Shown here: positions 1 to 46,054 of the stretch, piece after piece
How the letters are laid out: every line of letters begins with the position of its first letter
Position numbering within the stretch: position 1 is the stretch's first letter
Sequence record: NC_019404.1
Source of the DNA: Escherichia phage vB_EcoS_ACG-M12
Length of the DNA: 46,054 nucleotides
Direction: 5' to 3' (one strand)
The notes under the pieces: model-generated
Told to the model about the DNA's origin: nothing
Database searches by the model: none
What the model saw: only the letters and a program-made list of their open reading frames with translations
Program-made: the position numbers and the translations under genes

Positions 1-138
1 TGAACTCTTTCTTTATATGCAAACTTGAAACAGGCGATTCTCATTTTTGTGTGATGCATTCGATTGAAAAAGTCAATAGATGAGAGAAAGAAAACGGGCA
101 ATTTACGCAACTTTTTGCAAATTAATCCTCGCCACAAG

Positions 139-400
139 GTTACATGTAACTTTAGTTATCGCGTGTAGATAATCTGCAATAGTTACGCATATAACGCCAA
201 ATCACGCGCTGGTTACAAATAAATCCCTTATATATAAACAACTTAGATTTATTATTATTATTATTATATATATGTAACTAATGTAACCATGTCATCGGGC
301 GCGTTGATTGAAAATCCTATATTGCGCGCGACTTTTATTTATATATTAGCGGAAGGTATAGCACCCCATTTAGGTCGGTTACAGCTGTCTACTCGGTTAC
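139..400. repeat. GTTAC/GTAAC iteron cluster with 12-bp perfect palindrome GTTACATGTAAC (139-150) and (ATT)5 run (251-265)
   Basis: GTTAC or GTAAC copies at about 139, 146, 182, 212, 274, 283, 378 and 396; AT-rich non-coding leader of the first + operon. Confidence 0.6.
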
Positions 401-478
401 ACTCGCAGGAATAAAGGTGTCAGCAAAATAATTTGTGTAAATTTTGAGTATAACGCTTGTCTACGCGTAATTGAGGTA

Positions 479-488
479 GTATAGTTAT
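479..488 (+). promoter_or_regulatory. -10-like box GTATAGTTAT upstream of gene 528
   Basis: Same TATAGTTA(C) box as in the repeated cassette, but without the upstream dyad box. Confidence 0.35.
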
Positions 489-527
489 CTCACACCAAAG
501 AGAGGTGTCATTGAAAGGGTTATTAAA

Positions 528-1025
528 ATGCAAAAAGTTAGTTTGGGTGAAGTTGTACGTTACATGGTCAAGAAAGCTATCAATTCTGAGAGTGGTGAGT
601 TTGTGATTCCGGTAAGCTATATAGCCGCTCAGGTTTATGGTGCTGACCCAATCGTCATTAGCAAGGAAGACATGGAAAAAGGTGGCGTGTATGACATGAC
701 AAAATTAAAGTCTTCATACGTAGCGAACACATCCAGCAGAATGCCTGAGGTCATTGAGCGAGATTTTAGAGCTAAGATATCTTTTGTTGAAGAGCTTTAT
801 GATGATTCCTATCAGGATTGCGCCAAAATCACAATGGTTAAGGGTGCGGTAAGAAAAGGTTCACGCAAGGCATCCGACCGAATGAAAGAACAAAAGATTA
901 TTGAAGGATTCAGGGAGAAATTACTATCAGTGATGCCTGACCTAAGCCACCTGGAAGGTAATGACATAATCATAGCAGTTAACGCAATCAAGGCAATGAA
1001 AGAAGTTATTAAGGAGATTAAATAA
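528..1025 (+). CDS. hypothetical early protein (165 aa)
   Basis: ATG with upstream AAAGGG; first gene of a tightly packed operon. Confidence 0.5.
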   Translation: MQKVSLGEVVRYMVKKAINSESGEFVIPVSYIAAQVYGADPIVISKEDMEKGGVYDMTKLKSSYVANTSSRMPEVIERDFRAKISFVEELYDDSYQDCAKITMVKGAVRKGSRKASDRMKEQKIIEGFREKLLSVMPDLSHLEGNDIIIAVNAIKAMKEVIKEIK

Positions 1026-1309
1026 TGATCGACTTCAACTTTGAAGTAACAAAACTGAGCCACGAAGAGATTGCTGAAATCGCAGAGAAGAATGGCAAGC
1101 CAGTTGAGTTAATCGCCGCGAATTATAACGGAATGCGCTGGGCTTTTGAGAATGGATGCGATAAGGATAAGCTAGCTGAAATCGCCAAGGAAAATATTGC
1201 TAGCAAGAAGAAGATCAAGCCGTGGTACGAGAAGCACACTCGCACTGAATGGGAGGAAGCTATGGAGTTGTGGCAGTTAATGAAGAAGCTAAACAAATTG
1301 GTAAAATAG
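1025..1309 (+). CDS. hypothetical protein (94 aa)
   Basis: ATG overlaps the upstream stop (TAATG); SD AAGGAG. Confidence 0.5.
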   Translation: MIDFNFEVTKLSHEEIAEIAEKNGKPVELIAANYNGMRWAFENGCDKDKLAEIAKENIASKKKIKPWYEKHTRTEWEEAMELWQLMKKLNKLVK

Positions 1310-1379
1310 CACTTTTTGTTAAAACTCCATGGAGGGAGTTTGGCATAATAGCTTCATTGAAATGAGAGAGGGATTCAAA
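1305..1379 (+). promoter_or_regulatory. conserved intergenic cassette (box variant AATAGCACTTTTTGTTAAA; -10-like CATAAT)
   Basis: Box starts at 1305 and spans the stop of gene 1025..1309; leader CATTGAAATGAG precedes the ATG at 1380. Confidence 0.5.
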
Positions 1380-1460
1380 ATGTACTACGACGTTATCGCT
1401 GTTTGCCTGGTTGCCATTGTTGCTATTGTTGCAATTGTTAAGATTACGGAGAAGAAGTAA
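1380..1460 (+). CDS. tiny hydrophobic peptide (26 aa, MYYDVIAVCLVAIVAIVAIVKITEKK)
   Basis: ATG preceded by GAGAGGG; single predicted transmembrane helix; below the track length cutoff. Confidence 0.35.
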   Translation: MYYDVIAVCLVAIVAIVAIVKITEKK

Positions 1461-1588
1461 TGCATACCATACAGATTAACGATTTAATTAGCGATGCCTT
1501 ACCATGGATAATCTGGTCCCTTGGATTTATGATTGTGTATATTATTGCATCCTTCGCGGATGATGCTAAAGAGGAAATTAAAGAATGA
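1460..1588 (+). CDS. small membrane protein (42 aa)
   Basis: TAATG overlap with the previous ORF; hydrophobic core WIIWSLGFMIVYIIASF; stop overlaps the next start (ATGA). Confidence 0.35.
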   Translation: MHTIQINDLISDALPWIIWSLGFMIVYIIASFADDAKEEIKE

Positions 1589-1815
1589 TTACTATCAACC
1601 TTTCAGATAAACAAGCTGCCGAGCTTAAAGAGGCGATGTCTATAAAGAAAATTCGATACGGCCAGTTTGAACGGGCAGGAGTTATGAGGGAAGTGATTAA
1701 ACAGATCAACAACCAGCAGTTCGACGTAAGTGACTTCGAGAGCTCTCGACAATACGAGGCGCTAAGCGTTAATGCTGCGTACCTGAATAGCTGGGATAAG
1801 GCGACTAAGAAATGA
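1585..1815 (+). CDS. hypothetical protein (76 aa)
   Basis: ATG, overlap-coupled to neighbours. Confidence 0.5.
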   Translation: MITINLSDKQAAELKEAMSIKKIRYGQFERAGVMREVIKQINNQQFDVSDFESSRQYEALSVNAAYLNSWDKATKK

Positions 1816-1985
1816 ATCTTGACAAAGAGGTATTAAGAGATAATTTCATAGCTCACGGAATTGATGATGAAGATTTCCTAAATTGGTTCCTTGATAAAAA
1901 AGCCGATGAGCTTGGTTTGTACTGGTTCTCAACTGGTGCGACAATGTACGAGGCATGGGTGGCAGCAATGGAGACTAATAAATGA
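1812..1985 (+). CDS. hypothetical protein (57 aa)
   Basis: ATG overlapping the upstream stop; uninterrupted frame to TGA; below the track cutoff. Confidence 0.4.
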   Translation: MNLDKEVLRDNFIAHGIDDEDFLNWFLDKKADELGLYWFSTGATMYEAWVAAMETNK

Positions 1986-2116
1986 TTTACATCCATACGT
2001 ACTATACAGGCAAGTTTAATAGCGTTAAGCATGTTCACGTGCACGATAGCTACGATAGCGCAAAGGCGCAATGGCTTGTTCTAGGTGGTGACATTAATTC
2101 ATATAGAATCGCTTAA
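1982..2116 (+). CDS. hypothetical protein (44 aa)
   Basis: ATGA overlap with the previous ORF; stop TAA directly followed by the dyad box. Confidence 0.35.
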   Translation: MIYIHTYYTGKFNSVKHVHVHDSYDSAKAQWLVLGGDINSYRIA

Positions 2117-2190
2117 TAGCACGAATTGCTAAAACTGTATTGTGGTAATTTGATATAGTTACCCTATCAACAACGAGATGGAGCATAGAG
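2115..2190 (+). promoter_or_regulatory. conserved intergenic cassette (AATAGCACGAATTGCTAAA ... TATAGTTAC ... CAACAACGAG)
   Basis: Box at 2115-2133, TATAGTTAC at 2154-2162, gene ATG at 2191. Confidence 0.55.
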
Positions 2191-2400
2191 ATGAAAGTAA
2201 AAATTATTGATGATGATTGCACTGGATTACAGGAGTTAACGCTTACAGAATGCGGCTTTCAGATTGGTGACGTGGTAGAAGTTTACGGCAAGTACAAAGA
2301 CGGAGGCCTGTCAGTTAAGGTTATTCGTAATACTGAGTTTGTTTCAGTCGGAAATGAGATTAGCTTACAGGAAGGCGAATACGAGGTGATTGAAGAATGA
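2191..2400 (+). CDS. hypothetical protein (69 aa)
   Basis: ATG with GGAG upstream. Confidence 0.5.
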   Translation: MKVKIIDDDCTGLQELTLTECGFQIGDVVEVYGKYKDGGLSVKVIRNTEFVSVGNEISLQEGEYEVIEE

Positions 2401-2576
2401 AATTTCATCAGAGCAACCCAAAGCTACAGGCCAACCACCTCGACGGCTACGCAACTTTCATTATTGCTCAGGCTTGCGGAATGCGTGAAGACCCACAAGT
2501 TCACACCATCCACATGACTGAAGAGCAAGCTCGAGAATTGGCTTACGAAATTCTTGAGCAATTGAATCGAATTTAA
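2397..2576 (+). CDS. hypothetical protein (59 aa)
   Basis: ATGA overlap with the upstream gene; open frame to TAA. Confidence 0.4.
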   Translation: MKFHQSNPKLQANHLDGYATFIIAQACGMREDPQVHTIHMTEEQARELAYEILEQLNRI

Positions 2577-2625
2577 CGCGCATAGGACGCATTTTAACGG
2601 ACTATAATTTAAGGAATACGATTAG

Positions 2626-2763
2626 ATGGACAACTACGAATTACCAAGCCAGTGGGCCAAAAGGATGATGTATGAAGCTAAGGACGGCAACGAGTCTATG
2701 GCATACTTTGAGCTTATGAACCTATGGAAAGAGCGAGAAGATAAAAATAGCACGAATAGCTAA
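2626..2763 (+). CDS. hypothetical protein (45 aa) ending ...NSTNS
   Basis: ATG with SD AAGGAA; C-terminus is encoded by the dyad box itself (AAT AGC ACG AAT AGC TAA). Confidence 0.4.
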   Translation: MDNYELPSQWAKRMMYEAKDGNESMAYFELMNLWKEREDKNSTNS

Positions 2764-2823
2764 ACGCAGTCGCCACGGATGGCATATAATTACTTTACCA
2801 ACACAACGAAGAGAGATATAAGA
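2746..2823 (+). promoter_or_regulatory. conserved intergenic cassette (box inside the 3' end of gene 2626..2763; -10 TATAAT at 2785-2790)
   Basis: AATAGCACGAATAGCTAAA followed by GGCATATAATTAC and a leader before the ATG at 2824. Confidence 0.5.
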
Positions 2824-2970
2824 ATGAAAAATGTATTTGGCATCAGCTATGAAGAAGAGTTTGTTGATTGCCTTATTTACCTGAATGAGATCTACGGAGA
2901 TGAGTTTGAATGTGATGGTGATTCACTTCATGCAAAAATAGAACTTGAAACATTTGTGGAGGTTGTTTAA
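2824..2970 (+). CDS. hypothetical protein (48 aa)
   Basis: Track ORF 2779..2970 trimmed to the in-frame ATG at 2824, because 2779 lies inside the promoter -10 box. Confidence 0.4.
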   Translation: MKNVFGISYEEEFVDCLIYLNEIYGDEFECDGDSLHAKIELETFVEVV

Positions 2971-3212
2971 TGATGTTTGGATTATCAGAAGCACACTTCA
3001 ACGCAGTTAAACGCCAGGCAGCAAAGTTGAACGAAGAGTACAGCAAGTTATCGCCAAAACAGCGCAAGGACGATAAGCAGGTTGCGGCATTGATTTCTAA
3101 GATGTGGGAACCAGTGTTCACAATCATTAGTCGAGATAGATTTGTCTGGACTAGTGGATATCTTAAGGGTCGCGTTGGTCATGACGAGAATGGTCAATCG
3201 TTGTACGAATAG
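2970..3212 (+). CDS. hypothetical protein (80 aa)
   Basis: ATG overlapping the upstream stop. Confidence 0.5.
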   Translation: MMFGLSEAHFNAVKRQAAKLNEEYSKLSPKQRKDDKQVAALISKMWEPVFTIISRDRFVWTSGYLKGRVGHDENGQSLYE

Positions 3213-3486
3213 ATTGGATTGTTAAAAAAGAGCTTGCATCACTGAGTGGAAGTATATAATATTAATCACGTAGACAGGCGAGGCCACTAAGTGGCAACGG
3301 CGCACGGAGCGCAACTACTAAGTCCGTTGCTCATTAAGTAGCGTATGCGGCACACTTCCCAGTATGGGCTTTATCCCATTAGGGACTTGTAAGACCTAGA
3401 GCAAATAGGCAATCAAATCGGTCGTAACAGGCGACGCTGGATCCGTAACCAGCAATCTTCATCTAGCAAGTCTAGCTAAAGATTAT

Positions 3487-3561
3487 GCTCTGTTAGCTTA
3501 ATGGAAAAAGCCGCAGCCTTCTAAGCTGTTGATGGTGGTTCGACTCCACCACGGGGCGCCA
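3487..3561 (+). tRNA. tRNA-Arg(UCU)-like, 75 nt with encoded CCA
   Basis: Hand-folded cloverleaf: acceptor GCTCTGT/ACGGGGC (two G-U pairs), D-stem GCTT/AAGC with GG in the loop, anticodon stem GCAGC/GCTGT with loop CTTCTAA, T-arm GGTGG-TTCGACT-CCACC, discriminator G, CCA. Confidence 0.6.
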
Positions 3562-3580
3562 AATTCAAGGAGTCCTATCA

Positions 3581-3763
3581 ATGTGGGATGTTAAGTTATC
3601 TATCAGATTAATGGGTCGCAGTTGCAAGAATTGCACTCAAGAGTACATCGCGTCAGTTGCCGCAATCAGCGCTGAGGATGCGGTAGCGAAAGTAAAGGAT
3701 ATGTCGGGCGCTGACCCTGACACCCATAAATTCCTAGTAGCTTACATTCGTGAGCGAAAGTAA
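3581..3763 (+). CDS. hypothetical protein (60 aa)
   Basis: ATG with SD AAGGAG; followed by a terminator. Confidence 0.45.
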   Translation: MWDVKLSIRLMGRSCKNCTQEYIASVAAISAEDAVAKVKDMSGADPDTHKFLVAYIRERK

Positions 3764-3809
3764 AAAGTGTTATACCCTCGTTTAATTTTCATCTCTCTCT
3801 CGTTGTTTT

Positions 3810-3834
3810 AGCCCTCGCTTGAGGGCTTTTTTTC
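3810..3834 (+). terminator. rho-independent terminator
   Basis: Hairpin AGCCCTC-gctt-GAGGGCT followed by a T7 run. Confidence 0.7.
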
Positions 3835-3844
3835 GTCTGTAATA

Positions 3845-3853
3845 TGCTATAAT
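3845..3853 (+). promoter_or_regulatory. extended -10-like element TGCTATAAT upstream of terS
   Basis: TGn-TATAAT about 24 bp upstream of the ATG at 3877; no dyad box. Confidence 0.4.
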
Positions 3854-3876
3854 CTAGCCTCAACAAAGGAGGATTT

Positions 3877-4383
3877 ATGAGTAAAGCAGCATTAAAGCTA
3901 GGTGGAGGAAACTTTAAGACCCTATACAACAAGAAGTACGGCGACATTGCCATGGTGGCAGTTAACCGAAAGTACACGCCGGAAGAGGTGTTTGATTTCG
4001 CTGTGAGATACTTCACTTGGGCTGAAGGTGAGGCAATAAAAGCAATTGAAACCGCAGCATTCCAGGGAGTTGTTAGTGAAAACCTTATCCATAAACCGAG
4101 AGTCTTCACCTTAACTGGTCTAGCTTTGTTTATTGGCGTTAAGATCGGTAGCTTTGCTCGCTGGCGTTCAGAGCCTGGGTACTCTGACGTGATGGAGTTT
4201 ATTGATAACGTAATCTATGAGCAGAAATATCAGCTTGGCGTTGCAGGTATTATCAACTCTACCATCGTTGGTAAGGAGTTAGGCATTGATAAGCCGCAGG
4301 AAATTACCATTAGCAACAACTCAACAGCTAACGACGTTGATAGCATGAAGGAAGCGCTGGAATCCGTGATTAGTAAGCTATAA
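3877..4383 (+). CDS. terminase small subunit (168 aa)
   Basis: Immediately upstream of the large terminase; SD AAAGGAGG; small oligomeric-type protein with a TLTGLALFIGV-like segment. Confidence 0.6.
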   Translation: MSKAALKLGGGNFKTLYNKKYGDIAMVAVNRKYTPEEVFDFAVRYFTWAEGEAIKAIETAAFQGVVSENLIHKPRVFTLTGLALFIGVKIGSFARWRSEPGYSDVMEFIDNVIYEQKYQLGVAGIINSTIVGKELGIDKPQEITISNNSTANDVDSMKEALESVISKL

Positions 4384-4400
4384 CAATACGAGGGTATAAC

Positions 4401-5969
4401 ATGTCTTTAGTATGGGAAGAGATGACCATTCAGGAAAAGATGGCTGTCAAGGCGATATCAGAGCATAGTTTTGAGGGCTTTTTAAGGTGTTGGTTTTCAA
4501 TAACACAAGGCGAGCGATACATCCCTAACTGGCATCACAAGTATCTTTGCCGAATTATCGACGAGATTATTGCCGGGGAGCGCAAGGACACTATCATCAA
4601 CATAGCGCCCGGTAGCGGTAAGACAGAGATCGCTTCAATCCATTTCCCAGCCTACTCAATGGTTAAGCTGAAGAAGGTGCGAAACCTCAATATATCTTTT
4701 GCCGACTCACTGGTAAAGCGCAACTCCAAGCGCGTGCGTGACCTTATCAAGTCACCAGAATTTCAGTCGCTTTGGCCTTGCAAGTTTGGCACGTGCAAGG
4801 ACGATGAGCTTCAGGTTCTTGATGAGAGCGGGAAGGTTAGGTTTGAGTCAATATCAAAGGCGGCGGGAGGTCAGATTACTGGCGCTCGTGGTGGCTATAT
4901 AACCGAAACATATAGCGGGGCCGTCTTATTAGATGATTTTGACAAGCCCGCAGATATGCTATCAGCAGTCTACCGAGCAAATAACCATGTAATGCTAAAA
5001 AACACAATTCGCTCCCGTCGTGCGAGTTCTGTAAAGGGAAAGGCAACGCCAATCATTTCGATACAGCAGCGATTGCACGTTAATGACTCAACCTGGTTCA
5101 TGATGGAAGGTGGGATGGGTATCGAATTCGATTTGATTAAGATACCAGCGTTGGTAACTGAGGATTACCTAGACACACTACCTGAATGGATTAAAGAACA
5201 GTTTGAAGAGGATGTCCTTAGTAGTGAATACATAGAGCGCGATGGAGTAAGGTATTACAGCTACTTCCCTAAAAAGGAGTCAGTCAATGACTTGGTTGCG
5301 ATGTGGGATAGTGACCCTTACACCTTCCTTAGTCAGTATCAACAAGAACCAGTAGCTCTAGGTGGCAACCTTATTAACGTAGATTGGTTCCAGCGCCTTA
5401 GCGACACGTTCAGACCTCCCGCTAAGTACGATTATAGATTTATAACTTGCGATACAGCTATGACTACAAAAAGTTATAGTGACTTCTCTGTCCTTCAATT
5501 GTGGGGTTATAAAGATGCTAAGATTTACCTTATTGACCAGCGCAGGGGGAAATGGGAAGCGCCCGAGTTAGAGGCAGAGTTAATCGATTTCGAGAAGAAA
5601 TCAAGGGCAACCAGTCAATCGGATGGTATCCTCCGAAAGATTATCATCGAGAAGAAAGCATCTGGAATCGGACTCATTCAATCAGCAAGTCGAGTCATGA
5701 GAACGCCAGTGGAACCTTATGTTCCTGATAATGACAAGTTAACAAGGGTGATGAGTGCGCTGCCACAGATTAAGGCTGGTAACGTAGTTCTTCCTGAGTC
5801 TGCGCCGTGGTTAAGCGGATTGCTTACTGAGATTGCGGCATTTACCGCTGACGACAGCCACAATCACGACGACCAAATTGATACCATGACAATGGCTATC
5901 AACCTGGTTCTGAACATTGCGGATGACCCTAAGGCGAGACTAATGCGCATAGCGGGAATAATAAAATAG
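4401..5969 (+). CDS. terminase large subunit (522 aa)
   Basis: Walker A IAPGSGKTEIAS in the N-terminal ATPase; size and position; acidic C-terminal nuclease-like region. Confidence 0.85.
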   Translation: MSLVWEEMTIQEKMAVKAISEHSFEGFLRCWFSITQGERYIPNWHHKYLCRIIDEIIAGERKDTIINIAPGSGKTEIASIHFPAYSMVKLKKVRNLNISFADSLVKRNSKRVRDLIKSPEFQSLWPCKFGTCKDDELQVLDESGKVRFESISKAAGGQITGARGGYITETYSGAVLLDDFDKPADMLSAVYRANNHVMLKNTIRSRRASSVKGKATPIISIQQRLHVNDSTWFMMEGGMGIEFDLIKIPALVTEDYLDTLPEWIKEQFEEDVLSSEYIERDGVRYYSYFPKKESVNDLVAMWDSDPYTFLSQYQQEPVALGGNLINVDWFQRLSDTFRPPAKYDYRFITCDTAMTTKSYSDFSVLQLWGYKDAKIYLIDQRRGKWEAPELEAELIDFEKKSRATSQSDGILRKIIIEKKASGIGLIQSASRVMRTPVEPYVPDNDKLTRVMSALPQIKAGNVVLPESAPWLSGLLTEIAAFTADDSHNHDDQIDTMTMAINLVLNIADDPKARLMRIAGIIK

Positions 5970-6038
5970 CACTAATTGCTAAACATTAATGCCATGGATG
6001 GTGTATAGTTACCTCACACAAGCGAAGGGAGATAAAAG
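5965..6038 (+). promoter_or_regulatory. conserved intergenic cassette (box overlaps the terL stop TAG; TATAGTTAC at 6004-6012)
   Basis: AATAGCACTAATTGCTAAA ... GTGTATAGTTACC ... AGCGAAGGGAG. Confidence 0.55.
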
Positions 6039-6347
6039 ATGAAAGCAGTATTTAAAGGTTACAAGAAAAATGGTTATCTTAATTTTACTTTTGGTAAAAT
6101 TTATGAGCTATCAACGGCAACTGAGGCTTTCGGATTCTTAAAAGTGACTGATGACGATGGATTTAATGGAGTAATTATCCCAGGTGACACCTATGATTTC
6201 GAGGTGCTGATTCCGGATGAATTTATCAATAAAAAAAGCAATTTAAATATTACATTAATGGCGAAGTGGTTACTAAGACAAAGTTCGACGATACGCTATT
6301 GTGTGTTAAGGACTTTGAAAGAGATGGCATTGATACATCATCAATAA
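6039..6347 (+). CDS. hypothetical moron-like protein (102 aa) between terL and portal
   Basis: Own cassette upstream and terminator downstream; N-terminus FKGYKKNGY resembles gene 18912. Confidence 0.5.
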   Translation: MKAVFKGYKKNGYLNFTFGKIYELSTATEAFGFLKVTDDDGFNGVIIPGDTYDFEVLIPDEFINKKSNLNITLMAKWLLRQSSTIRYCVLRTLKEMALIHHQ

Positions 6348-6391
6348 AGTTCGAGGTAAAATTCGAGTAACCACAAAAGCTATGATAAACT

Positions 6392-6413
6392 AGCCCCTAC
6401 ATGGGGCTTTTTT
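6392..6413 (+). terminator. rho-independent terminator
   Basis: AGCCCC-tacat-GGGGCT followed by a T6 run. Confidence 0.65.
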
Positions 6414-6427
6414 ATTGGAGAAATGCA

Positions 6428-7684
6428 ATGGTAAAAACAGACAGCTACGCCAATATCTTTCTTGGCGGCAGTGACGGTAGTGAGATTTACGGAAGTTTAC
6501 AGAATCAGGCGCCTACAATTCTGGCTTCGCTTTATGCGGATAATGCACTTGTGCGTCGAATTATTGACACAATCCCAGAAACAGCATTGGCAGCAGGGTT
6601 CCATATTGATGGTATTGATGACGAACCTGCGTTCTGGTCGCGCTGGGATGATCTTGAGATGACGCAGAATATCAACGATGCCTGGTCATGGGCTCGGTTG
6701 TTCGGTGGTGCGGCAATTGTCGCTATCGTTAAGGACAATAGAGCGCTAACAAGTCCAGTCAGAGAGGGTGCTGAACTTGAAACGGTTCGTGTTTACGACC
6801 GCACGCAAGTGAAAGTGCAAAATCGCGAAGAGAATCCACGTAACGCACGCTTTGGTAAGCCTCTGACGTATCGCATCACCACTAACGAAAGCGATATGTT
6901 CTACGACGTGCACTACAGTCGCATTCACATTATCGATGGCGAGCGTGTACCTAACGCAATGCGTAGACAAAATGATGGCTGGGGTCGCAGTGTCCTTTCC
7001 AGTGACATTCTCGACTCAATCAAGGATTACACCAACTGCGAGCGACTCGCCACGCAATTACTTAGACGTAAACAGCAGGCTGTATGGAAAGCGAAAGGCC
7101 TGGCTGAGTTGTGTGATGATAGCGAAGGTTTTGGCGCTGCAAGATTGCGACTGGCGCAGGTTGATAACAACAGTGGCGTAGGTCAGGCGATTGGTATTGA
7201 TGCCGAATCTGAAGAGTATAGCGTTCTAAACTCTGACATTGGTGGGATTGATGCGTTCCTGGACAAGAAGTTTGACAGAATCGTAGCACTGAGCGGTATC
7301 CATGAAATCATCCTCAAGAACAAGAACGTTGGTGGCTTATCATCCAGTCAGAATACGGCGCTTGAGACATTCCACAAGCTGATTGACCGTAAGCGCAACG
7401 CTGAACTACTGCCCATTCTTGAGTTCTTAATACCGTTCATCGTAAACGCAGAAGAATGGTCAGTTGAGTTTAGCCCTCTAGACCATGAGTCAAGCAAGGA
7501 TAAAGCGGAGGTTCTGGAGAAGAGCGTAAACAGCATCGCAGCACTAATTGCAGCCGGAGCTATGGATATCAAAGAGGCACGCGATACACTACGCACTATC
7601 GCACCAGAGATTAAGATTGGTGATAATGATATTCAGACCGAGGAATCGGAGTTAATTACAGAGACGGAGGTTGTAATTGCGTAA
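6428..7684 (+). CDS. portal protein (418 aa)
   Basis: Position after the terminase; size; acidic C-terminus; start moved to the in-frame ATG 8 nt after GGAG because the track start lies in the terminator. Confidence 0.6.
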   Translation: MVKTDSYANIFLGGSDGSEIYGSLQNQAPTILASLYADNALVRRIIDTIPETALAAGFHIDGIDDEPAFWSRWDDLEMTQNINDAWSWARLFGGAAIVAIVKDNRALTSPVREGAELETVRVYDRTQVKVQNREENPRNARFGKPLTYRITTNESDMFYDVHYSRIHIIDGERVPNAMRRQNDGWGRSVLSSDILDSIKDYTNCERLATQLLRRKQQAVWKAKGLAELCDDSEGFGAARLRLAQVDNNSGVGQAIGIDAESEEYSVLNSDIGGIDAFLDKKFDRIVALSGIHEIILKNKNVGGLSSSQNTALETFHKLIDRKRNAELLPILEFLIPFIVNAEEWSVEFSPLDHESSKDKAEVLEKSVNSIAALIAAGAMDIKEARDTLRTIAPEIKIGDNDIQTEESELITETEVVIA

Positions 7685-7749
7685 ATTAACTGGTTTCGGT
7701 GAGGGGTAATGAAAAATGAATTTGATGGCTTTTAGTGAGGAGAATTGTG

Positions 7750-8859
7750 ATGTGTAAGATCCGCTATGACAGTGCAAAGGTAAAGGTCCGATTTGATGAA
7801 AACGGATTCCTGGTTGATACCCCGATTGTTGCGCGCGTCGGGGTGCAAACCTACTACCTTCCAGACGGTACAGAACGCAGAGAATTTAGACCAGCCTCAG
7901 AGGTCTTTAAACCTGATTCTCTTGCTAGTTATCAGGGTAAACCAATTACCTTGGGTCATGTTTTTGTTAACTCAGAGAATGCCAAAGAGGTCGTTGTGGG
8001 CGCGGTATCTGGGTCAGCTATGCGTGAGGACTCTAATGTTATTGTTCCTCTAACCGTTTACGACAAGGAATCCATCGAGAAGGCAAAGTCCGGCATTGCT
8101 GGTGAGTTATCAGTAGGTTACTCCACTGTTGATATTGATTCGAAAGGTTGGGGTAGCAATGAAACTGGTGAGTATAAGCTGGACGGAGAATACCATTCAC
8201 AAGATGAAATCCCTTCTGATTGGGTCAGATTCGATGCCCTGCAAACTGAAATCAAAGTAAATCACGTCGCTCTTGTCTATCAGGGCCGCGCTGGAGTAGC
8301 CAAACTTAATTTTGACGCTCAGCAGGAAAACCCGTATACTGGCAGCGTTGATTCTATTAAAGAGGACGTAAAAGAAATGGTTAAGATTAAACTCGACGGT
8401 GCTCAGGAGTTTGAAATTGCTCCCGAAGTCGCCGCACACATTGAAGCAGTTAAGGCCGACTTAGCAAAAGAGAAAGCAAAAGCTGACGCTCTTGAAGCTG
8501 AGCGTGATGCGCTTAAGGATAAAGTTGATGCAATGCCAGCAGAAATCGAGAAAGCAGTTGCTAAAGCGAAAGCAGACGCAGACGCGCTCGCAGCTTTGGT
8601 TGCTGTTGCTGCTGATGCTGGTGTTAAAGCTGATGGTCTGGATGCTAAAGGCATTAAAGTAGCTTACGTTAAAGAAATCTCCGGCCTTGATGTTTCGGAG
8701 AAGTCTGACGCATACATCGACGCAGCGTTCGACATTGCCAAAGAATCTGATAAAATGGCTGAAGTACGTAAAGCGACTACCGCTTCCGACAAATCTGACA
8801 GCGCCGATGAGCCTAAGAAATTAGACCCGCGTGCTCGTTTAGCTAAAATTAAGAAATAA
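7750..8859 (+). CDS. prohead scaffold/protease-like protein with Ala/Lys/Glu-rich coiled-coil C-terminus (369 aa)
   Basis: Position between portal and capsid; C-terminal AKEKAKADALEAERDALKDKVDA-type low-complexity helix; start at the ATG after AGGAG. Confidence 0.5.
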   Translation: MCKIRYDSAKVKVRFDENGFLVDTPIVARVGVQTYYLPDGTERREFRPASEVFKPDSLASYQGKPITLGHVFVNSENAKEVVVGAVSGSAMREDSNVIVPLTVYDKESIEKAKSGIAGELSVGYSTVDIDSKGWGSNETGEYKLDGEYHSQDEIPSDWVRFDALQTEIKVNHVALVYQGRAGVAKLNFDAQQENPYTGSVDSIKEDVKEMVKIKLDGAQEFEIAPEVAAHIEAVKADLAKEKAKADALEAERDALKDKVDAMPAEIEKAVAKAKADADALAALVAVAADAGVKADGLDAKGIKVAYVKEISGLDVSEKSDAYIDAAFDIAKESDKMAEVRKATTASDKSDSADEPKKLDPRARLAKIKK

Positions 8860-8871
8860 GGAGTTATAAAC

Positions 8872-9381
8872 ATGGCAATTCGTTCCGTAGCACTGGCTGG
8901 TATGGTTTCTGATACTTCTCTGTATAACATCGACGGCGCTTGTGTAGTTGGCGGCAGCGATGCAATTCCGGTTGGCACTTTTGTTGGTGTTACATCCGCT
9001 CAGCCTGTAGATGGTCACAAGGTTGTTGGACTCCCAGTCGTAACTGGCTCGGCAGTTAAACCTTATGGTGTTGTTGTTAAATCTCATTACGAGACTACAG
9101 ATGGCACAGCTCGCGTAAATGAAGCGGTTAACGTAATGACTCATGGTCGAATCTGGGTACGCACCACCCTAGCAGCTGCGCCAGTTTTTGGTAGCAAGGT
9201 TTTCGTAAACGCAAGTGGCGTTGTTGTTGCTGAGGCTGCTACCACTACTTGGGAGACTGGCTTTACATTTGCTGGCGGTTACATCGCAAACACTGGCGCA
9301 GACCCACAAAAACTGAGCGTTGATGGTGCCCTAGTTGAGGTTCAGCTTATCCAATCCGCGGACTCAACCGTTGCAGCATAA
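8872..9381 (+). CDS. possible head decoration or minor capsid protein (169 aa)
   Basis: Gly/Val-rich and beta-rich; lies between scaffold and major capsid; SD AAGGAG. Confidence 0.35.
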   Translation: MAIRSVALAGMVSDTSLYNIDGACVVGGSDAIPVGTFVGVTSAQPVDGHKVVGLPVVTGSAVKPYGVVVKSHYETTDGTARVNEAVNVMTHGRIWVRTTLAAAPVFGSKVFVNASGVVVAEAATTTWETGFTFAGGYIANTGADPQKLSVDGALVEVQLIQSADSTVAA

Positions 9382-9398
9382 TAGTTAAGACTAAACTA

Positions 9399-9420
9399 AC
9401 CCGCTTCGGCGGGTTTTTTA
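9399..9420 (+). terminator. rho-independent terminator
   Basis: ACCCGC-ttcg-GCGGGT plus T6; the same hairpin sequence recurs at 14138. Confidence 0.7.
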
Positions 9421-9460
9421 TTGCCTATCATCTCATCATTGCGTGGTCTAAAAACTCGTG

Positions 9461-9466
9461 TATAAT
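9461..9466 (+). promoter_or_regulatory. -10-like TATAAT upstream of the major capsid gene
   Basis: CGTGTATAATG about 40 bp upstream of the ATG at 9505. Confidence 0.35.
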
Positions 9467-9504
9467 GAACCCGTAGACACCTAAATGAAAAGGAACAATA
9501 AAGA

Positions 9505-10449
9505 ATGGCCATTAAATTTGATGCAGAACAAGCAAAAATCACCGCTCACCTCGAGCAAATGGGCGTAGAGAAAGCTGATGCCGCTGGTATCTGGACCGTT
9601 AAGCAGCTTACGGCTACTCTGAATCGCGCTTACGAAAAAGAATATGCGGACAACTCCGTTGTTAATATCTTCCCTGTAACCAATGAAATTCCTGGTCACG
9701 CGAAGTATTTCGAATATCCAGAATTTGATGGCGTTGGTATTGCTCAGATTATCGCTGATTACTCTGACGACCTGCCGCTGGTTGATGCTTTCATGACCGA
9801 GAAACAAGGCAAAGTTTTCCGTTTCGGTAACGCATTCCTGATTTCTACCGATGAAATTAAAGCTGGCGCCGCAACTGGTCAGTCTCTGTCAACTCGCAAA
9901 CAGGCTCTGGCTTTCGAAGCGCACGACAACCTGCTGGATAAACTGGTTTGGTCTGGTTCCACTCCTCACGGTATCGTAAGCGTATTCGATCAGCCTAACA
10001 TCAACAACGTTGTTGCAACGCCAAGCTGGAGCGAGCCGCTTAACGCAATCAATGACGTAACCGCGATGATTGATGCAGTTGAGACTTCAACTCAGGGTAT
10101 CCATCATGTGACTGATATTCTGCTTCCGGCATCCTCTCGTCGAGTAATGCAGCGCCTGGTTCCGAACACAACCCTGAGCTATGGTGAGTTGTTCACTCGT
10201 AACAACCCTGGCCTGACTATTCGTTTCCTGCAGTTCCTGGATAACTACGATGGCGCAGGTGGTAAAGCCGCTCTGGCGTTTGAGAAAAACCCGCTGAACA
10301 TGTCTATCGAGATTCCAGAAGCTACAAATGTACTTCCTGGTCAACCGAAAGATTTGCACTTTAAGTACCCGGTAACTTCTAAAGCGACAGGTTTGATTGT
10401 TTATCGTCCTCTTACGATGGCTGTAATCAAAGGAATCACCTTCGCGTAA
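9505..10449 (+). CDS. major capsid protein (314 aa)
   Basis: Size and position; strong SD; flanked by terminators as expected for an abundantly expressed gene. Confidence 0.7.
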   Translation: MAIKFDAEQAKITAHLEQMGVEKADAAGIWTVKQLTATLNRAYEKEYADNSVVNIFPVTNEIPGHAKYFEYPEFDGVGIAQIIADYSDDLPLVDAFMTEKQGKVFRFGNAFLISTDEIKAGAATGQSLSTRKQALAFEAHDNLLDKLVWSGSTPHGIVSVFDQPNINNVVATPSWSEPLNAINDVTAMIDAVETSTQGIHHVTDILLPASSRRVMQRLVPNTTLSYGELFTRNNPGLTIRFLQFLDNYDGAGGKAALAFEKNPLNMSIEIPEATNVLPGQPKDLHFKYPVTSKATGLIVYRPLTMAVIKGITFA

Positions 10450-10455
10450 TAAATC

Positions 10456-10477
10456 GCCCTCTTCGGAGGGCTTTTTT
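10456..10477 (+). terminator. rho-independent terminator
   Basis: GCCCTC-ttcg-GAGGGC plus T6. Confidence 0.7.
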
Positions 10478-10504
10478 ACGTCTGTACCAAATGGATTTGT
10501 TCGG

Positions 10505-10510
10505 TTATAA
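10505..10510 (+). promoter_or_regulatory. -10-like TATAAT upstream of gene 10542
   Basis: GGTTATAATCAC about 30 bp upstream of the ATG. Confidence 0.3.
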
Positions 10511-10541
10511 TCACTCAATCAGATAAACAAAGGAGAAAAAA

Positions 10542-10787
10542 ATGATTCGTTTAGAACATACAGGCGCTTGCCTTATCGTTTACAAAGGTGAGAAATATTT
10601 ACCTGGCGACGCTTTCGAGGTTGATGTAATTTGTGACGGTCTTAAGCGCTTAATCGCAGAGGGTAAACTCACCATTGAAGGTGATGCTAAAGCAACAAAA
10701 CAGATCGCGCAAGAAGTTGTTAGCAAGAAAAAGCGCAAAGAACCGAAAACCATCTCCGAAGCTGAGACTGGTAACGAGTACAAATAA
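10542..10787 (+). CDS. hypothetical protein (81 aa)
   Basis: SD AAAGGAG; Lys-rich C-terminus. Confidence 0.45.
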   Translation: MIRLEHTGACLIVYKGEKYLPGDAFEVDVICDGLKRLIAEGKLTIEGDAKATKQIAQEVVSKKKRKEPKTISEAETGNEYK

Positions 10788-10793
10788 TAAACA

Positions 10794-10815
10794 GGGCGCT
10801 TCGGCGTCCTTTATT
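10794..10815 (+). terminator. rho-independent terminator
   Basis: GGGCGC-ttcg-GCGTCC followed by TTTATT. Confidence 0.5.
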
Positions 10816-10828
10816 GTATGGAGCTAAT

Positions 10829-11230
10829 ATGAATGATGCAATTTTGGCGTTTATGCGCTCGCTTGTTCCTGCGCTCAAGGCAGTGGATGACGAATCAATT
10901 AATGTATGGATTGATCTGGCACGTCTATATGTATGCGAAAGCAAGTTTGGAGCAGACAAAGACAAGGCTATCGCGCTTTATGCACTGCACCTGATGCTTT
11001 CTGATGGTGCATTCAAGGGTGAGAGTGAAGGCTTGGAAACATACAGTCGTAGAATGGCAAGCTATGCGCTGAGCGGTGAATTCTCCATTACCTATGATAA
11101 CCAATCAGCAATCCAGGGTGATTTATCATCCTCCTCCTGGGGCCGTATGTACAAAGCACTGCTCCGCAAGAAAGGTGGCGGCTTTGGATTGATTACTTCC
11201 GCTGGTGGCGGTGGGTGCGGTTGCCGATGA
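10829..11230 (+). CDS. head-tail connector/adaptor candidate (133 aa)
   Basis: Position in the head-to-tail block; start at the ATG after GGAG (track start is TTG). Confidence 0.4.
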   Translation: MNDAILAFMRSLVPALKAVDDESINVWIDLARLYVCESKFGADKDKAIALYALHLMLSDGAFKGESEGLETYSRRMASYALSGEFSITYDNQSAIQGDLSSSSWGRMYKALLRKKGGGFGLITSAGGGGCGCR

Positions 11231-11598
11231 ACTACAACGAAATCGAATCAATTACTCGCGCTGGCATTAACTTCTTTAGTGATGCCAATGGCGTTTACGA
11301 GATGAGCACTGGTGCTGGATATGTTGAAATCGTTAATGGCATTGAAGTAGACGTTCCAGCGCAAACATTACAACTAAAAGGCTTAGTGCGAGAAATAAAG
11401 ACGCGCGATATCGATGGTGAGTTTATCCAGTTTGGCGATAAGCGCGGAATCTTCACGTCCCAGGTTGAAATTAAGCAGGGTTATCAGATTAAAGTCGATG
11501 GCGAGACTTTTGTTGTTGTTGACCCGCGCCCAGTTAAACCAACCGGCATAGTCGTTGGTTATAGGCCAATTCTTCGCAGGGTGGCTACTTATGGCTAG
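11227..11598 (+). CDS. head-tail joining protein candidate (123 aa)
   Basis: ATGA overlap with the upstream gene; positional call. Confidence 0.4.
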   Translation: MNYNEIESITRAGINFFSDANGVYEMSTGAGYVEIVNGIEVDVPAQTLQLKGLVREIKTRDIDGEFIQFGDKRGIFTSQVEIKQGYQIKVDGETFVVVDPRPVKPTGIVVGYRPILRRVATYG

Positions 11599-12028
11599 AA
11601 ATATTGGAAGCGTGGCTACTTTTGAGAAATCTATTGCTGACTGGATTAACAGAGCAGATAAGGGATTTGAAATTGTAGTCGCCAACACGGTTACCAAGAC
11701 AGCCAACGCAATTGTGGACTTATCCCCGGTCGATACTGGTAGGTTCAAGGCTAACTGGCAAATCACCGCAAACTCACCAGCTCAGCAATCACTGAATGAG
11801 TACGATCAGACTGGTGGGCAGACAAAAACATATCTCGCCAGACAGGCTAGAGCGGTCGCTAACTCAAAAGCTACGAGTGTTATTTATATAACCAACCGAC
11901 TTGATTACGCAGCAGATCTTGAGTACGGAGCTTCAAATCAGGCTCCAGCTGGCGTTTTGGGAGTGGTGCAAGCAAGGTTGGGCAGGTATTTCCAGGAAGC
12001 GGTAGAGGAGGCTCGTCGTGCAATATGA
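11591..12028 (+). CDS. tail completion/neck protein candidate (145 aa)
   Basis: In-frame ATG overlapping the upstream stop; positional call. Confidence 0.4.
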   Translation: MARNIGSVATFEKSIADWINRADKGFEIVVANTVTKTANAIVDLSPVDTGRFKANWQITANSPAQQSLNEYDQTGGQTKTYLARQARAVANSKATSVIYITNRLDYAADLEYGASNQAPAGVLGVVQARLGRYFQEAVEEARRAI

Positions 12029-12419
12029 ATTATCATTAGCAGCAAGGAAATTCGTCGACGATTTGTTGGTAAATGAATTTCCGGTCAGGTATCCAGTTGC
12101 GTGGGAGAATTGTAAGTTTACCCCCCCTGCCGATGGCTCAATCTGGCTTAAGTACGACTACACGGAAGTTGACACCGTAACTTACGGATTAAGCAGGAAG
12201 TGCAAATACTACGTAGGCATGGTGCAGGTTTCTGTTTTCTTCAGTCCTGGAACTGGAATTGACAGGCCCAGACAGATCGCTAATCAATTGGCAGAATCTA
12301 TCGTTGATGGTACAATGCTTGACAGCGGGACCATTTATGAGTCTGGAGTTGTTAACCCCGTTATCAAATCCAAGTCTGGGTGGTTTATCCCGGTTCGTTT
12401 TTATGTTCGTCTAGACTAA
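12018..12419 (+). CDS. tail terminator candidate (133 aa)
   Basis: GTG start 7 nt after GGAGG; positional call. Confidence 0.4.
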   Translation: MQYELSLAARKFVDDLLVNEFPVRYPVAWENCKFTPPADGSIWLKYDYTEVDTVTYGLSRKCKYYVGMVQVSVFFSPGTGIDRPRQIANQLAESIVDGTMLDSGTIYESGVVNPVIKSKSGWFIPVRFYVRLD

Positions 12420-12434
12420 CAAAAGGAAAAATAC

Positions 12435-13091
12435 ATGGCCCATCTCAGCAATGGCACGCAGGTCTTCGTAGAAGGCTCTCGCGGAGCTGCAATTGACGTA
12501 ACAGCAATTTCTAACGCAGTTACACCTGTTTTAACTGTATCTGACGCATCCGGCGTGGCTGAGGGTGATTACCTGCTTTTCACCTCCTCAGCCTCTGCGC
12601 TTCTGGCTGACAAGCAAGTTCGCGTAACCGCAGTCTCTGGCACCTCGGTAACTGTTGAGGGTATTGATACCTCAAGCACTACCAAATTCCCTGCTGGTTT
12701 AACTGGTGAGGTTGTCAAGATTACTTCATGGTTCGAAGTTCCGTGCGTTCAGGACGTATCTACTGACGGCGGCGAGCAGCAGTTCGTTAACTTCCAGTGT
12801 CTTTCTGATGACCGTGAACAGCAGATTCCGACTTATAAATCTGCCGTAACAAACACCTTTACCTTTGCTCACGAGTACACCAACCCGGTTTATCCGGTTC
12901 TGCGTAACTACGATGAGTCTGGCCAGGTTGTTGCGATTCGCCTGTTCGTACCTCGCGCTCAGGAAATGCGCTTGCAGTCCGGCACTATCGCTTTCAACGA
13001 CACCCCTACCATTGGTGTTAACGAAATCGAAACGGTATCTATCGCGGTATCCATTCGTGGTCGCTTGTCCTCCGTGGCAGCTGAAGTTTAA
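12435..13091 (+). CDS. major tail protein (218 aa)
   Basis: Position directly upstream of the chaperone/tape-measure genes; followed by a strong terminator. Confidence 0.6.
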   Translation: MAHLSNGTQVFVEGSRGAAIDVTAISNAVTPVLTVSDASGVAEGDYLLFTSSASALLADKQVRVTAVSGTSVTVEGIDTSSTTKFPAGLTGEVVKITSWFEVPCVQDVSTDGGEQQFVNFQCLSDDREQQIPTYKSAVTNTFTFAHEYTNPVYPVLRNYDESGQVVAIRLFVPRAQEMRLQSGTIAFNDTPTIGVNEIETVSIAVSIRGRLSSVAAEV

Positions 13092-13098
13092 AACACAA

Positions 13099-13121
13099 AC
13101 CCTCTTCGGAGGGTTTTTTTA
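13099..13121 (+). terminator. rho-independent terminator
   Basis: ACCCTC-ttcg-GAGGGT plus T7. Confidence 0.7.
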
Positions 13122-13124
13122 TTG

Positions 13125-13200
13125 ATAGCACTTTTTGTTAAAGACTAAAAATCAAAATGCTGTATAGTTCAATCATCGAAACGAAATGAGAAATTAAGAA
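13125..13200 (+). promoter_or_regulatory. conserved intergenic cassette (GATAGCACTTTTTGTTAAA ... TGTATAGTT ... CATCGAAACGAAATGAG)
   Basis: Precedes gene 13201. Confidence 0.5.
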
Positions 13201-13467
13201 ATGAATAGTAAGTTAGAAGTATTATCCGCACTTCGCGGCCCTATTTGTGTAGCTGCGCTGGTTGCCTTTTATGCAGCAGTTCAGATTATCAACCCAACAA
13301 GAGCGGAAACAGCAAACTCTGACGCGGCAAAATACAATTCGGTTTTCTCTGAGCACAAGGCAATCTGCGAGAAGGCTTCTGGTAGCAAGATTGATCAGGT
13401 TCTGAAGTATGGCAAGGAAATCTGCGTAGATATCGCGCACGACATTGCAAAAGAAAGCACTAAGTAA
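13201..13467 (+). CDS. hypothetical protein with N-terminal hydrophobic segment (88 aa), moron-like, inside the tail module
   Basis: Own cassette; hydrophobic stretch ICVAALVAFYAAVQII near the N-terminus. Confidence 0.45.
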   Translation: MNSKLEVLSALRGPICVAALVAFYAAVQIINPTRAETANSDAAKYNSVFSEHKAICEKASGSKIDQVLKYGKEICVDIAHDIAKESTK

Positions 13468-13503
13468 TACAATAATCAAACACTAAAAAAGAGGATTAAC
13501 GAG

Positions 13504-13818
13504 ATGGCAAAGTTCAAACTTTCACTAGCGGCACTACCTGACTTTAAACTGCCTGTAAAATTCAAGCTAGCTAACGACCAGGATGTAGAGGTTATGTTCA
13601 CAGTTAAGCACAAGAAAACTTCTGAACTGCAGGAGTTGCTTAACAAGGAAAACCTGAGCACTAAAGAGCTTATTATGGCAATTGCCTCTGATTGGGATTT
13701 AGAGGAAGAGTACAATGAGGAAAACGTTAATGAGTTCTCCGATCTGTTCCCGGCTTCAACCGTTGCTTTGACTACTGCTTACATGCAGGCACTGGCGGGT
13801 CAGCGAGTAAAAAACTAA
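13504..13818 (+). CDS. tail assembly chaperone (G-like, 104 aa)
   Basis: Immediately upstream of the tape measure; ends with the slippery heptamer A_AAA_AAC then TAA. Confidence 0.6.
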   Translation: MAKFKLSLAALPDFKLPVKFKLANDQDVEVMFTVKHKKTSELQELLNKENLSTKELIMAIASDWDLEEEYNEENVNEFSDLFPASTVALTTAYMQALAGQRVKN

Positions 13819-14138
13819 AGAGGGCGGTGTATCTACAGTACCAGTCAGAGCCAACTGATGCCGAACTGGAGGCTATTGGGATGCGCCGCTCTGATTACGA
13901 AGATGAAGAGCCTGAAGTTTTACACTTCGACGAAAACATGATGAAAGCATGGGACATTTACTGTTCAATGGCTACGCAGTGGAGAGTCGGAGCTAACGGA
14001 GCTACAGGTCTAGATTACAACGTGCTAAATTTCCTCTTTAGAGTGTATAATGTCTCAGAAGAAGAATTGGTGCTCAGCGATTTACGCATCCTTGAAGCTA
14101 AGGCTCTTGAGATGATGGATAACCTGAGAAAAAAATAA
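13504..14138 (+). CDS. predicted frameshifted chaperone fusion (GT-like) via -1 slip at 13809-13815
   Basis: ORF 13827..14138 is in the -1 frame relative to 13504..13818 and has no ATG of its own (track start is GTG); classic arrangement before the tape measure. Confidence 0.5.
13809..13815 (+). other. candidate -1 programmed frameshift site A_AAA_AAC
   Basis: X_XXY_YYZ heptamer in the zero frame (GTA AAA AAC TAA); the -1 frame stays open into ORF 13827..14138. Confidence 0.55.
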
Positions 14139-14158
14139 CCCGCTTCGGCGGGTTTTCT
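14138..14158 (+). terminator. terminator-like hairpin (attenuator?)
   Basis: ACCCGC-ttcg-GCGGGT followed by TTTTCT; the tape measure gene starts 16 nt later. Confidence 0.4.
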
Positions 14159-14173
14159 ATTATGGAGGCTTAG

Positions 14174-17152
14174 ATGGCAACAAATGAATTAGCCGGAATC
14201 ACACTAGCCGTAGACGTCTCGCAGGTAGACAGGGGAACGCAATCCCTACAAAAGTTCAGACAGGCCAACCAACAGGCTGCATCTGGGATTAGTGAGTTCG
14301 TCAATGCTGAGCAGGTTGCTAAAAACCAGGCTAGAGATACCGCTCGCGCACTTGCTGAGCAACAGGCATCTTTAGCTAAATTGCAAACAGCTATTGATCC
14401 AACCGCTGCAAAGTTCCGCAAGCTGCAAGAGGCTGCTGTAGGTCTGGATAAGGCATTCGCGGCTGGAGTAGTTCCTGATGAGGAGTTTTTCCGATTAGGT
14501 GAAGCCCTTGAAACGCAGAACGCAAAACTTGCTCGTTCACGTGCGGCACTAACTGAGGAGGGTAGAGCGGCAGCTCAGGCCGCAAAAGATAAAGCAAAGG
14601 CAAAGGCTGAAGCTGATAGGTTCATTGCGTCACTTGAGCGCCAGGCTCAAGCGGCAACATTGACGCGCGAAGAGTATCTAAAGTTACAGGCTGCTCAGCT
14701 TGGCGTAAGTTCTCAGGCGGCACCTATTATTGACAGAATCGCCGATGCATCACAGAAGGCAAACACCCAGCTAATTGCTCAGAGTAAGGCTTTTCAGAAA
14801 TCAGGATTAAGCGCGGGTCAATACAAGAATGCAATTTCTCAGCTGCCAGCGCAGATTACTGATATTGGCACGTCGCTTGCTGGCGGCATTCCGATTTGGC
14901 TTATTGCAATTCAGCAAGGTGGGCAGATCAAGGATGCATTTGGCGGTATTGGTAACACATTTAGATTCGCGCTTGCAGCCTTAAACCCATTCAATGTAGC
15001 TGTTGGTGTTTTGGGTGGGGCGCTTGTAGCTCTTGGTGTTGGTGCGGCTCAGGCTGAAAGTGAATTCAGAGCATTAAACTCCGCAATTGCTTTCTCCAAC
15101 AACTCTACAATCGCATCAATTTCGCAGGTTAGAGAGTTGGTTAGCTCTGTTTCTGATGCAACAGGTGCCACCAGAGGACTTGTGACTAGCATCGCAACAA
15201 GCCTTATTGAGCAAGGGAACCTTACGCTGACGCAGATTGACAAGATTACTAAATCGACCGCAAGATGGGCGCAGTTGACAGGTAAGGATGCGAAGGAGAT
15301 TACTGGTTACTATAACCAGATTGCAAGCGACCCAATCCAGGGTTTAGTTGATTTGGATAAGCGCTTTAACTTCCTCACACAGGGGCAGTTGACGACAATC
15401 GAAAACCTGAGAAAGACAAAGGGAGAAGTTGAGGCCGTTACTGCTGCGATTGATATTTTCAGCAAGTCTCAGGAAGCCAACCTTAACGACATAGCTGCGC
15501 AGTTAACTCCGCTTGAGCTAGCCTGGAATGATTTCAGAAAGTACATCTCTGATATATGGGATGCAATTAGCCGTAGAACGGTTGGGGCTCTAAACCTGTT
15601 TGTTGACGTAATCGCCGGAACAATTGAGCAGATCAGGGTCTTCATTAATCAGGGTGATGCGCTGATTGGTGAATTCGTAATTAGCGCAACTCAGGCATTG
15701 CAGAACATTCCTGGTCTTGATGGCGTTGGTGATGATGTTATCAAGGGGCAGCAGAAGATTATCGATGCCGCCAAGAAGCAAAACCTTGAGCTAGAGAAGT
15801 CTATCAAGGAGCGCGATGCCAGAATCAGAGAGGGAGAGCTTGGTTACGTTACTCGCAGAGAAAATCAGAATACCAATGAGCAGTCAGGTACTGATGAGGA
15901 ATTTGCAAAAAGGAAGAAGGCGCTTCAGGATGAGCTTGATGCGATCAAGAAGAACAGGAAAGAAGAAAATAGTAGGGTTAAGGAGCAAAGAGATTTAACA
16001 ATTGGTTATGAATATGGCGTTCTGGCGCTTCAGGCTCAACTCAAGGCGCTTCAGGAAAACAGGGATATTGGCGCAGTAATAAGCAATGAGCGCAAGCAGT
16101 ATCTTCAGGAGGAGGCCAAATTCAGGATTCTTGAGCAGAGACAACTTGATGGCTCAATTACCAAAGAGCAAGCAAGACTTCTCATTGAAAAGGATAAAGT
16201 TCTTGAGTTAGCCAGACAGAAGGCTGAGCTAGGTGATCAGATTGTTTTGCAGGAGCGAGCTAATAAGTTAGCTGAAGATAACCGCAAGAAGATTCTTCAG
16301 ATTAACAATGAGGCAAGTAACATTGATTTGGGTGCTGGTTTATCATCTCGCGAGCAGCAGAGAGCCAAAGAGATTCAGGCTCTTCAATCCAATCAGGTTA
16401 ATGCTGGTGGTTCTGTTGATGATGTTGATTTTCAGCAATTACTGGAAGCAAGAAAGGAATACTACAAGCAGGAGGATAATCTTAGGTCAGACTGGCAATC
16501 CGGTGTAACATCCACTCTCGCCGACTTGACAGAGAAGTACACTGACTACAACCAGATTGCTAAGGACTTAACTGTTGCGGCATTCGATGGAATTACAGAA
16601 CAGATTACAAACCTTGTAACCACTGGTGAGACTAATTTCAGAGATTTCACAGCAAGCATCCTCAAAATGATTGCGAAGATTGCAACTCAGTTACTTTTGG
16701 TTAAGGCCATCGAATCAACATTGACTAGTTTTGGTGGTGGGGGAGGTAACGTGTTTGGCTCACTTGCATCTGCCATAGGTTTTGCTGGTGGCGGCTATAC
16801 TGGTGATGGTGGGAAGTATCAGCCAGCAGGAACGGTGCACCGTGGTGAGTTTGTATTCACAAAAGAAGCGACAAGCAGAATTGGCGTGAAAAACCTTTAC
16901 GCGCTGATGAAGGGTTATGCGAATGGCGGCGCTGTTGGTGGTCCTTCCGGTTATGCGAATGGTGGTTTGGTTTCTGGTGGAACTGATGTTAATGTTAGCG
17001 GCATCACTGTTAACGTAAATTCCGGTTTGGGTGGCGACTCAGAGCAAGCAAAAGCATTGCAGAGTGGCGTCAAGGCTATCGTAGCGGAAGAAATTGCTCA
17101 GTCTTTCCAGCAGGGTGGCAGGGCGTATGCCTATTTGAGAGGTTTTAACTAA
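14174..17152 (+). CDS. tail tape measure protein (992 aa)
   Basis: Largest tail gene after the chaperones; long Ala/Gln/Glu-rich coiled coil; Gly-rich C-terminal region. Confidence 0.8.
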   Translation: MATNELAGITLAVDVSQVDRGTQSLQKFRQANQQAASGISEFVNAEQVAKNQARDTARALAEQQASLAKLQTAIDPTAAKFRKLQEAAVGLDKAFAAGVVPDEEFFRLGEALETQNAKLARSRAALTEEGRAAAQAAKDKAKAKAEADRFIASLERQAQAATLTREEYLKLQAAQLGVSSQAAPIIDRIADASQKANTQLIAQSKAFQKSGLSAGQYKNAISQLPAQITDIGTSLAGGIPIWLIAIQQGGQIKDAFGGIGNTFRFALAALNPFNVAVGVLGGALVALGVGAAQAESEFRALNSAIAFSNNSTIASISQVRELVSSVSDATGATRGLVTSIATSLIEQGNLTLTQIDKITKSTARWAQLTGKDAKEITGYYNQIASDPIQGLVDLDKRFNFLTQGQLTTIENLRKTKGEVEAVTAAIDIFSKSQEANLNDIAAQLTPLELAWNDFRKYISDIWDAISRRTVGALNLFVDVIAGTIEQIRVFINQGDALIGEFVISATQALQNIPGLDGVGDDVIKGQQKIIDAAKKQNLELEKSIKERDARIREGELGYVTRRENQNTNEQSGTDEEFAKRKKALQDELDAIKKNRKEENSRVKEQRDLTIGYEYGVLALQAQLKALQENRDIGAVISNERKQYLQEEAKFRILEQRQLDGSITKEQARLLIEKDKVLELARQKAELGDQIVLQERANKLAEDNRKKILQINNEASNIDLGAGLSSREQQRAKEIQALQSNQVNAGGSVDDVDFQQLLEARKEYYKQEDNLRSDWQSGVTSTLADLTEKYTDYNQIAKDLTVAAFDGITEQITNLVTTGETNFRDFTASILKMIAKIATQLLLVKAIESTLTSFGGGGGNVFGSLASAIGFAGGGYTGDGGKYQPAGTVHRGEFVFTKEATSRIGVKNLYALMKGYANGGAVGGPSGYANGGLVSGGTDVNVSGITVNVNSGLGGDSEQAKALQSGVKAIVAEEIAQSFQQGGRAYAYLRGFN

Positions 17153-17223
17153 TAGCACTAAATGGTAAAGCCAAAAGGATTTGGCTTGCTATAATCAACT
17201 CATTAAAAGCATGAGGTGATAAA
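17151..17223 (+). promoter_or_regulatory. conserved intergenic cassette (AATAGCACTAAATGGTAAA ... TTGGCTTGCTATAATC)
   Basis: Box directly after the tape-measure stop; TGCTATAAT extended -10-like box at 17187-17195. Confidence 0.5.
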
Positions 17224-17721
17224 ATGAACTGGAATGATATTTTTGAGTATAGAGATGGGGTTCTTTATTGGAAGATTTCAACAAGCAACAAATCAAGAAA
17301 AAAGATTGGTGATGTTGCGGGTAATCAAATGAATGATGGATACATAATGGTTCAGGCATTTGGCAAAAGAATGCTTGCTCATAGGGTTGTTTGGGAAATG
17401 CATAATGGCAGAATAACTAATGGCATGCATATAGACCATTTAAACCACATAAGGAATGACAACAGGATAGAAAACCTAAGACTGGTGTCAAGAACAGAAA
17501 ACAACAGGAATAAATCACTGTCAAAAGTAAACAAAACAGGTGTTTCAGGAGTTAGATTAAAAGATGGGCTATTTGAGGTTTCGATAGGTGGAGAAAAAAA
17601 CAAGACTTACATAGGAAGGTTCTACACACTGGATGAGGCTAGAGCAGCAAGGAAATGCGCAGAATTTGAACTTAATTACCACAATAATCATGGGGATTGC
17701 AATGGCGATAGACACATTTAA
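17224..17721 (+). CDS. HNH homing endonuclease with AP2-like DNA-binding domain (165 aa)
   Basis: HRVVWEMHNG...IDHLNHIRNDNRIENLRL HNH motif; paralogue of gene 39194; inserted between the tape measure and the M-like gene. Confidence 0.75.
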   Translation: MNWNDIFEYRDGVLYWKISTSNKSRKKIGDVAGNQMNDGYIMVQAFGKRMLAHRVVWEMHNGRITNGMHIDHLNHIRNDNRIENLRLVSRTENNRNKSLSKVNKTGVSGVRLKDGLFEVSIGGEKNKTYIGRFYTLDEARAARKCAEFELNYHNNHGDCNGDRHI

Positions 17722-18052
17722 TTACTGCACTCAAATCCAAAATGGAGGCGGCTCGTTCTCTAACACGAACAACGTCAGAATTGTTAGCTTCGGCAATGGT
17801 TATCGGCAAATTGGAATCGGGGGGTATAACACAAACGTTAGAACATACTCAATGACCTATACAAACAAGAACTGGCGTGATGTGATGGACTTTTGCTTCA
17901 ACCACATCATTAACCCGTTCTTCTGGACTACTCCGCAGGGTGATACTTCAATGTTTGTGATTCAACAGGATAGTATTAGCGTGACACCAGTCAGCAAGGA
18001 AGTTCAAACTGTAAACATGCAATTCGTAGAAGTATTTAGCTCAATGCGTTAA
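17702..18052 (+). CDS. minor tail protein, lambda M-like (116 aa)
   Basis: VRIVSFGNGYRQ...TYSMTY...FFWTTPQG resembles the lambda M family as recalled from memory; start at the ATG overlapping the HNH 3' end. Confidence 0.6.
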   Translation: MAIDTFNYCTQIQNGGGSFSNTNNVRIVSFGNGYRQIGIGGYNTNVRTYSMTYTNKNWRDVMDFCFNHIINPFFWTTPQGDTSMFVIQQDSISVTPVSKEVQTVNMQFVEVFSSMR

Positions 18053-18057
18053 ACTAA

Positions 18058-18077
18058 TCCCCTGACGGGTTTTTTTA
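18058..18077 (+). terminator. weak hairpin plus T7 run
   Basis: CCC-tgac-GGG followed by TTTTTTT. Confidence 0.35.
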
Positions 18078-18089
18078 TTGGAGAACTAT

Positions 18090-18845
18090 ATGTTAAGTCC
18101 AAAGTTTGAGAATCAGTTGCAAAGCCTTTTCCCAGGCGAGATTGTGACACTAATTCAGGTTGACGGGACCTCATTCGGAAGTCTCGTTTACAACTTCCAT
18201 AATGAGAACATATCTTACACACCTGAAGAAATCATGCTGGCCCAAATGAATGGCGATCCACTACCAGAGAAAACCATCACCTTCCGCGGCGAAGAGTATG
18301 GCCCAAGACCATTTGGTATCTCTGGTATCAATATGACTTCTGACGGCAAGGCTAACAAGGTCACGTTAACGGTATCAAACGTGGACCAGCGCATTAGCGC
18401 ATTGATTCGCACATATAACGGACTTGTTAAGGCAAAGGTTACTATCTGGATCACCACGCGCGATAACATCAATGAAGACGGAAGCATTGCTGACGGGGAC
18501 TATCGCAGATTTGTTTACTTCATTGAGCGACCAAAGCAAGTTGATTACAAAACCGCATCATTTGAGCTAAGCAGCCCGATGGATATGGACGGAATTTATA
18601 TTCCTGCACGTCTTGTTCAGTCCGTTTGCTATTGGTCGTCAAGGGGGTGGTATCGTAGCGGTAATGGTTGCGACTATGCTGGCAATCGTTATTTTGACAA
18701 GGATGACAATCCAGTGTCAGACCCTTCACTTGACTTCTGCGCCGGAACGGTAAATAGCTGTAAGATTAGGTTTGGTGAGAATAATCAGCTTTCATTTGGT
18801 GGGTGCGCAGCAGCGAGCCTTCAAGCTAAAGCTAATCAGAGTTAA
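18090..18845 (+). CDS. minor tail protein, lambda L-like (251 aa)
   Basis: C-terminal four-Cys cluster (CYWSS...C...C...C) as in the L family; position after the M-like gene. Confidence 0.6.
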   Translation: MLSPKFENQLQSLFPGEIVTLIQVDGTSFGSLVYNFHNENISYTPEEIMLAQMNGDPLPEKTITFRGEEYGPRPFGISGINMTSDGKANKVTLTVSNVDQRISALIRTYNGLVKAKVTIWITTRDNINEDGSIADGDYRRFVYFIERPKQVDYKTASFELSSPMDMDGIYIPARLVQSVCYWSSRGWYRSGNGCDYAGNRYFDKDDNPVSDPSLDFCAGTVNSCKIRFGENNQLSFGGCAAASLQAKANQS

Positions 18846-18911
18846 ATAGCACGAATTGCTAAAGACGATTTAAAAAGATGGGGTATAGTTACCCAATCGA
18901 AACGAGAGGAG
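18845..18911 (+). promoter_or_regulatory. conserved intergenic cassette (AATAGCACGAATTGCTAAA ... GGTATAGTTACC ... CAATCGAAACGAGAGGAG)
   Basis: Box at 18845-18863, TATAGTTAC at 18884-18892. Confidence 0.55.
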
Positions 18912-19274
18912 ATGAAAAAAATGTTCCAAATTAAATTTAACGGATACAAAAAAGACAAAGAAGAGTGCGCTGGTTTGTTTTTTGTTGGCCACAATTACCC
19001 CTGCAGTGTTGTTGACTCAAACAGATACTATCAGACGCAGGATGAGAATGGCAATATTGTAAAGTTTAAAAGTATTTTTCGTGATGCTTGTTACGACTTT
19101 TCAAGAATTGATACTCAGAGCAAGGTATTAGACGAGCATGATAACAAGATGAAATATCGAATGAATGGTGTTGATGTCACTAAGTCATTCTTTGATGATA
19201 AGCTACTGGAAGTTGAGATGCTTAAATCAAGAGATGTTTCAGTATTTATAGATTTTGAGGTTTATTTTGAATAA
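18912..19274 (+). CDS. hypothetical moron-like protein (120 aa) between the L-like and K-like genes
   Basis: Own cassette and terminator-like hairpin; N-terminus FNGYKKDKEE resembles gene 6039. Confidence 0.5.
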   Translation: MKKMFQIKFNGYKKDKEECAGLFFVGHNYPCSVVDSNRYYQTQDENGNIVKFKSIFRDACYDFSRIDTQSKVLDEHDNKMKYRMNGVDVTKSFFDDKLLEVEMLKSRDVSVFIDFEVYFE

Positions 19275-19332
19275 ACAAAATTAGTGTTAAACTAGGTCAA
19301 TCGAAAGGTTGGCCTTTTTTATTGGAGATAAA

Positions 19333-20091
19333 ATGTTAACACCAAAGGTTAAGCTGGAAATCTTCCAGCACGCAAAAGAAATTTACCCGCATGAGTGCTG
19401 CGGAGTTGTAACGCAGAAGGGTCGGGCGCAGAAATATCACAGAATCACTAACGCCAGCAAAGACCCCGAGAACGAGTTCATTCTTGATTCAAACGAGTAT
19501 GCAGATGTTCTCTTTGAATTGGCTCACAATGAATCTATTGTTTACGTAGTTCACTCTCACACAGGCGACGGAGCAACAACAAGGCCAAGTCCTGCGGATA
19601 TTTGTAGCTGCAATGAGTGCGAGATTCCGTATGTTATCGTAAGTATCCCAGAGGGAGATATGCGGATTCTTGAGCCGTCAACCATGCCTCTGATTGGTCG
19701 CCCGTGGGGGCTTGGTAGCTTTGATTGCTGGGAGATGGTTATGTCGTTTCACAAGAAATACGGAGTAAAACTGAATGACTACCGCGTTAATTACCCGTGG
19801 TGGGAGAAACGGTACAATGAAAATATCTATGACGACAACTGGGTTGAGGAAGGATTTGAGCTGGTGAAAACTTCAGATATTCCCATTGGCTCAATGATTA
19901 TGATGCAAGTGCAAAGCGAGGTGACAAACCACGCCGGAATCTATATTGGCAATAACAGATTCATCCACCATCTATATGGTAAAATGAGTTCAGTAGATAT
20001 CTATTCCGATTACTGGCGCGAGCGCACGGTGCGAATTGTTCGCCATAAGGATTTACCAGAGGATGTAATTTATGACCCAGAAACTGATTGA
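19333..20091 (+). CDS. tail tip assembly protein, lambda K-like (MPN/JAB plus NlpC/P60-like, 252 aa)
   Basis: HPHECCG...VVHSHTGDG JAB-type metal motif; C-terminal Cys/His peptidase-like region; start at the ATG after GGAG. Confidence 0.65.
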   Translation: MLTPKVKLEIFQHAKEIYPHECCGVVTQKGRAQKYHRITNASKDPENEFILDSNEYADVLFELAHNESIVYVVHSHTGDGATTRPSPADICSCNECEIPYVIVSIPEGDMRILEPSTMPLIGRPWGLGSFDCWEMVMSFHKKYGVKLNDYRVNYPWWEKRYNENIYDDNWVEEGFELVKTSDIPIGSMIMMQVQSEVTNHAGIYIGNNRFIHHLYGKMSSVDIYSDYWRERTVRIVRHKDLPEDVIYDPETD

Positions 20092-20644
20092 TATTAAGTT
20101 AGGCCTGTCACTAGGTCGTAAGTTTGGAAAGATTCACCAGATGGCAGTGAATAGCGTGCCTGAAGCAATGCGAGCGCTTTGCTCTCAGATCCCTGCTTTC
20201 AAAGAGTTCATGAATAGCCATATAGGGCAAAACGCAAGGTACGCAGTATTTGTAGATGGTAAAAATGTGAACGAGCATCGAATCTCTGATTTTAGTGCCG
20301 TTCAGGAGATACGCATCTTGCCAATCCCGCAAGGCCGAAAGTCAGGCGGTTTGTTTCAAACAATTTTGGGTGCCGCGCTTATCACGGTAGGTATCTTCAC
20401 TGGTCAGATTTATCTTGTCGGCGCTGGCGTTTCCCTAGCTGCTGGTGGTATTGCTCAGCTGTTATCACCGCAAGCAACTGGATTGAAGACTCAGAACAAC
20501 CAAACAAGCAACCGTGCATCATACGCATTCGGATCCGCTGTAAACACAGTGGCCGCTGGATATCCAGTCTGCCTACCATATGGCTATCGAACGGTTGGCG
20601 GCTCGGTGTTTAGTGCTGGCAGCTACGCCGAAGACAATGCTTAA
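20072..20644 (+). CDS. tail assembly protein, lambda I-like (190 aa)
   Basis: Overlaps the K-like 3' end; hydrophobic Gly-rich middle segment; position before the J-like gene. Confidence 0.55.
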   Translation: MTQKLIDIKLGLSLGRKFGKIHQMAVNSVPEAMRALCSQIPAFKEFMNSHIGQNARYAVFVDGKNVNEHRISDFSAVQEIRILPIPQGRKSGGLFQTILGAALITVGIFTGQIYLVGAGVSLAAGGIAQLLSPQATGLKTQNNQTSNRASYAFGSAVNTVAAGYPVCLPYGYRTVGGSVFSAGSYAEDNA

Positions 20645-20651
20645 ATATCAT

Positions 20652-20675
20652 ACCCGCCTAGTGCGGGTTTTTTAT
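20652..20675 (+). terminator. terminator-like hairpin
   Basis: CCCGC-ctagt-GCGGG plus T6. Confidence 0.5.
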
Positions 20676-20724
20676 TTAGTGTAGAATGGCACAAATGATC
20701 AAAACAAACATGAGGCTTTGTGAT

Positions 20725-23700
20725 ATGGCTGAAGAGATTAAGATTTATGGTGCTAAGGGTGGTAGCCAGAAGCAGCACCAACCAGTGGAACAAGAAGACA
20801 ACCTGATTTCATTAAACAAGGTTAAGGTATTACTTGCGGTTGCTGACGGCGAGGTGGATCCAAACTTCTCAATGAAGGATTTATACCTTGCTGACGTTCC
20901 GGTGCAAAACCAGGATGGCAGCTACAACTACGAGGGTGTTCGCGCTGAGTTCCGTGCTGGTACGCAGTATCAGGACTATATCGCTGGCCTTGATGGTGCT
21001 AACTCAGAGATTCAGGCTTCCAGGGAAATCACAAACGACACCCCGTACATCATTGCGGTTAACAATAACCAGCTATCGGCAATTAGAGTCAAACTTTTTT
21101 GGCCTCGGTTGGTTAAGCAAGAAAGTAACGGGGACCTGAACGGAACAACCTGCGAGTATGCGATTGACCTTTCCGTTAATGGTGGAGCATATCAGGAATA
21201 CACTCGCGGAGTTGCTAACGGGAAGACCACTACAGGTTACGACCGCAGCATTCGCGTGAACCTTCCTGCAGAGTTTGATAGCGCATTGGTTCGCATCCGT
21301 AAGATTACAGCAGATTCAACAAGTAGCACGCTGGTTAACGGAATGCAGATTACAACCTATCAGGAAGTAATCGACGCTAAATTCCGCTATCCGCTTACGG
21401 CACTTGTTTATGTTGAGTTCGGCTCTGACTTGTTCCCTAACGGCATCCCGACAATCTCAATCAAGAAGCGATGGAAGTTAATTCAGGTCCCAACGAACTA
21501 TGATCCTGAGACTAGAACCTACAGCGGCACGTGGAATGGACTGTTCAAGATGGCATGTTCAAACAACCCGGCGTGGGTTCTCTATGACTTAGTGACAAAC
21601 CGCCGATATGGTCTTGATCAGCGAGAGCTTGGTGTAGGGATTGATAAATGGGGACTGTATGAAGCTGCGCAATTCTGCGACCAGATGGTGCCGGATGGTA
21701 AGGGTGGAATGGAACCGCGATATCTATGCGACATGGTTGTACAGAACAAGGTTGAGGCCTACACACTAATTCGTGACATTTGCTCAATCTTTCGTGGACT
21801 GACTTTCTATGATGGCGAAAAGATTGGTATCGTGGTTGATAAGCCTCGCAATCCATCTTACATCTTCACTAATGATAACGTTGTAAACGGATTATTCAGC
21901 CGCACTTTTGCCAGCGATAAAAGCCTTTACACTACGGCAAACGTTCAGTTTGATGATGTGGAGAACAACTATCAGCAGGATGTTGAGCCAGTATTTGAGC
22001 TCGAGGCTACTCGCCGATTTGGTTTTAACCCGGTCGACCTAACGGCAATTGGATGTACGCGAAGAAGTGAAGCAAACAGACGCGGAAGATGGCTACTGAA
22101 AACCAACCTGAGAAGCGAAACTATCAGCTTCACTACCGGGTTGGAAGGCATGATTCCGATGATTGGTGAGGTTATTGCGGTTAATGACGCTGCATGGTCG
22201 AGCAACTACCAGTTAAACCTTTCCGGTCGTATTGAATCAGTTCAGGGATTGCAGGTTTTCACCCCGTTCAAAGTTGACGCGGCACCGGGTGACAGAATTC
22301 TTCTGAACAAGCCTGACGGAAGCCCGGAAGCAAGAACTATCGCCAGCGTTTCGGAAGATGGTAGAACTATCAACCTGAATACTGCTTTTAGTTTTGTAGC
22401 TCAGCCTGACACTGTATTCGCAATCGATAAGGATAATCTGGCGCTTCAGCAGTATGTTGTGACCGGGATTCAAAAAGCAGATTCTGATGGTTCGGATTCA
22501 TTCCAGTATACGATTACCGCGGTGGAGTATGACCCGAACAAGTATGACGAGATTGACTACGGCGTTAACATTGTTGACCGTCCAACTTCAATTGTGGAAC
22601 CTGACAGATTATCGCCACCAGAAAACCTGACCGTGTCAAGTTATAGTAAGGTTGTTCAGGGCTTGTCGGTTGAGACGATGGTTATCGGATGGGATAAGGC
22701 TCCATACGCTAAAACCTACAATGTTCAATGGAGGAAAGAAAATGGTAACTGGATTAACGTACCCAGAACAGCAAGTACAGATGTTGATATCGAAGGTATT
22801 TACGCAGGAATCTATGACGTTAGGGTTCGCAGCGTATCAGATACTGAAAACGTGTCTGCCTGGTCTGACATTGTAACTGTATCACTAACTGGCAAGATTG
22901 GACGTCCTTCGGCACCTACGGTTATCACGGCGTCAACTGATGAGGTATTTGGCATCCGTGTTAAATGGGGATTCCCTGATAGCTCTGGTGATACTGCTTA
23001 CACTGAGCTTCAGCAGGTTCCTGATAATGGCGATGGTACTTACAATCCTGATAACGCAAGCTTGCTGACGTTGCTGCCTTATCCAGCCTATGAATACTGG
23101 CATACGCCTATTCAGCCAGGTAAGGTTATCTGGTATCGCGCAAGATTGATTGACAGGATCGGAAACACCTCTGATTGGTCTGATTTCGCTAGAGGCATGA
23201 GTACTGACGACGCCAACATTATCAATGATTACATCAAGGTTGATATAGAGGGTTCGGAAGGATTCAAATACCTCGAGCAGAATGCGATTCAAAAGAATCA
23301 TGACATTCAGAATCAGGCAGAGTCAATTCTTGAGAATGCATTAGCTAATGATGCCGATGTTCGCCGGATGACCAAGGAGAACGGCAAACGTAAGGCTGAA
23401 TATGTTCAGACGGTGAATCTCATAGCCGATGAAACTCAGGCACGCGTAGAGGCTCTCACCGCACTTAAAGCGCAGATAGATGATGAAGTTGTAGCATCGA
23501 TTACGAAAGTTCAGACAGCGCTAGCTACCGAGACAGAAGCAAGGACCACCGCAGACACGGCTCTATCAGCAAGACTCGGTGATAACGAGGCGGCGATAAA
23601 CCAGAAATTAGACGCATTTTCCAATGCCACCTCAACTGGCGTGCAGTACGGAATTAGTCTTGGCCTGAAATACAATGGTCAGACTTATTCATCCGGCATG

Positions 23701-24111
23701 AGCATGGAGCTCGTTGGCACTGGTGATAACGTTCGTAGTCAATTCATTTTTGACGCAAACAGGTTTGCGATCAGTAACGGCATCGGTTCTGGCTCCGGTC
23801 AGTGGCAACTACCCTTCGTTGTCGAGAACGGAAACGTAATAATCCAGAGCGCAGTAATCGGAGATGGCTCAATCACTAACGCGAAGATTGGCAATAGGAT
23901 CCAATCTAATAACTACGTTGCTGGATCTCAAGGTTGGGCGATTGATAAGTCAGGAAGTGCAGAGCTAAGTAACGCCACTGTAAGGGGTAATCTTTACGCT
24001 AACAATGGCAACTTCGCATTTAACGGAACCAATAACACGGTTCAGATTAACAATAACGGAATCACTGTAAACTTACCTAACGGAGGAAGAGTGGTAGTTG
24101 GAGTGTGGTAA
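20725..24111 (+). CDS. central tail fibre/host specificity protein, lambda J-like (about 1128 aa)
   Basis: Size, position after the I-like gene, fibronectin-like middle and Gly/Asn-rich C-terminus; start at the ATG after GAGG (alternative ATG at 20686). Confidence 0.75.
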   Translation: MAEEIKIYGAKGGSQKQHQPVEQEDNLISLNKVKVLLAVADGEVDPNFSMKDLYLADVPVQNQDGSYNYEGVRAEFRAGTQYQDYIAGLDGANSEIQASREITNDTPYIIAVNNNQLSAIRVKLFWPRLVKQESNGDLNGTTCEYAIDLSVNGGAYQEYTRGVANGKTTTGYDRSIRVNLPAEFDSALVRIRKITADSTSSTLVNGMQITTYQEVIDAKFRYPLTALVYVEFGSDLFPNGIPTISIKKRWKLIQVPTNYDPETRTYSGTWNGLFKMACSNNPAWVLYDLVTNRRYGLDQRELGVGIDKWGLYEAAQFCDQMVPDGKGGMEPRYLCDMVVQNKVEAYTLIRDICSIFRGLTFYDGEKIGIVVDKPRNPSYIFTNDNVVNGLFSRTFASDKSLYTTANVQFDDVENNYQQDVEPVFELEATRRFGFNPVDLTAIGCTRRSEANRRGRWLLKTNLRSETISFTTGLEGMIPMIGEVIAVNDAAWSSNYQLNLSGRIESVQGLQVFTPFKVDAAPGDRILLNKPDGSPEARTIASVSEDGRTINLNTAFSFVAQPDTVFAIDKDNLALQQYVVTGIQKADSDGSDSFQYTITAVEYDPNKYDEIDYGVNIVDRPTSIVEPDRLSPPENLTVSSYSKVVQGLSVETMVIGWDKAPYAKTYNVQWRKENGNWINVPRTASTDVDIEGIYAGIYDVRVRSVSDTENVSAWSDIVTVSLTGKIGRPSAPTVITASTDEVFGIRVKWGFPDSSGDTAYTELQQVPDNGDGTYNPDNASLLTLLPYPAYEYWHTPIQPGKVIWYRARLIDRIGNTSDWSDFARGMSTDDANIINDYIKVDIEGSEGFKYLEQNAIQKNHDIQNQAESILENALANDADVRRMTKENGKRKAEYVQTVNLIADETQARVEALTALKAQIDDEVVASITKVQTALATETEARTTADTALSARLGDNEAAINQKLDAFSNATSTGVQYGISLGLKYNGQTYSSGMSMELVGTGDNVRSQFIFDANRFAISNGIGSGSGQWQLPFVVENGNVIIQSAVIGDGSITNAKIGNRIQSNNYVAGSQGWAIDKSGSAELSNATVRGNLYANNGNFAFNGTNNTVQINNNGITVNLPNGGRVVVGVW

Positions 24112-24114
24112 TAA

Positions 24115-24144
24115 ATAAAGCCCCTTAATTGGGGCTTTTCTTTT
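24115..24144. terminator. bidirectional terminator between convergent genes
   Basis: AGCCCC-ttaatt-GGGGCT flanked by an A-run and a T-run. Confidence 0.65.
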
Positions 24145-25105
24145 AGTAGAAGCTTGGAATAAATGGAAGTGCCATTGATATATTTGTGTCGAAAGGGAAC
24201 TGAGCGCCAGTCTGAGTTGAATAGTTACCTATTACAGAGCCAGGAACAGCCCTAACAGAGCCTCCAGACATGCAAACGCCCTTGTATCGCAAGTTGTTAT
24301 ATCCTCCAGTAACTCTAGTCGTAGCGCCACATCTAAGAATAGGGAAGAATCCACCATTTATTGACTGATATCCATTGCTTATTTGTATAAATCCACTAAG
24401 TACGAATGGTCGCCTAACGCTTGAAAAAACAATCTGACCAGAGCTATTTGACATTGTTAGTCCTGGTCCGGCTGGTGGGGGTTCATTTCTGAATATCACC
24501 AGCTGAACATAAGTACTTGCCGAAACATCATCTGTACCTCCGTAGGTTATATCCCTGCACCATATTGTTGATCCATCTGATTCAAGTGATACGTTTGGAT
24601 TATCCCACTTGCCGAATGGTATGCCGCTAACTGGTAGCGATGCCGCCCCGTTAACCTGTATGCCTCCAACCCATGCTGCTGACATTAGTCTCGAGTTGCT
24701 TGATATAGCAAGGAAATCAGTTGAGTTCTCAACGAGTATCCCTGGGCTTGATGAAGGTGATGCTGGTAGAATTTCAAAACAATTACCCGCAAAGTCAATT
24801 ATTCGACCATTGGCACCATTGAAGTTACTAAGTGTTATCCTGCCAACTCCGTCATTAACCTTTTGGAATCCGTTCATGTAATAAACTTCAGGTATAACAT
24901 CGTAAGCATCAACGTGGACTGCCTTCGTTGGTAGGCAGAAAGCCGTAGAGCCAGGAGACATTGTCAATCCAAAATCCCACGAACTTGCTGGGGTTGAAAG
25001 TCCATTGGTATTTATTGATCCAGTCACAGCAGGTGCCCTTAATCCTGCCGTTATTTCCATCGCTGGTCTTCCGTCATTGAGGTCAATCAATATACCCTGC
25101 GGCAT
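24143..25105 (-). CDS. beta-rich Gly/Ser/Asn-rich protein (320 aa), possibly receptor-binding or tail-associated
   Basis: Composition only; last gene of the minus operon; start at the ATG after AAGGAG. Confidence 0.35.
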   Translation of the reverse strand: MPQGILIDLNDGRPAMEITAGLRAPAVTGSINTNGLSTPASSWDFGLTMSPGSTAFCLPTKAVHVDAYDVIPEVYYMNGFQKVNDGVGRITLSNFNGANGRIIDFAGNCFEILPASPSSSPGILVENSTDFLAISSNSRLMSAAWVGGIQVNGAASLPVSGIPFGKWDNPNVSLESDGSTIWCRDITYGGTDDVSASTYVQLVIFRNEPPPAGPGLTMSNSSGQIVFSSVRRPFVLSGFIQISNGYQSINGGFFPILRCGATTRVTGGYNNLRYKGVCMSGGSVRAVPGSVIGNYSTQTGAQFPFDTNISMALPFIPSFY

Positions 25106-25356
25106 TATTTCCACTCCTTGCTGCCATGATCTGCAATAGAGCCACCGTAACCGCCGCCAGCCTTGCTTTCAATTCCGGCGTAGCGAACATCAACCTCACC
25201 AGCCGGAACAACTACGCCACCTTTCCATTTAGCTACGCACACACCATTTGCTTGTGTTGCACACCAACCATCCGGGCGAGGACCAGATGAGCAACCTACC
25301 ATCATGATTGCTGCTGCGGCGATGATTGAAAGTTTGATTAATTTAGTCATTTTCAT
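25105..25356 (-). CDS. lipoprotein (83 aa), Cor-like superinfection-exclusion candidate
   Basis: Signal peptide with lipobox MMVGC|SS; small size; located next to the tail fibre genes as cor is in T1/phi80-type phages (from memory). Confidence 0.45.
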
Positions 25357-25436
25357 GTTCCTTAGAATGTGTGTTTCGTTTTGATGGAGTAATCATATCT
25401 TAACTGTTAGGTTTGTCTTTAGCTATTCGTGCTATT
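25357..25436 (-). promoter_or_regulatory. conserved intergenic cassette, minus orientation
   Basis: Reverse complement reads AATAGCACGAATAGCTAAA ... leader CCATCAAAACGAAAC before the lipoprotein gene. Confidence 0.45.
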
Positions 25437-25679
25437 CAACCATCTGTTATATTTATCCCTCTCCTTGATTGCCTTTTCAAGTGACTTGAATCTTAAAAGT
25501 AGCGGCATACAGTCAACACCCATAATTAAGGATTCGTCGCAGCTATTTGCGCCAGTCAGCCAAAGAGAGAAGTATTGTTGATCGAGGCCGTAGTTCCTGT
25601 CTTTATTGACCCTAACGCTAACAACTTTAAATTTTAAACCAGCCAACTTAACCTTATCTATAAATTCTGACTTATTCAT
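25419..25679 (-). CDS. hypothetical protein (86 aa) ending ...NSTNS
   Basis: ATG 8 nt after AAGGAG; C-terminus encoded by the dyad box. Confidence 0.45.
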   Translation of the reverse strand: MNKSEFIDKVKLAGLKFKVVSVRVNKDRNYGLDQQYFSLWLTGANSCDESLIMGVDCMPLLLRFKSLEKAIKERDKYNRWLNSTNS

Positions 25680-25753
25680 CTTGTTGCTCCTTTTTAGTTT
25701 ACCTGGAAATGGTACATCACCCATGAGATTTGTCTTTAGCAATTAGTGCTATT
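25680..25753 (-). promoter_or_regulatory. conserved intergenic cassette, minus orientation
   Basis: Reverse complement of 25735-25753 reads AATAGCACTAATTGCTAAA; precedes gene 25419..25679. Confidence 0.45.
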
Positions 25754-26050
25754 GGTTACGCGTAACCGATGTAACTCGATGTATACCATATCCATCCGCG
25801 GGAAATCAGTTACGCCATATTGCGCACAGTTACGCTTTAGTTACACTAAAATATCTATATATATAAAGGGTTTAGATAATTATTATTATTATCTATATAT
25901 ATAGTGTAACTGCTGCAACTCATAATATTGGTATGTTGCGTTTGTTTTTCTATATGATGATTATCTTTGTTATCTGGCGTGGCTAAATGGATGTAGGGTG
26001 TGGTGCACCACATAAAAGATACCGTTACATTGGTTACATGTGAGTTACAT
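25754..26050. repeat. GTTAC/GTAAC iteron cluster with 14-bp perfect palindrome GGTTACGCGTAACC (25754-25767) and (TTA)n run (about 25878-25891)
   Basis: Direct repeats CAGTTACGC at 25808 and 25827; further GTTAC copies at 25839, 25906, 26023, 26033, 26045; divergent intergenic region. Confidence 0.6.
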
Positions 26051-26177
26051 TGAGGATTTATGCGGTCTGCGGTGGCTAAAAACGTAACAAAGGAGAGCCT
26101 ATACATGAAATTACGTCATTTGACGCGTAATCATAATTTATTAATCGGTGATATCTATTGGACTGCGCTGCCACCCT

Positions 26178-26225
26178 CTCATATGATCAACCCATCGAAA
26201 GCAAACAACCATAGAGAGACGCAAA
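26178..26225 (+). promoter_or_regulatory. -10-like box plus CCATCGAAAGC leader upstream of gene 26226
   Basis: CTCATATGATCAACCCATCGAAAGC resembles the cassette leader; no dyad box. Confidence 0.3.
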
Positions 26226-26420
26226 ATGGCTTACTTCATCATTAAAGAGAAAAACAACGCACTATTCGGCGACTGCTACTTCGGAGGTGAGGCAGGTTAC
26301 ACTACAGATAAGAATGAGGCAGACCGATTTGAAACGAAGGAAGATGCCAAATCTGTCCTGACCGGATACTTCACAGAAGAAGATTTTAAATTGGTTAAGA
26401 TTGTTAAGGTTAAGGAGTGA
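26226..26420 (+). CDS. hypothetical protein (64 aa)
   Basis: ATG after AGAGAGA; first gene of the recombination operon. Confidence 0.45.
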   Translation: MAYFIIKEKNNALFGDCYFGGEAGYTTDKNEADRFETKEDAKSVLTGYFTEEDFKLVKIVKVKE

Positions 26421-26423
26421 ATC

Positions 26424-26621
26424 ATGAAGGCTTTTATAGACATAAATAAGTCACCATACAACGACGAACCGGATCCTGAGGTAAGAATAAGGATAAAATT
26501 TAAAACTGGAAGAGAGATAAACATAACAACAACATGCTCTGGTATATCAAAAGCGATAATGGGATGCAGTGAAATCCCTGTAGATGTATCACTTAGAAAT
26601 GTAGAGGTTAAAATAAAATGA
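26424..26621 (+). CDS. hypothetical protein (65 aa)
   Basis: SD AAGGAG; overlap-coupled to the exonuclease gene. Confidence 0.45.
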   Translation: MKAFIDINKSPYNDEPDPEVRIRIKFKTGREINITTTCSGISKAIMGCSEIPVDVSLRNVEVKIK

Positions 26622-27583
26622 CATTCAAAGTCTACACGCGAGAAGAGTTAAGCAACGAAGAGTACCACTCTGAAACTGATCACATCTCTGGCAGTTCACT
26701 AGTTGAGATTATCCAGGGTTCACCAGCAAAGTGGAAGTTCAAGCAGCTCAACAGTTGTAGCAAGGCTCTTAAGTTTGGCACATTAAGCCACTGCATGATT
26801 CTAGAACAAGATGTGTTCGATAAAGAATACCTTCGAGCAACAGACCTTGAAGCTATTGAGGGGTTAATTACAAGTCAGACCGCATTATCGGCAGCACTGA
26901 AAAAAGTTGGTGTAGCTGGCACGTCAGGGAAGGGCTATAGCGAGCTTGTAGAGATGATGTATCGCTCTGGTGAGGATTGGCCTATTAAATGGTTAATTGA
27001 GCAGCAGGAGAGCGCTCAGGCTCTTGTAGAGGGTAAGGAACTGGTAAGCGCAGCGGACTACGACAAAGTGGTAGCGATGCGCGAGGTTCTCTGCAACATT
27101 CCGGCATATGATAAGATTGTTAACAGCGAAACGGCGCAGAAAGAGTTATCAATCTTTGGTGAGATTCTCGGTGTAGGAGTGAAGATTCGAATTGATCACG
27201 TAGATGTAATTGATGGTGTTGTGATGATCAACGATTACAAGACGACGGCAGATGCAGGCCCTGAAGGATTCGGCAAATCGGCCTTCTCTCACGGATACCT
27301 GGCAAAAATGTCACTTCAGCGCGATCTGTTTGTTAAGGCATTTAACGAAAAGAGAAAGGTCGTAGTTGGCCTTCTGGCGCAGGAGAAGGTGGAACCATAC
27401 CTTCCTATGAGGTACATATTGACTGACGAGCAACTTCGCATTGGAAGGCTACAGTATATTGAAGCGCTAGCTACTTACAAGAAGTGCAAAGAGCTTGATA
27501 TTTGGCCTGGTTATTCAAATGGAATTACAGAGCAAGAACTGATGATTCCTGATTGGGCAATTAAGCAGTATAAAGAGATCTAA
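26618..27583 (+). CDS. PD-(D/E)XK recombination exonuclease (321 aa)
   Basis: IDHVDV...MINDYKTT catalytic D...D/E-x-K arrangement; directly upstream of Erf and SSB. Confidence 0.6.
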   Translation: MTFKVYTREELSNEEYHSETDHISGSSLVEIIQGSPAKWKFKQLNSCSKALKFGTLSHCMILEQDVFDKEYLRATDLEAIEGLITSQTALSAALKKVGVAGTSGKGYSELVEMMYRSGEDWPIKWLIEQQESAQALVEGKELVSAADYDKVVAMREVLCNIPAYDKIVNSETAQKELSIFGEILGVGVKIRIDHVDVIDGVVMINDYKTTADAGPEGFGKSAFSHGYLAKMSLQRDLFVKAFNEKRKVVVGLLAQEKVEPYLPMRYILTDEQLRIGRLQYIEALATYKKCKELDIWPGYSNGITEQELMIPDWAIKQYKEI

Positions 27584-27655
27584 ATAGCACGAATTGCTAA
27601 AAAAAATGGGATATCTGAGGTATAGTTATCCCATCAACAGCGAACGAGGTTAAAG
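27583..27655 (+). promoter_or_regulatory. conserved intergenic cassette (AATAGCACGAATTGCTAAA ... GGTATAGTTATCC ... CATCAACAGCGAACGAGG)
   Basis: Box at 27583-27601; TATAGTTA at 27621-27628. Confidence 0.55.
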
Positions 27656-28306
27656 ATGCAAATTTCAGAATCATGCAAATCAATTTTAAACGCGCTACAC
27701 ACTGCAAAAGCAATGTTTGCAAAGGCTGAGCGCTCTAAGCAGAACTCGCACCTTAAAAACAAGTACGCAACATTAGATGATGTTTTAGCAGCCGTGGAGC
27801 CTGGTTTAGATGAGTGTGGGCTTGTAATGTTTCAGAGCGTAATTGATAGTGAAGCAACGGGGCTGCTAAAGGTAGAGACAAAGCTATTCCACGCAGAGTC
27901 AGGGGAGTGGGTTAGCTTCTTAATGATTGTTCCAATCAGCAAGAATGATGCTCAAGGTTACGGTTCTGCGCTCACATATGCTCGACGCTACGGCATTACA
28001 GCAGCTTTAGGTCTTAGTCAGGCAGATGACGATGGTAATCTAGCAGCGAAAGGTGTTAAAGACTTTAAGCGTGAGCTTGAAAAGTGCAACACTCTTGATG
28101 AGCTTCGTAACGTCTGGAAAGAAGCCAAGCAATCACTAGATGCTGCTGGATGGAAGGTTTTCGAACCTCACATTATCGAGCGAAAGGCAGAGATTGAGGC
28201 TAACGCGGCAACTGGCTTCAACCCAGCTACGCCAAAGAAAGTTGCAGAAAAAAGTAGTACTCAAGAAAAAGTTGAAGTAGAATCTCAACAAATCGACACA
28301 TTCTAA
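27656..28306 (+). CDS. erf: Erf-family single-strand annealing protein (216 aa)
   Basis: NSHLKNKYATLDDVLAAVEP and GSALTYARRYG segments match P22 Erf signature regions as recalled from memory. Confidence 0.65.
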   Translation: MQISESCKSILNALHTAKAMFAKAERSKQNSHLKNKYATLDDVLAAVEPGLDECGLVMFQSVIDSEATGLLKVETKLFHAESGEWVSFLMIVPISKNDAQGYGSALTYARRYGITAALGLSQADDDGNLAAKGVKDFKRELEKCNTLDELRNVWKEAKQSLDAAGWKVFEPHIIERKAEIEANAATGFNPATPKKVAEKSSTQEKVEVESQQIDTF

Positions 28307-28353
28307 ATTAAACGGGGCTTCGGCCCCAACATAAAACGAGAAGAGAGAATAAC

Positions 28354-28815
28354 ATGCACGTAATTACAGGTCAGATTCGCAAAGCTCCTTACACTAAAGA
28401 TGGTCAGAATGCCAAAGGTAACTGGAAAATGTACGCCATCGAGATGAGCGAATCATACAAGACTAAAGATGGCGAGCGTAAGTACAGTAATTACCGGATT
28501 ACGATGTTTGCCAGTGAGGCGCAGATTAGTTGGTATGATGAAGCATTTCAGGAAGGAAAAGTTATTTCTGTTAGTGGTGATTCATTGGCGGTTAATGAGC
28601 GTGAGCATAATGGAAAGGTTTATATTACGCTTGAGTTGCAGAATCCTCGATTGATGTTTAGCCAGCGCGGCAGTGAATTAGCTACACAGCAACAGCGCCA
28701 GCAGCATCAGCAACAGCAGCGGCAGCAACCACAGCATCAAAGCCAGTTTGAAGACGATATTCCGTTTGCTCCTATTGGTCTTCAGTACGGTATGTCAAAT
28801 ATTTATGTACTATAA
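28354..28815 (+). CDS. ssb: single-stranded DNA-binding protein (153 aa)
   Basis: Gln-rich linker QQQRQQHQQQQRQQ followed by the acidic tip FEDDIPF; unusual 15-aa extension after DDIPF. Confidence 0.7.
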   Translation: MHVITGQIRKAPYTKDGQNAKGNWKMYAIEMSESYKTKDGERKYSNYRITMFASEAQISWYDEAFQEGKVISVSGDSLAVNEREHNGKVYITLELQNPRLMFSQRGSELATQQQRQQHQQQQRQQPQHQSQFEDDIPFAPIGLQYGMSNIYVL

Positions 28816-29215
28816 AGTCTGTTTCAAATGTGGTGGGCTTAAGCCCATCACGGAGTTCTATAAACATAAAGCCATGGCTGACGGACGTGTAAATAAGTGT
28901 AATGAATGCAATAATGTTGATGTTAAATCAAATAGAAAATCAAAAATAGAATATTACAGAGAGTACGATAGAGAAAGGGGCAATAGACAGAAGGATGGTT
29001 ACGTTAAGGAGTATAGATCAAGAAACCCCATAAAATATAATTGCCACACGATTTTAAATAACGCTATAAGGGATGGTAAGATCAATAAAAAACCTTGCGA
29101 GGTTTGCGGGAATGATAAGGCGGTAGCTCATCATGATGATTACTCAAAACCAATGGATGTAAGATGGCTATGCCAAGCTCACCATATGCAATGGCACGCA
29201 GAAAACGGAGAATGA
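28805..29215 (+). CDS. HNH endonuclease with zinc ribbon (136 aa)
   Basis: CxxC ... CxxC (CFKCGG, CNEC) and AHHDDYS...WLCQAHHMQWH; start at the in-frame ATG overlapping the ssb 3' end (track start is TTG). Confidence 0.6.
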   Translation: MYYKVCFKCGGLKPITEFYKHKAMADGRVNKCNECNNVDVKSNRKSKIEYYREYDRERGNRQKDGYVKEYRSRNPIKYNCHTILNNAIRDGKINKKPCEVCGNDKAVAHHDDYSKPMDVRWLCQAHHMQWHAENGE

Positions 29216-29231
29216 TTAAACGGATAAAAGA

Positions 29232-29257
29232 TAAGGCCCCCTTCGGGGCCTTTTTTA
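29232..29257. terminator. bidirectional terminator between convergent genes
   Basis: AGGCCCCC-ttcg-GGGGCCT plus T6. Confidence 0.7.
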
Positions 29258-32074
29258 CGAAGCTGTATTTACCTGAAGATATGCACCATTAGTTGCACCA
29301 AACCATGCGTAAGCAGATCCGTAAGTTGTTGGGTTGTCATTTAAAATGAAATCACCCGCTCTAATTACGCACTTTGCTCCATATGTATCAGTGGGTCTTG
29401 CACTAAACCCATAGTCAACATATCTAAAACCAACCTTCGTTACGTTATCGTTAAGCGGGAAGATCCTTAAGAAGCTGGAATCTCTAAAGTCATTGTTCCT
29501 GAAAATTCCTCCTGTAAAGTTATCCATATCAAACATTGTTGTTAAACTTGAAGCAACAGTATTCATGAACTTGTTGCCTTCATATGTCGGAGCTACTACT
29601 TCATAGCCAACTCTTAGCTGAACAAATCCCCCATCAATAATATTGTCCTTGACTATTGGATATTGCCCGCCGATTGCTAAGCCACCAAACCCAGGTGTAA
29701 ATTTGCAACTATTATTACTAAATATAGTGCCAACCCACGCCTGATTTGTAAGGTATGGTGCCTTAGTGTCTGTCATGGTGTTCCCGGTGATAATCAATCC
29801 ATTCTTGGCCTGGATTCCCTCCTGGTAGCCCTGAATCGCTACGCCGCCACCAATCATAATGTTGCTGGATATAATAATGTTGCTCAACCCCTCATTAACA
29901 CCCCAATCACTTTCTGCATCATTTGTTATCAGTAAGTAGTGAGAAGAAGCCCTGCCAGTAGCGTCCGTAGTTATAATGCTTGTATTGCCTTTGCATATAA
30001 CATTGTTTGCCGCAAAAACCTCAACAAACATACCAGCACCTTCGTAGTAGTTATCCGTAACCGTTACGTTATTGCCAGCCGGGGTTATCCTTGACTGGAT
30101 AGATATTGGATAATAGAACTTGTTGGCGTGAGCGTAAGACCTTCGGCTTCCCTCGGATATTGCATAATCCTCCGCGAAAGTATGCCATGCCCTTCCTGAC
30201 TGTTTTGTTGTGTTTCCTATAAACTCTGAGTAGTCACAGTTTCTTGTGATTAAGCAGTAGTTAGCGTTGTATCTGAAGCTTGAATTTCTAAGAGATACGA
30301 ATGCATTAGGTAAGCCATTAAGAGCATCGGCATTAACAAAGGCCCTCGAGGCATTAACCTCCATACCCTCGATCACAACTGATGCGCATCCTTCAACCAT
30401 AAAACCAAACCAGTCTTCTCTTGGTTTATGCTCTGTATCCGTTGGTTGGATTGAGTAATCTGAAAAGTCAGTATTCCAGTTGAGTCCGCTAGCTTTAAAT
30501 GTGCAATATTTAAGCCCGAAAACAACCCTCTCGGGTGATGTGCTTCCAGAGATATCAATATCAACATCATTATTGGCAAAAATGTCAACAGTAAGTCCAT
30601 TGAGGAAGAATGCCGTTTGCCTTAACACTCTGTACTTATCATTGTACTGAACACCATCGGAGAATGAGACTTTCAGTCTTCCAGCGCTAATTCTTACCTT
30701 CCTGTTTGTATTGTGACCAAGGTTTATACATGCCATAACCGAGGCGTTTGATTCATTAACTCCAGACACATCATGACCAGCCCATTCGGTATGGATATCA
30801 TCAACACCTCCCGTAAACCTAACCCAGCAACCATTTTTACCTGGTGATGTCTCACCCGCTCCGCTAAGGAATCCTGGGAGCGTGGAATATGTACCATCAA
30901 ATGGAACTGTTGGGCTAAAGATGGTAACCCCATTGTGACTACTCTTGCTTACTGATGGATCCCAGTAAAACAAACCACCTCCAGAGTTTGCTCCAGAAAT
31001 ATAAGACCTGACATTTGCCAAGTTTCCATTCGTAGTTGGTTGCCGGATTAGTTCATAAATTGAATTAACTGAAGATAGCCCTAAATTACTCCTGGCAAGG
31101 CTTTTATCTTCAATATCAGAGAAATTCAATGATTTGTTGAAAGTCTCAGATTTTGAATAAACATCAAGTAAGCCCCTTACTCGCTGGGCGCTAGCTCCGC
31201 CAACCTGACTTCCTGATGCGACATAAAGCGCCTCTCTTGAATAGTAAGTTTTGCTTGGTGCCGTGCCAGTCTGAGTTAAATCAATCACCCTGTACGCATT
31301 ATCTGAGCCGGTAGATGCTGAAACTTGTATGTTCTTAACACCAGTAAGCCCCCTTGCTGACTTAACCTCAATCGTACAAAGTGTGCTATCGGAGTAGGTT
31401 GTATTTATCACCTCTGGAGCGTTGATCATTGCTGACTTTTGGCATAGGTATCTAGCCCCGGACTTGAAATCAAACGTATTCCAGTCAAGTTCTGTCAACT
31501 GAGGTGTATTCGAGCCACCAATACCAATATTGGCAAGAGTTACCAAAGTACCAGCGTCACCAGCATTATTAATTGCTGCAATTGTAGCGTCACGGGCAGC
31601 TGTTGTTGTGTTTCTTGCACTAACAGCAGTAGCAGCGCTATCTGCGGCGGCAATCTGGCTAGCTAAAGCATCCGCTGCTCCTTGCACTGACTGGCTTGCC
31701 AATTGCTCAAAGCGAGGCCAATCAAAAGAATCCTGACCAATGAAATCAATCAGGCTCTGAATGCTAGTTTCCCTACTCTGATAATAACGAAGTGTCTCCG
31801 CTACATTTTGAGCCAAACCCTGAACGCTAATCCCATCATGAGCAAGAATGGCATATCCAGTACCAGCAGGAACAGTTTCGCCATTTGGGTTATATACAGA
31901 CAATGAAGTGTCGCTGGTGATTTCAGAGATGGTGTAAATCTGCACAGGCTCTGTTTTGAATACAATTGTAGCACCAACACGGATTAGCGTTAGTGGCATG
32001 GTCCATTGAGTGCCAACACCAGTAACTTGACCGTTAGCTGCTAAACTGGCAGTTCCAGTATCATAAATTGCCAT
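29255..32074 (-). CDS. tail fibre/receptor-binding protein, possibly with a beta-helix domain (939 aa)
   Basis: N-terminus MAIYDTGTASLAANGQVTGVGTQW typical of fibre N-termini; Ala-rich shaft; Asn/Gly/Thr-rich C-terminal two-thirds; start at the ATG after GGAG. Confidence 0.6.
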   Translation of the reverse strand: MAIYDTGTASLAANGQVTGVGTQWTMPLTLIRVGATIVFKTEPVQIYTISEITSDTSLSVYNPNGETVPAGTGYAILAHDGISVQGLAQNVAETLRYYQSRETSIQSLIDFIGQDSFDWPRFEQLASQSVQGAADALASQIAAADSAATAVSARNTTTAARDATIAAINNAGDAGTLVTLANIGIGGSNTPQLTELDWNTFDFKSGARYLCQKSAMINAPEVINTTYSDSTLCTIEVKSARGLTGVKNIQVSASTGSDNAYRVIDLTQTGTAPSKTYYSREALYVASGSQVGGASAQRVRGLLDVYSKSETFNKSLNFSDIEDKSLARSNLGLSSVNSIYELIRQPTTNGNLANVRSYISGANSGGGLFYWDPSVSKSSHNGVTIFSPTVPFDGTYSTLPGFLSGAGETSPGKNGCWVRFTGGVDDIHTEWAGHDVSGVNESNASVMACINLGHNTNRKVRISAGRLKVSFSDGVQYNDKYRVLRQTAFFLNGLTVDIFANNDVDIDISGSTSPERVVFGLKYCTFKASGLNWNTDFSDYSIQPTDTEHKPREDWFGFMVEGCASVVIEGMEVNASRAFVNADALNGLPNAFVSLRNSSFRYNANYCLITRNCDYSEFIGNTTKQSGRAWHTFAEDYAISEGSRRSYAHANKFYYPISIQSRITPAGNNVTVTDNYYEGAGMFVEVFAANNVICKGNTSIITTDATGRASSHYLLITNDAESDWGVNEGLSNIIISSNIMIGGGVAIQGYQEGIQAKNGLIITGNTMTDTKAPYLTNQAWVGTIFSNNSCKFTPGFGGLAIGGQYPIVKDNIIDGGFVQLRVGYEVVAPTYEGNKFMNTVASSLTTMFDMDNFTGGIFRNNDFRDSSFLRIFPLNDNVTKVGFRYVDYGFSARPTDTYGAKCVIRAGDFILNDNPTTYGSAYAWFGATNGAYLQVNTAS

Positions 32075-32096
32075 TATGTAAAGTCTCCATTTGTAA

Positions 32097-32115
32097 AATA
32101 GCACGAATTGCTAAA
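32097..32115. promoter_or_regulatory. isolated dyad box AATAGCACGAATTGCTAAA at the 5' end of the tail fibre gene, without a downstream -10 or leader
   Basis: Only copy not followed by a TATAGTTAC box and leader; lies between a TACAAT-like element and the SD of the minus-strand fibre gene. Confidence 0.4.
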
Positions 32116-32140
32116 GTGGATTGTAGCATCTTTAGGGCAT

Positions 32141-32162
32141 AAAAAAACCTCCCGAAGGAGGT
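32141..32162 (-). terminator. rho-independent terminator for the minus-strand primase transcript
   Basis: Reverse complement reads ACCTCC-ttcg-GGAGGT plus T7. Confidence 0.65.
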
Positions 32163-33088
32163 TAGTTATTCAATAAATCACTTGCCTTATATATCTTCTT
32201 CCTTATTCCGCTCTTGAATGAGTTTTCATCATTTGGTATTACCACATCAAGATTGCGATCATCAGCAACGGCGAGTAAATCAAAATCATGACGAGTACAA
32301 GCGACGCGTAACTTGTAGTCTCTAAGCGCATAAGCAACCATTTCCATGTTGTAACTGGAGTAGCAAACAAGCACACACCGGTTGCCAGTAGCAAGATGAA
32401 CGCGAACACCATCAATCCAATTATCGACCAGATAAGAGTACTCATCATCCTTAAGGGAACCAATAACAGAAACAGATTGGCGAGAATAATCTTTTGCAGC
32501 ATAACTAACATCTCCTTCCTCATTGATAAACATTACATTGCACATTTCTTCTGATATACCGTCACTATAAGCCATGAAGCACGGTATTGCGTGTATTAAT
32601 TCACCGGATTTTGTCCTACCAACATCAAATCCAAACTCGCTATAAATACCCTCGTATGTACTTAGCGGGGTTGATTCTACTCTTTCCGTCCTTTCCAGTA
32701 TCTCTAAGCATCTTTCGTGGTCAATCTGCGCGCCCATCTTGTATGGTGATGTCCTCGATGCTCTTTTGTTTGCTTTAGCTACTATCTCAACTGGAACCAG
32801 ATTTAACCAGTCACCTAATACATTTATACACTCACTAAAAGACTCTCCTCTTAGTTTCTGCACCCACAAAATTCCATCGCCTGACCCACACTGGTTGCAA
32901 ATGATTCCACCATCCCCAGGTTCACTAACTTTATCAGTCCACCTGCTACGGTCATTACCGCCACAATACAAGCATGGTTGATGCTTCTTAGTTTTAAAGA
33001 AGTTTGGGTCTGCCCCGCAAATCTGAACCATTGCGTCAGCCCATAAACCTTTCATCTTTTGTAGTACTTCTTTCTTATCGTGATTCAT
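32162..33088 (-). CDS. DNA primase-like protein with N-terminal zinc-binding motif (308 aa)
   Basis: CLYCGG-x17-CNQCG zinc ribbon near the N-terminus; start at the ATG 5 nt after GGAGG. Confidence 0.45.
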   Translation of the reverse strand: MNHDKKEVLQKMKGLWADAMVQICGADPNFFKTKKHQPCLYCGGNDRSRWTDKVSEPGDGGIICNQCGSGDGILWVQKLRGESFSECINVLGDWLNLVPVEIVAKANKRASRTSPYKMGAQIDHERCLEILERTERVESTPLSTYEGIYSEFGFDVGRTKSGELIHAIPCFMAYSDGISEEMCNVMFINEEGDVSYAAKDYSRQSVSVIGSLKDDEYSYLVDNWIDGVRVHLATGNRCVLVCYSSYNMEMVAYALRDYKLRVACTRHDFDLLAVADDRNLDVVIPNDENSFKSGIRKKIYKASDLLNN

Positions 33089-33143
33089 ATGCACCTCCAT
33101 AAACAATAAAGGCACCATACATAATGTAGAGTGCCAATGTTTA

Positions 33144-33650
33144 TCAAATCGTGCTTTTTTTCTCTGCTTCTCTCTTTTTCTTATTCTCTTCTTTAATCTT
33201 ACGCCATGATCTGGCAGGCGGCTTTGTTGCTAACTCCTCTTTCTTAACAACTCTAAGCATTTCTCGACGGTCACAACGCAATGTTAAAGGCTTACCATTA
33301 CTATCAAATCGAAGGTCTGGACGAATGAAGCTAGCTCGATAACCCTCGCCTGTACGCTTGTACTTACCGTGTAATTTCTGCGCACCTTTAGCTGAAATCA
33401 TTCCGCGTTTACACCATTCAGAAACTACTGCATGTGTCACATTAGCGGCTTTTGCTAGCTTCGATTTACCACCATAAAAATCAAGTACAATCTCAAGTCG
33501 GGCGCGTAAACTAGCTCTCACCTCATCCTTCAAAGTGTAGTAGCCATAAGGTCGACTACGTTCTTTCTTGTCTTCACCGCGATGAGTTCCGTTATTACCA
33601 TTTAATGTGCGCTTGTCTACTTCACCAGTTGATGCCGCAATTCTCGTCAT
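33144..33650 (-). CDS. HTH DNA-binding protein with basic C-terminal tail (168 aa)
   Basis: LAKAANVTHAVVSEWCKRGMISAKGAQKL helix-turn-helix-like segment; Lys/Glu-rich tail; divergent from the helicase gene. Confidence 0.45.
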   Translation of the reverse strand: MTRIAASTGEVDKRTLNGNNGTHRGEDKKERSRPYGYYTLKDEVRASLRARLEIVLDFYGGKSKLAKAANVTHAVVSEWCKRGMISAKGAQKLHGKYKRTGEGYRASFIRPDLRFDSNGKPLTLRCDRREMLRVVKKEELATKPPARSWRKIKEENKKKREAEKKSTI

Positions 33651-33661
33651 TATCAATCTCC

Positions 33662-33750
33662 AATAGCACTTTTTGTTAAAAGTCGTTTTGATTTAGTGTT
33701 AGTATTGTACTCAACAAAACGCCACAACACAAATTAATAGGGCTTAACAA
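33662..33750 (+). promoter_or_regulatory. conserved intergenic cassette (AATAGCACTTTTTGTTAAA variant) in a divergent promoter region
   Basis: Box at 33662-33680; TAGTAT-like -10; precedes the helicase ATG at 33751. Confidence 0.45.
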
Positions 33751-35745
33751 ATGCTTCCCGTAGAAAAACTCGTTGCTAACTTTGATAAGAGTCGCCTTGC
33801 AGAGATTAAGCGTGATTACTCATTTGGTGAGATAACTCCTTACGACTTTCAATGCGTGACATTTGATGCAATTGGTAAAGCAATTGGCAAGTACGAAGCT
33901 CCATTTATCGCAGACCTTTCTGTATCTGCAGGTAAGACAATCATCTTGGCGATGATTGGTAAGAGAATGGAGCAACTCGGCCTTCCTTATATGGTTCTTT
34001 CTCGCCAGTCAGAGATAGTTAGCCAGGATAGCGAGGAGCTTCGTAACTTCGGTATCCGTAATAGCGTATATTGCGCTGGCCTTAACGTTAAATCAGTTTA
34101 CTACCCAACCATAGTGGCAAGCGAAGGAACGGCAGCTAATGGGTTGTTTAAGGGACTTGGTGACTATGTTCCGGCAGTTATCGCTATAGACGAGTGCCAC
34201 ATGGTGGATCACATGGATATAGTCGAAGCAGAAGAGAACGAAGAAACGTTTGAGCAAATGAGCACCGCAAAAGGTGAGATGGTTTTCAAGGATGGTGAGT
34301 ATACTGGCTTAACTGGTACAGGTCGTTCGCAATACACTTTAATCATTACAGAGATGAAACGGCGTTGCCGTGAGAAATACAAGCGCGAACTACGCATCTT
34401 CGGTCTTACTGGTAGCCCGTATCGCGATAACAATCATATCGTGGTAAGCAACCAAAATATTCGAGGATTTTGGCGTAAGACGGTTATGCAGGTTCCAACT
34501 AATTACCTGGTGGATTTAGGGTTTGTTGTCCCAACCGTTTACGGTGAGGTTGGTGATTTGGGTTATGACCTTGCTGAGTTTACGCCAGATGGTTCTGATG
34601 GGGTTAAAGACTTCACGAAGAAAGACCTGAATGCAATGGAGGAGAAGATTCACCAAAGCCAATCTATGACACAAAAGATTATGCAGTTCGCAGCTAAGTT
34701 TATGGAGACGAGGAACGCAGCACTTGTTACCTGTTCCGGTAAGCGTCATTGCGAAGAAGCAGCCGCCGCTCTTCCTGAAGGTGTAACATGGGCTATAGTA
34801 ACCAACTCAACAGGCGAGAAGAAACGCCGTGAGATTCTAGCTGACGCATCTGAGGGTAAGTATAAATTCATCTTTCAGATTGGTTGCTTAACGACCGGTG
34901 TCAATGTCCCACCGTGGGACACATCAATAATTCTCCGTAAGGTTGGCAGCATTACATTGCTTATTCAGCTTTTGGGTCGTGGCATGCGCATCCTGAAGAG
35001 GAAACATAAAGAGATGGGAATGGTTAAAGATGACCATGTGGTATTGGACTTCGCAGGCACGCTTGATGATATGGCTGAGTTGTACTTTGACCCAATCATA
35101 GAGGAGGTTCAAGACCAGAAATTCAAGTCTTCTCGTAAAGGTGGTGATGATCCAAGAGTGTGCCCAGCATGTAGCTATGAGAACTCGCCATTTGCTCGTC
35201 GTTGTAATAATTTTATCGACGGTAAAAGGTGTGAGCACTTCTTTCAGTTTCGTACTTGTGATGACATTGAAGACCCACAGACAAAGGTTATATTAAAGAA
35301 GGGGTGTGGCGAGAAGAACGACATTGCTGCCAAAAACTGTAGATGTTGTGGTGAGATGTTAATTGACCCTAATGCAAAACTTTCCGGCAAGATGTACCGT
35401 CAGGGGGATTGGTTGCGAGTTTACGGATTTGGCATTGGTTTAACAAAGAATCAAACTGGCATAGTTGCCCGTTACGAAATCATGGCGCATAGTGGTCAGA
35501 AGTTCATTGCATATGAAACATTCTTTCCAGAAAGTGACCATCGAGTTTGCTCTGTTAAGTGGAAAGCATTTTGCCAGACTCACATACAGAACAAAACAGA
35601 GGCTTTTAGGATTGGTCGCTTGCGTAATGCGAAAATGATAATGACAAATGCCAGCCAGTTCCGTGAGCCAATGCGAGTGACTCATAGAAGAAATCAGAAA
35701 GGCCGGGATATTATAGCTAATAAATCTTTTACTATGGAGGATTGA
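33751..35745 (+). CDS. SF2 DNA helicase with C-terminal Cys-rich zinc-ribbon region (664 aa)
   Basis: Walker A SVSAGKT, DExH box IAIDECHMV, motif VI-like QLLGRGMR; multiple CxxC pairs at the C-terminus. Confidence 0.7.
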   Translation: MLPVEKLVANFDKSRLAEIKRDYSFGEITPYDFQCVTFDAIGKAIGKYEAPFIADLSVSAGKTIILAMIGKRMEQLGLPYMVLSRQSEIVSQDSEELRNFGIRNSVYCAGLNVKSVYYPTIVASEGTAANGLFKGLGDYVPAVIAIDECHMVDHMDIVEAEENEETFEQMSTAKGEMVFKDGEYTGLTGTGRSQYTLIITEMKRRCREKYKRELRIFGLTGSPYRDNNHIVVSNQNIRGFWRKTVMQVPTNYLVDLGFVVPTVYGEVGDLGYDLAEFTPDGSDGVKDFTKKDLNAMEEKIHQSQSMTQKIMQFAAKFMETRNAALVTCSGKRHCEEAAAALPEGVTWAIVTNSTGEKKRREILADASEGKYKFIFQIGCLTTGVNVPPWDTSIILRKVGSITLLIQLLGRGMRILKRKHKEMGMVKDDHVVLDFAGTLDDMAELYFDPIIEEVQDQKFKSSRKGGDDPRVCPACSYENSPFARRCNNFIDGKRCEHFFQFRTCDDIEDPQTKVILKKGCGEKNDIAAKNCRCCGEMLIDPNAKLSGKMYRQGDWLRVYGFGIGLTKNQTGIVARYEIMAHSGQKFIAYETFFPESDHRVCSVKWKAFCQTHIQNKTEAFRIGRLRNAKMIMTNASQFREPMRVTHRRNQKGRDIIANKSFTMED

Positions 35746-35746
35746 A

Positions 35747-36166
35747 ATGAAGATTACAGATAAAGAAGATTACATTGAGTTTTACCCGGGTGCTGTAAAA
35801 TCATGTCCAAAGGAGGATGACGAACAAATCTTTTGCTCTGATTGGGTTAAGTACCATTATCCGCAGATTGTTTACTGGCACACGATTAATGAAAATAAGA
35901 AGACCATAGGGCAAGCAAGAAAAGACCAGGCGAAAGGACTCCTTAAGGGCGTATCAGACTGCTTATTCCTGATACCTGAATCAATGCGAGGCAAATACCC
36001 TTTTGGAGCCATAGAGCTAAAGAGGGCAGGAAAAACTCAAGCAAGCCCTGTCAGCGATGAACAAAAGGTTTTCTTAAAAAGCGTAAGGGAATCAGGCGGT
36101 TTCTCTGCTGTAGCCTACGGTCGCGAAGGTTTTCTTGCAGCATTCAAAGAAATGATTTCAAAATAG
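35747..36166 (+). CDS. VRR-NUC domain nuclease (139 aa)
   Basis: D...E-x-K arrangement (SDCLF...GAIELKRAGKTQ...Q) characteristic of VRR-NUC as recalled; coupled to the helicase. Confidence 0.5.
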   Translation: MKITDKEDYIEFYPGAVKSCPKEDDEQIFCSDWVKYHYPQIVYWHTINENKKTIGQARKDQAKGLLKGVSDCLFLIPESMRGKYPFGAIELKRAGKTQASPVSDEQKVFLKSVRESGGFSAVAYGREGFLAAFKEMISK

Positions 36167-36242
36167 CACGAATTGCTAAAGAAGATTTTAAAGGATGGGG
36201 TATAGTTACTCCATCGAAACGAAACGCAGAGAGAGAAACAAA
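36162..36242 (+). promoter_or_regulatory. conserved intergenic cassette (AATAGCACGAATTGCTAAA ... GGTATAGTTACTCCATCGAAACGAAACG)
   Basis: Box overlaps the stop TAG of the VRR-NUC gene; TATAGTTAC at 36201-36209. Confidence 0.55.
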
Positions 36243-36440
36243 ATGGCTACTATCTATACAGGAATCAACTACGAGTCACGCAAAACTGGTTACATCTACG
36301 AGCTAGTCGTTACTGAAGATGGTTACATTCTCGAGGATATCGACGACTCAAATTACGCATTCGAAGTTACCCCAACATACAAAGATGATTTAGAAACTGT
36401 TAAAAACGCATTTGGCGAAAAATTTGATGAGGTATCATAA
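36243..36440 (+). CDS. hypothetical small protein (65 aa)
   Basis: In-frame ATG after AGAGAGAGAAACAAA (track start is upstream, inside the cassette). Confidence 0.4.
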   Translation: MATIYTGINYESRKTGYIYELVVTEDGYILEDIDDSNYAFEVTPTYKDDLETVKNAFGEKFDEVS

Positions 36441-36598
36441 TGAGAGAGGCAATCGTAAACTGGAAAACCGGAGAAGATTCAAAGTTCTTCTTCAATACAT
36501 TCTCACAATATATTGACAAGTTTGTTTTCGTGATTGATGGTGGATGTGAGGTTGTTGTTCCAATTAATCTGGTTGATGTATTGGAGGTATCAGAATAA
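36440..36598 (+). CDS. hypothetical small protein (52 aa)
   Basis: TAATG overlaps at both ends; below the track cutoff. Confidence 0.35.
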   Translation: MREAIVNWKTGEDSKFFFNTFSQYIDKFVFVIDGGCEVVVPINLVDVLEVSE

Positions 36599-36819
36599 TG
36601 GCAATTTTTACATTTGAGAATCAATGGGAAGTATTTAAATTAATGGCAGTCCAGGAGCTAAAGAAATCTGGGTATAACAAAAACCCATGGGACTTAGTAT
36701 TTTGTCTTGACATGAGCTTTGAAGAAGACTACCTGAATACCGACATCGAAACATGGCGCGACCGCATGGTTGCTGATATCGAAGAAATGAAGAAAGATTG
36801 CCATGAGGATTTCTTATGA
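36598..36819 (+). CDS. hypothetical small protein (73 aa)
   Basis: ATG overlap-coupled. Confidence 0.4.
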   Translation: MAIFTFENQWEVFKLMAVQELKKSGYNKNPWDLVFCLDMSFEEDYLNTDIETWRDRMVADIEEMKKDCHEDFL

Positions 36820-37016
36820 TTAATAATAGACCGTTCGTTGTTACGTTTAAGCCAAGAAACAACACCCCACGGATGGATATTGATGAGTACCTTCTGAAAC
36901 GAGGAAATAGCTATTTTGTTCTTGAAATTTCAGCAGACTCAGATAGGTATATAGTAAAAAACGATGCTGGTATTGTTGTTAGTGTTTCAAAATTGGATGT
37001 GGAGATTGTGAGATGA
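36816..37016 (+). CDS. hypothetical small protein (66 aa)
   Basis: ATGA overlap. Confidence 0.4.
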   Translation: MINNRPFVVTFKPRNNTPRMDIDEYLLKRGNSYFVLEISADSDRYIVKNDAGIVVSVSKLDVEIVR

Positions 37017-37207
37017 TTAATGCAACTTGTGTAAAAGCAAATGGTTCCTTTACTCTACTTGAAGATTACGAAATTATCTTTAATTCAGATGGTGCAATAA
37101 CAGTATTAAGCGATGATGGATGCTATTGGTTCGTTAGTTATCAAGGTGATGGGTATTACGGGTGTAGAGATTCTAATGGAAAAGAAGTTAGCTTCTTAGT
37201 AGAATAG
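37013..37207 (+). CDS. hypothetical small protein (64 aa) with YQGDGYY motif
   Basis: Shares SYQGDGYY with gene 40864 (AEYQGDGYY). Confidence 0.4.
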   Translation: MINATCVKANGSFTLLEDYEIIFNSDGAITVLSDDGCYWFVSYQGDGYYGCRDSNGKEVSFLVE

Positions 37208-37277
37208 CATTTTTTGTTAAAACTAAAATCCACGGATGGATTATATTAAACACATCAACAGCGCAGAGGATTGAGAT
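37203..37277 (+). promoter_or_regulatory. conserved intergenic cassette (AATAGCATTTTTTGTTAAA variant)
   Basis: Box overlaps the stop TAG of gene 37013; GGATTATATTAAACACATCAACAGCGCAGAGG. Confidence 0.45.
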
Positions 37278-37403
37278 ATGAAAATTGTAGACAAAGAGAT
37301 GTTCGAAATTGCACAGACCTATGCAAGTGACGCAGTTAAAACAGGCTCAGAATATTGCTGGATGTGTGCTAAAGAATACCTGAAAATGGCTTACGGATTA
37401 TGA
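37278..37403 (+). CDS. hypothetical small protein (41 aa)
   Basis: ATG after GAGGATTGAG; ATGA overlap with the next gene; below the track cutoff. Confidence 0.3.
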   Translation: MKIVDKEMFEIAQTYASDAVKTGSEYCWMCAKEYLKMAYGL

Positions 37404-37648
37404 TCGTTGAAACCGGACGCGCCGCAGTGTGGGCTCATTGTGGAGAGGCTGGATTGCAAGATGACATTAAGCAGATATCTAGATTCTTTGATATAAAAGA
37501 TATCAGCGTCGTGTTCAATGGCAAATTCTCTTACATGGATGAGCGCCCAAGAAAATACGTAAGAGTTAAGCCAGGCGTCAGGATTGATGTTAACGAGTTC
37601 CTTAAATCTGAGGGATTCAAGTTTAAGATAACGAAGCCTAAGGATTGA
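37400..37648 (+). CDS. hypothetical protein (82 aa)
   Basis: ATG, overlap-coupled. Confidence 0.4.
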   Translation: MIVETGRAAVWAHCGEAGLQDDIKQISRFFDIKDISVVFNGKFSYMDERPRKYVRVKPGVRIDVNEFLKSEGFKFKITKPKD

Positions 37649-37902
37649 GTATGTTGGGTTTAGATTTTCAGCCAGAGCATTACGATTTAGTATATGGTCA
37701 AAGTGGTGCAAAGTTTAGAGCGATACCTATTGCTGATTGGTTCCCTCCTGATTATGTGGATGTGAACGCAAAAACTAAAGACGGGAAGTGGGTTCAGATT
37801 TACTACTCCCCAGCATGCGGAAACCTTTGTATGACTGACATTGATCAGAAATTAGCAATTAGTGCGGAAGTTATAGACTACTGGTTGAAAGAAGTTGAAT
37901 GA
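37645..37902 (+). CDS. hypothetical protein (85 aa)
   Basis: ATG, overlap-coupled. Confidence 0.4.
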   Translation: MSMLGLDFQPEHYDLVYGQSGAKFRAIPIADWFPPDYVDVNAKTKDGKWVQIYYSPACGNLCMTDIDQKLAISAEVIDYWLKEVE

Positions 37903-37985
37903 AGAGCCTGATACTAGTAGCATTAGTCCAACTATTTAGCTTTACTATCTTATATTTTATCGTAATGAATTAAGGAACTTATATA

Positions 37986-39122
37986 ATGGCAACTGCAAAA
38001 ATTACCAACGAACAGCTTCTTGAAGAGCTGATTAACGGCATGACCAACAAGGCCATTGCAGAGAAGTACGGAATGAACATTCGCAATGTTGAGTTGCGTC
38101 GCAGTAAATTGGCGAAGCAGGGTGAATGGCATGGAAACCCAGGCATCAAGAAGCTAGTTCCTGACGGTTATTTGGTCAAAGGCACATCAACGATGATTGA
38201 TGCCGAAGGTAACGAAAAGCTGCGCTGGGTTAAAACATCCGTAGATAATGAGCGCCTTGAGGTTTTAATGGAGCAAGCCCGAGAAGCATTCTGCTCTGAT
38301 TTGCCAAAGGCTATTCCATCTGAATCACCGAATGTTAACTTTGATGACAACACGCTTGCGATGTATCCAGTCTTTGACTTGCACATTGGAGCAATGGCTC
38401 ACAAACATGAGTGTGGCGAAAACTACGACACAGAAACAGCAGAGAAGGTTATGAATGGTTTCTTTGACTACGCTGTAGATAAGGCTCCGAACTCAAAGAA
38501 TGCCGTGCTTGTTCTTGGTGGTGATTTCTTGCATTACGATTCATTAGAGGCAAAAACACCAGCGTCAGGCCATATCTTAGATTCTGACAGCCGTTACGCA
38601 AAGATTGTTTATGTCGCAATCCGTTCAGTGCGACGTGCAATTTCTAGAATGATGGAAAAGCATCAAGTTATTGATATTAAAGTAATAAGTGGAAACCACG
38701 ACGAGGCAGGGATGGTTTGGCTGCGCGCTGCGCTTGCTGCGTTTTATGAAGATGAACCGCGCGTAAATGTTGATGTTAGCCCAGCCGCAATGATGATGAC
38801 CAGCTTTGGAACTACGCTTATTGGATACACCCACGGGCATCAAATGCGAAAAGCAGATACGCGACTAACTGTTATGGCAACCGATTTTCGTAAGTTATTT
38901 GGTCAAAGTGAGTATGTTTACACACATAGTGGCCACTGGCATTCGCAGAAGATTACAGAAACAAACTTGGGTATTGATGAGGTTCATGGGCAGCTTGGAA
39001 GCCCTGACGCGTACTCAGCAAATGGCGGATGGCGCTCTCAACGTCAAGCGGCGGTTATTGTCTACCATAAAGAATTCGGTGAAGTTGGCCGCTTCATTTG
39101 TCGCCCTAAAATGTTTGGATAA
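37986..39122 (+). CDS. metallophosphoesterase (calcineurin-like) with N-terminal HTH-like domain (378 aa)
   Basis: DLHIG (DxH), GGDFLHYD (GDxxD), GNHDE (GNHD/E), later HGH and GHWH motifs; N-terminal NKAIAEKYGMNIRNVELRR helix-turn-helix-like. Confidence 0.6.
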   Translation: MATAKITNEQLLEELINGMTNKAIAEKYGMNIRNVELRRSKLAKQGEWHGNPGIKKLVPDGYLVKGTSTMIDAEGNEKLRWVKTSVDNERLEVLMEQAREAFCSDLPKAIPSESPNVNFDDNTLAMYPVFDLHIGAMAHKHECGENYDTETAEKVMNGFFDYAVDKAPNSKNAVLVLGGDFLHYDSLEAKTPASGHILDSDSRYAKIVYVAIRSVRRAISRMMEKHQVIDIKVISGNHDEAGMVWLRAALAAFYEDEPRVNVDVSPAAMMMTSFGTTLIGYTHGHQMRKADTRLTVMATDFRKLFGQSEYVYTHSGHWHSQKITETNLGIDEVHGQLGSPDAYSANGGWRSQRQAAVIVYHKEFGEVGRFICRPKMFG

Positions 39123-39193
39123 TAGCACATTTTGTTAAAACAGTAGCCGCGAAAGCGGCTATTATTGTTTTATACAAACGGGAGGGGATTTAA
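39121..39193 (+). promoter_or_regulatory. conserved intergenic cassette (AATAGCACATTTTGTTAAA variant) containing hairpin TAGCCGC-gaaa-GCGGCTA
   Basis: Precedes the HNH gene at 39194. Confidence 0.45.
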
Positions 39194-39688
39194 ATGGATT
39201 GGAATGATTTTCTTGAGTATAGAGATGGCAGGCTTTACTGGACTGACCCGCATTCAACAAAACTCAAGCCAGGTGATGAGGCTGGCAGCAGGCACCATAT
39301 GGGTTATTGGTACATTCGCAGATATGACAAAACAATGTCAAGGCACAGAATCGTATGGGAGATGCACAACGGACCAATACCAGAAGGCATGGAGATAGAT
39401 CATATAAATCACGCCCCTGGTGATGACAGGATTGAAAACCTAAGAATGGTCACAAGAAGGCAAAACAATCAAAACAAGAAATTAGATGGAAGAAATACAA
39501 GCGGACACGTCGGGGTCAGCTTGAACAAGAAGACAAACAAATGGAGAGCAATGATAGGCATAAAGGGAGAGGACGGAAAGAGGAAAACTCTATACGTTTA
39601 CTATGGTGATTCTTTCGATGACGCAGTGTCAGCAAGAAAGAGAGCTGAGGTTGAGTACTCATTTCACGAAAATCACGGAAGAAGCTAG
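39194..39688 (+). CDS. HNH homing endonuclease with AP2-like domain (164 aa), paralogue of gene 17224
   Basis: MDWNDFLEYRDGRLYW ... HRIVWEMHNG ... IDHINH ... RIENLR; clear paralogy with the 17224 protein. Confidence 0.75.
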   Translation: MDWNDFLEYRDGRLYWTDPHSTKLKPGDEAGSRHHMGYWYIRRYDKTMSRHRIVWEMHNGPIPEGMEIDHINHAPGDDRIENLRMVTRRQNNQNKKLDGRNTSGHVGVSLNKKTNKWRAMIGIKGEDGKRKTLYVYYGDSFDDAVSARKRAEVEYSFHENHGRS

Positions 39689-39689
39689 A

Positions 39690-39764
39690 AATAGCACTTT
39701 TTGCCTAAAGCATGCCGTATAAATGCGGCATAATTACCACATCGAAACGAGATGAGGAATTGTA
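39690..39764 (+). promoter_or_regulatory. conserved intergenic cassette (AATAGCACTTTTTGCCTAAA ... GGCATAATTACCACATCGAAACGAG)
   Basis: Precedes gene 39765; contains hairpin ATGCCG...CGGCAT. Confidence 0.5.
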
Positions 39765-40238
39765 ATGATTTACGTATTTGATATCGATGGAACTATAGCT
39801 AATAATGAACATAGAAGTCACCTCTTGCCATACAGTGACCTTCACTTGACTTCAAGTTGGAAGGATTACAATAAAGCCTGTTCTGGAGACTCACCAATAA
39901 TCCCAATGATAAACATGATGAACAAACTTGCGGAATTATGTCAGGTTTACATTATGACCTCCAGAAGTGATGAAGTTGAATGGAGAACACTTGAGTGGCT
40001 TCAGGATAATGAGGTTGAGTATGATTCGATATACATGAGAAGTCGACATGACAACCGAAAAGATTACAAAATAAAAGAGGAATGGCTTAATGAAATCAGT
40101 GGTGGCGATAAAAGCAATGTGGTTATTTTTGAAGATAACCCACAAGTAATTAAGCACCTAAGGAGTTGCGGATACACCGTTATGGCCGTATGTGAATATG
40201 AAGAACTACCTAAAGATTGCGAATCTCACGGAGAATGA
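39765..40238 (+). CDS. HAD-superfamily phosphatase (157 aa), possibly a 3'-phosphatase or nucleotidase
   Basis: N-terminal DxDGT motif (VFDIDGTIA) and a later acidic motif, consistent with a HAD fold. Confidence 0.5.
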   Translation: MIYVFDIDGTIANNEHRSHLLPYSDLHLTSSWKDYNKACSGDSPIIPMINMMNKLAELCQVYIMTSRSDEVEWRTLEWLQDNEVEYDSIYMRSRHDNRKDYKIKEEWLNEISGGDKSNVVIFEDNPQVIKHLRSCGYTVMAVCEYEELPKDCESHGE

Positions 40239-40240
40239 AA

Positions 40241-40795
40241 ATGACTAAATTATTTATCCTTAATGGCCCCGCTGGAGTTGGTAAGGATACTATAGCGGAT
40301 ATCATGGTTGAGACTGGTGTCGCCAAAGAAAAGGTATCATTCAAGTCACCAATGTTTAACGTTGCTAGAGGTATTCTTTCAATAGATGAATTCGATTGGT
40401 TTATTGAAAACTACAACAATCGCGACGAGAAGGAGAAACATCAGAAAATTCTAGGTGGAAAAAGCATTCGAGAGTTCATGATCTGGATTAGCGAGTCTGT
40501 AATGAAGCCAGTCTTTGGTGATGATGTTTTTGGTAAAAGGCTCGCCCAGTCACTTAGTGATGGTTGCTACATTTGCGCTGACGGTGGATTTGCTAGCGAG
40601 ATTAAGCCACTGATCGACGCTGGTGTTGAGGTCACGTTAATCAGATTGCATAGGGCGGGGCACACATTTGATGGCGATAGTCGCTCATACATTCACGGGG
40701 TGTGCGCAAGAGAAATTGATGTTCGTGTTGTTGGTGGTGATATTGATGGAACATCAGCATTGGTAAGGCACGTAATAAATAGCACTAATTGCTAA
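40241..40795 (+). CDS. P-loop kinase, dNMP-kinase-like (184 aa) ending ...NSTNC
   Basis: KLFILNGPAGVGKDTIADIM resembles the T4 gp1 dNMP kinase N-terminus (from memory); ATG directly after the HAD gene stop; C-terminus encoded by the dyad box. Confidence 0.5.
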   Translation: MTKLFILNGPAGVGKDTIADIMVETGVAKEKVSFKSPMFNVARGILSIDEFDWFIENYNNRDEKEKHQKILGGKSIREFMIWISESVMKPVFGDDVFGKRLAQSLSDGCYICADGGFASEIKPLIDAGVEVTLIRLHRAGHTFDGDSRSYIHGVCAREIDVRVVGGDIDGTSALVRHVINSTNC

Positions 40796-40863
40796 AGATA
40801 ATAATAAAAACTGAGTTATCATTAACACATCGAAACGAGATGAAACAAACGAGGAAACACAAG
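40778..40863 (+). promoter_or_regulatory. conserved intergenic cassette (AATAGCACTAATTGCTAAA ... CACATCGAAACGAG)
   Basis: Box forms the last codons of the kinase gene; leader precedes the ATG at 40864. Confidence 0.5.
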
Positions 40864-41040
40864 ATGACTAAAATGATTTATTGCACCAAGAACAACTCCA
40901 AGACGCTTCCATTTACAGTTAACCAGCCGTACAATGCAGAGTATCAGGGTGACGGATATTACAAGATTTACGGAGACGATATGACGTGGATTTTAGCACC
41001 GATTGATGGTTCGCTTGTTGAATTTATTATCGCAGAATAG
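40864..41040 (+). CDS. hypothetical small protein (58 aa) with YQGDGYY motif
   Basis: In-frame ATG after ACGAGGAAACACAAG; paralogous motif with gene 37013. Confidence 0.4.
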   Translation: MTKMIYCTKNNSKTLPFTVNQPYNAEYQGDGYYKIYGDDMTWILAPIDGSLVEFIIAE

Positions 41041-41065
41041 CGCATCTAAAACATAGCTTTACAAG

Positions 41066-41093
41066 TGGGGGCCTTTTGGCTCCCTTTTTTTTG
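41066..41093 (+). terminator. rho-independent terminator
   Basis: Imperfect GC hairpin GGGGGCC...GGCTCCC followed by a T8 run. Confidence 0.55.
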
Positions 41094-41169
41094 CTTCTTT
41101 TCCGAACAGGGCTACTGTATCATGTTTACACTAACTTAAACATTGACAAATAGACAAATGGAGGATCAC

Positions 41170-41385
41170 ATGAGGGAAGTAATCAACGCCGCTACGGCGT
41201 CAACTGGAGGGGCAGCGGTAACTGGAGCGGCAACTGGTCAGATGACTATAGCAATAATCAGCCTTATCGCTTTAATCATTTTTGGTGCGTGGGGTGCTTA
41301 CTGGAAGTTTAAGGATAGCCAGGCGATTCGGCGCGCTCTTGAATCAGGAGACTTAAAAACAGCAATCAAGATAAGGAGTAAGTAA
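41170..41385 (+). CDS. holin candidate (71 aa)
   Basis: Single transmembrane helix IAIISLIALIIFGAWGAYW; charged C-terminus; immediately upstream of the endolysin; start at the ATG after GGAGG. Confidence 0.55.
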   Translation: MREVINAATASTGGAAVTGAATGQMTIAIISLIALIIFGAWGAYWKFKDSQAIRRALESGDLKTAIKIRSK

Positions 41386-41871
41386 ATGAAGCAGAAGCTG
41401 CTAATTAGCGCGGCTACGGCTACGGCAATATACATCGCAGCACCGCTTATTGAGCTCGTAGAGGGTGTGGAAAACAAGCCTTACATGGACATTGCTGGAA
41501 TCCCTACTGTTTGCTCTGGCGTTACTGGCCCTGACGTTGTTTGGGGTAAGACCTACAGCAACAGGGAATGCCGGAACTTACTGGAGAAGCACATTCAGAT
41601 TCATGCCAGGCATGTTCAGAATGCAGTTACCTACCCAATCGCACCTCAGACAAGAGCGGCTTTAATCAGCTTTAGCTACAACGTTGGTGGAAATGCGATG
41701 AGGAATTCAACGGCAGTTCGACTTATTAATCAGGGTAAAGTTGAGCAGGGTTGCAATGCTCTCGGGATGTGGAATAAGGCTCGGGTTAACGGAAAGCTAA
41801 AGGTAGTTAAAGGCCTGGTTAACAGGAGAAACGAGGAGATTAAGTTATGCTTAAGTGGATTGCAGCGTTAG
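41386..41871 (+). CDS. endolysin, GH24 lysozyme family (161 aa)
   Basis: Catalytic arrangement E-x8-D-x5-T (LVEGVENKPYMDIAGIPT), as in the P22 gp19/T4 e lysozyme family; N-terminal hydrophobic segment. Confidence 0.75.
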   Translation: MKQKLLISAATATAIYIAAPLIELVEGVENKPYMDIAGIPTVCSGVTGPDVVWGKTYSNRECRNLLEKHIQIHARHVQNAVTYPIAPQTRAALISFSYNVGGNAMRNSTAVRLINQGKVEQGCNALGMWNKARVNGKLKVVKGLVNRRNEEIKLCLSGLQR

Positions 41872-42236
41872 TAATGTGCATGGCTTTATCTGGATGCTCA
41901 GCAACTGAAGTCCTGACCGGATTGATTGGAAGTAAACCAGATGTCACTGCGCAGGTTGGAGCGGCTAACAATAAAGTCGGCGTTGGTGCTTCCGTTAGTA
42001 GCGACTCCAGCAATTCCAGTGAAGCCACTGTAAGGGATTCTAAGGTTGGGAGCCTGGATAGCTCAAGCAGAAAAAAGACCTCCGACAATTCAATTAAGGC
42101 ATCAACAATCACTGCCGAAAAGATTGAGATTACAAACAATGAATCATCATCACTACCGTGGATTGGTACTGGCGTTATGTTCTGCCTGGTTCTTATTCTT
42201 CTGGCAATTATCTTAAGACGTAAAAAAGCCCCTTAA
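41847..42236 (+). CDS. unimolecular spanin-like lipoprotein (129 aa)
   Basis: Lipobox ALSGC|S at the N-terminus plus C-terminal transmembrane helix LPWIGTGVMFCLVLILLAIIL; overlaps the endolysin 3' end, as for the T1 gp11-type u-spanin (from memory). Confidence 0.6.
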   Translation: MLKWIAALVMCMALSGCSATEVLTGLIGSKPDVTAQVGAANNKVGVGASVSSDSSNSSEATVRDSKVGSLDSSSRKKTSDNSIKASTITAEKIEITNNESSSLPWIGTGVMFCLVLILLAIILRRKKAP

Positions 42237-42251
42237 TAGGGGCTATATTTT
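42221..42251. terminator. bidirectional terminator between convergent genes
   Basis: AGCCCC-ttaata-GGGGCT flanked by A- and T-rich runs; overlaps the spanin stop. Confidence 0.55.
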
Positions 42252-42586
42252 TAGCTAAATAACTCGTCGTCAGTCATGTTTCCTATGTTCATCATTTCCT
42301 TTATGTACTTACTATCATAACCGTTCAGTGCTTCGAAGTTAAACTCAAAAGGCCTCTTCAAACTCCCTCTACTAACAAACTCACCACACTTACCATCAAT
42401 ATATCCTGAGCTTAACATCTTTGCGCAGAACTCCTTTGAAGCTGCACTGCAAAACTTCCGATGTGGCAAACCTGCCGCCTTGCTAAACCTCTCTGAATCT
42501 TTGTGCTTGTATATGAATCGCGCCAAATGCTGGCGCGTAAAATAACTGTAGGACTCGCAAAATCTGTATAAATCAAGAAGAAACAT
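42251..42586 (-). CDS. hypothetical protein (111 aa)
   Basis: ATG start; directly downstream of the DUF3987-like gene on the minus strand. Confidence 0.45.
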   Translation of the reverse strand: MFLLDLYRFCESYSYFTRQHLARFIYKHKDSERFSKAAGLPHRKFCSAASKEFCAKMLSSGYIDGKCGEFVSRGSLKRPFEFNFEALNGYDSKYIKEMMNIGNMTDDELFS

Positions 42587-42589
42587 AAA

Positions 42590-44173
42590 TCACCCCATTA
42601 CACGTGGATTAACATAAACACGGTCATCAATCATGCAAACGTAGTTACGTTCTTCAAGCATTGGGATTAAGTGGTCCTTAATCTTCGTCATTACACCGGC
42701 CTGAGATTCGAATGGCTTAACCTTTCTTGCTGACTCATACAGCGCGCGAAGGCTAACAAAACCTTTACCAGCCTTACCCATTTTCAAAGCCAGGTCGATA
42801 AGTTTATTCATCTCTGCGTTATCACCAGCATGACCTGCGGCATTAGCAGAAGATAAATATGTTTTGCTTAACTCGTTAAACATTAATACCGCCTCCTGCA
42901 TGGTTTCTAATTCAATCTCACGAGACTTTTTAGGATTGCCACCTTCTTCAGATACCCAATTGCGAACAGTATGAATAACCGAAGCTATACGGATTGCCTG
43001 CTTGTCAAATTTACCAAGTGCGCCTCGTAACATAGTGTGACTGTATTTACCTCCATCACGTAAGTGCGGTTCCATATCCTGGCGAGCACGGTTTAGATAA
43101 CGCATGGCTGAATCACTAATAGTTAGCTTAACATCCACCTCACTCATGATGTTGTGAATAAGTTTAAAGTAAGTCGCCTTAAGCGCTCCATCAATAGGTT
43201 CATAAGTTGAGCGACCTTCATCATCAACAAAAACACGTTCACCTAAGAATGATTTCTCACGAACAAGCAAAAAACGCTCTGATACACCGATACCGCGAGC
43301 ACCAGCATTCATGATTGCGTTGATTGTCTCATCTTGTGCAATTACAGAGATGCAACCCAGCGCAGTAAAAGACATGTTGTTTTCAGCGTTAGCACGAGCA
43401 ATAGAAACATCGCCAGAGTCCCATGCCTTAAGAACCAATTCACTGTTTGTCTTTTTGCTCCCGTCGCCATAAGTCATGCCTAATAATGAGTTTACAGAAG
43501 TTGCTTCATCAGATATTACAGCAAAGTTACCTTGACGGAAGTTAATTCGCGCAAGACCTTCTGGAGTTGTATCAGATACCGGAAAAACAACATCGCATAA
43601 CTTCTCTAACTTCTCCTCAAGATTCTCTTTATCCTCAAATAATCTCGCCATTTCAGAAGGTGATTGCTCCTGCTTCATTTCTTTAGCGAGAGAAGATAGT
43701 TTTGCCATAATCTTTTTTCGTTCACGCTTACGTTCCTCGTTGATTCTGTCTCGTTCAGCAATCATTGGCGCAGTTGCCAGGCTGTTAATTGCTGATTTAC
43801 CAGTTGAAGGAGGTTGGCTTGTAACAACATAAAGCGCGGTTGGCTGAGTTGTTCCGTGATACTCAACGGTAAAACGACCCAGCATTGCAGAAGATACGCA
43901 GCCTAAAAAGTGCATATAGGCAGAAGATGATGGGAACTGTACTGATCGGGCGATGTTGGCTGACAGCTTGCCTACCACATCAAAATCATTCCCGAGGCTT
44001 ATTACAGGATATTTATCATTGCAATTCTCAACCTCTACTGGGTCCTTCCAGAATGACTGAGCATATCGCATACCGTTCGCTTTAATTGCCACACGAAGCG
44101 GGGAGATGCCTTGCTGCTGCGCAATAGCCATAACCTGGTCAACACTCAACTTACTGGATTCGAACTCAAACAT
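42590..44173 (-). CDS. P-loop NTPase, DUF3987-like, putative replication/helicase-associated protein (527 aa)
   Basis: Walker-A-like YVVTSQPPSTGKSAIN; size; start at the ATG 10 nt after GGAG (track start is GTG). Confidence 0.45.
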   Translation of the reverse strand: MFEFESSKLSVDQVMAIAQQQGISPLRVAIKANGMRYAQSFWKDPVEVENCNDKYPVISLGNDFDVVGKLSANIARSVQFPSSSAYMHFLGCVSSAMLGRFTVEYHGTTQPTALYVVTSQPPSTGKSAINSLATAPMIAERDRINEERKRERKKIMAKLSSLAKEMKQEQSPSEMARLFEDKENLEEKLEKLCDVVFPVSDTTPEGLARINFRQGNFAVISDEATSVNSLLGMTYGDGSKKTNSELVLKAWDSGDVSIARANAENNMSFTALGCISVIAQDETINAIMNAGARGIGVSERFLLVREKSFLGERVFVDDEGRSTYEPIDGALKATYFKLIHNIMSEVDVKLTISDSAMRYLNRARQDMEPHLRDGGKYSHTMLRGALGKFDKQAIRIASVIHTVRNWVSEEGGNPKKSREIELETMQEAVLMFNELSKTYLSSANAAGHAGDNAEMNKLIDLALKMGKAGKGFVSLRALYESARKVKPFESQAGVMTKIKDHLIPMLEERNYVCMIDDRVYVNPRVMG

Positions 44174-44244
44174 CTTAATGCTCCATCTCGTTAATGTGCG
44201 GGTATTATATAACACCCGCTCAGTATGTCTTTATCTTTTAGTGC

Positions 44245-44598
44245 TTATTTGTATTGCGCCTCGAATTTGTAAGTCTCGCAGAGCGTCTTGAAGCCAACTT
44301 CCTCATCTCGGTAAAGCTGCCAGGCATTGCCTTCTTTGTCATAGATGTAACCAGCATTTTGGCCCAGGCCAGCGTGCATGTTTACCTGATATCTCTTTCC
44401 TTCCGCGAACACTTTAGAGACGCCACTCTTATGGTTAACCTTTGTGCAATACAGAGTCTTGGTCTTGATGTATTTGCCGCGCTCTGTAAGGTTCTTCCAT
44501 TTTCCATTAACCTTGATTTGCTCTACACCATCTTTAACGCGAGCCTTGAACAAATCGTTATCGCTTGAAACCCAGTGTTTTGTAATCGTAGTAGTCAT
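44245..44598 (-). CDS. hypothetical protein (117 aa)
   Basis: In-frame ATG after GAGAGGG; track start is further upstream. Confidence 0.4.
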   Translation of the reverse strand: MTTTITKHWVSSDNDLFKARVKDGVEQIKVNGKWKNLTERGKYIKTKTLYCTKVNHKSGVSKVFAEGKRYQVNMHAGLGQNAGYIYDKEGNAWQLYRDEEVGFKTLCETYKFEAQYK

Positions 44599-44599
44599 T

Positions 44600-44761
44600 T
44601 TAAGCCCTCTCTTTCGTTTTCCACATAAATTTGTTTGGTACTGATTTGCGAACGATTCGCACAACAATCTTATCTGTCTTTTGCACTAAGCCGTAAATCT
44701 TGCCGTCAAGTGATGAGCGGTATACTGCCTCTTCCATCTCGTCGTAAAAGTTGTCGAACAT
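44600..44761 (-). CDS. hypothetical small protein (53 aa)
   Basis: ATG after GGAGATGAGAA; the frame ends at TAA immediately before the next ATG; below the track cutoff. Confidence 0.3.
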   Translation of the reverse strand: MFDNFYDEMEEAVYRSSLDGKIYGLVQKTDKIVVRIVRKSVPNKFMWKTKERA

Positions 44762-44832
44762 TTCTCATCTCCCGTCTCGATGGAAAGATAATGCCGTATC
44801 TCACATAAATGCTTTTAGCAATTCGTGCTATT
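44762..44832 (-). promoter_or_regulatory. conserved intergenic cassette, minus orientation
   Basis: Reverse complement of 44814-44832 reads AATAGCACGAATTGCTAAAAGC; leader CCATCGAGACGGGAG. Confidence 0.45.
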
Positions 44833-44975
44833 GCGCGCCTTTTGTATCGCCTTAAGCATAATCTCATGACTCTCAAGCAAGTCCTCGCGGAACCAGTCGC
44901 CGCAAGGCCAGCCCTTTCCGCTGTATGCGCTGATGACCTCGAGATCGAAATAATTTATCTCAGATGGTAGTAGCA

Positions 44976-45218
44976 TCATTTCACCTCATCAAAAGTTGCA
45001 ATCCCAGGAATAAACATTCCAACCTTCCAGCCTGCAATGGCAATCCATCCAGAATCGTGCTTGTGCGGTCGATCAGCGCCTTTAATTAACCACTCGTTCG
45101 GGATTGTCTTGCCGTTAATGATTAGAGGCTCAGCGTCGTATACAGAGCCTTTTACGAATGGTGTTAAGGCTTTCTTGTCAGTGCTATTGATAACGTTAGT
45201 GCAGATTATTTTAGTCAT
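44976..45218 (-). CDS. hypothetical protein (80 aa)
   Basis: ATG start; overlap-coupled. Confidence 0.4.
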   Translation of the reverse strand: MTKIICTNVINSTDKKALTPFVKGSVYDAEPLIINGKTIPNEWLIKGADRPHKHDSGWIAIAGWKVGMFIPGIATFDEVK

Positions 45219-45402
45219 TTACAACCTCGTACTCACCTTTATAAACAGCGACCTCTTCATTCACATTGTTGACAATCACTGCTAAACAAAGAGCACCCAA
45301 ATATTTTACCACTTCGTACTCGCAGCCAAGCGTCAGACCATAGTCCTCACATGAACGTCCACTGCAATCTAAATCTTCGAATTTAACTAACTTAATTTTC
45401 AT
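45211..45402 (-). CDS. hypothetical small Cys-containing protein (63 aa)
   Basis: ATG start; CSGRSC and GCEYE motifs. Confidence 0.4.
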   Translation of the reverse strand: MKIKLVKFEDLDCSGRSCEDYGLTLGCEYEVVKYLGALCLAVIVNNVNEEVAVYKGEYEVVND

Positions 45403-45412
45403 ATCTCAATCC

Positions 45413-45592
45413 TCAAATAAATGGCAAGCATTCGACGCAGCCAAGCCCATCACAGCACATGAATTCATCTTCTGACTGGAACTGCTTTGCTAAATCAATG
45501 TCTAGCCTTCCGCGCAACACAAGGTCGGTGTAATCTTCATTAAGCCCAATCAGTGCGCACTCGTTACGTAACTCATCTTTATTCTTTTTCAT
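45413..45592 (-). CDS. hypothetical small protein (59 aa) with CCDGLGCVEC motif
   Basis: ATGA overlap with the upstream gene; below the track cutoff. Confidence 0.3.
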   Translation of the reverse strand: MKKNKDELRNECALIGLNEDYTDLVLRGRLDIDLAKQFQSEDEFMCCDGLGCVECLPFI

Positions 45593-45756
45593 TTATCCTG
45601 GCCTTTTAAATTATGACGCTCTCTCAGAACTTCAACCCATTCTTGCGCGTCATTCTCTCTCATGAAGAAACTTAACTTTGGGTACTTGTGAAACCCTTTA
45701 AGTTCAACTATCCAATGGCCACCTTCGTAACTATAACTAACTTTCTTCTCTGTCAT
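45589..45756 (-). CDS. hypothetical small protein (55 aa)
   Basis: Open frame from ATG to the TGA that overlaps the next ATG; below the track cutoff. Confidence 0.3.
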   Translation of the reverse strand: MTEKKVSYSYEGGHWIVELKGFHKYPKLSFFMRENDAQEWVEVLRERHNLKGQDK

Positions 45757-45995
45757 TTTGTTACCTTTTGAGTTTTTTTTGTTATCGACATCTCTTCAAC
45801 GTACTCGCTACAACTCGGGATTTTACTCCCGGCCCGGCATCCTAACAAAAGGACCCGCTCGGCGCTTTGGTGGGTGAGGTAACGCTTCCTCACATTGCGC
45901 GGTATCATTTACCCTTTTTAGTCCCTTTCGGGAGTGACTCAGAGTCTGCTACCGTGTCGATGAAATGAAGTATACGCACATCGATTCAATATGTC

Positions 45996-46014
45996 TTTAG
46001 CAAAAAGTGCTATT
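45996..46014 (-). promoter_or_regulatory. dyad box, minus orientation (reverse complement AATAGCACTTTTTGCTAAA), at the head of the terminal minus operon
   Basis: Followed in the minus direction by about 240 nt of GC-rich structured leader before the first small gene. Confidence 0.4.
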
Positions 46015-46054
46015 TATCAGATTACCCAGAACCACTGGTATCATAAAGGCATTA

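Follow-up and report, generated by a model that had tools for sequence, protein, structure and literature searches.

We have identified a conserved, ordered element that is present twice in the genome of this phage, as copy A at 139-290 and copy B at 25754-25911. We consider it an even call that the two copies form a pair of replication origins, each combining iterons with an unwinding element, and the element is the strongest candidate to date for the origin of T1-like phages, which has never been mapped. Further repeats at 376-402 probably belong to copy A, and those at 26024-26052 to copy B.

The window analyzed here is the complete 46,054-bp record of a T1-like siphovirus (Drexlerviridae, Braunvirinae, Guelphvirus). 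In pairwise comparisons, this genome goes by SCS31 (vB_EcoS_SCS31). Its first 527 bp form the right-hand portion of a divergent intergenic region spanning the record ends: the leftward genes end at 45756 and 45908, the rightward operon begins at 528, and the region is contiguous in relatives whose records are opened elsewhere (AHP24 and 50EP). The annotation places no gene before 528, in agreement with the original prediction of 527 non-coding bp ahead of the first operon. The GC content is 35.1% in 1-527 and 6.8% in the core at 229-272, versus 43.5% genome-wide. These 527 bp, which had been described as a single control region, are in fact a composite of three distinct parts, namely a pac-proximal segment (1-135), copy A, and a separate conserved promoter (457-485). 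The features of the intergenic region are as follows:

1-135, no strand: pac-proximal segment, single-copy and absent from copy B; position 1 of the record matches the left end of T1
139-290: copy A of the two-copy element
139-150, no strand: palindrome GTTACATGTAAC; relatives have a TTACGCGTAA-like palindrome at the same position
163-170, + strand: conserved block GTGTAGAT (GATGTATAC in B copies), with TGTA invariant in six A copies
181-217, + strand: four phased direct repeats with a pitch of 9-11 bp, i.e., AGTTACGC (181-188), AACGCC (193-198), TCACGC (202-207), and GGTTACA (211-217)
229-272, no strand: AT core, a proposed DNA unwinding element and the thermodynamic minimum, made up of (TA)4 (229-236), AACAACTTAGATTT, (ATT)5 (251-265), and (TA)4 (265-272)
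273-289, + strand: tandem TGTAACTAA / TGTAACCA on the far side of the core
376-402: two further repeats; read as TCGGTTACA, these are direct repeats on the + strand, 18 bp apart, at 375-383 and 393-401
457-485, + strand: sigma70-type promoter of the rightward operon, TTGTCT-N17-TATAGT, with hexamers conserved across six phages
45997-45969, - strand: leftward promoter AAGACA-N17-TATACT, at the left boundary of the intergenic region (45969-46013)
45996-46013, - strand: copy of the 21-nt family repeat, ATAGCACTTTTTGCTAAA, fused to the leftward promoter

The reported GTTAC/GTAAC motifs are indeed enriched: the 527 bp contain 8 sites against 1.3 expected from genome density, a count that was reached by 0 of 2000 dinucleotide-preserving shuffles and by 1% of genome windows. 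Among non-AT hexamers, GTTACA/TGTAAC showed the strongest enrichment in an unbiased k-mer test (7 vs 0.28 expected). The 12-bp palindrome is present at 139-150 and unique in the genome, and the (ATT)5 run was likewise found at 251-265, with ATATATAT at 266-273. The downstream pair does have the reported spacing of 18 bp, but its coordinates were off by one (CGGTTACA occupies 376-383 and CGGTTACAC 394-402). What had been read as an inverted GTAAC pair is really a tandem repeat, ATGTAnnT, whose units vary in concert from phage to phage (TGTAAC x2 in this phage, TGTATA x2 in Rtp, and TGTAGA x2 in 50EP). Within this tandem, TGTAACCA (282-289) forms a perfect inverted repeat with TGGTTACA (210-217), and the two bracket core A, with the last direct unit ending 11 bp before the core. 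The repeats at 375-402 have equivalents in copy B (GTTACAT x3), T1 (GATTAACAC x3), and TLS (GTGAACA x2).

Short motifs recur readily in AT-rich DNA, the palindrome is lost in the sister phage ECH1, and the region is 5.3% divergent between the two sister phages, all of which would be in keeping with an AT-rich spacer of low complexity that has no specific function and whose repeats are due to chance. We regard this explanation as extremely improbable in view of the shuffling result, the ordered parts that recur with fixed phasing in two copies and five lineages, and the conservation of copy B in 132 phage records. Moreover, the core and the CGGTTACA pair are substitution-free against the 5.3% background: between SCS31 and ECH1 we found zero substitutions in 218-272 and in 376-402, the core and unit 4 are unchanged in both copies, and the changes in repeat units fall at positions 182 and 194. 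The palindrome, one of the features stressed in the original prediction, is broken by 4 substitutions in ECH1, which is 95% identical overall. Region A does not qualify as a substitution hotspot, given that it is just one mosaic patch of divergence from ECH1 among several, some of which are coding and diverge by 4-11%.

Both the second copy and the AT core as the most conserved part had been overlooked in the original prediction. Only one genome window is richer in GTTAC/GTAAC (~25685-26084, 11 sites), at the other large gap (25725-26059), where we found the following features:

25754-25911, + strand: copy B of the element, with 76% mean column identity to A
25754-25767: palindrome GGTTACGCGTAACC
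25808 and 25828: units AGTTACGC; 25839: unit AGTTACAC
25856-25903: AT core, with TGTAAC at 25905-25910
25839-25848 with 25902-25911: inverted bracket AGTTACACTA / TAGTGTAACT
26024-26052, + strand: downstream GTTACAT x3 (pitch 9 and 11), directly adjoining the ribosome-binding site for the gene at 26060

The two copies have a common order, i.e., a palindrome, a shared (G/A)TGTA(G/T)A block, phased (A)GTTACGC/GTTACA repeats, a (TA)4...(ATT)n...(TA)4 core, TGTAAC, and further GTTACA repeats that precede the first rightward gene in each case. In both A and B, the far-side TGTAAC and the last direct unit form a perfect inverted bracket of 8-10 bp.

The Drexlerviridae also carry a 21-nt repeat (aaATAGCACnnnTTGnTAAAA) that is oriented with transcription and lies ~76 nt upstream of the start codon (PMC11447400). 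This genome has 21 copies of it, with zero on the + strand of 1-527, and the copies nearest to A and B are at 45996-46013 (- strand) and 25735-25752 (- strand). The GTTAC element is an entity distinct from the 21-nt repeat. We also considered a non-coding RNA and rejected it: a search with Rfam covariance models gave tRNA-Arg (3487-3558) as its sole match in the genome, and the single-strand DNA fold of 130-295 is ordinary (z = -1.55).

Duplex stability was calculated from nearest-neighbor energies for five genomes representing five Drexlerviridae lineages (SCS31, T1, Rtp, TLS, and Klebsiella phage 1513), and in each of them the two windows of lowest stability genome-wide, at 40, 60, and 100 bp, are those of cores A and B. 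In SCS31, core A is the least stable 40-bp window and ranks second at 60 and 100 bp, with copy B holding the other rank. The cores lie ~5 SD from the mean, with a gap of 7-12 kcal/mol to rank 3 at 60 bp, and those of phage 1513 are still stability minima in a genome of 50.6% GC. Runs of (TA) with at least 4 units occur essentially only at A and B, and core A is ~80% conserved in Rogunavirinae and Nouzillyvirus. The (ATT)n run ranges from 4 to 7 units between phages, and this length polymorphism fits an unwinding element, which would tolerate it, rather than a promoter spacer, which would not. Collectively, at least three phased direct repeats adjoin an AT-rich segment that is a stability minimum in five genomes, as is typical of iteron-type origins. 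The earlier proposal of an iteron origin or a multi-site operator thus stands as far as a non-coding control region before a rightward operon and phased repeats beside AT-rich DNA are concerned, and on sequence alone either an origin or an operator would fit. Our literature search returned no marker-frequency, 2D-gel, or plasmid replication data on the element, and recent genome papers on relatives report neither an origin nor iterons (PMC11447400, PMC7718038). In addition, we discarded GC skew as an origin indicator, as it tracks gene orientation and transcription direction.

We laid out 13 copies in register (A and B, from three subfamilies and Nouzillyvirus) and found three or four ACG(C/T)/TTACA units at -44/-45, -34/-36, -24/-26, and -15/-17 relative to the first TA run, an arrangement for which the probability of four units in a random 62 nt is 0.0026. 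The alignment of the repeat units has invariant ACG/GTTAC columns. Conservation in related phages, on which the original prediction hinged, was indeed observed for both the GTTAC-type sites and their spacing: 36 of the 37 spacings in these copies are in helical phase, compared with 29% in genome controls, so the GTTAC spacing has been retained among relatives rather than lost.

The literal GTTAC word is not family-wide, however: Webervirus has CTTAC in its place, copy A of T1 has ATTAC, and TLS has GTTCAC. TTAC is the kernel common to the drifting repeat words. In TLS, GTTCAC/GTGAACA has 5 sites against 0.48 expected, and in Klebsiella phage 1513 the word (A)TCTTAC(C)/GGTAAGA occurs 11 times against 0.16 expected and brackets the core in inverted orientation. 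Within SCS31, TLS, and Webervirus, copies A and B use one and the same word. Such a fixed architecture with a drifting word shared by A and B is the signature of a co-evolving phage-encoded binder, not of a fixed host factor. In T1, copies A and B have different words (ATTACGCC and GATTAACAC in copy A), and a model of one protein and one motif is therefore too simple. As for host factors, we detected no DnaA boxes (TTWTNCACA) in copies A or B, and an IHF site was dismissed as a general core feature, since a perfect consensus is found only in Rtp copy B and is absent in SCS31, T1, and TLS. DnaA and IHF sites are common in plasmid and chromosomal origins, and they are not a universal requirement for phage origins.

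Four genes of this phage encode the candidate partners of the element:

528-1025, + strand: DUF7174 protein, the first candidate binder, with a predicted winged-helix N-terminal half and a helical hairpin
33144-33650, - strand: Cro/CI-like HTH protein, the second candidate binder, with sub-threshold Pfam HTH matches and the PHROG label 'transcriptional regulator'
42590-44173, - strand: DUF3987 protein of 527 aa (Pfam E 1e-40), the proposed replicative helicase, which is of the MCM-like (SF6) AAA+ type and has a winged-helix module at its C terminus
32162-33088, - strand: primase with a P4-alpha/T7-type zinc ribbon (PF08273 E 4e-10; PHROG 'DNA primase')

In all T1-like phages examined, the DUF7174 gene is the first one rightward of copy A. 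Foldseek gave no significant match for its product, and a search for loci related to this protein found none. The HTH gene sits between the primase and helicase genes, and in the distant phage L140 an HTH gene likewise lies directly ahead of primase-DUF3987. The putative recognition helix of the HTH protein varies between phages, which makes this protein a doubtful binder of the invariant 21-nt repeat. The fold matches bearing on the binder are generic winged-helix or HTH similarities, and PDB sequence searches gave no match. The AF2 model of the DUF3987 protein has a pLDDT of 88, and its top 49 Foldseek matches in the PDB are all MCM subunits, at a low TM of ~0.35. DUF3987 proteins belong to SF6 and are found in a module of BT4734-like PrimPol and PriCT-DUF3987 helicase, with one member, the partner of a BT4734-like primase-polymerase, demonstrated to be a 5'-3' helicase (PMC11724360). 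The third helix of the DUF3987 C-terminal winged helix is acidic and conserved, so this module is unlikely to be a sequence reader, and we did not retain it as such.

Given these components, we infer how initiation at copies A and B might proceed. A phage-encoded sequence-specific protein (DUF7174 or the Cro-like HTH protein) would occupy the four phased TTACGC/GTTACA units and their inverted partner, and the bound complex would melt the (TA)n-(ATT)n-(TA)n core. The MCM-like DUF3987 helicase and the zinc-ribbon primase would then be loaded at the melted core, followed by extension by the host polymerase. The palindrome beside the leftward promoter may serve as an operator for autoregulation that is composed of the same half-sites, an arrangement seen in iteron plasmids.

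DUF3987 is also associated with similar DNA in unrelated phages. We scanned viral contigs for the AT-core pattern and obtained 120 loci, mostly unrelated AT-rich DNA; among these, DUF3987 is encoded only by the T1-like phages and by L109, an unrelated viral contig. In L109, a BT4734-like + DUF3987 gene pair is directly followed by an (ATT)4(TA)4 core with GTTAC/GTAAC repeats on both sides. L140 (36% identity) has the least stable of all windows in 21 kb in the gap that directly follows DUF3987, with a core of TATATATAAC...TATTATTATATATATC. In L139, it is the gap preceding the DUF3987 operon that stands out, with 10 occurrences of CTTACA (0.31 expected) and a (CAA)12 run. A more specific proposal, which we hold to be possible but doubtful, is that two paralogous microsatellite unwinding elements are bracketed by TTAC-core mini-iterons at which a small winged-helix/HTH protein loads the MCM-like SF6 DUF3987 helicase. 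If true, an archaeal-style origin logic (inverted boxes, DUE, MCM) would operate in a classical coliphage and be common to DUF3987 mobile elements.

AT-rich, repeat-rich DNA between early operons fits transcriptional control equally well at face value. The repeats could be operators at which a phage regulator (the Cro-like HTH protein or DUF7174) switches the early operons from A and B, with the AT core serving as an upstream, curved, or RNAP-recruiting segment or as a weak promoter pair. Indeed, the rightward operons that follow A and B are those lacking a promoter of the 21-nt repeat type at their start, and a winged-helix protein is predicted for the first downstream gene. At copy B, the GTTACAT x3 array abuts the ribosome-binding site of the first gene, and the palindrome abuts a leftward promoter. 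Weak GTTACA-N16/17-AATAAT matches are also found on the minus strand of both cores, and annotators of AHP24 put a promoter there, but promoter-like matches are no commoner than in shuffled sequence. Accordingly, core 229-272 was rejected as a sigma70 promoter: its matches are weak (9/12) with no excess over shuffled sequence, and the varying (ATT)n length would break a fixed -35/-10 spacing. The promoter of the A operon lies ~190 bp from the core, at 457-485, and a phylogenetic footprint across six phages (alignment columns ~668-700) shows its -35 and -10 hexamers kept and its spacer free. As the operon promoters are outside the element, it is needed as neither of them. Furthermore, in Webervirus copy B is flanked by primase and exoVIII genes that share one strand and does not occupy a divergent promoter gap, and early-transcription control leaves the thermodynamic minima at both cores in every tested genome unexplained. 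We consider this reading, the main rival of the paired origins, unlikely.

Copy A might also be part of the pac recognition complex of a small terminase, similar to the pac arrays of P1. The TerS of this phage is of the P22 gp3 family, and the literature assigns pac to this untranslated region, with the exact site not pinned. The records of six phages (T1, Rtp, SCS31, ECH1, MM01, and TLS) begin 215-233 bp left of the core, and the T1 record has a repeat_region annotated at 1-2800, i.e., a terminal repeat from position 1. The headful packaging start of the Rtp-like phage MSK was placed by PhageTerm at 36,862 (PMC8421802), ~115-140 bp left of the core, and it aligns to position 91 in Rtp, 83 in T1, and ~113 (+/- 30) in SCS31. 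By this homology, packaging would start in the left segment (1-135), whose equivalents in relatives contain TTGCAAT/TGTTGC repeats. On the other hand, the element is present twice per genome, compared with a single sub-molar pac fragment in the TLS restriction digest (PMC11447400), and copy B is without the left segment that holds the mapped cut. A resemblance of AGATTTAT in the core to P22 pac was set aside, being confined to some A copies. Phages with 91%-identical TerS have different left segments, and co-variation of TerS with this segment was uninformative. A packaging role of the element is weakened because a second copy exists and the cut maps outside it, and we judge such a role to be distinctly improbable. 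The origin, operator, and packaging readings are nonetheless mutually compatible.

Returning to the paired origins, T1 belongs to the seven classical T phages, and its replication origin has never been mapped; the element offers a precise, conserved, two-copy candidate together with a short list of binders. Our terminase search retrieved 1002 phage records, mostly T1-like phages of Klebsiella, Escherichia, Salmonella, and Shigella, and phages of this type include therapy candidates as well as contaminants that are notorious in laboratories and fermentations. With such a candidate, these regions could be annotated consistently, and minimal replicons and engineering-safe sites would be easier to define. 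The element would also be the first cis-acting partner for the widespread, little-studied DUF3987 helicases.

Several known systems resemble the element in part. Iteron plasmids have initiators such as F RepE, R6K pi, and pPS10 RepA. The lambda ori consists of four phased O-protein iterons, an adjoining AT-rich region of ~40 bp, and then a palindrome, and the element likewise has four phased direct repeats abutting an easily melted AT-rich segment, with inverted symmetry beyond. However, its units are contiguous at ~10 bp rather than ~19 bp, it lies between genes and not within that of the initiator, and there are two copies of it; moreover, this phage is without an O/P homolog, and its helicase is the phage-encoded DUF3987 instead of host DnaB. 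Phage P1 pac has hexamer arrays that flank an IHF site and the cleavage region, and repeat arrays on both sides of a bendable AT-rich center near the packaging start are found here as well. Unlike in P1 pac, the mapped cut is outside the arrays, the second copy is mid-genome, and, among the four genomes scanned, the IHF consensus is limited to the Rtp-B core.

The satellite phage P4 has ori and crr loci with a short repeat in direct and inverted orientation and an alpha primase-helicase. The element shares with it the two separate loci, the repeat in both orientations, and the zinc-ribbon family of the primase (PF08273), and the TLS variant repeat TGTTCAC resembles the P4 octamer TGTTCACC. In contrast to P4, where the helicase is the SF3 domain of alpha, the helicase here is the separate SF6 DUF3987 protein, and an alpha-type primase-SF3 helicase with an origin-binding C-terminal domain was not found in this phage. 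Archaeal origins have inverted ORB elements that bracket a DUE, the site of MCM loading, and the element similarly has inverted sites around its proposed unwinding element and a helicase of MCM-like fold. Unlike in the archaeal case, an Orc1/Cdc6 homolog was not identified, and the likeness is architectural only (TM ~0.35).

In Bacillus phage SPP1, oriL and oriR are two dispersed, related origin copies with initiator repeats beside an AT-rich region. A G38P homolog was not found here, the repeat sequence differs, and oriL of SPP1 lies within a gene; still, both are cases of two dispersed, sequence-related copies in one lytic phage genome. Finally, in pri-rep-ori modules of the SaPI type, short repeats flank an AT-rich region beside primase/helicase genes. 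The T1-like element differs from these modules in that it is split into two copies, kilobases from the helicase gene, but it shares with them the repeats flanking an AT-rich region, and L109 has exactly that layout.

Repeat-bracketed AT or trinucleotide cores were also found beside DUF3987 (MCM-like) helicase genes outside the T1-like phages. L109, a viral contig from an unrelated phage or satellite, carries genes for a BT4734-like primase-polymerase and a DUF3987 helicase, and these are followed at ~3200-3520 (reverse-complement coordinates) by an (ATT)4(TA)4 core bracketed by GTTAC/GTAAC and GGTCACA repeats. The same segment also holds three copies of a 23-nt repeat, AAACG(T/C)AATACAGCATTGAATT, and the whole is likely a pri-rep-ori module. 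In the distant phage L139, a (CAA)12 run (9389-9430) lies amid 10 CTTACA/TGTAAG sites, upstream of a DUF3987-primase-DEAD helicase operon, and is a further microsatellite-plus-repeat element adjoining a DUF3987 replication module.

Several UViGs, like AHP24 and 50EP, encode in their second gene rightward of copy A (the origin-like element in the first intergenic region) a stand-alone paralog of the winged-helix module found at the C-terminus of the DUF3987 helicase (39-49% identity; L002 2598-2768, L006 2619-2801, L120, L122, L126, and L129). SCS31, Rtp, T1, and TLS have no such stand-alone gene. The DUF7174 protein (528-1025; rtp1 homolog) is itself predicted to have a winged-helix fold and, at its C-terminus, a helical hairpin; its identity is 18% to T1 and 26% to TLS, a divergence much faster than that of the replication proteins.

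At the left edge of the intergenic region lies an annotated ORF:

45753-45908, (-) strand, 51-aa ORF

Neither PHROG nor Pfam gives a match for this ORF. A promoter-like site (TTGTTA-N17-TAAAAT, 45848-45820) lies within it, and it may not be a real gene, in which case the non-coding region would grow to about 820 bp.

SCS31 and its sister phage ECH1 have genomes of equal length and differ at 1.31% of positions across 24000-46054, in sharply bounded patches (27001-27500, 29001-30000, 36501-37000, and 42501-43000) that reach 11% divergence within the 3' portion of the exonuclease VIII gene, a pattern that points to recent mosaic recombination. The two HNH endonuclease genes (17222-17504 and 39192-39468), inserted into the tail and replication modules, share DNA stretches ~81-82% identical and are therefore paralogs of a homing-endonuclease-like kind.

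The 21-nt repeat of the family, ATAGCACnnnTTGnTAAA, which contains a TAGCA-N5-TGCTA palindrome, occurs 21 times in the window (0.6 expected), for example at:

1306-1323, 2116-2133, and 18846-18863, 21-nt repeat
25735-25752 and 45996-46013, (-) strand, 21-nt repeat

The TLS study already reported this repeat and left its role open (PMC11447400). Promoter-like AAGACA-N16/17-TATAGT(TAC) sites lie directly downstream of repeat copies, and the operons without the repeat at their start are the rightward ones departing from copies A and B.

A family of terminator-like hairpins, each with a GC stem and a T run, recurs between late genes:

6382-6416, 9388-9422, 13088-13122, 14127-14161, and 20642-20676, terminator-like hairpin

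The hairpin at 13088-13122 is directly followed by the 21-nt repeat, the same arrangement as in the "transcripton" layout reportedly described for T1.

Follow-up and report, generated by a model that had tools for sequence, protein, structure and literature searches.

A cassette that recurs along the 46,054-nt genome of Escherichia phage vB_EcoS_ACG-M12 (NC_019404.1; the window, taken at its full length) is probably a class II sigma70 promoter of the MarA/SoxS/Rob type, with a host activator at a marbox and a stem-loop layer superimposed. The cassette is defined by its sequence, orientation and spacing, is conserved throughout the phage family and carries a statistical stem signal.

Box copies in the window and in related phages

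The original prediction listed 18 boxes with the core TAGCA-N5-TGCTA, and all 18 are present, each displaced by 1-2 nt at most. With one mismatch or fewer, this core is found 22 times in the window, a total attained in no shuffle, versus 1.79 expected. A 22-nt position weight matrix (PWM), derived from 19 copies, separates these well from the background with scores of 23 to 35, and beyond two degenerate copies on the minus strand no other site scores above 10. The nineteenth copy, at 32098, is a strong box that had been missed, giving 21 copies in total (Table 1). With both neighbouring genes on the minus strand, this plus-strand box breaks the rule that boxes are always co-oriented with the next gene. 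The predicted dyad is also not borne out: conservation is lopsided, with TAGCAC near-invariant and TGCTA variable and, judged from its sequence, the box is an asymmetric marbox and not a dyad operator. The sequence TATAGTTAC occurs 21 times with one mismatch or fewer (8.9 expected in the window) and CATCGAAACGAG 13 times with two or fewer (3.3 expected); the predicted leader is real, but a good CATCGAAAC leader is present in only about half of the window copies. As anticipated, the cassettes divide the genome into numerous short units and, consistent with the suggested marking of moron-like insertions, they lie ahead of small accessory genes and of the two genes for HNH endonucleases.

The same layout is found in T1, in Klebsiella phage KP36 and in 459 unique copies from viral contigs, many of these cassettes being orthologues and so not independent. 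The box is invariant across phages of Escherichia, Klebsiella and other Enterobacterales, and none was found in the control coliphage HK578. In T1, boxes are present in either orientation within the 5′ leaders of late genes. The box was published in 2024 as a 21-nt direct repeat of phage TLS, aaATAGCACnnnTTGnTAAAA, also seen in T1, Rtp and Rogue1, with its function left open and roles as a stoperator, enhancer site or UP element suggested (German, Kropinski and co-authors, PMC11447400). The TLS repeats are the same element as the window boxes, alike in consensus, intergenic location, co-orientation with transcription, number (~18-21 copies per genome) and GAA, TTT and AAA centre subtypes. A marbox identity, a fixed distance to the -10 and a stem-loop layer do not feature in that report (PMC11447400) and are new here.

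Marbox identity and promoter architecture

The host marbox consensus for MarA, SoxS, Rob and RamA is AYNGCACNNWNNRYYAAAYN (PMC2064960, PMC3709825). Over the first 18 positions, 13 of which are specified, 17 sites in the window match it exactly versus 0.07 expected, and 17 matches are likewise obtained with one mismatch or fewer over 19 positions (1.08 expected). The phage box fits all 13 and indeed every specified position save position 19, at which the E. coli micF marbox likewise has A. Family-wide, 383 of the 459 unique copies have at most one mismatch to the consensus, nearly always at position 19. Read along transcription, the phage boxes are CAC(G/T)-N7-AAA, the same sense as in micF, as checked in the genome; micF is a class II promoter with its marbox in this forward sense (PMC8811837), and class II sites are centred at about -41 or -41.5 (PMC10268841; PMC9638938). 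As measured, micF has its marbox at 54-73, a -10 (TAGAAT) at 92-97 and its RNA 5′ end at 105, leaving a gap of 18 bp. The reverse complement of the marRAB marbox has 16 of 20 positions in common with the phage T-type box.

When the -10 is called as the best sigma70 match across a 25-position range after TGCTA, the predicted downstream hexamer is recovered exactly 22 bp past TGCTA, the commonest distance, in 15 of the 21 window copies, and three others have it at 21 or 23 bp. Measured from the marbox, the gap amounts to 18 bp in 15 of the 21 copies in the window and in 311 of the 459 across the family, with the box oriented along transcription, spanning -50 to -31 and centred at -40.5. No match to a -35 element was found in the cassettes. 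The box had rightly been judged too distant from the -10 to serve as one, and the layout is that of an activator-dependent promoter that lacks a -35. Class II promoters are reported to have the same core-promoter pattern, including no -35 (PMC10268841). In 309 family-wide copies, G-14 is present in 83%, C-1 in 71%, A+1 in 87% and T-15 in only 39%, and positions +2 to +8 (TCGAAAC) each hold 0.5-0.8 bits. The window shows no enrichment of canonical sigma70 promoters. The proposed phage-specific promoter class stands as a promoter but not as phage-specific, since the box fits the host consensus outside position 19.

No MarA homologue turned up in the window, T1 or KP36 translated in all six frames (best E-value ~1), and the analysis found nothing in support of sigma appropriation. 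Because the phage encodes no such homologue, host MarA, SoxS, Rob or RamA are the likely readers of the box, in place of the phage activator or sigma appropriator first envisaged. The phage boxes do fix positions that are free in the host consensus (A3, TT at 11-12 and two upstream As) and divide into two linked subtypes, which may mean that another protein reads them as well or instead. The searchable literature yielded no paper tying marboxes to phage promoters and no binding, activation or 5′-end data for any T1-like phage.

Table 1. Cassettes, lone boxes and the gp50 gene in the window
Feature	Position	Strand	Box	Gap (bp)	-10	Predicted +1	Remarks
gp03/04 upstream cassette	1306-1367	+	1306-1325 ATAGCACTTTTTGTTAAAAC	18	CATAAT 1344-1349	1356	
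gp08 upstream cassette	2116-2177	+	2116-2135 ATAGCACGAATTGCTAAAAC	18	TATAGT 2154-2159	2166	stem around -10
gp11 upstream cassette	2747-2808	+	2747-2766		TATAAT 2785-2790	2797	fits all 19 specified consensus positions; in-spacer stem GCCA-cgga-TGGC
gp16 (virion protein) upstream cassette, past large terminase gene	5966-6027	+	5966-5985		TATAGT 6004-6009	6016	
gp27 upstream cassette, past major-tail gene terminator	13125-13186	+	13125-13144		TATAGT 13163-13168	13175 (CATCGAAACGAA)	
HNH endonuclease gp31 upstream cassette	17152-17213	+	17152-17171 (B site TGGTAAAG)		TATAAT 17190-17195	17202	spacer hairpin GCCAAA-agga-TTTGGC, 17170-17185
gp34 (virion protein) upstream cassette	18846-18907	+	18846-18865		TATAGT 18884-18889	18896	stem GGGTA 18881-18885 / TACCC 18890-18894 flanks -10
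Extra marbox-consensus match	20686-20705	+	ATGGCACAAATGATCAAAAC				directly past extended -10 promoter TGTAGAAT (20680-20687); overlaps tail-protein gp37 start codon
gp39/gp38 upstream cassette	25374-25435	-	25435-25416		TATGAT 25397-25392	25385 (CATCAAAACGAA)	
gp40 upstream cassette	25691-25752	-	25752-25733		TACCAT 25714-25709 (weak)	25702	
Erf gp45 upstream cassette	27584-27644	+	27584-27603	17	TATAGT 27621-27626	27633	hairpin 27606-27634 around -10, dG -11.2
Orphan marbox	32098-32117	+	ATAGCACGAATTGCTAAAGT		none at 18 bp		facing terminator 32146-32163; inverted, between tail-fibre gene minus-strand -10 (TACAAT, 32125-32120) and start codon (32074); orthologous counterpart in T1
Degenerate cassette, gp50/primase gene interval	33096-33157	-	33157-33138 AAAGCACGATTTGATAAACA		TATGGT 33119-33114	33107	PWM score 20
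gp50	33159-33650	-					Cro-fold HTH, basic N-terminal arm, conserved C-terminal domain
Helicase gp51 upstream cassette	33663-33723	+	33663-33682	17	TAGTAT 33700-33705	33712	also inverted box within leader of divergent gp50 gene; -10 overlapped by gp50 canonical promoter TTGTGT-17-TACAAT (-10 33709-33704)
gp53 upstream cassette	36163-36224	+	36163-36182		TATAGT 36201-36206	36213 (CATCGAAACGAA)	best hairpin in window, GATGGGGTA 36194-36202 / TACTCCATC 36207-36215, dG -13.2, one G.U pair
gp57 upstream cassette	37204-37265	+	37204-37223 (GCAT variant)		TATATT 37242-37247	37254	in-spacer stem ATCCA-cgga-TGGAT
HNH endonuclease gp61 upstream cassette	39122-39183	+	39122-39141		TATTAT 39160-39165	39172	terminator-type hairpin 39142-39163 within spacer
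Polynucleotide kinase gp62 upstream cassette	39691-39752	+	39691-39710, 1-nt insertion in B half (TTGCCTAAAG)		CATAAT 39729-39734	39741 (CATCGAAACGAG)	
gp64 upstream cassette, 5′ of lysis genes	40779-40840	+	40779-40798		TATCAT 40817-40822	40829 (CATCGAAACGAG)	
Degenerate cassette, DNA helicase gp69 upstream	44186-44247	-	44247-44228 TAAGCACTAAAAGATAAAGA		TATAAT 44209-44204	44197	PWM score 10
gp71 upstream cassette	44770-44831	-	44831-44812	18	CATTAT 44793-44788	44781 (ATCGAGACGG)	
gp76 upstream cassette, right end	45951-46013	-	46013-45994	19	TATACT 45974-45969	45962	

Stem-loops and a proposed mechanism

The original prediction overlooked a stem-loop layer over the -10 region. Copy-specific complementary stems surround the -10 or occupy the spacer, and the GGATGG and CCATC motifs are their two arms. 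A stem lies around the -10 in 215 of 386 cassettes and inside the spacer in 135, with a mean z of -2.75. The 5′ arm takes 110 different sequences in 184 stems, and G.T pairs inside the stems number 23 versus 6 A.C pairs. An unbiased column-pair scan finds a contiguous helix of -24 to -19 with -1 to -6; the covariation score, 0.227 versus 0.183, is attained in 2 of 500 shuffles and peaks in the unslid register, the excess of single-register hairpin covariation over controls being only modest. These copy-specific stems are most likely RNA stems.

The mechanism that we infer extends to the identity of the protein, activation, the start site, the negative action of downstream marboxes and the role of the stems. 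The marbox ATAGCAC-N5-TGYTAAAAC (20 bp, -50 to -31) would be bound by a host activator of the AraC/XylS family acting as a monomer; in E. coli this would be Rob, MarA or SoxS, with RamA a further candidate in Klebsiella and related hosts. One helix-turn-helix would read GCAC and the other the YAAA half, which covers the usual place of the -35. In contact with the alpha C-terminal domain, sigma70 region 4 and the beta-flap tip, the bound activator would stand in for -35 recognition and bring RNA polymerase to the G-14 / TATAGT -10, 18 bp downstream, with transcription predicted to start at the A of CATCGAAAC. Because Rob pre-exists infection, the cassette promoters could fire on DNA entry without a phage protein. 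The 18-bp spacer and 6-nt discriminator, the sole sequence-free positions, would specify a stem-loop in transcripts that read through from the upstream gene, either a terminator within the spacer or a stem around the -10. Marboxes past or across other promoters would presumably act negatively, as at 20686 (tail-protein start), 32098 (tail-fibre leader) and 33663 (gp50 leader); the placement at 20686 appears operator-like and not that of a class II site.

Some background facts count against this mechanism. Unstressed cells contain little MarA or SoxS and their Rob is mostly inactive, yet T1 is vigorous in ordinary cultures, and classical T1-resistant mutants affect the receptor and TonB, rather than rob, mar or sox. 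Redundancy of the three activators could hide a rob, mar or sox effect in T1-resistance genetics, and G-14 plus a good -10 might suffice for substantial activity with no activator.

Alternative explanations and known promoter systems

It is unlikely that a phage-encoded protein reads the box and activates from about -41, with the marbox likeness reflecting mimicry, competition or coincidence. The most plausible candidate would be gp50, the sole family-wide phage HTH protein. It is limited to this group of phages and highly conserved, its 89 homologues being no less than 50% identical and lying on contigs of ~46-52 kb; its core resembles the specific DNA-binding Cro proteins Xfaso-1, N15 and P22 Cro (TM ~0.7, target-normalised). 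With a canonical sigma70 promoter in the window, T1 and KP36, gp50 could be made first, and one of only three canonical promoters in TLS is at the equivalent place. An inverted box between the gp50 start site and Shine-Dalgarno sequence in these three phages, from three genera, is suggestive of autoregulation but doubles as the class II marbox that belongs to the divergent promoter of the helicase gene. The 10-bp half-site spacing of the TAGCA-N5-TGCTA core suits a dimer, whereas the strong asymmetry and strict orientation of the box fit a symmetric dimer poorly. The gp50 recognition helix differs among genera while the box is constant, and coincidence must account for 13 of 13 specified positions, the orientation and a gap of 18 bp as in micF.

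Invariant GCAC and G-38, and spacing precise to a single base pair, are foreign to UP elements and make it improbable that the cassette is a factor-independent promoter of G-14, -10 and UP-like box, even though the frequency of G-14 and the good -10 hexamers suit polymerase alone, the ends and centre of the box are A/T-rich and a UP-like role was put forward by the TLS authors (PMC11447400); with so low a frequency of T-15, most copies fall short of a full extended -10 promoter. Equally improbable is a decoy that titrates MarA, SoxS and Rob and so blunts the host stress response: perfect marboxes are ~250 times denser in the phage than by chance (the chance rate being extrapolated), but a decoy needs no set distance or orientation to a -10. 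That the box lies outside promoters altogether, as an RNA-level processing, anti-termination or silencing signal or a stoperator-like repressor site, is very improbable. The stop codon of the upstream gene often overlaps the box, a stem-loop with RNA-type wobble bias then follows, the TAGCA/TGCTA core could pair into a 5-bp stem, retained in TGTTA by a G.U pair, T1 has boxes in late-gene leaders in both orientations and stoperators were among the options named by the TLS authors (PMC11447400). However, an exact distance of 18 bp (22 bp from TGCTA) to a sigma70-patterned -10, with G-14 and a CA start, would be pointless for an RNA signal or silencer, the element matches no Rfam family and a genome-wide repressor is implausible in a strictly virulent phage.

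The class II MarA/SoxS/Rob/RamA promoters of Enterobacterales, with micF as the archetype and lpxC P2, lpxL P1 and rfaY P1 as further members, have in common with the phage cassettes a 20-bp asymmetric forward marbox that fits AYnGCACnnWnnRYYAAAYn, lies over the -35 with its centre at about -41 and is 18 bp from the -10 (micF), no recognisable -35, and a canonical -10 and start. Particular to the phage are the virulent genome with ~20 copies in 46 kb, boxes that are much nearer the consensus and much more uniform than host marboxes, the fixed A3, T11, T12 and upstream AA, the two linked subtypes, a conserved initial transcribed sequence (AUCGAAAC), a stem-loop built into the spacer and discriminator and an activator dependence that is putative. 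Mu middle and late promoters (Mor, C) and lambda PRM (cI at OR2) also lack a -35 and have an activator site at about -31 to -55 or near -42, strictly spaced to a sigma70 -10, and a site at or past the start represses; their activators are phage-encoded dimers on dyads, whereas the site here is asymmetric, of a monomeric host family with no phage homologue. T4 middle promoters (MotA box, AsiA sigma appropriation) likewise combine a -10 with a non-sigma70 upstream box with TGCT. MotA boxes have their centre at about -30 and lie ~11-13 bp from the -10, whereas the phage box ends 18 bp from it, centred at -40.5, and no sign of sigma remodelling was found. Mycobacteriophage L5 stoperators are also numerous asymmetric sites, genome-wide and mostly in one orientation relative to transcription, but they bind a temperate-phage repressor with no fixed relation to a -10, whereas the boxes here are locked to a -10 to the single base pair in a virulent phage. 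If the class II marbox reading is correct, a large share of phage gene expression is tied to MarA, SoxS and Rob, the host's regulators of stress and antibiotic resistance.

Box copies, spacing and the core promoter

All 18 boxes listed in the original prediction are present in the window, in which TAGCA-N5-TGCTA occurs 22 times with one mismatch or none, against 1.8 expected. A position weight matrix (PWM) built from 19 copies scores these at 23-35 bits and two degenerate copies at 20 and 10, with no other window site scoring above 10; a strong copy at 32098 was absent from the earlier list. One match to the pattern, at 3464 just upstream of a tRNA gene, is a chance occurrence and not a box. 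The window consensus is AAATAGCAC-N3-TTG(C/T)TAAA(A/G) and, in typical copies, the box begins ~75-95 nt before the start codon. Conservation within the box is asymmetric, so that it is not the true dyad it was taken to be. The co-orientation with the next gene holds for the other copies but not for 32098, where the neighbouring genes are opposite, and the leader CATCGAAACGAG attributed to most copies is well matched in only about half of them. A search for the best sigma70 -10 hexamer over a 25-position range downstream of each box placed it exactly 22 bp downstream of TGCTA in 15 of the 21 copies, with three others at 21 or 23 bp; the degenerate boxes also have a -10 at 22 bp (TATAAT and TATGGT). 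Gene numbers are those of the Escherichia virus ECH1 record (MN164484.2), a virulent T1-like siphovirus (Drexlerviridae, Braunvirinae, Guelphvirus) that is ~96% identical to the window over the first 20 kb (BLAST 96.4%). The two are equal in length yet only 90.9% identical position by position, which implies small compensating indels or a divergent isolate. By position, divergence is slightly lower in the boxes (7.4%) than over the genome on average (9.1%).

When related genomes were scanned with the window PWM, T1 yielded 22 boxes and Klebsiella phage KP36, which belongs to a different genus and has a different host, yielded 17; in each of the two, 14 boxes have their best -10 at exactly 22 bp. 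The same scan of the unrelated coliphage HK578 found none. An exact-pattern scan of viral contigs yielded 459 unique cassettes (box, spacer, -10 and leader) in which the best -10, sought over a 32-position range per cassette, is 22 bp away in 311 and 21-25 bp away in 394. Profiled position by position, the 309 cassettes with exactly 22-bp spacing have conserved G-14 (83%), C-1 (71%) and A+1 (87%) residues and moderately conserved +2 to +8 positions (TCGAAAC), none of which is imposed by selection of the hexamer, and the -10 hexamer itself retains T1, A2 and T6. The -35 to -30 region is part of the box and reads AAA(A/C)Cn (profile AAAACn), unlike TTGACA, and canonical sigma70 promoters are not enriched in the window (38 versus 34.6, 33 versus 43.2 and 11 versus 13.4 expected). 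Taken together, the profile, the 22-bp spacing and the lack of canonical-promoter enrichment identify the cassette, on sequence criteria, as a sigma70-type core promoter without a -35 element, with transcription predicted to start at A+1 and the transcript to begin AUCGAAAC.

The cassette is a genuine feature of the whole family, and its box has already been published, as a repeat without an assigned function. In 2024, a re-annotation of phage TLS documented a 21-nt direct repeat, aaATAGCACnnnTTGnTAAAA, in 18 intergenic copies (DR1-18) that are oriented along transcription ~76 nt before start codons and have GAA, TTT or AAA centres; its authors remarked on similar repeats in T1, Rtp and Rogue1 and identified no more than three canonical sigma70 promoters; leaving the function open, they suggested stoperators, enhancer sites or UP elements (PMC11447400). 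The window boxes agree with these repeats in consensus, intergenic location, direction relative to transcription and distance to the start codon. Genome papers on closer relatives report promoter searches for the canonical type only, and no transcript-mapping data for T1-like phages were found in the literature.

Fit to class II marboxes and competing explanations

The near-invariant ATAGCAC, more variable TTGYTAAA, strict orientation and A/T-rich centre of the box invite comparison with the marbox, an asymmetric 20-bp site with an A site (GCAC) and a B site (YAAA) 7 bp apart that is bound by MarA, SoxS, Rob and, in Klebsiella and Salmonella, RamA, all monomeric activators of the AraC/XylS family. 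The marbox consensus is AYNGCACNNWNNRYYAAAYN (PMC2064960, PMC3709825). Positions 1-18 of this consensus are matched exactly 17 times in the window, with 0.07 matches expected, and 16 of the 17 are phage boxes; with 19 positions and at most one mismatch there are 17 window matches versus 1.08 expected. Exact matches number 15 in T1, 12 in KP36 and none in HK578. In the family set, 383 of the 459 boxes depart from the full 20-position consensus at one position at most, nearly always position 19, and the marbox of marRAB itself, as its reverse complement ATGCCACGTTTTGCTAAATC, has 16 of 20 positions in common with the TTT-type phage box.

The geometry also conforms. In class II promoters, the marbox faces forward, overlaps the -35 region and is clustered around -41, with no recognizable -35 but a canonical -10 and start site (PMC10268841, PMC12052159). 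At micF, a class II promoter, the top strand reads CACT-N7-AAA with the marbox centred at ~-41 (PMC8811837), also given as -41.5 (PMC9638938). In the phage, the boxes run from -50 to -31, with their centre at -40.5 and CAC(G/T)-N7-AAA read in the direction of the gene, and 20 of the 21 in the window point at a -10 and a gene, the exception being 32098. As a direct control, the E. coli K-12 micF locus has its marbox, ACAGCACTGAATGTCAAAAC, at locus positions 54-73, its -10 (TAGAAT) at 92-97 and the RNA 5'-end at 105, so that marbox and -10 are separated by 18 bp. The corresponding phage distance, 22 bp from TGCTA less four further marbox bases, is likewise 18 bp in 15 of 21 window copies and 311 of 459 family copies, and micF and phage boxes have the same AAAAC 3'-end. 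With five independent matches, in consensus, orientation, centre, spacing and core-promoter type, a class II marbox is the best-supported reading of the box, which fits that promoter class in sequence, position and core-promoter properties; the cassettes would then form a regulon of such promoters, read by host MarA, SoxS, Rob or RamA, with an RNA stem-loop superimposed. No paper linking marboxes to phage promoters was found in the literature.

Other promoter classes fit less well. A dyad operator for a dimeric phage helix-turn-helix (HTH) protein, with the box centred at -42 as for lambda cI or Mu Mor/C, was demoted given the asymmetric conservation and orientation, the variable recognition helix of gp50, the candidate phage HTH protein, and the exact fit to a host consensus bound by monomers. 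A canonical sigma70 promoter requires a TTGACA-like element at 16-19 bp; here TTGCTA is at 22 bp with no -35 match at 16-18 bp, and a hidden -35 at that distance (AAGACA) occurs in only a few copies and is absent from the family-wide profile. In the sigma54 consensus (-24/-12), TGGCAC-N5-TTGCW, the GG and the GC are both invariant, at a distance of exactly 10 bp, whereas the box, TAGCAC-N3-TTGCT, has AG for GG in essentially all copies and the GC 2 bp too close. T4 middle promoters have a MotA box centred at ~-30, 11-13 bp from the -10; the phage box is centred at -40.5 and ends 18 bp (TGCTA 22 bp) from the -10. Stoperators, which bind a repressor, are dispersed through transcribed DNA without a set position relative to promoter elements, and here the distance to the -10 is constant to the single bp in 68% of 459 copies. 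UP elements are A/T-tracts at ~-40 to -60 that the alpha C-terminal domain recognizes and that lack any invariant G or C; in the box G-47, C-46, C-44 and G-38 are 97-100% conserved. As for a known RNA family, the Rfam gathering threshold is passed in the window only by the tRNA-Arg gene.

The class II reading also bears on which protein recognizes the box. A maximum-sensitivity phmmer search with E. coli MarA of six-frame translations of the window, T1 and KP36 gave a best E value of ~1, and no AraC-type domain was found in eight first-expressed or regulator-like phage proteins; the readers are therefore likely to be host MarA, SoxS, Rob or RamA. Searches of gp01 and other first-expressed small proteins against Pfam, PHROGs and PDB sequences gave no functional lead to a regulator. 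In the mechanism documented for class II promoters, a single activator monomer places its helix 3 in GCAC and its helix 6 in the B site; its contacts are with the alpha C-terminal domain, with sigma70 region 4 and with the beta-flap tip, and region 4 is held away from the -35 (PMC9638938). The rival candidate reader is gp50, a strongly conserved protein of 164 residues confined to this phage family and confidently modelled (pLDDT 85.6) as a Cro-fold HTH closest to Xfaso-1, N15 and P22 Cro, with a conserved basic N-terminal arm and C-terminal domain. An early-type promoter and an inverted box in its own leader would suit such a role, but its recognition helix varies while the box remains constant, and the box is asymmetric. 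No gp50 relatives outside the family, in which co-variation with a different box might be sought, were found. Binding of gp50 may instead be directed to GTTAC iterons. To return to the host activators, Rob is abundant in cells before infection, so the cassette promoters could fire without any phage product.

The centre of the box is linked to its B half: the boxes, including those of the family set (loci L007-L102), divide into the subtypes CAC-GAA-TTGCTA and CAC-TTT-TTG(T/C)TA, with GAA centres accompanied by TTGCTA in 139 cases and TTGTTA in 3, and TTGTTA found almost only with TTT. Orthologous promoters of different genera have the same subtype; those of the helicase gene and the right end, for example, are of the TTT type in the window, T1, KP36 and TLS. 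This suggests affinity tuning or preference among paralogous activators.

Stem-loops and additional promoter arrangements

On either side of the -10, T1 and KP36 have arms that are copy-specific yet complementary (GGGGTA...TACCCC, AAGGCC...GGCCTT, AGGGGA...TCCCCT), and in the window the GGATGG and CCATC originally noted in spacer and leader form the two halves of such a stem. Stems surround the -10 in 215 of 386 cassettes and are contained within the spacer in 135, many of the latter being annotated rho-independent terminators; only 21 cassettes lack a stem altogether. Against shuffled sequences the mean z score is -2.75, and folding is more favourable for the sense strand than for the antisense (-10.8 versus -9.2 kcal/mol, p ~5e-19). 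Among 184 stems there are 110 distinct 5'-arms, and internal G.T pairs outnumber A.C pairs by 23 to 6, a bias that points to function as sense-strand RNA and not as a cruciform or protein site. A DNA cruciform exposing a single-stranded -10 is further disfavoured by commonest loops of ~10 nt, and at only 5-9 bp the stems are too short for RNase III. No Rfam family matches the stem-loop. An unbiased scan of all column pairs recovered one contiguous helix, pairing -24 to -19 with -1 to -6, plus the in-spacer register. In a formal count of 135 unselected, non-redundant cassettes, 45.0% of cells are paired versus 41.2 +/- 1.3% (reached by 1 of 500 shuffles) and the covariation score is 0.227 versus 0.183 (reached by 2 of 500); covariation peaks in the unslid register, and two slid registers have a slightly higher percentage of paired cells. 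The modest size of this effect is attributed to the use of several registers, and orthologous copies are not independent of one another. The stems appear to fill exactly those positions that are not constrained by the promoter, namely the 18-bp spacer and 6-nt discriminator, and presumably would function in RNA that reads through from the upstream gene, as a terminator where a U-rich -10 follows and otherwise as a 3'-end protecting or processing structure. A transcript from the cassette's own +1 would be without the stem.

Three marboxes are not in the class II position for a gene that they touch.

Marboxes in unusual positions and other features of the window
Feature	Position (strand)	Observation
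Marbox	32098-32117 (+)	no -10 at 18 bp; faces terminator
Tail-fibre -10	32125-32120 (-)	TACAAT
Marbox	33663-33682	class II for helicase promoter; also inverted in divergent gp50 leader
gp50 gene	33159-33650 (-)	HTH protein
gp50 -10	33709-33704	TACAAT
Helicase -10	33700-33705	TAGTAT
Marbox	20686-20705	22nd consensus match; towards its gene but just after tail-protein extended -10
Extended -10 sites	9459-9466, 20680-20687, 3833-3848, also 14044-14051	
gp01 promoter	457-485	TTGTCT-17-TATAGT
Non-coding region	1-527	15 GTTAC/GTAAC per kb; gp01 begins at 528
Non-coding region	25753-26059	33 GTTAC/GTAAC per kb; gp41 begins at 26060
tRNA-Arg gene	3487-3558	sole Rfam match in window
Clearest window stem	36194-36202 with 36207-36215	GATGGGGTA paired with TACTCCATC
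HNH genes	17201-17701 and 39194-39688	5'-ends ATGAACTGGAATGAT... and ATGGATTGGAATGAT...

The 32098 box is inverted between the -10 and start codon of the tail-fibre gene, and the orthologous orphan box of T1 follows TTGCAA-17-TAAAAT. A small-RNA promoter at 32098 was rejected, as the predicted start would fall within the terminator. The gp50 gene has a canonical promoter in T1 (TTGAAT-17-TATAAT), KP36 (TTGTCA-16-TATAAT) and the window (TTGTGT-17-TACAAT), and its -10 overlaps that of the helicase promoter, an arrangement kept in T1 and KP36, so that the two promoters should be mutually exclusive. In T1, boxes are present in either orientation in the leaders of the orthologous tail-protein gene and several other late genes. 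Host marboxes that overlap core promoters repress, as at pbpG (PMC12052159), which makes it plausible, by analogy, that phage marboxes work in two ways, by activating early units and by damping some of the late ones.

A separate class of promoters has an extended -10 (cTGTATAATg, TGTAGAAT, TGTAAAAT) with no marbox upstream, is positioned directly after rho-independent terminators of structural genes and precedes the small terminase, major head and tail-protein genes. T1 has such sites at ~24995-25010 and ~18800-18815, and several T1 promoters of this class are then followed by a marbox, in either orientation, within the 5'-leader. The only canonical-looking promoter before gp01, which encodes a DUF7174 protein, is the counterpart of TLS promoter P01 and has a cassette-like GTATAGTTAT -10 region and leader, but a -35 instead of a marbox. 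The two large non-coding regions are dense in (G/A)GTTAC(A/G) and GTAAC words in both orientations (2.1 per kb elsewhere), both have a tatatataaa...(TTA)n...(TA)n tract, and in neither does a marbox precede the first + strand gene; they may be replication origins or early control regions, possibly bound by gp50. The annotated starts of ECH1_03, ECH1_31 and ECH1_53 (1329, 17201 and 36195) are upstream of, or at, the predicted +1 of their own cassette, and ATGs further downstream with good Shine-Dalgarno sequences, at ~1380 (gp03), AAAATGAACTGG (gp31, HNH) and ~36240 (gp53), seem likelier starts. The two HNH genes are paralogous and have near-identical 5'-ends, and each is preceded by a separate marbox cassette with a hairpin in the spacer, as would fit mobile genes that move together with a cassette or insert behind one.

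Consequences for T1-like phages

Classic in the laboratory and notorious as contaminants of fermenters, T1-like phages are also candidates for phage therapy, and their transcription has so far been described as a handful of canonical promoters plus a 21-nt repeat in genome papers. The class II marbox reading provides a concrete, cheaply testable model for ~20 promoters per genome. It is possible, although at present doubtful, that early and middle expression in the Drexlerviridae depends on host MarA, SoxS, Rob or RamA and so responds to bile salts, salicylate, redox stress and antibiotic-selected mar or ram mutations; that ~20 near-perfect marboxes per replicating genome titrate these short-lived or limited activators, shutting down the host resistance regulon; and that this constitutes a built-in timer, with marbox-activated early promoters fading as late promoters with a marbox across or after the start (tail protein, tail fibre) are released. 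If the marbox reading is true, phage yield should shift with salicylate, bile salts, paraquat or dipyridyl, deletion of rob, marA and soxS should attenuate T1 contamination, and replicating phage DNA should be a sponge for these regulators. Multidrug-resistant strains from the clinic in which MarA or RamA is overproduced should then be better hosts, which bears on phage-antibiotic combinations, and compact, very strong natural marbox promoters would be available for the study of MarA, SoxS and Rob. These phages would also be the first virulent family, no other having been found, with most of its promoters hard-wired to the antibiotic and stress activators of the host.

Follow-up and report, generated by a model that had tools for sequence, protein, structure and literature searches.

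Two overlapping reading frames for predicted single-helix membrane peptides open a coupled operon in the T1-like coliphage vB_EcoS_ACG-M12

What do membrane peptides of 25 to 50 residues do in other systems? AcrZ, MgrB, MgtS, CydX, KdpF and the Caulobacter protein SidA, single-helix proteins of about 25-50 aa, act through helix-helix binding to larger membrane proteins. Several phage envelope proteins, namely T4 Imm, HK97 gp15, P22 SieA and the Cor proteins of T1 and phi80, are small and non-essential, and are often carried in moron-like cassettes with a promoter of their own. The Ff proteins g7p and g9p (33 and 32 aa) are hydrophobic products of adjacent, coupled genes that enter the inner membrane without signal peptides and form virion caps. 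Phage accessory genes often encode small membrane proteins, and the early biology of T1-like phages is poorly known.

Here we analyze the 46,054-nt genome of Escherichia phage vB_EcoS_ACG-M12 (NC_019404.1; the whole stretch is called the window below), a T1-like siphovirus of the Drexlerviridae (Braunvirinae, Guelphvirus). A sequence-only reading of this DNA had described two tiny open reading frames of 26 and 42 aa, and both are present, at 1380..1460 (pep1) and 1460..1588 (pep2). As predicted ORFs they were already known. The new elements are the selection acting on both, the start codon of pep1, the pep2 family and its mobility across phage families, the link to the geometry of a genomic repeat and the rejection of a lysis label.

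Genome setting and operon architecture

Between the left end of the genome and the terminase runs a series of small plus-strand genes, to which these two belong. Over 1000-2200, phage SCS31 (ON081052.1) is 100% identical by megablast and ECH1 98.6%; in MM01 the pair is near-identical, with the same position and order. ON081052.1 already annotates 1329..1460 (43 aa) and 1460..1588, both as hypothetical proteins. The same genes had been deposited as predicted ORFs under ACG-M12_0003/ACG-M12_0004 and MM01_00003/MM01_00004, records that carry neither a function nor a membrane label. The features of the locus are as follows.

1305..1324, plus strand: copy AATAGCACTTTTTGTTAAAA of the Drexlerviridae direct repeat aaATAGCACnnnTTGnTAAAA, marking the start of the transcription unit
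1329..1379, plus strand: N-terminal extension of the 43-aa GenBank call for pep1, rejected as coding
1342..1349, plus strand: predicted extended -10-like promoter sequence of the TGGCATAAT type (TG-G-CATAAT), located by alignment
1364..1373, plus strand: Shine-Dalgarno region GAGAGAGGGA of pep1, read from the sequence, within the conserved leader
1380..1460, plus strand: pep1, 26 aa, MYYDVIAVCLVAIVAIVAIVKITEKK, with one hydrophobic helix at about residues 5-20
1410..1439, plus strand: 9-bp tandem repeat GTTGCAATT, 3.3 copies (Tandem Repeats Finder, score 46, 90% matches)
1448..1451, plus strand: Shine-Dalgarno GGAG of pep2, within the last codons of pep1
1460..1588, plus strand: pep2, 42 aa, MHTIQINDLISDALPWIIWSLGFMIVYIIASFADDAKEEIKE, with a central helix at about residues 13-33 and acidic tails
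1585..1815, plus strand: downstream gene, Pfam DUF7180, 76 aa
1812..1985 and 1982..2116, plus strand: operon genes 4 and 5, running to the next repeat copy at 2115

The Shine-Dalgarno sequences that had been described ahead of each peptide are indeed there: GAGG at 1368-1371 for pep1 and GGAG for pep2, each 8 nt from its ATG, the latter kept in MM01, IME542 and the Logan contig L017. A further GAGG at 1571-1574 stands 10 nt ahead of the ATG of the downstream gene at 1585. The proposed overlap coupling is borne out at junction 1460, where the pep1 stop and the pep2 start share 1 nt in TAATG. The pep2 stop and the next start share 4 nt in ATGA, and since the junctions at 1812-1815 and 1982-1985 are also ATGA, 1380-2116 forms a coupled operon of five cistrons. 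The pep1-pep2 operon is also non-structural.

What stands in front of this operon? In the related phage TLS, a 21-nt direct repeat, aaATAGCACnnnTTGnTAAAA, was described about 76 nt upstream of start codons, and its authors left its role open between a stoperator, an enhancer site and an UP element (PMC11447400). The TLS "DR" units and the pep1 cassette both open with a canonical repeat copy oriented along transcription; the TLS paper draws no link between the repeats and tiny membrane ORFs (PMC11447400). We found eight repeat copies in the 46,054-nt window against 0.55 expected: at 1305, 2115, 17151, 27583, 33662, 39121 and 39690 on the plus strand and at 44813-44832 on the minus strand. The genes behind them are pep1, the gene at 2191, two HNH genes, a recombination protein, a helicase, a PNK and a minus-strand small gene, so that pep1 and pep2 share their repeat and promoter-leader element with helicase, recombinase, PNK and HNH genes. 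The copy at 33662 sits between a putative transcriptional regulator and the helicase. Beyond this genome, about 250 Drexlerviridae records have matches to 1304-1388, frequently in several places within one genome.

When the eight copies are aligned, they share an extended -10-like hexamer, TGn-yATAAT, and a leader that ends in a Shine-Dalgarno sequence; the position of the hexamer also aligns in Tls, U136B, vojen, P-K7R, XY3, MM01 and IME542. The alignment implies a transcript start near 1356 if the element acts as a promoter. Within the repeat lies an inverted repeat, TAGCA-N5-TGCTA, 22 nt upstream of the hexamer. The repeat is too far upstream to serve as a sigma-70 -35 element, which puts the center of the palindrome near -42, like a class II activator site. 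Each repeat copy has a short hairpin of its own near the -10. The element might be activator-dependent. The placement of pep1 and pep2 in an early operon is plausible in view of the genes that share the element and of the podovirus homologs of pep2, which stand among small genes upstream of those for DNA replication.

The same geometry bears on where pep1 begins. Its length is called as 43 aa in SCS31, ECH1 and ACG-M12 and as 26 aa in MM01, and the gene is unannotated in IME542 (where it lies at 1580-1660). In seven of the eight genome copies the distance from the start of the repeat to the ATG is 71-76 nt. ATG1380 lies at 75 nt, which favors the 26-aa form over the 43-aa call. The first-gene ATG in Tls, U136B, vojen, P-K7R and XY3 aligns exactly with 1380; the leader and the ATG position are kept in relatives, and different first genes begin at the aligned ATG. 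The alternative, ATG1329, reads AGT in MM01 and AGG in IME542 and lacks a Shine-Dalgarno sequence. It comes before the -10-like hexamer, at 24 nt from the repeat where roughly 76 nt would be expected. An in-frame ATG at 1362 is likewise not conserved and has no Shine-Dalgarno sequence. Because the extension at 1329..1379 overlaps the promoter-leader, we rejected it as coding, and the 26-aa start is the better supported one on these alignments. Phage annotation routinely overlooks tiny membrane peptides or gives them a wrong start, and pep1 is too long in three records; the fixed spacing from repeat to ATG offers a practical rule for choosing start codons in Drexlerviridae.

Some features of the surroundings deserve mention. 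The left end (1-527) is 527 bp of non-coding DNA with a (TTA)6 microsatellite at 249-267, and the terminase module is closely preceded by a tRNA-Arg(TCT) gene at 3487-3561. Two records labeled "Campylobacter phage A110b" (MG065688.1) and "Streptococcus phage MBBL140" (OR786094.1) match T1-like coliphage DNA at 80-93%; their host labels look doubtful, suggesting contamination or mislabeling.

Selection, distribution and predicted membrane helices

Are these frames under selection as proteins? The sequence-only reading had named loss of the frames among relatives as grounds against the genes, and that objection fails, because both frames are kept in the relatives examined and are under purifying selection. 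For pep1, the DNA is identical in SCS31, ECH1 and ACG-M12 and the protein is identical in ECH1, ACG-M12, MM01 and the Logan contig L017, while IME542 differs at two residues. The four distinct DNA versions, from closely related cassettes of a narrow clade, differ by nine single-nucleotide variants, of which seven are synonymous and two non-synonymous (A12G, K26N), a split with a binomial p of 9e-4 where 23% synonymous sites are expected. The best alternative frame, an antisense frame that has its third codon positions in common with pep1, gives 4:5 (p = 0.16), and no other frame has more than one synonymous variant. An antisense 26-aa ORF at 1385..1465 on the minus strand was rejected, as its ATG is lost and a stop gained in IME542, with variants at 4:5. 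At 26 aa, pep1 is too short for independent support from gene finders or databases, and tblastn with it gave zero matches because its sequence is masked by the low-complexity filter. Nevertheless it behaves as a constrained coding sequence, and on this variant pattern we consider it probably a real protein.

The distribution of pep1 is narrow. It is present only in SCS31, ECH1, ACG-M12, MM01, IME542 and Logan contigs, always directly fused to pep2; contig L018 carries only the 3' end of pep1. Searches for extra copies with a back-translated pattern found IME542 alone in IMG/VR and none in the JGI metagenomes, blastn with pep1 DNA returned the four known phages plus noise, and a protein-database search with the 43-aa form returned only ACG-M12_0003. 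In contig L019 pep1 is missing and pep2 follows directly after the leader, so pep1 is dispensable for pep2. The 9-bp tandem repeat is in frame and encodes (V-A-I)x3 of the pep1 helix; the copies diverge in the third position of codons. We envisage pep1 as a young, lineage-restricted add-on to one pep2 subtype that may have arisen partly by in-frame triplication of these 9 bp.

The evidence for pep2 is broader. Its homologs were detected by tblastn in 15 phage records, with more copies in IMG/VR and Logan contigs, and they occur in Braunvirinae, Rogunavirinae and Slopekvirinae podoviruses (PAS7 and an IMG/VR contig). Members of the family are 37-64 aa long, with one central hydrophobic helix and an invariant core, PW..L.LGF.I.Y.I..DD.K, also written P-W-x3-(S/A)-L-G-F-x-I-x-Y-x-I...D-D-x-K, and pep2 itself has all three. 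Across 12 sequences, 11 columns are invariant: P15, W16, L21, G22, F23, I25, Y27, I29, D34, D35 and K37. Pairwise Nei-Gojobori comparisons of the same number of sequences give dN/dS of 0.06-0.5 (pS 0.4-1.0, pN 0.05-0.35), and synonymous sites are near saturation while the protein is conserved across phage families. We are highly confident that pep2 is a real protein.

The neighbors of pep2 change from phage to phage. Upstream of it stand pep1, a 59-aa protein, a 79-aa protein, a 33-aa hydrophobic ORF or the repeat-leader itself; in Rao1, ES, RobRod40 and Phagiculus the homolog follows unrelated genes, and in PAS7 it belongs to a small-gene block upstream of helicase and DNA polymerase. Megablast homology between the window and IME542 is bounded by 1301-1607, which corresponds to the element, pep1 and pep2; this unit fits a mobile, moron-like cassette, as far as its boundaries tell. 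Run against 1.84 billion representative proteins, the pep2 profile recovered four representatives, all of its own family, and 5,426 E. coli genomes gave zero matches, so the two peptides are not host-derived. By its distribution, then, the pep2 family appears to be restricted to coliphages and to be exchanged horizontally between siphoviruses and podoviruses.

Each peptide had been credited with a single membrane helix, and hydropathy agrees. Among the 501 six-frame ORFs of 20-50 aa in the window, pep1 is the most hydrophobic (rank 1; best 17-residue Kyte-Doolittle window 3.13) and pep2 ranks ninth (best window 2.20; 1.93 over the 21-residue stretch 13-33). The AlphaFold2 model of pep2, built from the family alignment, predicts one continuous helix over residues 3-41 with a mean pLDDT of 84.6. 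The hydrophobic core of pep1 is only about 16 residues long, between an N-terminal MYYD and a C-terminal KITEKK of net charge +2; its predicted topology should be N-terminus out and C-terminus in. In nearly all members of the pep2 family both tails are acidic, with the invariant DDxK at the C-terminal boundary of the helix, and since there is no net-positive flank the positive-inside rule does not predict a topology for pep2. Conservation is spread evenly round all faces of the pep2 helix (moment 0.12). Insertion of both peptides into the membrane is very probable given these helices.

Database comparisons gave no family for either peptide: Pfam, NCBIfam and PHROGs returned zero matches at E <= 1-10, and a sequence-profile search of the PDB found no relatives. 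At the RNA level, the pep1-pep2 region matched no Rfam family and its folding is not unusual (z = 0.48).

Further tiny hydrophobic ORFs were encountered in the window and in related phages. One of 24 aa lies at 37899-37973 on the plus strand (MKSLILVALVQLFSFTILYFIVMN), unannotated in every record checked; it overlaps the CDS 37651..37902 through ATGA and ends 12 nt before the CDS 37986..39122. This region is conserved in 89 phage records, and the frame is kept, unannotated, in IME542, Rao1 and JeanPiccard/Bas02, with an essentially conserved C-terminal LFSF(T/I)ILYFIVMN. Podoviruses carry an unannotated family of 33-aa hydrophobic ORFs with the C-terminus ...PFLxIYxLIxLF, at about 2372-2473 in L016 and at 853-954 in PAS7. 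This ORF is directly upstream of the pep2 homolog in L016; in PAS7 a 79-aa signal-peptide protein lies between them. Runs of non-homologous tiny membrane ORFs of 33-38 aa occupy the corresponding accessory region ahead of the terminase in other T1-like phages, namely U136B (257-370, 367-474 and 464-580), Tls (367-580) and ES (2061-2162); the Tls record adds a 26-aa Stp-like peptide (gp05) in that region. The recurrence of tiny membrane ORFs in T1-like phages suggests a membrane-directed role at the level of the class.

What might the peptides do?

The explanation that we favor, with somewhat better than even confidence, is that pep1 and pep2 are genuine translated micro-proteins, each one inner-membrane helix, carried in a mobile accessory cassette and directed at the host. 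In this proposal, a host-RNAP promoter-leader cassette composed of the aaATAGCACnnnTTGnTAAAA repeat, the extended -10-like hexamer and the Shine-Dalgarno leader would drive the five-gene operon; pep1 and pep2, as its first two cistrons, would each insert as a single inner-membrane helix; and the most likely mode of action would be to bind and modulate a host inner-membrane protein in the service of host takeover, exclusion of other phages or counter-defense. The movement of pep2 between unrelated kinds of phage, together with its absence from hosts, points to a host component as its probable partner and not to machinery specific to phages. Because conservation covers all faces of the pep2 helix, specific packing in a membrane complex or a homo-oligomer is suggested rather than a passive anchor. 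That the two peptides act as host-directed modulators is about an even call. Any single specific phenotype, be it host inhibition, exclusion, counter-defense or depolarization, is unlikely when taken individually. The sequence-only reading had suggested that such peptides can act as membrane-targeted host inhibitors or exclusion factors, a view that the homology searches, with zero matches to characterized proteins, neither support nor refute.

Do the peptides need to be functional proteins at all? That no gene is present and both frames arose by chance in a non-coding spacer is very improbable. In favor of chance, both are very short, neither matches a database family, and small ORFs of their size range are abundant, at 501 in six frames; the frame-specific purifying selection on both, the conservation of the pep2 protein across families despite synonymous saturation, and the gene-like combination of Shine-Dalgarno sequences, overlap coupling and a fixed distance to the repeat all speak against it. 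A subtler proposal holds that pep1 is a mere coupling or leader ORF that feeds ribosomes to pep2 or tunes the operon, pep2 being the sole functional product. The confinement of pep1 to a handful of phages, the pep2 homologs that manage without it (in L019, Rao1, ES, RobRod40 and Phagiculus), the overlap of its stop with the pep2 start and the simple 9-bp repeat that makes up part of it are all in keeping with such a role. It is improbable nonetheless, for the pep1 protein stayed constant over seven synonymous changes with selection in its own frame only, a spacer ORF need not be the most hydrophobic small ORF of the genome, and pep2, with a Shine-Dalgarno sequence to itself, has no need of coupling.

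Three further proposals accept both proteins and assign them a particular task. As membrane-permeabilizing toxins of the type I or holin-like kind, they would depolarize the inner membrane early in infection and thereby shut off host transport and energy. In size and hydrophobicity they do resemble Ibs, ShoB, TisB and Hok-type peptides, and, by the title of a 1984 report from Keweloh and Bakker (cited in PMC13407855), T1 infection reportedly changes the permeability of the cytoplasmic membrane early. The early change in T1 is usually ascribed to DNA entry and not to gene expression. Pfam has no toxin or holin family that matches either peptide, a pore would call for a polar or charged face that the pep1 helix lacks, conservation on all faces of pep2 fits specific packing instead, and a conserved antisense regulator is not evident, which together leave a toxin role rather unlikely. 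A minus-strand promoter-like site at 1569->1541 is one of 12 matches where 10.7 are expected, a background frequency, and relatives have a weaker -10 there (ATT->ATG). A role in superinfection exclusion or the blocking of entry at the inner membrane is equally doubtful. It would suit the predicted membrane location, and in podoviruses the pep2 homologs cluster with the tiny hydrophobic ORF and, in PAS7, with the small signal-peptide protein as well, a gene content which suggests that this cluster is envelope-directed. Yet neither peptide is homologous to an exclusion protein already known, and the phage, which is virulent and completes its cycle quickly, already has a putative lipoprotein at 25105..25350 on the minus strand, which may be Cor-like (its PHROGs function label is "unknown"). 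Finally, both peptides have a membrane helix and the record of phage ES (OR466728) labels its pep2 homolog "u-spanin" and the next 53-aa ORF "endolysin", from which one might read lysis proteins (u-spanin, holin or antiholin). This reading has next to no probability: pep2 and its homologs have neither Cys nor lipobox, pep2 has a central helix and no periplasmic domain, neither peptide matches a PHROG lysis or holin family, and their promoter type is common to replication genes. A lysis role was also rejected because a complete holin-endolysin-spanin cassette is present about 40 kb from pep2:

41170..41385: holin, phrog_2877, adjoining the endolysin
41386..41871: endolysin, phrog_7
41847..42236: u-spanin, phrog_1804, with an LSGC lipobox and a C-terminal TMD

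In ES the two ORFs concerned are at 1201-1335 (the 44-aa pep2 homolog) and 1354-1515 (53 aa), and both labels look like misannotations, for neither suits an ORF of that size and character; the pep2 homolog lacks every defining feature of a u-spanin of the T1 gp11 type.

Within the favored explanation of host-directed micro-proteins, a more daring version can be put forward: the pep2 family may dock into one conserved inner-membrane complex of E. coli and neutralize or hijack it. We regard this docking view as a long shot. Candidate targets would be a membrane-anchored defense sensor or effector, a divisome component or a component of DNA entry, and pep1 would be a recently born partner peptide, built in part by the 9-bp triplication between the conserved leader and pep2 and met at an early stage of its evolution. 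If the docking view is true, pep2 would represent a new kind of 40-aa transmembrane anti-host or anti-defense factor. Current understanding stays as it is unless a function for pep1 or pep2 is found; both are cheap experimental candidates for host takeover, exclusion and counter-defense in T1-like phages.

Comparison with known small membrane proteins

How does the locus compare with described systems? The likeness to the type I toxins (Hok/Gef, Ibs, ShoB, TisB, Ldr, DinQ) lies in size and extreme hydrophobicity: pep1 and pep2 are, as those are, shorter than 60 aa and hydrophobic with a single helix, and ShoB, at 26 aa, has exactly the length of pep1. The two differ from such toxins in matching no Pfam family and in being the first cistrons of a polycistronic operon rather than a stand-alone toxin-antitoxin locus. 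To Imm, gp15, SieA and Cor they show no homology and are much smaller. The Ff proteins g7p and g9p resemble them in pairing, size and coupling; again there is no homology, and a virion role is not expected in a tailed phage. With the AcrZ-type proteins they share no sequence homology, and pep1 and pep2 are phage-encoded. By analogy with those small regulatory inner-membrane proteins, the all-round conservation of the pep2 helix would fit a mode of action in which one short helix binds the helices of a larger membrane protein.

Follow-up and report, generated by a model that had tools for sequence, protein, structure and literature searches.

The NSTN(S/C) peptide that ends the gene at 2626..2763 and three other genes of this T1-like phage is encoded by a repeated DNA box. 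We put at roughly three in four the probability that this box is the upstream element of a standard phage promoter and that the shared tails are a by-product of tight packing. The box is the stop-codon supplier for about a fifth of the genes: 16 of 78 end between -1 and +18 of a box, with TAA in 10 cases, TAG in 5 and TGA in 1 (stop positions refer to the last base of the stop, with the first A of the box as +1). Modest as the finding is, it is useful for annotation and provides a lead to a repeat of the T1 family.

The window, that is, the whole stretch of DNA analyzed, is the 46,054-bp genome of Escherichia phage vB_EcoS_ACG-M12 (NC_019404.1), assigned to Drexlerviridae, Braunvirinae, Guelphvirus via the classification of Escherichia virus ECH1 (MN164484.2), to which a 6-kb stretch is 98% identical over its full length. 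The genome, ECH1 and vB_EcoS_SCS31 are 46,054 bp each and differ in sequence. Each of the 78 CDS annotated in SCS31 is present in the window as an intact ORF, and the gene-end counts use these 78 CDS. A pooled set was assembled from an IMG/VR scan with the exact 19-mer box (120 loci, on contigs of 39-53 kb except one 12-kb fragment) together with T1, EC3a and IME253. It holds 508 unique box copies with a -10 hexamer from ~45 related genomes; the copies are phylogenetically related, and counts drawn from them are not independent. The ORFs upstream of the pooled boxes were clustered into 149 families. Since the ORF caller takes the longest ORF, the class ending upstream of the box is overestimated.

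The box and its predicted promoter

The box is 19 nt long, AATAGCAC-N4-TG(C/T)TAAA, and has 21 copies in the genome when mismatches are allowed. AATAGCAC itself occurs 18 times against 1.8 expected, and 0 of 100 shuffles reached 18. The 21 copies share geometry and orientation relative to the layout downstream, which runs in the order spacer, hexamer, conserved leader resembling CCATCGAAACGAGA, Shine-Dalgarno and ATG. The spacer to the -10-like hexamer is 20 nt in the genome (19 or 21 nt in two or three copies), the hexamer resembles TATAGT, TATAAT or CATAAT across the 21 copies, and the distance from box start to start codon has a median of 75 nt, with 17 of 19 within 70-86 nt. Of the 508 pooled copies, 459 (90%) have exactly 20 nt between box and -10. 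The pooled logo has near-invariant G5, C6, A7, C8 and G14 (96-100% conserved). It also shows the dyad TAGCA-N5-TGCTA, whose 5-bp half-sites are spaced 10 bp from each other and which is missing from T-type boxes. Promoter position -14 is G in 80% of pooled copies and -15 is T in 43% (TG at -15/-14 in 40%), and a CA dinucleotide lies 6-7 nt past the hexamer, where the start site is expected. No TTGACA-like hexamer stands 17 bp from the -10 in the pooled logo; AAAACn is found there, and the TTGCTA of the box is 22 bp from the -10. Because of this fixed layout (the -10 spacing, the CA and the absence of a -35), and with the -10 and start site assigned by consensus, we infer a box position of about -51 to -33, with the dyad centered near -42.

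A canonical sigma-70 promoter was rejected because no TTGACA lies 16-18 bp upstream of the -10; apart from the box promoters, no strong canonical sigma-70 promoter was found in the intergenic regions of the genome. The consensus UP element is an A/T-rich tract that has no invariant G or C and is bound by the alpha C-terminal domain, and an UP element (A/T-rich, -40 to -60) was rejected on account of the invariant G5, C6, A7, C8 and G14. The sigma-54 consensus is TGGCAC-N5-TTGCW, with the start site 12 nt after the GC. A sigma-54 promoter was rejected since in the box, TAGCAC-N3-TTGCT, AG replaces GG and the spacing is 2 nt short, and this reading is also contradicted by the conserved sigma-70 type -10 downstream. 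In T4 middle promoters the MotA box, near -30, replaces the -35 while AsiA appropriates sigma. Like the MotA box, whose TGCTT is loosely similar to the TTGCTAAA of the box, the present element is phage-specific, genome-wide and stands for the -35 before a sigma-70 type -10; unlike it, the box would be centered near -42.

The repeat itself has been described before. A 2024 re-annotation of TLS reported a 21-nt direct repeat, aaATAGCACnnnTTGnTAAAA, in 18 intergenic copies, most strongly conserved at ATAGCAC and TAAAA, oriented with transcription, ~76 nt from start codons and also present in T1, Rtp and Rogue1; its function was posed as an open question (PMC11447400). This was the only paper found in the literature on the motif and on T1 transcription starts (PMC11447400). 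All 21 boxes fit the consensus aaATAGCACnnnTTGnTAAAA, T1 holds ~25 copies, and repeat and box agree in sequence, orientation, distance (76 nt versus a median of 75 nt), copy number (~18-21) and the G, T and A subtypes of the central bases; the exception in orientation here is the copy at 32097, inverted relative to its neighboring genes. The TLS paper treats the repeats as intergenic and leaves aside copies inside genes (PMC11447400). New relative to that paper are the 20-nt spacing to the -10, the absence of a -35, the box-encoded stops and tails, and the inverted copies. Its question about the 21-base repeat thus receives a predicted architecture: a dyad at -42, 20 nt to the -10, G at -14 and no -35. 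The stoperators of mycobacteriophage L5 are likewise many short, oriented intergenic repeats and are bound by one phage protein. They serve, however, to stop elongation, belong to a temperate phage and keep no set distance from a -10, whereas the box belongs to a virulent phage and lies exactly 20 nt from the -10 in 90% of copies. The analogy with stoperators was raised by the TLS authors (PMC11447400).

Gene ends within the box

The boxes and the genes that end in them are collected in Table 1. Of the nine TAG stops in the genome, five are box TAGs. The first-pass annotation had named the box TAG as the stop of terL, the VRR-NUC gene and the gene at 37013; all three hold, and 1025..1309 joins them. 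Four boxes have no same-strand upstream gene, and the box at 13124 is the sole one whose same-strand upstream gene stops elsewhere than at the box.

Table 1. Boxes, the genes they terminate and associated features; "Stop end" gives the last base of the upstream gene's stop counted from the first A of the box.
Feature	Position	Strand	Stop end	Remarks
Box	1305..1323	+	+5	Box TAG (1307-1309) stops gene 1025..1309
Box	2115..2133	+	+2	TAA of gene 1982..2116 borrows box positions 1-2 (A1 A2) as AA
Tail gene, 45 aa, phrog_1312	2626..2763	+		Ends ...EDKNSTNS*
Box, AATAGCACGAATAGCTAAA	2746..2764	+	+18	Encodes NSTNS* of gene 2626..2763; TAA after tail
Predicted -10 (TATAAT) of box 2746	2785-2790	+		Downstream gene 2824..2970
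Box	5965..5983	+	+5	Box TAG (5967-5969) is the stop of terL (4401..5969)
Variant box, GATAGCAC...	13124..13142	+		After intrinsic terminator following major tail gene
Box	17151..17169	+	+2	5' edge of HNH-endonuclease cassette; tape-measure TAA (17150-17152) overlaps positions 1-2
Box	18845..18863	+	+1	TAA of gene 18090..18845 ends on position 1 (A1); box stop-free in that frame
Tail gene, phrog_4423	25419..25679/25724	-		Ends ...RWLNSTNS*
Box	25418-25436	-	+18	Encodes NSTNS* of gene 25419..25724; TAA after tail
Box	25735..25753	-		First promoter of minus-strand gene block; upstream gene absent
Box	27583..27601	+	+1	Exonuclease VIII TAA ends on position 1 (A1)
Box	32097..32115	+		Inverted relative to flanking minus-strand genes; before tail-fiber gene
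Variant box, AAAAGCACGATTTGATAAA	33140..33158	-	+15	Primase promoter; regulator gene ends inside (TGA)
Candidate box-binding protein, 168 aa, phrog_2856 'transcriptional regulator'	33144..33650	-		
Box	33662..33680	+		Helicase promoter; on opposite strand, 11 nt from regulator ATG
Box	36162..36180	+	+5	Box TAG stops VRR-NUC gene (35747..36166)
Variant box, AATAGCAT...	37203..37221	+	+5	Box TAG stops 37013..37207
Box	39121..39139	+	+2	TAA of 37986..39122 overlaps positions 1-2 (A1 A2); HNH gene next
Variant box, ...TGCCTAA	39690..39708	+	-1	TAG directly ahead of box: HNH gene 39194..39688 stops 1 nt ahead
Tail gene, dNMP-kinase-like, phrog_139	40241..40795	+		Ends ...HVINSTNC*
Box	40778..40796	+	+18	Encodes NSTNC* of gene 40241..40795; TAA after tail
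Variant box, ATAAGCAC...	44230..44248	-	+4	Variant makes TAA at +2..+4, stopping 44245..44598
Box	44814-44832	-	+18	Encodes NSTNC* of gene 44815..44976; TAA after tail
Tail gene, phrog_4548	44815..44976	-		Ends ...KARNSTNC*
Box	45996..46014	-		Right genome end; first minus-strand promoter there

How a gene ends depends on the frame in which it enters the box. In frame c, reading meets the TAG at +3..+5 and the last sense codon is forced to NAA; in frame a, AAT AGC ACN AAT TGC TAA is read as NSTNC* or, with the variant box, NSTNS*; in frame b, the box is open throughout and genes bring their own TAA ending on base 1. Gene 44245..44598 is stopped by a variant TAA in a frame that is otherwise open through the box. 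The last codon before the box TAG must be NAA, and accordingly 190 of the 211 pooled cases have Lys, Glu or Gln there, which bears out the earlier claim that the box constrains the 3' coding sequence.

The stop-in-box pattern is general within the family. Upstream ORFs of the pooled boxes end most often at +5 (219 copies), followed by +18 (61), +1 (48), +2 (34), +11 (11) and +4 (7), and in 109 of the 149 ORF families some member ends between -2 and +19. Weighted by family, the TAG frame c is used 70 times, the open frame b 22 times and the tail frame a 16 times (chi-square p = 3e-11). In the RefSeq annotation of T1, which is independent of the ORF caller used for the pooled set, 17 boxes have a same-strand upstream gene, and 14 of these boxes overlap its stop (hand comparison). 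The class of ORFs ending upstream of the box is mostly an artifact of the preference for long ORFs (e.g., T1 ST69/ST70); terminators were considered as its cause and rejected, as a clear terminator was present in only 7 of 89 pooled ORFs. The annotated HNH gene ST8 of T1 reads through its box, where TAA has become AAA, and acquires a 24-residue promoter-encoded extension, while its relatives stop at the box.

The very tight packing suggested by the first-pass annotation is borne out as well. Where neighboring same-strand genes have no box between them, the junction is mostly -4 to +3 nt; where a box intervenes, junction lengths cluster at 68-76 nt, about the length of the promoter cassette. 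Because the genome has almost no spacer DNA, upstream genes extend directly to the box. In compact phages such as T7 and phiX174 it is ordinary for promoters to overlap the 3' ends of upstream genes. As in those phages, regulatory DNA overlaps coding DNA and shapes the protein end; unlike there, one element stops about one-fifth of the genes and gives unrelated proteins identical tails. The box is also a clean natural case for measuring the mutual constraint of a regulatory site and an overlapping reading frame.

It had also been suggested that the box works at the RNA 3' end. A box acting as terminator, processing site or stabilizer at the ends of upstream messages would suit its constant position on the sense strand of the upstream gene, its inclusion in any read-through message and the small hairpin that a 5-bp dyad could form. 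We nevertheless regard this as very unlikely. Six boxes folded as RNA reach only -3 to -5 kcal/mol, with z -0.2 to -2.0, which does not set them apart from shuffled sequence, and the folded boxes have neither a stable G+C-rich hairpin nor a U-run; T-type boxes are without the dyad altogether. True terminators, where present (e.g., at 13100), precede the box, the boxes at 25753 (minus strand), 33662 (plus strand) and 46014 (minus strand) have no upstream gene, and the rigid 20-nt spacing to the -10 (459/508 copies) is a property of a promoter at the DNA level.

A tentative explanation for how stops came to lie in the box is the gain or exchange of gene cassettes with the conserved ~80-bp promoter cassette as recombination or insertion boundary, in place of gradual deletion; each module would then end at the start of the next box. 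A box of its own opens the HNH cassette that follows the tape-measure gene, and in EC3a, which lacks this cassette, homology at the tape-measure junction breaks right after AACTAAT. In IME253, gp29 lies between the orthologue of gene 2626 and the conserved promoter, and more generally relatives differ in gene content while their promoters remain alignable. However, frame switches in collinear orthologues are 1-nt indels and not module swaps, and junctions without a box are equally tight, so that general compaction suffices. Cassette insertion may contribute to stops at the box; the two explanations are mutually compatible.

Tails in orthologues

Positions 2746-2763 read AAT AGC ACG AAT AGC TAA and form the 3' end of ORF 2626..2763. 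The shared box-encoded tail was originally noted in three genes; the count is four, 44815..44976 on the minus strand being added, and it rises to five if the variant KSTI of the regulator gene is included. The four tail genes belong to four different PHROG families.

If selection maintained NSTN(S/C) as a protein motif, such as a degradation, localization or interaction tag at the C-terminus, its presence on four unrelated proteins, its retention in close orthologues of 44815..44976 and the more frequent Ser in the tail frame described below would follow readily. The orthologues make this reading barely credible. Eleven distinct T1-like orthologues of gene 2626 end in ...EREKK* or similar; all are tailless, and none has a box within 60 nt. 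In IME253 it is gp29 that adjoins the same conserved promoter in place of the gene 2626 orthologue, and gp29 ends YSTKS* in the box. Among the orthologues of gene 25419, one ends GSTNC* in a GGTAGCAC box variant and another has neither box nor tail. For 44815..44976, close orthologues keep the tail, and those that are 65% identical finish at the box TAG with ...AKAAKK*. Relatives in the dNMP-kinase family end at +5 (14), +18 (3), +2 (1) and +1 (1), and those in the VRR-NUC family at +5 (15) or +18 (3, ...SNSTNC*).

Indels of 1 nt just ahead of the box shift orthologues among the three outcomes. Aligned 3' ends differ in this way between ...GDMHEVER* and ...GDMHEVGDSTFC* (tail DSTFC), and again between ...RVIKVIE* and ...RIIKVIENSTKS* (tail NSTKS), so that a single nucleotide gives or removes the tail. 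The tails match the local box variant exactly (NSTNC, NSTNS, NSTFC, NSIFS, YSTKS, DSTFC and others), and a conserved-peptide test was negative, the tail not being retained in orthologues independently of the box DNA. The tail frame is also the least used (16 of 109 family-weighted cases), and for two of the four genes the PHROG profile matches end 4-6 residues early. The alignment of orthologues thus answers whether the tails are conserved as protein or as DNA: owing to the switching by indels, the tails that follow the box variant and the tailless orthologues without a box, the tail is conserved only as DNA. For the annotation of T1-like phages, this means that a promoter element determines where many genes end, which residue comes last and which short tails they carry, and that these features are not protein motifs.

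The Cys codon TGC is replaced by AGC (Ser; T13A) in 10 of 41 tail-frame boxes and in 11 of 417 others (Fisher p = 2e-6), and by family in 6 of 25 versus 9 of 139 (p = 0.013). Both NSTNS boxes of the genome are of the AGC (Ser) type. This bias, in copies that are related, suggests that the tail is translated and exposed to some selection.

Candidate readers of the box

The phage encodes a candidate binder for the repeat, with a box in its own leader. The gene at 33144..33650 (minus strand) ends KSTI*, its TGA occupying +13..+15 of the variant box at 33140..33158, and the product has a strong match to phrog_2856 and sub-threshold Pfam matches to Cro/CI helix-turn-helix (HTH) domains. The regulator is present in 827 phage records; among the matches listed, 24 are at least 51% identical, all from 44-52 kb phages with T1-like names or hosts. 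Sequence comparison with solved structures gave no match at E-values up to 1. An AlphaFold (AF2) model from 7 sequences has pLDDT > 90 over residues 35-140, and its nearest Foldseek neighbors are Cro proteins and restriction-modification (R-M) controller proteins (target TM ~0.7; best E-value 0.02, a weak match). A homologue in Pseudoalteromonas phage H40/1 was tried for a co-variation test and set aside as uninformative, being a 79-aa Cro-like protein from an unrelated genome.

The regulator gene has a sigma-70-like promoter without a box (TTGnnn-N17-TAcAAT/TATAAT), and an inverted box that also serves the divergent helicase promoter lies in its predicted leader, 11-12 nt before the ATG. This arrangement is the same in T1, IME253 and EC3a. 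On the minus strand, box 32097 follows TGcTACAAT after 4 nt and precedes the tail-fiber ATG (32074) by 22 nt, an operator-like position over the predicted start site, and an inverted tail-fiber box just after an extended -10 is found in all four genomes (this phage, T1, IME253 and EC3a). T1 also has an inverted box between the two hexamers of TTGACG-N16-TATTAT, a promoter that precedes the major head gene. The pattern of inverted boxes suggests a free-standing DNA-binding protein that would activate from -42 and possibly repress elsewhere.

Sites for class II activators are centered close to this position, with CRP or FNR at -41.5 and lambda cI at PRM at -42. The box would resemble them in having a dyad near -42 over the -35 region, if the predicted -10 and start site are right, and the candidate binder is modeled with the Cro/C1-type HTH fold of cI, Cro and the R-M controller C-proteins that bind C-boxes. 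It differs from class II sites in its asymmetric ends (AA...AAA, C8 versus T12), and from class II systems in that one type of site serves ~20 promoters of a virulent phage. In the mechanism we propose, the conserved Cro/C1-type HTH protein, made from its own box-less sigma-70-type promoter, would bind the box. From position -42 it would turn on host RNA polymerase as class II activators do, and at the inverted boxes it could repress its own leader and the tail-fiber gene. In its full extent, with one Cro-like regulator, made from the sole box-less sigma-70 promoter, driving ~20 promoters that lack a -35 across the family and repressing itself and the tail-fiber gene, and with the box as a default stop under two-way constraint, this proposal is rather unlikely.

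It is possible, if doubtful, that the box is read by the host instead, through an Lrp-like protein or through RNA polymerase itself via an UP-like element or a substitute for the -35. An UP-like enhancer was proposed by the TLS authors (PMC11447400). Boxes stand on nearly all recognizable promoters, including likely early ones at both genome ends, so that a host factor or RNA polymerase could be the reader. The presumed recognition helix of the phage regulator is variable (HAVVSEW, NQTVQGW, PQAVEEW) although the core of the box does not vary, and conservation in the regulator is highest in a disordered N-terminal motif, DKRxxNGNNGTxR. Yet the invariant G5, C6, A7, C8 and G14 are unlike A/T-rich UP elements, and TTGCTA stands 22 bp from the -10, beyond the reach of sigma region 4. 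Where inverted boxes cover start sites, they point to a free-standing operator-binding protein, and self-regulation fits a conserved Cro-like regulator that has no box in its promoter but carries one in its leader. For Lrp, the published E. coli consensus is yAGhAwATTwTdCTr. The arms TAGCA...TGCTA of the box match the consensus arms; in our own comparison 11-12 of 15 positions fit, in the arms only, and the center (wATTw) is unmatched. The resemblance to Lrp is a lead and not a result.

Pointers to a two-way constraint between the box and the genes that run into it are the Cys-to-Ser variants in the tail frame and the stop-destroying variants under read-through genes.

Regulator gene and inverted boxes

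The promoter of the gene for the regulator, the 168-aa candidate box-binding protein, has the form TTGAAT-N17-TATAAT in T1 (Table). The box (the 19-nt repeat) of the helicase promoter is located in the regulator's leader, which suggests that the regulator could control its own expression. The best-conserved part of the protein (33144-33650, minus strand) is the N-terminal motif DKRxxNGNNGTxRxxDKKxR at residues 12-31. This motif is disordered in the AlphaFold model and may contact DNA or RNA polymerase.

The layout of the inverted box at the tail-fibre gene is identical in T1 and in the related T1-like phages IME253 and EC3a. This box looks like an operator placed over a box-less promoter. The primase terminator directly precedes it. 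T1 has two further boxes that are inverted relative to its plus-strand structural genes, and one of them lies within the spacer of a TTGACG-N16-TATTAT promoter ahead of the major head gene. The site in the window (13124) that corresponds to the T1 box at 18833-18851 carries a box in the normal orientation.

Table. Coordinates of promoter regions, boxes, leaders and associated genes
Feature	Genome	Position	Strand	Context
Regulator promoter region	Window	33651-33750		Sigma-70-type, without upstream box
Regulator promoter region	T1	36432-36524		Sigma-70-type, without upstream box
Inverted box	Window	32097-32115	(+), read on minus strand	4 nt past TGcTACAAT, 22 nt ahead of tail-fibre ATG
Inverted boxes	T1	15069-15087; 18833-18851	Minus	Structural genes there on plus strand
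HNH endonuclease genes	Window	17151-17721; 39121-39688		One box-promoter cassette each
HNH gene ST8, read-through	T1	46085-46159	Minus	Annotated gene
Conserved leaders after predicted start sites (examples)	Window	18896-18912; 36213-36229; 39741-39757		Downstream of most boxes
Box-like TCTAGCAAGTCTAGCTAAA	Window	3462-3480		Directly upstream of tRNA-Arg (3487-3561)
Isolated AATAGCAC	Window	45181-45188	Minus	Inside gene 44976..45218

HNH cassettes and the leader after box promoters

The first HNH cassette is missing in EC3a, and its insertion boundary lies at the stop codon of the tape-measure gene. In ST8 of T1 the TAA of the box is changed to AAA and the annotated frame passes through the box, with an extension of 24 residues (NSTFCKTRVPLTVYHSRRQLRSLL) that spans the entire promoter of the next gene.

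The first ~12 nt past the predicted start site, CA TCGAAAC.AA, are kept between promoters and in about 45 related genomes. Conservation of this leader exceeds the needs of a Shine-Dalgarno sequence.

Box-like sequences and a start codon

The box-like sequence at the tRNA-Arg gene is followed by no -10 at the usual spacing and could be a chance match or a degenerate copy of the box. Around AATAGCAC both the rest of the box and a -10 are absent, and it is probably due to chance or a relic.

The annotated start of the 43-aa ORF at 1329-1460 falls within the spacer of the promoter at 1305. An in-frame ATG at 1380 is the start position expected from the layout of that promoter; starting there, the product would be only 26 aa.

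Relatives of identical length

The window and the related phages ECH1 and SCS31 are each exactly 46,054 bp, and 3-9% of aligned positions differ. Differences from SCS31 are unevenly spread and are absent both from 1-2000 and from the sequence beyond 40001, and those from ECH1 are clustered in 12-18 kb. Equal lengths combined with such uneven differences suggest either mosaic relatives or reference-guided assemblies.

Follow-up and report, generated by a model that had tools for sequence, protein, structure and literature searches.

Features of the locus

The window analysed here comprises 46,054 nucleotides of Escherichia phage vB_EcoS_ACG-M12 (NC_019404.1), an Rtp-like coliphage of the T1 family with approximately 99% identity to ECH1/SCS31. 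T1-like phages (Drexlerviridae) are very common coliphages, components of therapy cocktails and notorious laboratory contaminants; to our knowledge their transcriptional programme is almost unstudied. An earlier note, made from the nucleotide sequence, had described a tRNA-Arg(UCU)-like gene preceded by hairpin-rich non-coding DNA just upstream of the terminase genes, and had offered a second degenerate tRNA, a small RNA or a pac-type packaging site as functions of the spacer (3213–3486). The features of the locus, in window coordinates, are as follows.

3234–3262, + strand: predicted sigma70-type promoter (−35 TTGCAT, 3234–3239; 17-nt spacer; −10 TAATAT, 3257–3262)
3269–3282, + strand: unpaired 5' terminus of the leader RNA, CGUAGACAGGCGAG (consensus of the family, CGUAGACAGAAGAG), near-invariant across genera
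3283–3295, + strand: helix P1, GCCAC-UAA-GUGGC, followed by conserved AAC (cross-genus alignment, MFE)
3300–3312, + strand: helix P2, GCGC-ACGGA-GCGC, invariant within Braunvirinae
3322–3351, + strand: helix P3, outer CCGU/GCGG, inner UGCU/AGCG, loop CAUUAAGU; Braunvirinae-specific (RNAalifold, pair counts)
3358–3409, + strand: variable middle with hairpins M2, M3 and P4 (comparison among relatives)
3358–3368, + strand: M2, CCCA-GUA-UGGG, lineage-specific (vB_EcoS_ACG-M12 and AugustePiccard only)
3375–3384, + strand: M3, CCC-AUUA-GGG
3395–3409, + strand: P4, CCUA-GAGCAAA-UAGG
3415–3464, + strand: conserved 3' module of AAAUCG, P5, P6 and an A/U-rich tail (covariance model R1)
3421–3435, + strand: P5, GUCGU/GCGAC
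3436–3453, + strand: P6, GCUGG-AUCCGUAA-CCAGC
3454–3484, + strand: P7, pre-tRNA hairpin AAUCUU...AAGAUU with inner CUAG/CUAG, only in the lineage of the window, IME542, TR2, ES and IMM-001
3487–3561, + strand: tRNA-Arg(UCU) with encoded CCA (ARAGORN, Rfam), occupying the cargo slot downstream of the leader
3581–3763, + strand: conserved 60-aa ORF (T1 gp56 / Rtp17 / phrog_2919), the protein-coding gene that constantly accompanies the leader in one transcription unit
3810–3834, + strand: intrinsic terminator, AGCCCUC-GCUU-GAGGGCU then U7, which ends the leader unit
3845–3853, + strand: predicted extended −10 promoter for terS, TGCTATAAT, at the boundary of the leader unit and outside the RNA

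The tRNA gene

The tRNA-Arg(UCU) gene at 3487–3561 was confirmed. It was the single ARAGORN call in the 46 kb window (tRNA-Arg(tct), + strand), and in the Rfam scan the tRNA model (RF00005) scored 61.6 bits over 3487–3558 (E = 1.2e-12), above its gathering score of 29. RF00005 model positions 1–71 were aligned full-length with every stem paired, giving a 7-bp acceptor, a D arm, a 5-bp anticodon stem with the 7-nt loop CU-UCU-AA, and a T arm, in agreement with the full cloverleaf folded by hand in the earlier note. The discriminator base is followed by the encoded CCA at 3559–3561, and the two G-U pairs noted in the acceptor stem were identified as U3.G70 and U5.G68. The T-loop had been called atypical; UUCGACU is in fact canonical, since it fits T-Psi-C-R-A-N-Y and differs from the Rfam consensus GGUUCgAaUCC once, at a variable position.

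The gene is already annotated in ECH1, as ECH1_77. AGA is a rare codon in the host; in 23 confident genes of the window, 12.5 of every 1000 codons were AGA and 7.2 were AGG, and the tRNA is an ordinary AGA decoder matching the heavy AGA use of the phage. Its sequence type matched no E. coli chromosomal tRNA; the only matches were plasmid-borne tRNA-Arg genes (plasmids of ~75–97 kb) at 82–85% identity. A paper on retron Eco2 in which Drexlerviridae and tRNA-Arg are both named proved to have no relation to the leader element.

Promoter and 5' end of the leader

Upstream of the tRNA lies a predicted multi-hairpin leader RNA of ~218 nt (~3269–3486, + strand). Its promoter, which follows an A-tract at 3224–3229, was missed by a consensus scan because the −35 hexamer matches at only 3 of 6 positions. 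It is kept in 15 of 16 Braunvirinae, while phage ES and the other genera have a different promoter in equal placement (TTGACA/TTGACC-17/18-TAnnnT). The distance from the end of the −10 hexamer to CGTAG was always 6 nt in all genera sampled. E. coli RNA polymerase would start 6–8 nt past the hexamer, giving a predicted transcription start at ~3268–3270, and the leader would then fold co-transcriptionally. The 5'-end sequence has one exact match in the window.

On the + strand of 3213–3486 none of the ORFs reached 30 aa; the sole ORF of the spacer, 30 aa long with a TTG start, lies on the − strand at 3222–3314. A leader peptide of 16 codons, starting at a GUG in the 3' arm of P1, was rejected because frame and length shift in other P1 variants, so that it is not conserved. 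Spurious CDSs overlie the leader in several GenBank records.

Secondary structure of the leader

From the 5' end the leader consists of the strand CGUAGAC..GAG, P1, P2, the hairpins of the variable module, and the abutting P5 and P6. Both hairpins singled out in the earlier note exist, GCCAC-UAA-GUGGC being P1 and CCCA-GUA-UGGG the lineage-specific module M2. P1 was predicted by unconstrained MFE folding in nearly all of 27 distinct homologues. The place of P2 is taken in other genera by unrelated perfect stems (GCAUC/GAUGC, GUGAGA/UCUCAC, GCAUCA/UGAUGC, GCGG/CCGC and GCCCC/GGGGC). Entire hairpin modules are present or absent between relatives, so that the length ranges over 157–293 nt within Braunvirinae and 58–293 nt for the element overall; the shortest, in K62PH164C2 (~58 nt), is reduced to the 5' strand and two hairpins. 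The P6 loop ends in invariant CGUAA.

Several further pairings were considered and discarded. A kissing contact of the loops of P2 (ACGGA) and P6 (UCCGU) is compatible with the vB_EcoS_ACG-M12 sequence, but the changes in DTL, TR2 and ES are uncompensated. An outer helix GUAG/CUAC around P1 and P2 appears in the MFE structures of many Braunvirinae; it is absent from TR2, ES and other genera and has no covariation. A pseudoknot of 'UCGG' with the P6-loop 'CCG' was inconsistent in TR2, ES and IMM-001.

The description of the spacer as hairpin-rich gained little from folding energy, which hardly exceeded chance (z-scores of −1.9 for the + strand and −1.6 for the − strand), and was borne out by comparison among relatives. 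In P1, P3, P5 and P6, 91–99% of alignment cells were paired, against 13–54% in slid controls. The covariation score of these helices exceeded 500 of 500 shuffles (for P1 in cross-genus alignment A8, 0.61 against 0.16, with 0/500 shuffles), the shuffle controls overstating significance because the sequences are related. In the same alignment 91.3% of P1 cells were paired (14–32% when slid), and both sides had changed in 6 of 7 pairs. P5 and P6 together were 98.3% paired against 22–45% slid. The cross-genus stems of P5 and P2 could not be aligned by MAFFT because they are unrelated in sequence, and a covariance model and unconstrained folding were therefore used; cross-genus P6 was 99.2% paired with both sides changed in 4 of 5 pairs, in an alignment fitted to the model. 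Among Braunvirinae, CCG in P3 changes to CCA paired with UGG (RNAalifold and pair counts), and the outer stem of P7 covaries as well (AUCUU/AAGAU against CCUU/AAGG in ES).

The strand could also be told. At two positions of P3 the most frequent pair is U.G (10/16 and 12/16 sequences), where the other strand would have A.C; the 3' modules carry 24 G.U pairs on the + strand; and the + strand folds better on average (mean MFE z of −1.9, compared with −1.1 for the − strand). As judged from these alignments, the compensatory changes and the many G.U pairs indicate that selection acts on RNA pairing of the + strand. Of the three functions offered for the spacer, the evidence supports the small RNA.

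Distribution and the cargo slot

Thirteen T1-family genera or lineages were surveyed. Covariance model R1 hit the 3' module of vB_EcoS_ACG-M12 at 68 bits (E = 2.5e-16) and found the syntenic module in AAS23, Ec_L1, T1, ESCO41, EB49 and Sf12; each genome had a single credible copy. Diverged leaders were found at the same syntenic site in every sampled Drexlerviridae genus or lineage, T1 included. The slot behind the leader holds tRNA-Arg(UCU), Arg(CCU), Arg and Val, Trp and Arg, Ser, small ORFs, or nothing; after it the order is constant, with a 50–60-aa ORF, a terminator and terS. The leader is present in the tRNA-less phages T1, Ec_L1, AAS23 and K62PH164C2. The tRNA is interchangeable cargo, and the leader exists for another reason.

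The element matched no family among the 4227 models of Rfam 15; the sole hit in the spacer was a chance-level match to JPX_2 on the − strand (15.3 bits, E = 3.6), and nothing in Rfam overlapped the element in T1, ESCO41, Ec_L1, Sf12, AAS23, LF82-10 or K62PH164C2. The leader was absent from 5,426 E. coli genomes. In IMG/VR a degenerate 16-nt pattern gave 120 loci, nearly all of them chance (3 retained by nhmmer), and a specific 24-base pattern gave 7 contigs only, nearly all isolates, which did not extend the diversity of the leader. No description of the leader RNA was found in the literature searched, and it is apparently undescribed.

The element is thus a conserved structured RNA, previously unannotated, in fixed position in T1 and in every sampled Drexlerviridae genus or lineage. 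The tRNA genes of the family look like exchangeable cargo, carried in a defined slot downstream of a strong promoter and leader. This is relevant to the way in which phages gain tRNAs and express them, among them tRNAs that counter host tRNA-cleaving defences.

It is very unlikely that the locus is nothing more than a promoter with the usual leader of a tRNA precursor, or the remnant of a second tRNA, in which the hairpins are incidental. A tRNA gene does need a promoter and a leader, and the single-sequence folding z-score is weak; the element is nevertheless kept in the four tRNA-less phages, four of its helices covary, and its 5' core is as conserved as the adjoining protein genes (83–88% against 75–91%). 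The last comparison also corrected an initial impression of stronger conservation in the spacer than on either side of it, which was only partly true. The second degenerate tRNA found no support, since neither ARAGORN nor the Rfam tRNA model or clan at E ≤ 10 (2800–4000) gave a tRNA-like signal in the spacer. A tRNA-like fold of P4-P5-P6 was likewise discarded, as its flanks form no acceptor stem, its spacing is wrong and the predictors were negative.

Packaging-site reading

That 3213–3486 acts as DNA, whether as a pac-type signal, an origin or palindromic operators, is more improbable still. With terS a few hundred bp downstream, the element is single-copy and contains inverted repeats, all of which would suit such a site. 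At DNA-binding sites, however, it is the sequence rather than the pairing that is conserved, and here stem sequences are wholly replaced with complementarity kept, the pairing selected is that of the + strand RNA, and the G.U pairs are mismatches on the other strand. No GC-skew inflection was seen at 3.3 kb, and the skew gave no hint of an origin. Indirect evidence on the genome end comes from two relatives. The T1 packaging end is at the record start (terminal repeat 1–2800), 7.6 kb upstream of the T1 element (7596–7754), and for SU57 the genome end has been placed in the UTR where the small-ORF region starts (PMC7718038). The equivalent UTR in the window is 1–528, with a GGTTAC repeat cluster, and pac would be expected there; alignment of the left end of the window with that of T1 gave no match.

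Downstream unit

The locus is "just upstream" of the terminase genes only in a loose sense, since the tRNA is separated from terS by the conserved ORF, a strong terminator and another promoter. The terminator is ~50 nt before terS in 17 of 19 phages listed across genera, and its stems covary; the outliers in spacing are IME542 (147 nt) and NBD2 (24 nt), in which the annotated terS starts look unreliable. Directly after the terminator, cTGcAATaTGgTATAAT is conserved in nearly all genera. The unit is self-contained and is kept in every Drexlerviridae genus or lineage sampled: a sigma70 promoter, a ~218-nt non-coding leader, a cargo slot, the 60-aa ORF and a terminator, beyond which terS has its own promoter. 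Taken together, the data make it highly probable that 3234–3561 is the front of this small transcription unit, with a conserved structured leader RNA and the tRNA as its cargo.

In the late region of the window the RBS of the next gene lies within ~10–20 nt of five terminator-like sites, and six annotated T1 terminators are 9–19 nt ahead of the next gene. At least 5 late-region terminators have no promoter behind them, so read-through is obligatory there and some factor for it is needed, for which the leader is a concrete candidate. The U-tracts of the internal late terminators are short or interrupted, and such sites may be no more than leaky attenuators.

Possible functions of the leader

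Cleavage by RNase P at the 5' end of the tRNA would release the leader as a discrete RNA. It is equally conserved where it would be severed, in phages with tRNAs, and where it forms the 5' UTR, in T1, Ec_L1, AAS23 and K62PH164C2; its role should therefore be independent of attachment to the mRNA. This bears on a regulatory role in cis, which is improbable, whereby the leader as a 5' UTR would control translation or stability of the small ORF (through riboregulation, as an operator for a protein, or by stabilising the 5' end). One unit always contains both the leader and the gp56-like ORF, and in the four tRNA-less phages the leader runs straight into the RBS of the first ORF. In most lineages, however, one or two processed-out tRNAs split the equally conserved leader from the ORF; the Shine-Dalgarno is not consistently sequestered (P(unpaired) 0.35–0.61), and 14 unpaired 5' nucleotides are unlike a 5'-terminal stabiliser hairpin.

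The mechanism favoured here, tentatively and by analogy, is that the leader binds the transcribing polymerase like the put RNA of phage HK022 and makes it resistant to terminators. The polymerase would then be carried past the 3810 terminator and past the many late-region terminators that lack a promoter behind them. HK022 put binds the beta' zinc-binding domain of RNA polymerase and suppresses pausing and termination without protein factors. Like putL and putR, the leader is a promoter-proximal structured RNA made from a host sigma70 promoter, with downstream terminators that need read-through, and, like putL, it lies at the very 5' end of its transcript. The minimal put unit is two hairpins, and the ~58-nt K62PH164C2 element is a 5' strand with two hairpins. 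The put RNA is ~70 nt, with two long bulged stem-loops and a triplex in stem I, and still works when untethered from the nascent transcript (PMC9378689). Such action when cut free would fit insertion of tRNAs behind the leader. Against the proposal, the leader has no sequence or structural similarity to put: its hairpins are short (4–6 bp) where put has long bulged stems and a triplex, the comparison being one with put by description. The system also differs from put in having a separate promoter ahead of terS, and membership of the put class is not claimed. Because that conserved extended −10 promoter lies between the terminator of the leader unit and terS, terS transcripts need not carry the leader.

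In its wider form, which is somewhat more doubtful, the leader would be a processive antiterminator, protein-independent or assisted by a small protein, that crosses the pre-terS terminator and ~10 late-operon terminators and doubles as a platform for tRNA expression. If it is an antiterminator, it would constitute a second, unrelated class of put-like RNA, in a classic T phage, and would explain late expression in T1 without a phage polymerase or a known antiterminator.

Some likeness to lambda nut and the rrn boxA-boxB is seen by eye, as there too a linear conserved segment and a hairpin lie near the start of the unit. The nut and rrn leader signals protect untranslated or terminator-containing units. 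Unlike nut, the leader lacks the boxA consensus (GCUCUUUA), the P1 loop is variable where boxB is conserved, and no N-like gene is annotated. A resemblance of the tail CUCAUUCAAA to boxA/nut was dismissed, as the core GCUCUUUA is not matched.

Nearly as likely as the put-like action, though again not probable, is that the leader is a trans-acting stable RNA or RNP that is cut out and acts away from its gene. Release would be by RNase P where a tRNA follows and by RNase E in the A/U-rich tail elsewhere; the active parts would be the 5' CGUAGAC..GAG, the P5 loop AUUGUGAAA/AUAGUGGUAA and the P6 loop ..CGUAA, and a protein of the host or the phage, perhaps the 60-aa one encoded in the unit, might be sequestered or guided by the RNA. 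Two observations are consistent with such a role: between genera the stems covary but loops and single strands keep their sequence, and hairpin modules come and go among relatives, as they do in protein-sponge RNAs. Weighing against it, the tRNA-less phages have no terminator or obvious 3'-end signal, with no U-tract after P6, and an Hfq-type module is absent. The fold match of the 60-aa protein was generic and nothing was significant in Foldseek, so that no function was assigned to it. CGUAA is over-represented genome-wide (134 against 72 expected), which leaves its count in the leader uninformative; only the invariance in the P6 loop counts.

Precedents for the trans-acting RNA are GOLLD and ROOL, structured phage ncRNAs that are often beside tRNA genes and sometimes have embedded tRNAs (10.1101/2024.12.08.627333). 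These are 500–800 nt in length, with pseudoknots and multimeric cages, whereas the leader element is 58–293 nt, with simple hairpins and a fixed promoter-proximal position. Searches with their Rfam models were negative, both for the window region (threshold E ≤ 10) and for seven relatives (threshold E ≤ 1). The stable RNAs C and D of T4 (species 1 and 2) are co-transcribed with phage tRNAs and freed by tRNA-processing enzymes; they sit inside the tRNA cluster, whereas the leader is always at the transcript 5' end, with or without tRNAs. Even if only a stable RNA, the leader would be a compact, covariation-supported addition to the few tRNA-associated phage ncRNAs.

Phage identity and the tRNA-Arg gene

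Over 501 bp around the tRNA and the spacer 5' of it (3213-3486), identity was 99% with Escherichia virus ECH1 and 95% with vB_EcoS_SCS31; for the spacer alone, identity with SCS31 was 100%. Because of these matches to two 46,054-bp phages (Drexlerviridae, Braunvirinae, Guelphvirus), the window is a complete T1-like (Rtp-like) coliphage genome.

A single tRNA, tRNA-Arg(tct) at 3487-3561, was called in the window using ARAGORN and scored 61.6 bits with the Rfam tRNA model (threshold 29), in agreement with the earlier note. The cloverleaf described there is complete, with an encoded CCA and an acceptor stem containing two U.G pairs; the T-loop it termed atypical, UUCGACU, is canonical. The gene is not new, being already annotated in ECH1. 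E. coli uses AGA and AGG at about 2 and 1 per 1000 codons, versus 12.5 and 7.2 per 1000 in 23 confident window genes, so the usual codon-supply rationale for a phage tRNA-Arg(UCU) holds. This tRNA sequence type had no chromosomal match among 5,426 E. coli genomes; its sole matches there were tRNA-Arg genes of ~75-97-kb plasmids in 67 genomes, partial and at 82-85%; these plasmids may be phage-plasmids.

A structured leader RNA in Braunvirinae

The + strand of the spacer contained no ORF of at least 30 aa, as had been proposed, and no Rfam family matched the spacer. Its folding energy was only marginally better than that of shuffled sequence (z = -1.9 for the + strand, -1.6 for the - strand), so that its description as hairpin-rich drew little from single-sequence folding; the helices are backed instead by comparative pairing and covariation.

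Features of the leader unit
3234-3262, predicted leader promoter, TTGCAT-17-TAATAT (Braunvirinae alignment)
~3269-3486, + strand, leader (structured RNA; helices P1, P2, P3, P5 and P6, 5' to 3')
3581-3763, ORF for a small protein
3810-3834, intrinsic terminator ending the unit, AGCCCUC-GCUU-GAGGGCU then U7, ~50 nt 5' of terS
within 3810-3853 (cassette including the terminator), extended -10 promoter of terS directly 3' of the terminator, TGCTATAAT

Sixteen Braunvirinae representatives were compared, and in all 16 a tRNA-Arg lay 160-290 nt 3' of the conserved block. The promoter of phage ES is unrelated (TTGACA-17-TACATT) and identically positioned. Downstream of the promoter the alignment consisted of a conserved core, a middle in which whole hairpins were gained or lost, and a conserved 3' block. 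Using RNAalifold and pair counts, 98.6% of P1+P2+P3 cells were paired, versus 13-47% when partner positions were slid, and 98.3% of P5+P6 versus 22-45%; five pairs in each set changed on both sides. Covariation scores exceeded those of all 500 shuffles. The commonest pair was U.G at two positions of P3 and one of P5, which would be A.C mismatches on the opposite strand; selection therefore acts on the + strand RNA.

Distribution in Drexlerviridae

Other genera were reached by searching with the most divergent variants of the element (the leader and its homologues). A diverged element was located at the identical syntenic site in each of the lineages listed below.

Lineages with a diverged element at the syntenic site
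Nouzillyvirus: ESCO41, BUCT-XGG-1
Eclunavirus: Ec_L1
Rogunavirinae (three genera): Sf12, phiEB49, Sd1
Sauletekiovirus: AAS23
Vilniusvirus: NBD2, LF82-10
Unclassified (Klebsiella): K62PH164C2
Tunavirus: T1, 7596-7754

Shared features were a sigma70 promoter, its -10 hexamer ending 6 nt 5' of CGUAG; the 5' strand CGUAGAC(A/G)RA(C/A)GAG; P1 followed by AAC; P2; P5, a hairpin whose loop reads AUUGUGAAA or AUAGUGGUAA; P6, a 5-bp G+C-rich hairpin with loop A-N(1-4)-CGUAA; and an A/U-rich tail. Stem sequences were unrelated between genera, with complementarity always kept. Across genera 91.3% of P1 cells were paired (slid control 14-32%), and both sides had changed in 6 of 7 pairs; P6, in an alignment fitted to the model, was 99.2% paired, with both sides changed in 4 of 5. 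When folded to minimum energy without constraints, nearly all of the 27 distinct 5' modules had P1 and P2 in equivalent places, and 23 of the 25 distinct 3' modules had P5 and P6 at the homologous sites. A 3'-module covariance model built from Braunvirinae only detected the syntenic module in AAS23 (E=1e-4), Ec_L1 (9e-4), T1 (2e-3) and ESCO41 (4e-3), and also in EB49 and Sf12; the entire window and the entire T1 genome each yielded a single credible copy.

No Rfam 15 family matched the leader in any version tested, and no counterpart was found among the 5,426 E. coli genomes. In GenBank records the leader is unannotated or lies under dubious CDSs. In BEK6 (1709-1822), TR2 (1299-1535, 'transcriptional repressor'), ESCO41 (1473-1661, ESCO41_00044) and IMM-001 (1460-1691) the leader or tRNA is covered by a hypothetical CDS, in some of them on the minus strand; a non-coding region has probably been mis-annotated. 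No mention of the leader was found in the searchable literature, though the primary T1/Rtp genome papers may mention it in passing. Structured phage RNAs heading transcription units or beside tRNAs are already known, and this kind of leader has precedent; as a family the RNA appears to be new.

The coliphage-type region was also present, at 78-94% identity, in MG065688 (Campylobacter phage A110b) and PP134917 (Pseudomonas phage PsgS01F). The records of PsgS01F and E. coli phage UALMA_PCEc3 are both 44,679 bp and gave equal identity to the query, 94.1% across 135 matched nt. The hosts named for A110b and PsgS01F look doubtful.

Cargo slot and end of the unit

The tRNA is cargo in a slot running from the leader to the next conserved gene, the content of which differs between phages: three distinct tRNA-Arg types within Braunvirinae, tRNA-Arg(CCU), Arg plus Val tRNAs, Trp plus Arg tRNAs, tRNA-Ser(GCU), or small unrelated ORFs (T1 gp57, Rtp16, EB49 gp62). 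The slot is empty in Ec_L1, AAS23 and K62PH164C2, where the ribosome-binding site directly follows the leader tail. The partner that stays constant is a 47-62-aa protein, encoded in the window by the ORF at 3581-3763 (homologues T1 gp56, Rtp17, phrog_2919). A strong intrinsic terminator precedes terS in 19 of 19 phages, and in 17 it lies ~50 nt from where terS is annotated to start; the start annotations of the two exceptions are doubtful. Its stems covary, and the cassette of terminator and extended -10 promoter is conserved across Drexlerviridae genera.

Window positions 3562-3580, directly after the tRNA (AAUUCAAGGAG), resemble the leader tail and ribosome-binding site of tRNA-less phages (T1 7733-7754: CAAUUCAAGAGGA), and in many relatives 'AUUCAA' stands before the tRNA as well, which hints that recombination at this short repeat put tRNAs into the tail. 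ESCO41 1779-1838, 3' of its tRNA-Arg, gave a sub-threshold Rfam tRNA match (26 bits versus 29), and UALMA_PCEc3 1795-1896 is annotated as a 102-nt 'tRNA-Ile' with no ARAGORN call; both are possible remnants of extra tRNAs in the slot.

Possible function of the leader

In tRNA-bearing phages RNase P would have to sever the leader from downstream RNA; in phages without a tRNA it would form a 5' UTR. Since it is equally conserved in both, its role presumably cannot need attachment to the downstream mRNA. Control of the translation or stability of the small ORF is unlikely, as the leader is conserved equally where tRNA processing would detach that mRNA, and the Shine-Dalgarno sequence is not consistently sequestered. 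The leader would then either act on the polymerase during transcription or work as a free molecule, either RNA or RNP.

Strong terminator-like hairpins lie between co-directional late genes at 6392-6408, 10793-10810, 14137-14154, 19294-19315 and 20652-20668, with the Shine-Dalgarno and start codon of the next gene ~10-20 nt beyond. Six annotated T1 terminators are arranged in the same way (10545-10573, 14235-14267, 16107-16137, 16445-16470, 19508-19527 and 28568-28594). These gaps are too short for a promoter, so late expression must involve read-through, by leaky terminators or an undescribed antiterminator. This need, with no annotated gene resembling N or Q, lends weight to action on the polymerase. 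A precedent is HK022 put, a promoter-proximal RNA that renders polymerase terminator-resistant and is active even when severed from its transcript (PMC9378689). The leader itself does not resemble put; moreover, terS has its own promoter, and the internal late terminators, in which the U-tracts are imperfect, may be attenuators that leak. Put-like action is tentatively favoured, though less likely than not, and a trans-acting RNP is only slightly less likely; mRNA-level control is improbable, and every other reading more so.

Packaging and the left end

A pac site in the spacer, also suggested in the earlier note, is contradicted by selection on RNA pairing rather than DNA sequence and by the T1 copy, 7.6 kb away from the T1 packaging end; the T1 record opens with terminal repeat 1-2800 and has terS at 8396. 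No GC-skew signal was found at 3.3 kb. In phage SU57 the genome end is reported to lie in the UTR preceding the small-ORF block (PMC7718038), the counterpart of which in the window is 1-528. This non-coding left end has five GGTTAC/GTAACC copies in 263 bp (138-400), versus 0.7 per kb genome-wide, and is a better candidate than the spacer for a repeat region with a pac, replication or regulatory role. It also carries AT-rich simple repeats. Over the whole window, CGTAA occurred 134 times versus ~72 expected from dinucleotide-preserving shuffles, and GGTTAC 33 times versus 14.

Follow-up and report, generated by a model that had tools for sequence, protein, structure and literature searches.

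Paralogous moron-like genes in the structural module of Escherichia phage vB_EcoS_ACG-M12, one of them frameshifted at a poly-A linker

Are the small open reading frames (ORFs) lodged between the head and tail genes of a T1-like phage parts of its virion, or passengers with a transcriptional life of their own? The question is raised by the structural module of Escherichia phage vB_EcoS_ACG-M12 (NC_019404.1), whose 46,054 nt we analysed as a single window. By the taxonomy of its close relatives, the phage belongs to Guelphvirus (Drexlerviridae, Braunvirinae) and is a virulent T1/Rtp-like siphovirus. According to PHROG scans (head and neck genes are left out here), its gene order runs from terS (3877) and terL (4401-5969) to portal (6428), the major tail protein (12435-13091), a tail chaperone (13504) followed by the tape measure gene, an HNH endonuclease (17224-17721) followed by M-like and L-like minor tail proteins, a K-like tail gene (19309/19333), and the I-like (20072) and J-like (20686) genes; the published ACG-M12 coordinates (orf26 at 12435-13091, tail fibre from 29255) agree with the window. 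Three small ORFs on the plus strand lie within this order, and all three exist as proposed: gene 1 (6039..6347) between terL and portal, gene 3 (13201..13467) between the major tail protein and tail chaperone genes, and gene 2 (18912..19274) directly ahead of the K-like gene. The 102-aa product of gene 1 is identical to ACG-M12_0016 (AFH19897.1 / YP_006987834.1). Morons, as defined by Juhala and Hendrix, are extra genes that carry their own promoter and terminator and are inserted between genes adjacent in related phages. The original prediction regarded all three ORFs as such insertions, each driven by its own upstream cassette, with genes 1 and 2 closed by a terminator-like hairpin and related by a short N-terminal segment, F(K/N)GYKK(N/D).

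The shared segment is indeed present in both proteins, and as annotated it is also nearly all that they have in common, since BLASTP returned only a 7-residue match (E 0.21). The sequence comparison, however, reveals a frameshift within ORF 6039..6347, at seven consecutive A's (A7, 6231..6237), and the annotated coordinates describe the frameshifted product. Frame 0 encodes an SH3-like N-terminal domain and the start of a Lys-rich linker (6039..6237, residues 1-66), after which the annotated protein runs on from ...DEFINKK into SNLNITLMAKWLLRQ..., a sequence without resemblance to anything; 37 codons at the end of the ORF (6238..6347) are thus out of frame. The -1 frame (6236..6370, KQFKYYINGEVVTKTKFDDTLLCVKDFERDGIDTSSIKFEVKFE*, with its TAA at 6368-6370) encodes a conserved C-terminal beta-beta-alpha-beta domain, KQFKYYING...SSIKFEVKFE*, which matches both the C-terminus of gene 2 (...KYRMNGVDVTKSFFDDKLLEVEMLKSRDVSVFIDFEVYFE*) and the intact 110-aa ortholog of phage EC3a. 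An eighth A would restore a single ORF of 110 codons, and EC3a has precisely these eight A's and one ORF; SU57, G8, and PCEc3 likewise have one ORF, with an interrupted run (AAAGAAAAG) in place of A8; A7 and a split gene, seen as two-piece tblastn matches, are found in the window, ECH1, SCS31, and phiEB49. Likewise, a six-frame search of the window with a family profile retrieved exactly three fragments, namely gene 2, an N-terminal one at 6036-6344, and a C-terminal one at 6233-6367 (E 7.7e-24); this profile includes the window's own sequences, whereas the PHROG match given below is independent of them. Furthermore, the 133 nt that follow the run differ from EC3a at 13 positions, which read as 9 synonymous and 2 non-synonymous changes in the -1 frame against 1 and 11 in the annotated frame, a pattern that identifies the -1 frame as the reading frame kept by selection. 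As copy 1 is one A short in its A7 tract, the annotated 102-aa product corresponds to the SH3 domain plus 37 nonsense residues. The annotation error affects at least four public records (ACG-M12, ECH1, SCS31, and phiEB49), in which the frameshifted gene was entered as a "virion structural protein" of 102 or 68 aa.

Once the frame is corrected, the proposed paralogy holds over the full length: gene 1 now matches gene 2 with a BLASTP E value of 8e-6 and 32 % identity in the family alignment, and both proteins match phrog_14592 end to end (gene 1, E 1.5e-38, profile positions 2-116 of 116; gene 2, E 4.1e-41, positions 1-116). On these alignments, genes 1 and 2 are true paralogs, i.e., diverged copies of one small accessory family. 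The family is small: a set of 1.84 billion proteins yielded 43 clusters of it at the 50 % identity level, nearly all members being stand-alone proteins of 100-140 aa, and about 7 of the 43 representatives at that identity are truncated. Gene 2 is the intact copy, and its start is probably the ATG at 18921 (117 aa) rather than that at 18912: the gene begins ATGAAAAAAATG, and its GGAG Shine-Dalgarno sequence directly abuts the first ATG, while it lies 9 nt before the second. This start region also contains an A7 run.

Is the missing base of gene 1 a property of the phage or of its sequencing? Given that the ACG-M12 genome was determined by 454 pyrosequencing, as stated in the ACG-M12 paper, the real phage might carry A8 at 6231 and an intact gene 1 of 110 codons, with a 454 undercall carried over into related records. 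The perfectly open -1 frame downstream would fit such an origin, as would EC3a, which is the only other genome with an uninterrupted run and has A8 and an intact gene. In addition, ECH1 and SCS31 (ON081052.1) have the same length as the window, 46,054 bp, which suggests that their assemblies or termini were modelled on the ACG-M12 reference and renders them weaker independent witnesses. Against an artefact, however, A7 occurs in all four records of this allele, which originate from four laboratories and countries and span 2011-2022, and ECH1 displays 17 indel openings elsewhere, so that indels were called in that assembly. Moreover, the linker is broken in four other lineages, each represented by two to three metagenome contigs. 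We hence regard an artefact as a possibility to be taken seriously though doubtful, and the A7 of the window as probably real. ECH1 (MN164484.2) is 97.7 % identical to the window, and its 17 indel openings, all within 13114-17887, cancel out. An exact-pattern scan for the A-run allele retrieved only phiEB49 and EC3a from IMG/VR and no match from the JGI metagenomes.

The four further broken lineages are informative in their own right. Three of them are interrupted at an A run (A7, A5, and A5, respectively), reading GAT-A7-CC (L019/L020), GAT-A5-CC (L021-L023), and GTA-A5-TCC (L026/L027), where A6 would be needed for a single ORF, and the fourth (AATAATTAAAACC, L024/L025) requires one more base. 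In each of the four, the other frame still reads through the C-terminal domain, and invariant residues have been replaced (N to I, E to K) in the L021 lineage alone, so that four of the five broken lineages, the window included, are free of decay at these positions, which is unexpected for old pseudogenes. These alleles mark the Lys-rich linker, encoded by A runs, as a probable mutational hot spot, the gene having been broken there repeatedly.

The same pattern could be read as a functional switch, in which the A tract yields an SH3-only and a full-length product by -1 ribosomal or transcriptional slippage, or toggles reversibly between A7 and A8 as an ON/OFF device. Indeed, the break coincides precisely with the boundary between the domains, four of the five broken lineages have retained an intact C-terminal domain, and the same A7 allele is shared by four phages whose flanks differ by 2-12 %, the 133 nt downstream of it being identical in three of these genomes and differing by one base in phiEB49. 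A runs preceding a lysine codon are also known to support low-level -1 slippage in E. coli. Frame 0 nevertheless reads T AAA AAA AGC instead of an X XXY YYZ heptamer, no stable hairpin is found 5-9 nt downstream (the only good helix is ~43 nt away, with an overall z-score of -2.1), and seven A's are short for efficient transcriptional slippage. Nor do close relatives conserve the arrangement, being either in frame with A8 or endowed with an interrupted run, and the broken lineages differ in both direction and site of the shift, with +1 at A7, -1 at A5, and one case outside a homopolymer. As neither a heptamer, nor a stimulatory structure, nor conservation in relatives was found at A7, programmed frameshifting is unlikely at this site, and slippage or reversible switching taken together seems to us quite improbable.

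With respect to their genomic position, genes 1 and 2 behave as the original prediction supposed. The terL-portal flanks are matched by 140 phage records; terL is directly followed by portal in MM01, BEK6, OzMSK, AHP42, AKS96, Sf12, and the vB_EcoS-12xxx/2xxx records, IME542 holds an HNH gene in this slot, and other records hold phrog_14592 members of varying divergence. Gene 2 is rare at its slot, as only 8 of the 783 phage records that match the flanking tail genes possess it, and its subtype was detected in 13 of 50,697 phage records. EC3a has just 10 nt and no insert between its L and K genes, and elsewhere the L-K slot is occupied by an HNH endonuclease (Rtp, DTL, JulesPiccard) or a Rha-like gene (IME253). 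Both slots are consequently empty or otherwise filled in close relatives, and the universal synteny that would mark core structural genes was not observed. The base composition of both genes is likewise unlike that of their neighbours: with a GC content of 0.334 and 0.336, genes 6039 and 18912 lie ~3 sd below the mean of the structural module (0.454, sd 0.035, determined in 350-nt windows of the module) and, together with the HNH gene (0.365), form its lowest stretches. In being sporadic and poor in GC, these two genes therefore conform to the expected moron-like insertions. In some phages, HNH genes occupy the very slots that hold phrog_14592 paralogs in others. The window itself contains two free-standing HNH genes with their own cassettes, one at 17153-17721 (phrog_99, E 3.5e-57, N-terminus MNWND...), flanked by the tape measure gene and the M-like tail gene, and a second at 39123-39688 (N-terminus MDWND...), named after the ECH1 annotation at the same coordinates. 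Two variable slots of the Drexlerviridae are thereby defined, since terL-portal and L-K hold phrog_14592, HNH endonucleases, or nothing by turns.

The predicted upstream cassette is present at all three genes, but it proved to be general rather than their own. Ahead of gene 1, its upstream element (TAGCACTAATTGCTAAA) spans 5967..5983, the first three bases being the terL stop codon, and is followed by a -10-like hexamer, TATAGT (6004..6009), and a GGGAG ribosome-binding site (6027-6031). The cassette of gene 2 (18847..18889) consists of the element at 18847-18863 and TATAGT at 18884-18889, and that of gene 13201 (13126..13168) directly follows the terminator of the major tail protein gene (13097-13116). 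All three can be written as TAGCACNNNTTGNTAAA...TATAGT, starting at 5967, 18847, and 13126, with the common layout TAGCAC-N3-TTG-N-TAAA, ~20 nt, TATAGT, a CATCGAAACGA-like leader, and a Shine-Dalgarno sequence. Across the genome the consensus is TAGCAC-N3-TTGNTAAA, ~20 nt, TATAGT/TATAAT, and the conserved leader CATCGAAACGA, and the window holds 22 copies on both strands against 1.8 expected, for instance, at 1307, 2117, 5967, 13126, 18847, 27585, 36164, and 40780, and on the minus strand at 25434, 25751, 44830, and 46012. These precede small genes of the early region, tRNA-Arg, and Erf-like annealing-protein, helicase, HNH, and lysis-region genes (the Erf-like, helicase, HNH, and lysis names follow the ECH1 annotation). 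From its consensus and distribution, the cassette is the phage's putative general promoter, not one specific to genes 1 and 2. The upstream element forms a near-palindrome, TAGCA-N5-TGCTA. Separated by 22 nt from the -10 hexamer and centred near -41, it is no textbook -35 box and bears a closer resemblance to a UP-type or activator site. Many of the spacers have GGATGG just before the -10 hexamer. Within 3464-3561, a degenerate copy with two mismatches is located directly upstream of the single tRNA-Arg (TCT) at 3487-3561.

The terminators of the two inserts turned out to be of different origin. Downstream of gene 1, an intrinsic-terminator-like, G+C-rich hairpin with a T-run lies at 6392..6414 (hairpin 6392-6408), and a counterpart follows gene 2 at 19294..19321 (hairpin 19294-19315), both on the plus strand. 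However, MM01, which lacks gene 1, keeps the same hairpin between terL and portal (...AAATAGCCGTGATAAACTAG-hairpin-TTTTTATTGGAGAAATGCAATG); since the hairpin and the portal ribosome-binding site persist without the gene, both belong to the backbone, and the terL-portal insert consists of promoter and gene only. The promoter, gene, hairpin, and portal-like ribosome-binding site (TTATTGGAGA) of the L-K insert, instead, are all missing from EC3a, and because only 10 nt separate L and K there, the gene 2 hairpin is part of the insert. The notion of a gene-owned terminator thus applies to gene 2 and fails for gene 1. The junction TAAACTAG-hairpin-CTTTTTTATTGGAGA is common to both sites, which suggests that the L-K unit may have been copied from a unit of the terL-portal type. 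This terminator/RBS junction is the only stretch shared by the flanks of the two paralogs; specific flanks left by a recent duplication were considered and discarded, as the cassette ahead of gene 2 resembles the copy at 36164 more closely than it does the gene 1 cassette. Further terminator-like hairpins lie between structural genes at 3810, 9398, 10456, 10793, 13097, 14137, and 20652, and given how frequent cassettes and hairpins are genome-wide, possession of both is by itself weak evidence for an autonomous insertion.

Could the cassette, rather than the gene, be what selection maintains? On the plus strand of the structural module (3877-24111), cassettes occur only at 5967, 13126, 17153, and 18847, where they precede, in this order, a family gene, the small membrane protein gene 13201, the HNH gene, and a family gene. 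As each of these four also lies upstream of a block of core genes, a selected cassette might serve to re-prime transcription of portal and of K-I-J, with the ORF as a functionless leader, and the cassette at 32099 is followed by a terminator and no ORF. Yet the family is conserved at full length, with invariant core residues, over ~43 clusters and several phage types, and its substitutions are mostly synonymous. Moreover, a terminator stands between each small gene and the core gene that follows, and relatives without the insert are viable with no promoter at these positions. We therefore consider a mere promoter module very unlikely. The cassette is kept ahead of the orthologous gene in relatives and travels with it. 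The copy at 32099-32150, directly succeeded by a terminator-like hairpin (cctcccgaaggagg), could give rise to a short non-coding transcript or represent a remnant.

Genes 1 and 2 thus resemble lambdoid morons in lying between neighbours adjacent in relatives, in their promoter-like cassette and low GC, and, for the L-K insert, in bringing a terminator along. In contrast to lambdoid morons, they reside in a virulent phage, without prophage expression or benefit to a lysogen, their promoter is the phage's own standard cassette, and the terL-portal terminator belongs to the backbone. The arrangement is also reminiscent of the promoter-early stem-loops (PeSLs) of T4-type phages, mobile regulatory cassettes that shuffle small genes, as here too a promoter sequence present in 22 copies and a similar terminator/RBS junction flank small optional genes. 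By analogy, the repeated cassette and junction could act as recombination points for gene shuffling, although cassette sequence, phage family, and gene content are different, and the likeness is drawn from sequence repeats rather than recombination junctions.

What kind of protein the family encodes was approached by structure prediction, as the original prediction had suggested. From a 32-sequence alignment, AlphaFold2 produced a model with a pLDDT of 86, in which residues 1-57 form a five-stranded barrel, 59-65 a disordered linker, and 69-109 a beta-beta-alpha-beta unit that, when predicted alone, reaches a pLDDT of 96.6. The model thus predicts an SH3-like barrel at the N-terminus, joined by a Lys-rich linker to a very conserved C-terminal domain of 45 residues ending in ...SSIKFEVKFE. 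In the family alignment, the invariant residues are hydrophobic core positions together with N74 and E106, and no catalytic-looking motif was found among them. Scans of all three window proteins against Pfam, NCBIfam, and PADLOC gave no match, hence none that would speak for the candidate roles in host interaction, exclusion, or anti-defence put forward in the original prediction. A sequence and profile search of the PDB returned only repeat-protein noise (designed "Cake" propellers), and fold searches gave weak and generic matches, with no informative structural neighbour for the C-terminal domain.

The closest, albeit marginal, relative of the N-terminal domain is DUF7244, a stand-alone SH3 protein adjoining the Drexlerviridae lysis cassette that was described in 2026 for KanT1/T1 and belongs to the "shell" genome of this family, sometimes adjoining HNH genes (PMC13164509). 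The window encodes a member at 40864..41040 (PF23896, E 2e-29), just upstream of the holin gene. Both are small SH3-type barrels with the pattern FTVG/N..Y...G(Y/F).K(V/I).DD...P.D...F; the link is, however, marginal (hhalign E 0.002, probability 14 %), as 3 of 32 family members match DUF7244 below the Pfam threshold (best E 0.013) and neither the gene 1 nor the gene 2 protein does so at the gathering threshold. Furthermore, phrog_14592 differs from DUF7244 by its additional conserved C-terminal domain and its other genome positions. A second small barrel is Gp54 of phage Bas11 (PDB 9AXB), which is dispensable to the phage and is recognised by the defence system CapRelSJ46 (PMC11578894). In contrast to phrog_14592, Gp54 is a single-domain barrel of six strands, and sequence similarity between them is not detectable. 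A Gp54-like CapRel trigger is not supported by sequence or barrel type, and the fold score was no better than that obtained with generic eukaryotic SH3 domains.

The current label of the family points in another direction, as RefSeq and PHROGs designate phrog_14592 as "virion structural protein". If so, the two genes might encode minor head or tail decoration or assembly proteins, in keeping with the location of both copies in the structural module and with single records naming a "putative minor outer capsid protein" and a "putative tail fiber protein". However, the records and literature examined name no experiment behind this label, and in the original GenBank entries the product is given as "hypothetical protein" or "gp57". 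The published virion proteomes of T1-like phages that were examined list seven proteins, none of them of phrog_14592, but those phages have no such gene at the slot and are hence uninformative. More telling is that the genes are missing from most relatives, which build the same virion, and that broken alleles are common. Homologs in other phage types adjoin ligase, helicase, and polymerase genes, for instance, in the Vequintavirinae phage A7_1, where the homolog is found among small genes adjoining the DNA ligase gene, and on an 84-kb contig, where it is placed after DnaB and PolA; as these homologs lie among early or replication genes, the label is unsupported. A virion component accordingly appears improbable to us, and independence of context, sporadic presence, and frequent broken alleles together argue for a dispensable non-structural protein. 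Our best guess, taken from fold, context, and evolutionary behaviour, is that genes 6039 and 18912 encode an SH3-type binding protein of the cytoplasm that the phage can do without and that is served by a putative promoter of its own.

Taken as a whole, we favour, with reasonable though limited confidence, a scenario of paralogous moron-like accessory genes, the first of them frameshifted, that specify a dispensable binding protein outside the virion. In the structural sense, both would be morons, as they are low in GC, sporadic, and self-promoted. Each copy would have arrived with the phage's standard cassette for the host RNA polymerase, a promoter role assigned from the consensus only, and would have inserted between genes of the late structural operon, in a slot that acts as a hot spot for optional cargo. 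Expression would then depend on the gene's own promoter and not on the control of the late operon, and the protein may serve as a cytoplasmic binding or adaptor protein acting on a host or phage partner, whereas its poly-A linker would expose the gene to repeated breakage, as presumably happened to copy 1, which is one A short in the A7 tract and retains an intact C-terminal domain in the -1 frame. Beyond the original prediction, the analysis adds the frameshift, and with it the wrong coordinates and product of gene 1, the full-length paralogy, a first terminator that belongs to the backbone, a cassette spread over the whole genome, the conservation of gene 13201, and the finding that the "virion structural" label is unsupported.

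Being small, well folded, and built of two domains, with alleles that are repeatedly broken, phrog_14592 is a reasonable candidate when T1-like phages are screened for triggers or inhibitors of defence. In a more speculative and, in our view, unlikely extension, the linker might be a contingency or recoding site, at which populations toggle between or co-produce SH3-only and two-domain forms. Selection would then stem from hosts in which the full-length protein is disadvantageous, for example because a defence system senses it as CapRel senses Gp54, and the breaks at one spot in five lineages, the mostly intact C-terminal domain, and the persistence of A7 across four countries would be explained.

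The third gene has a different history. Gene 13201 (13201..13467, plus strand) encodes a protein with one hydrophobic segment, belongs to phrog_22925, and stands outside the paralog family. Although a cassette precedes it, it has no terminator of its own, its GC content of 0.446 is not deviant, and homologs exist in 80 phage records, of which those listed are 52-58 % identical over residues 18-88. Where the position was checked, in IME253, the homolog and the L-K region are as far apart as they are in the window. The notion of a third cassette-driven, moron-like insertion was thus abandoned, and gene 13201 is, from these comparisons, best seen as a conserved small membrane-anchored protein of the phage group rather than a sporadic insertion. 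Next to it, the ORFs 13504..13818 and 13827..14138 are in -1-related frames, as are the tail chaperones G/GT of lambda. PHROGs named "tail length tape measure protein" match the first of these ORFs, and in the ECH1 annotation the two are entered as tape measure protein.
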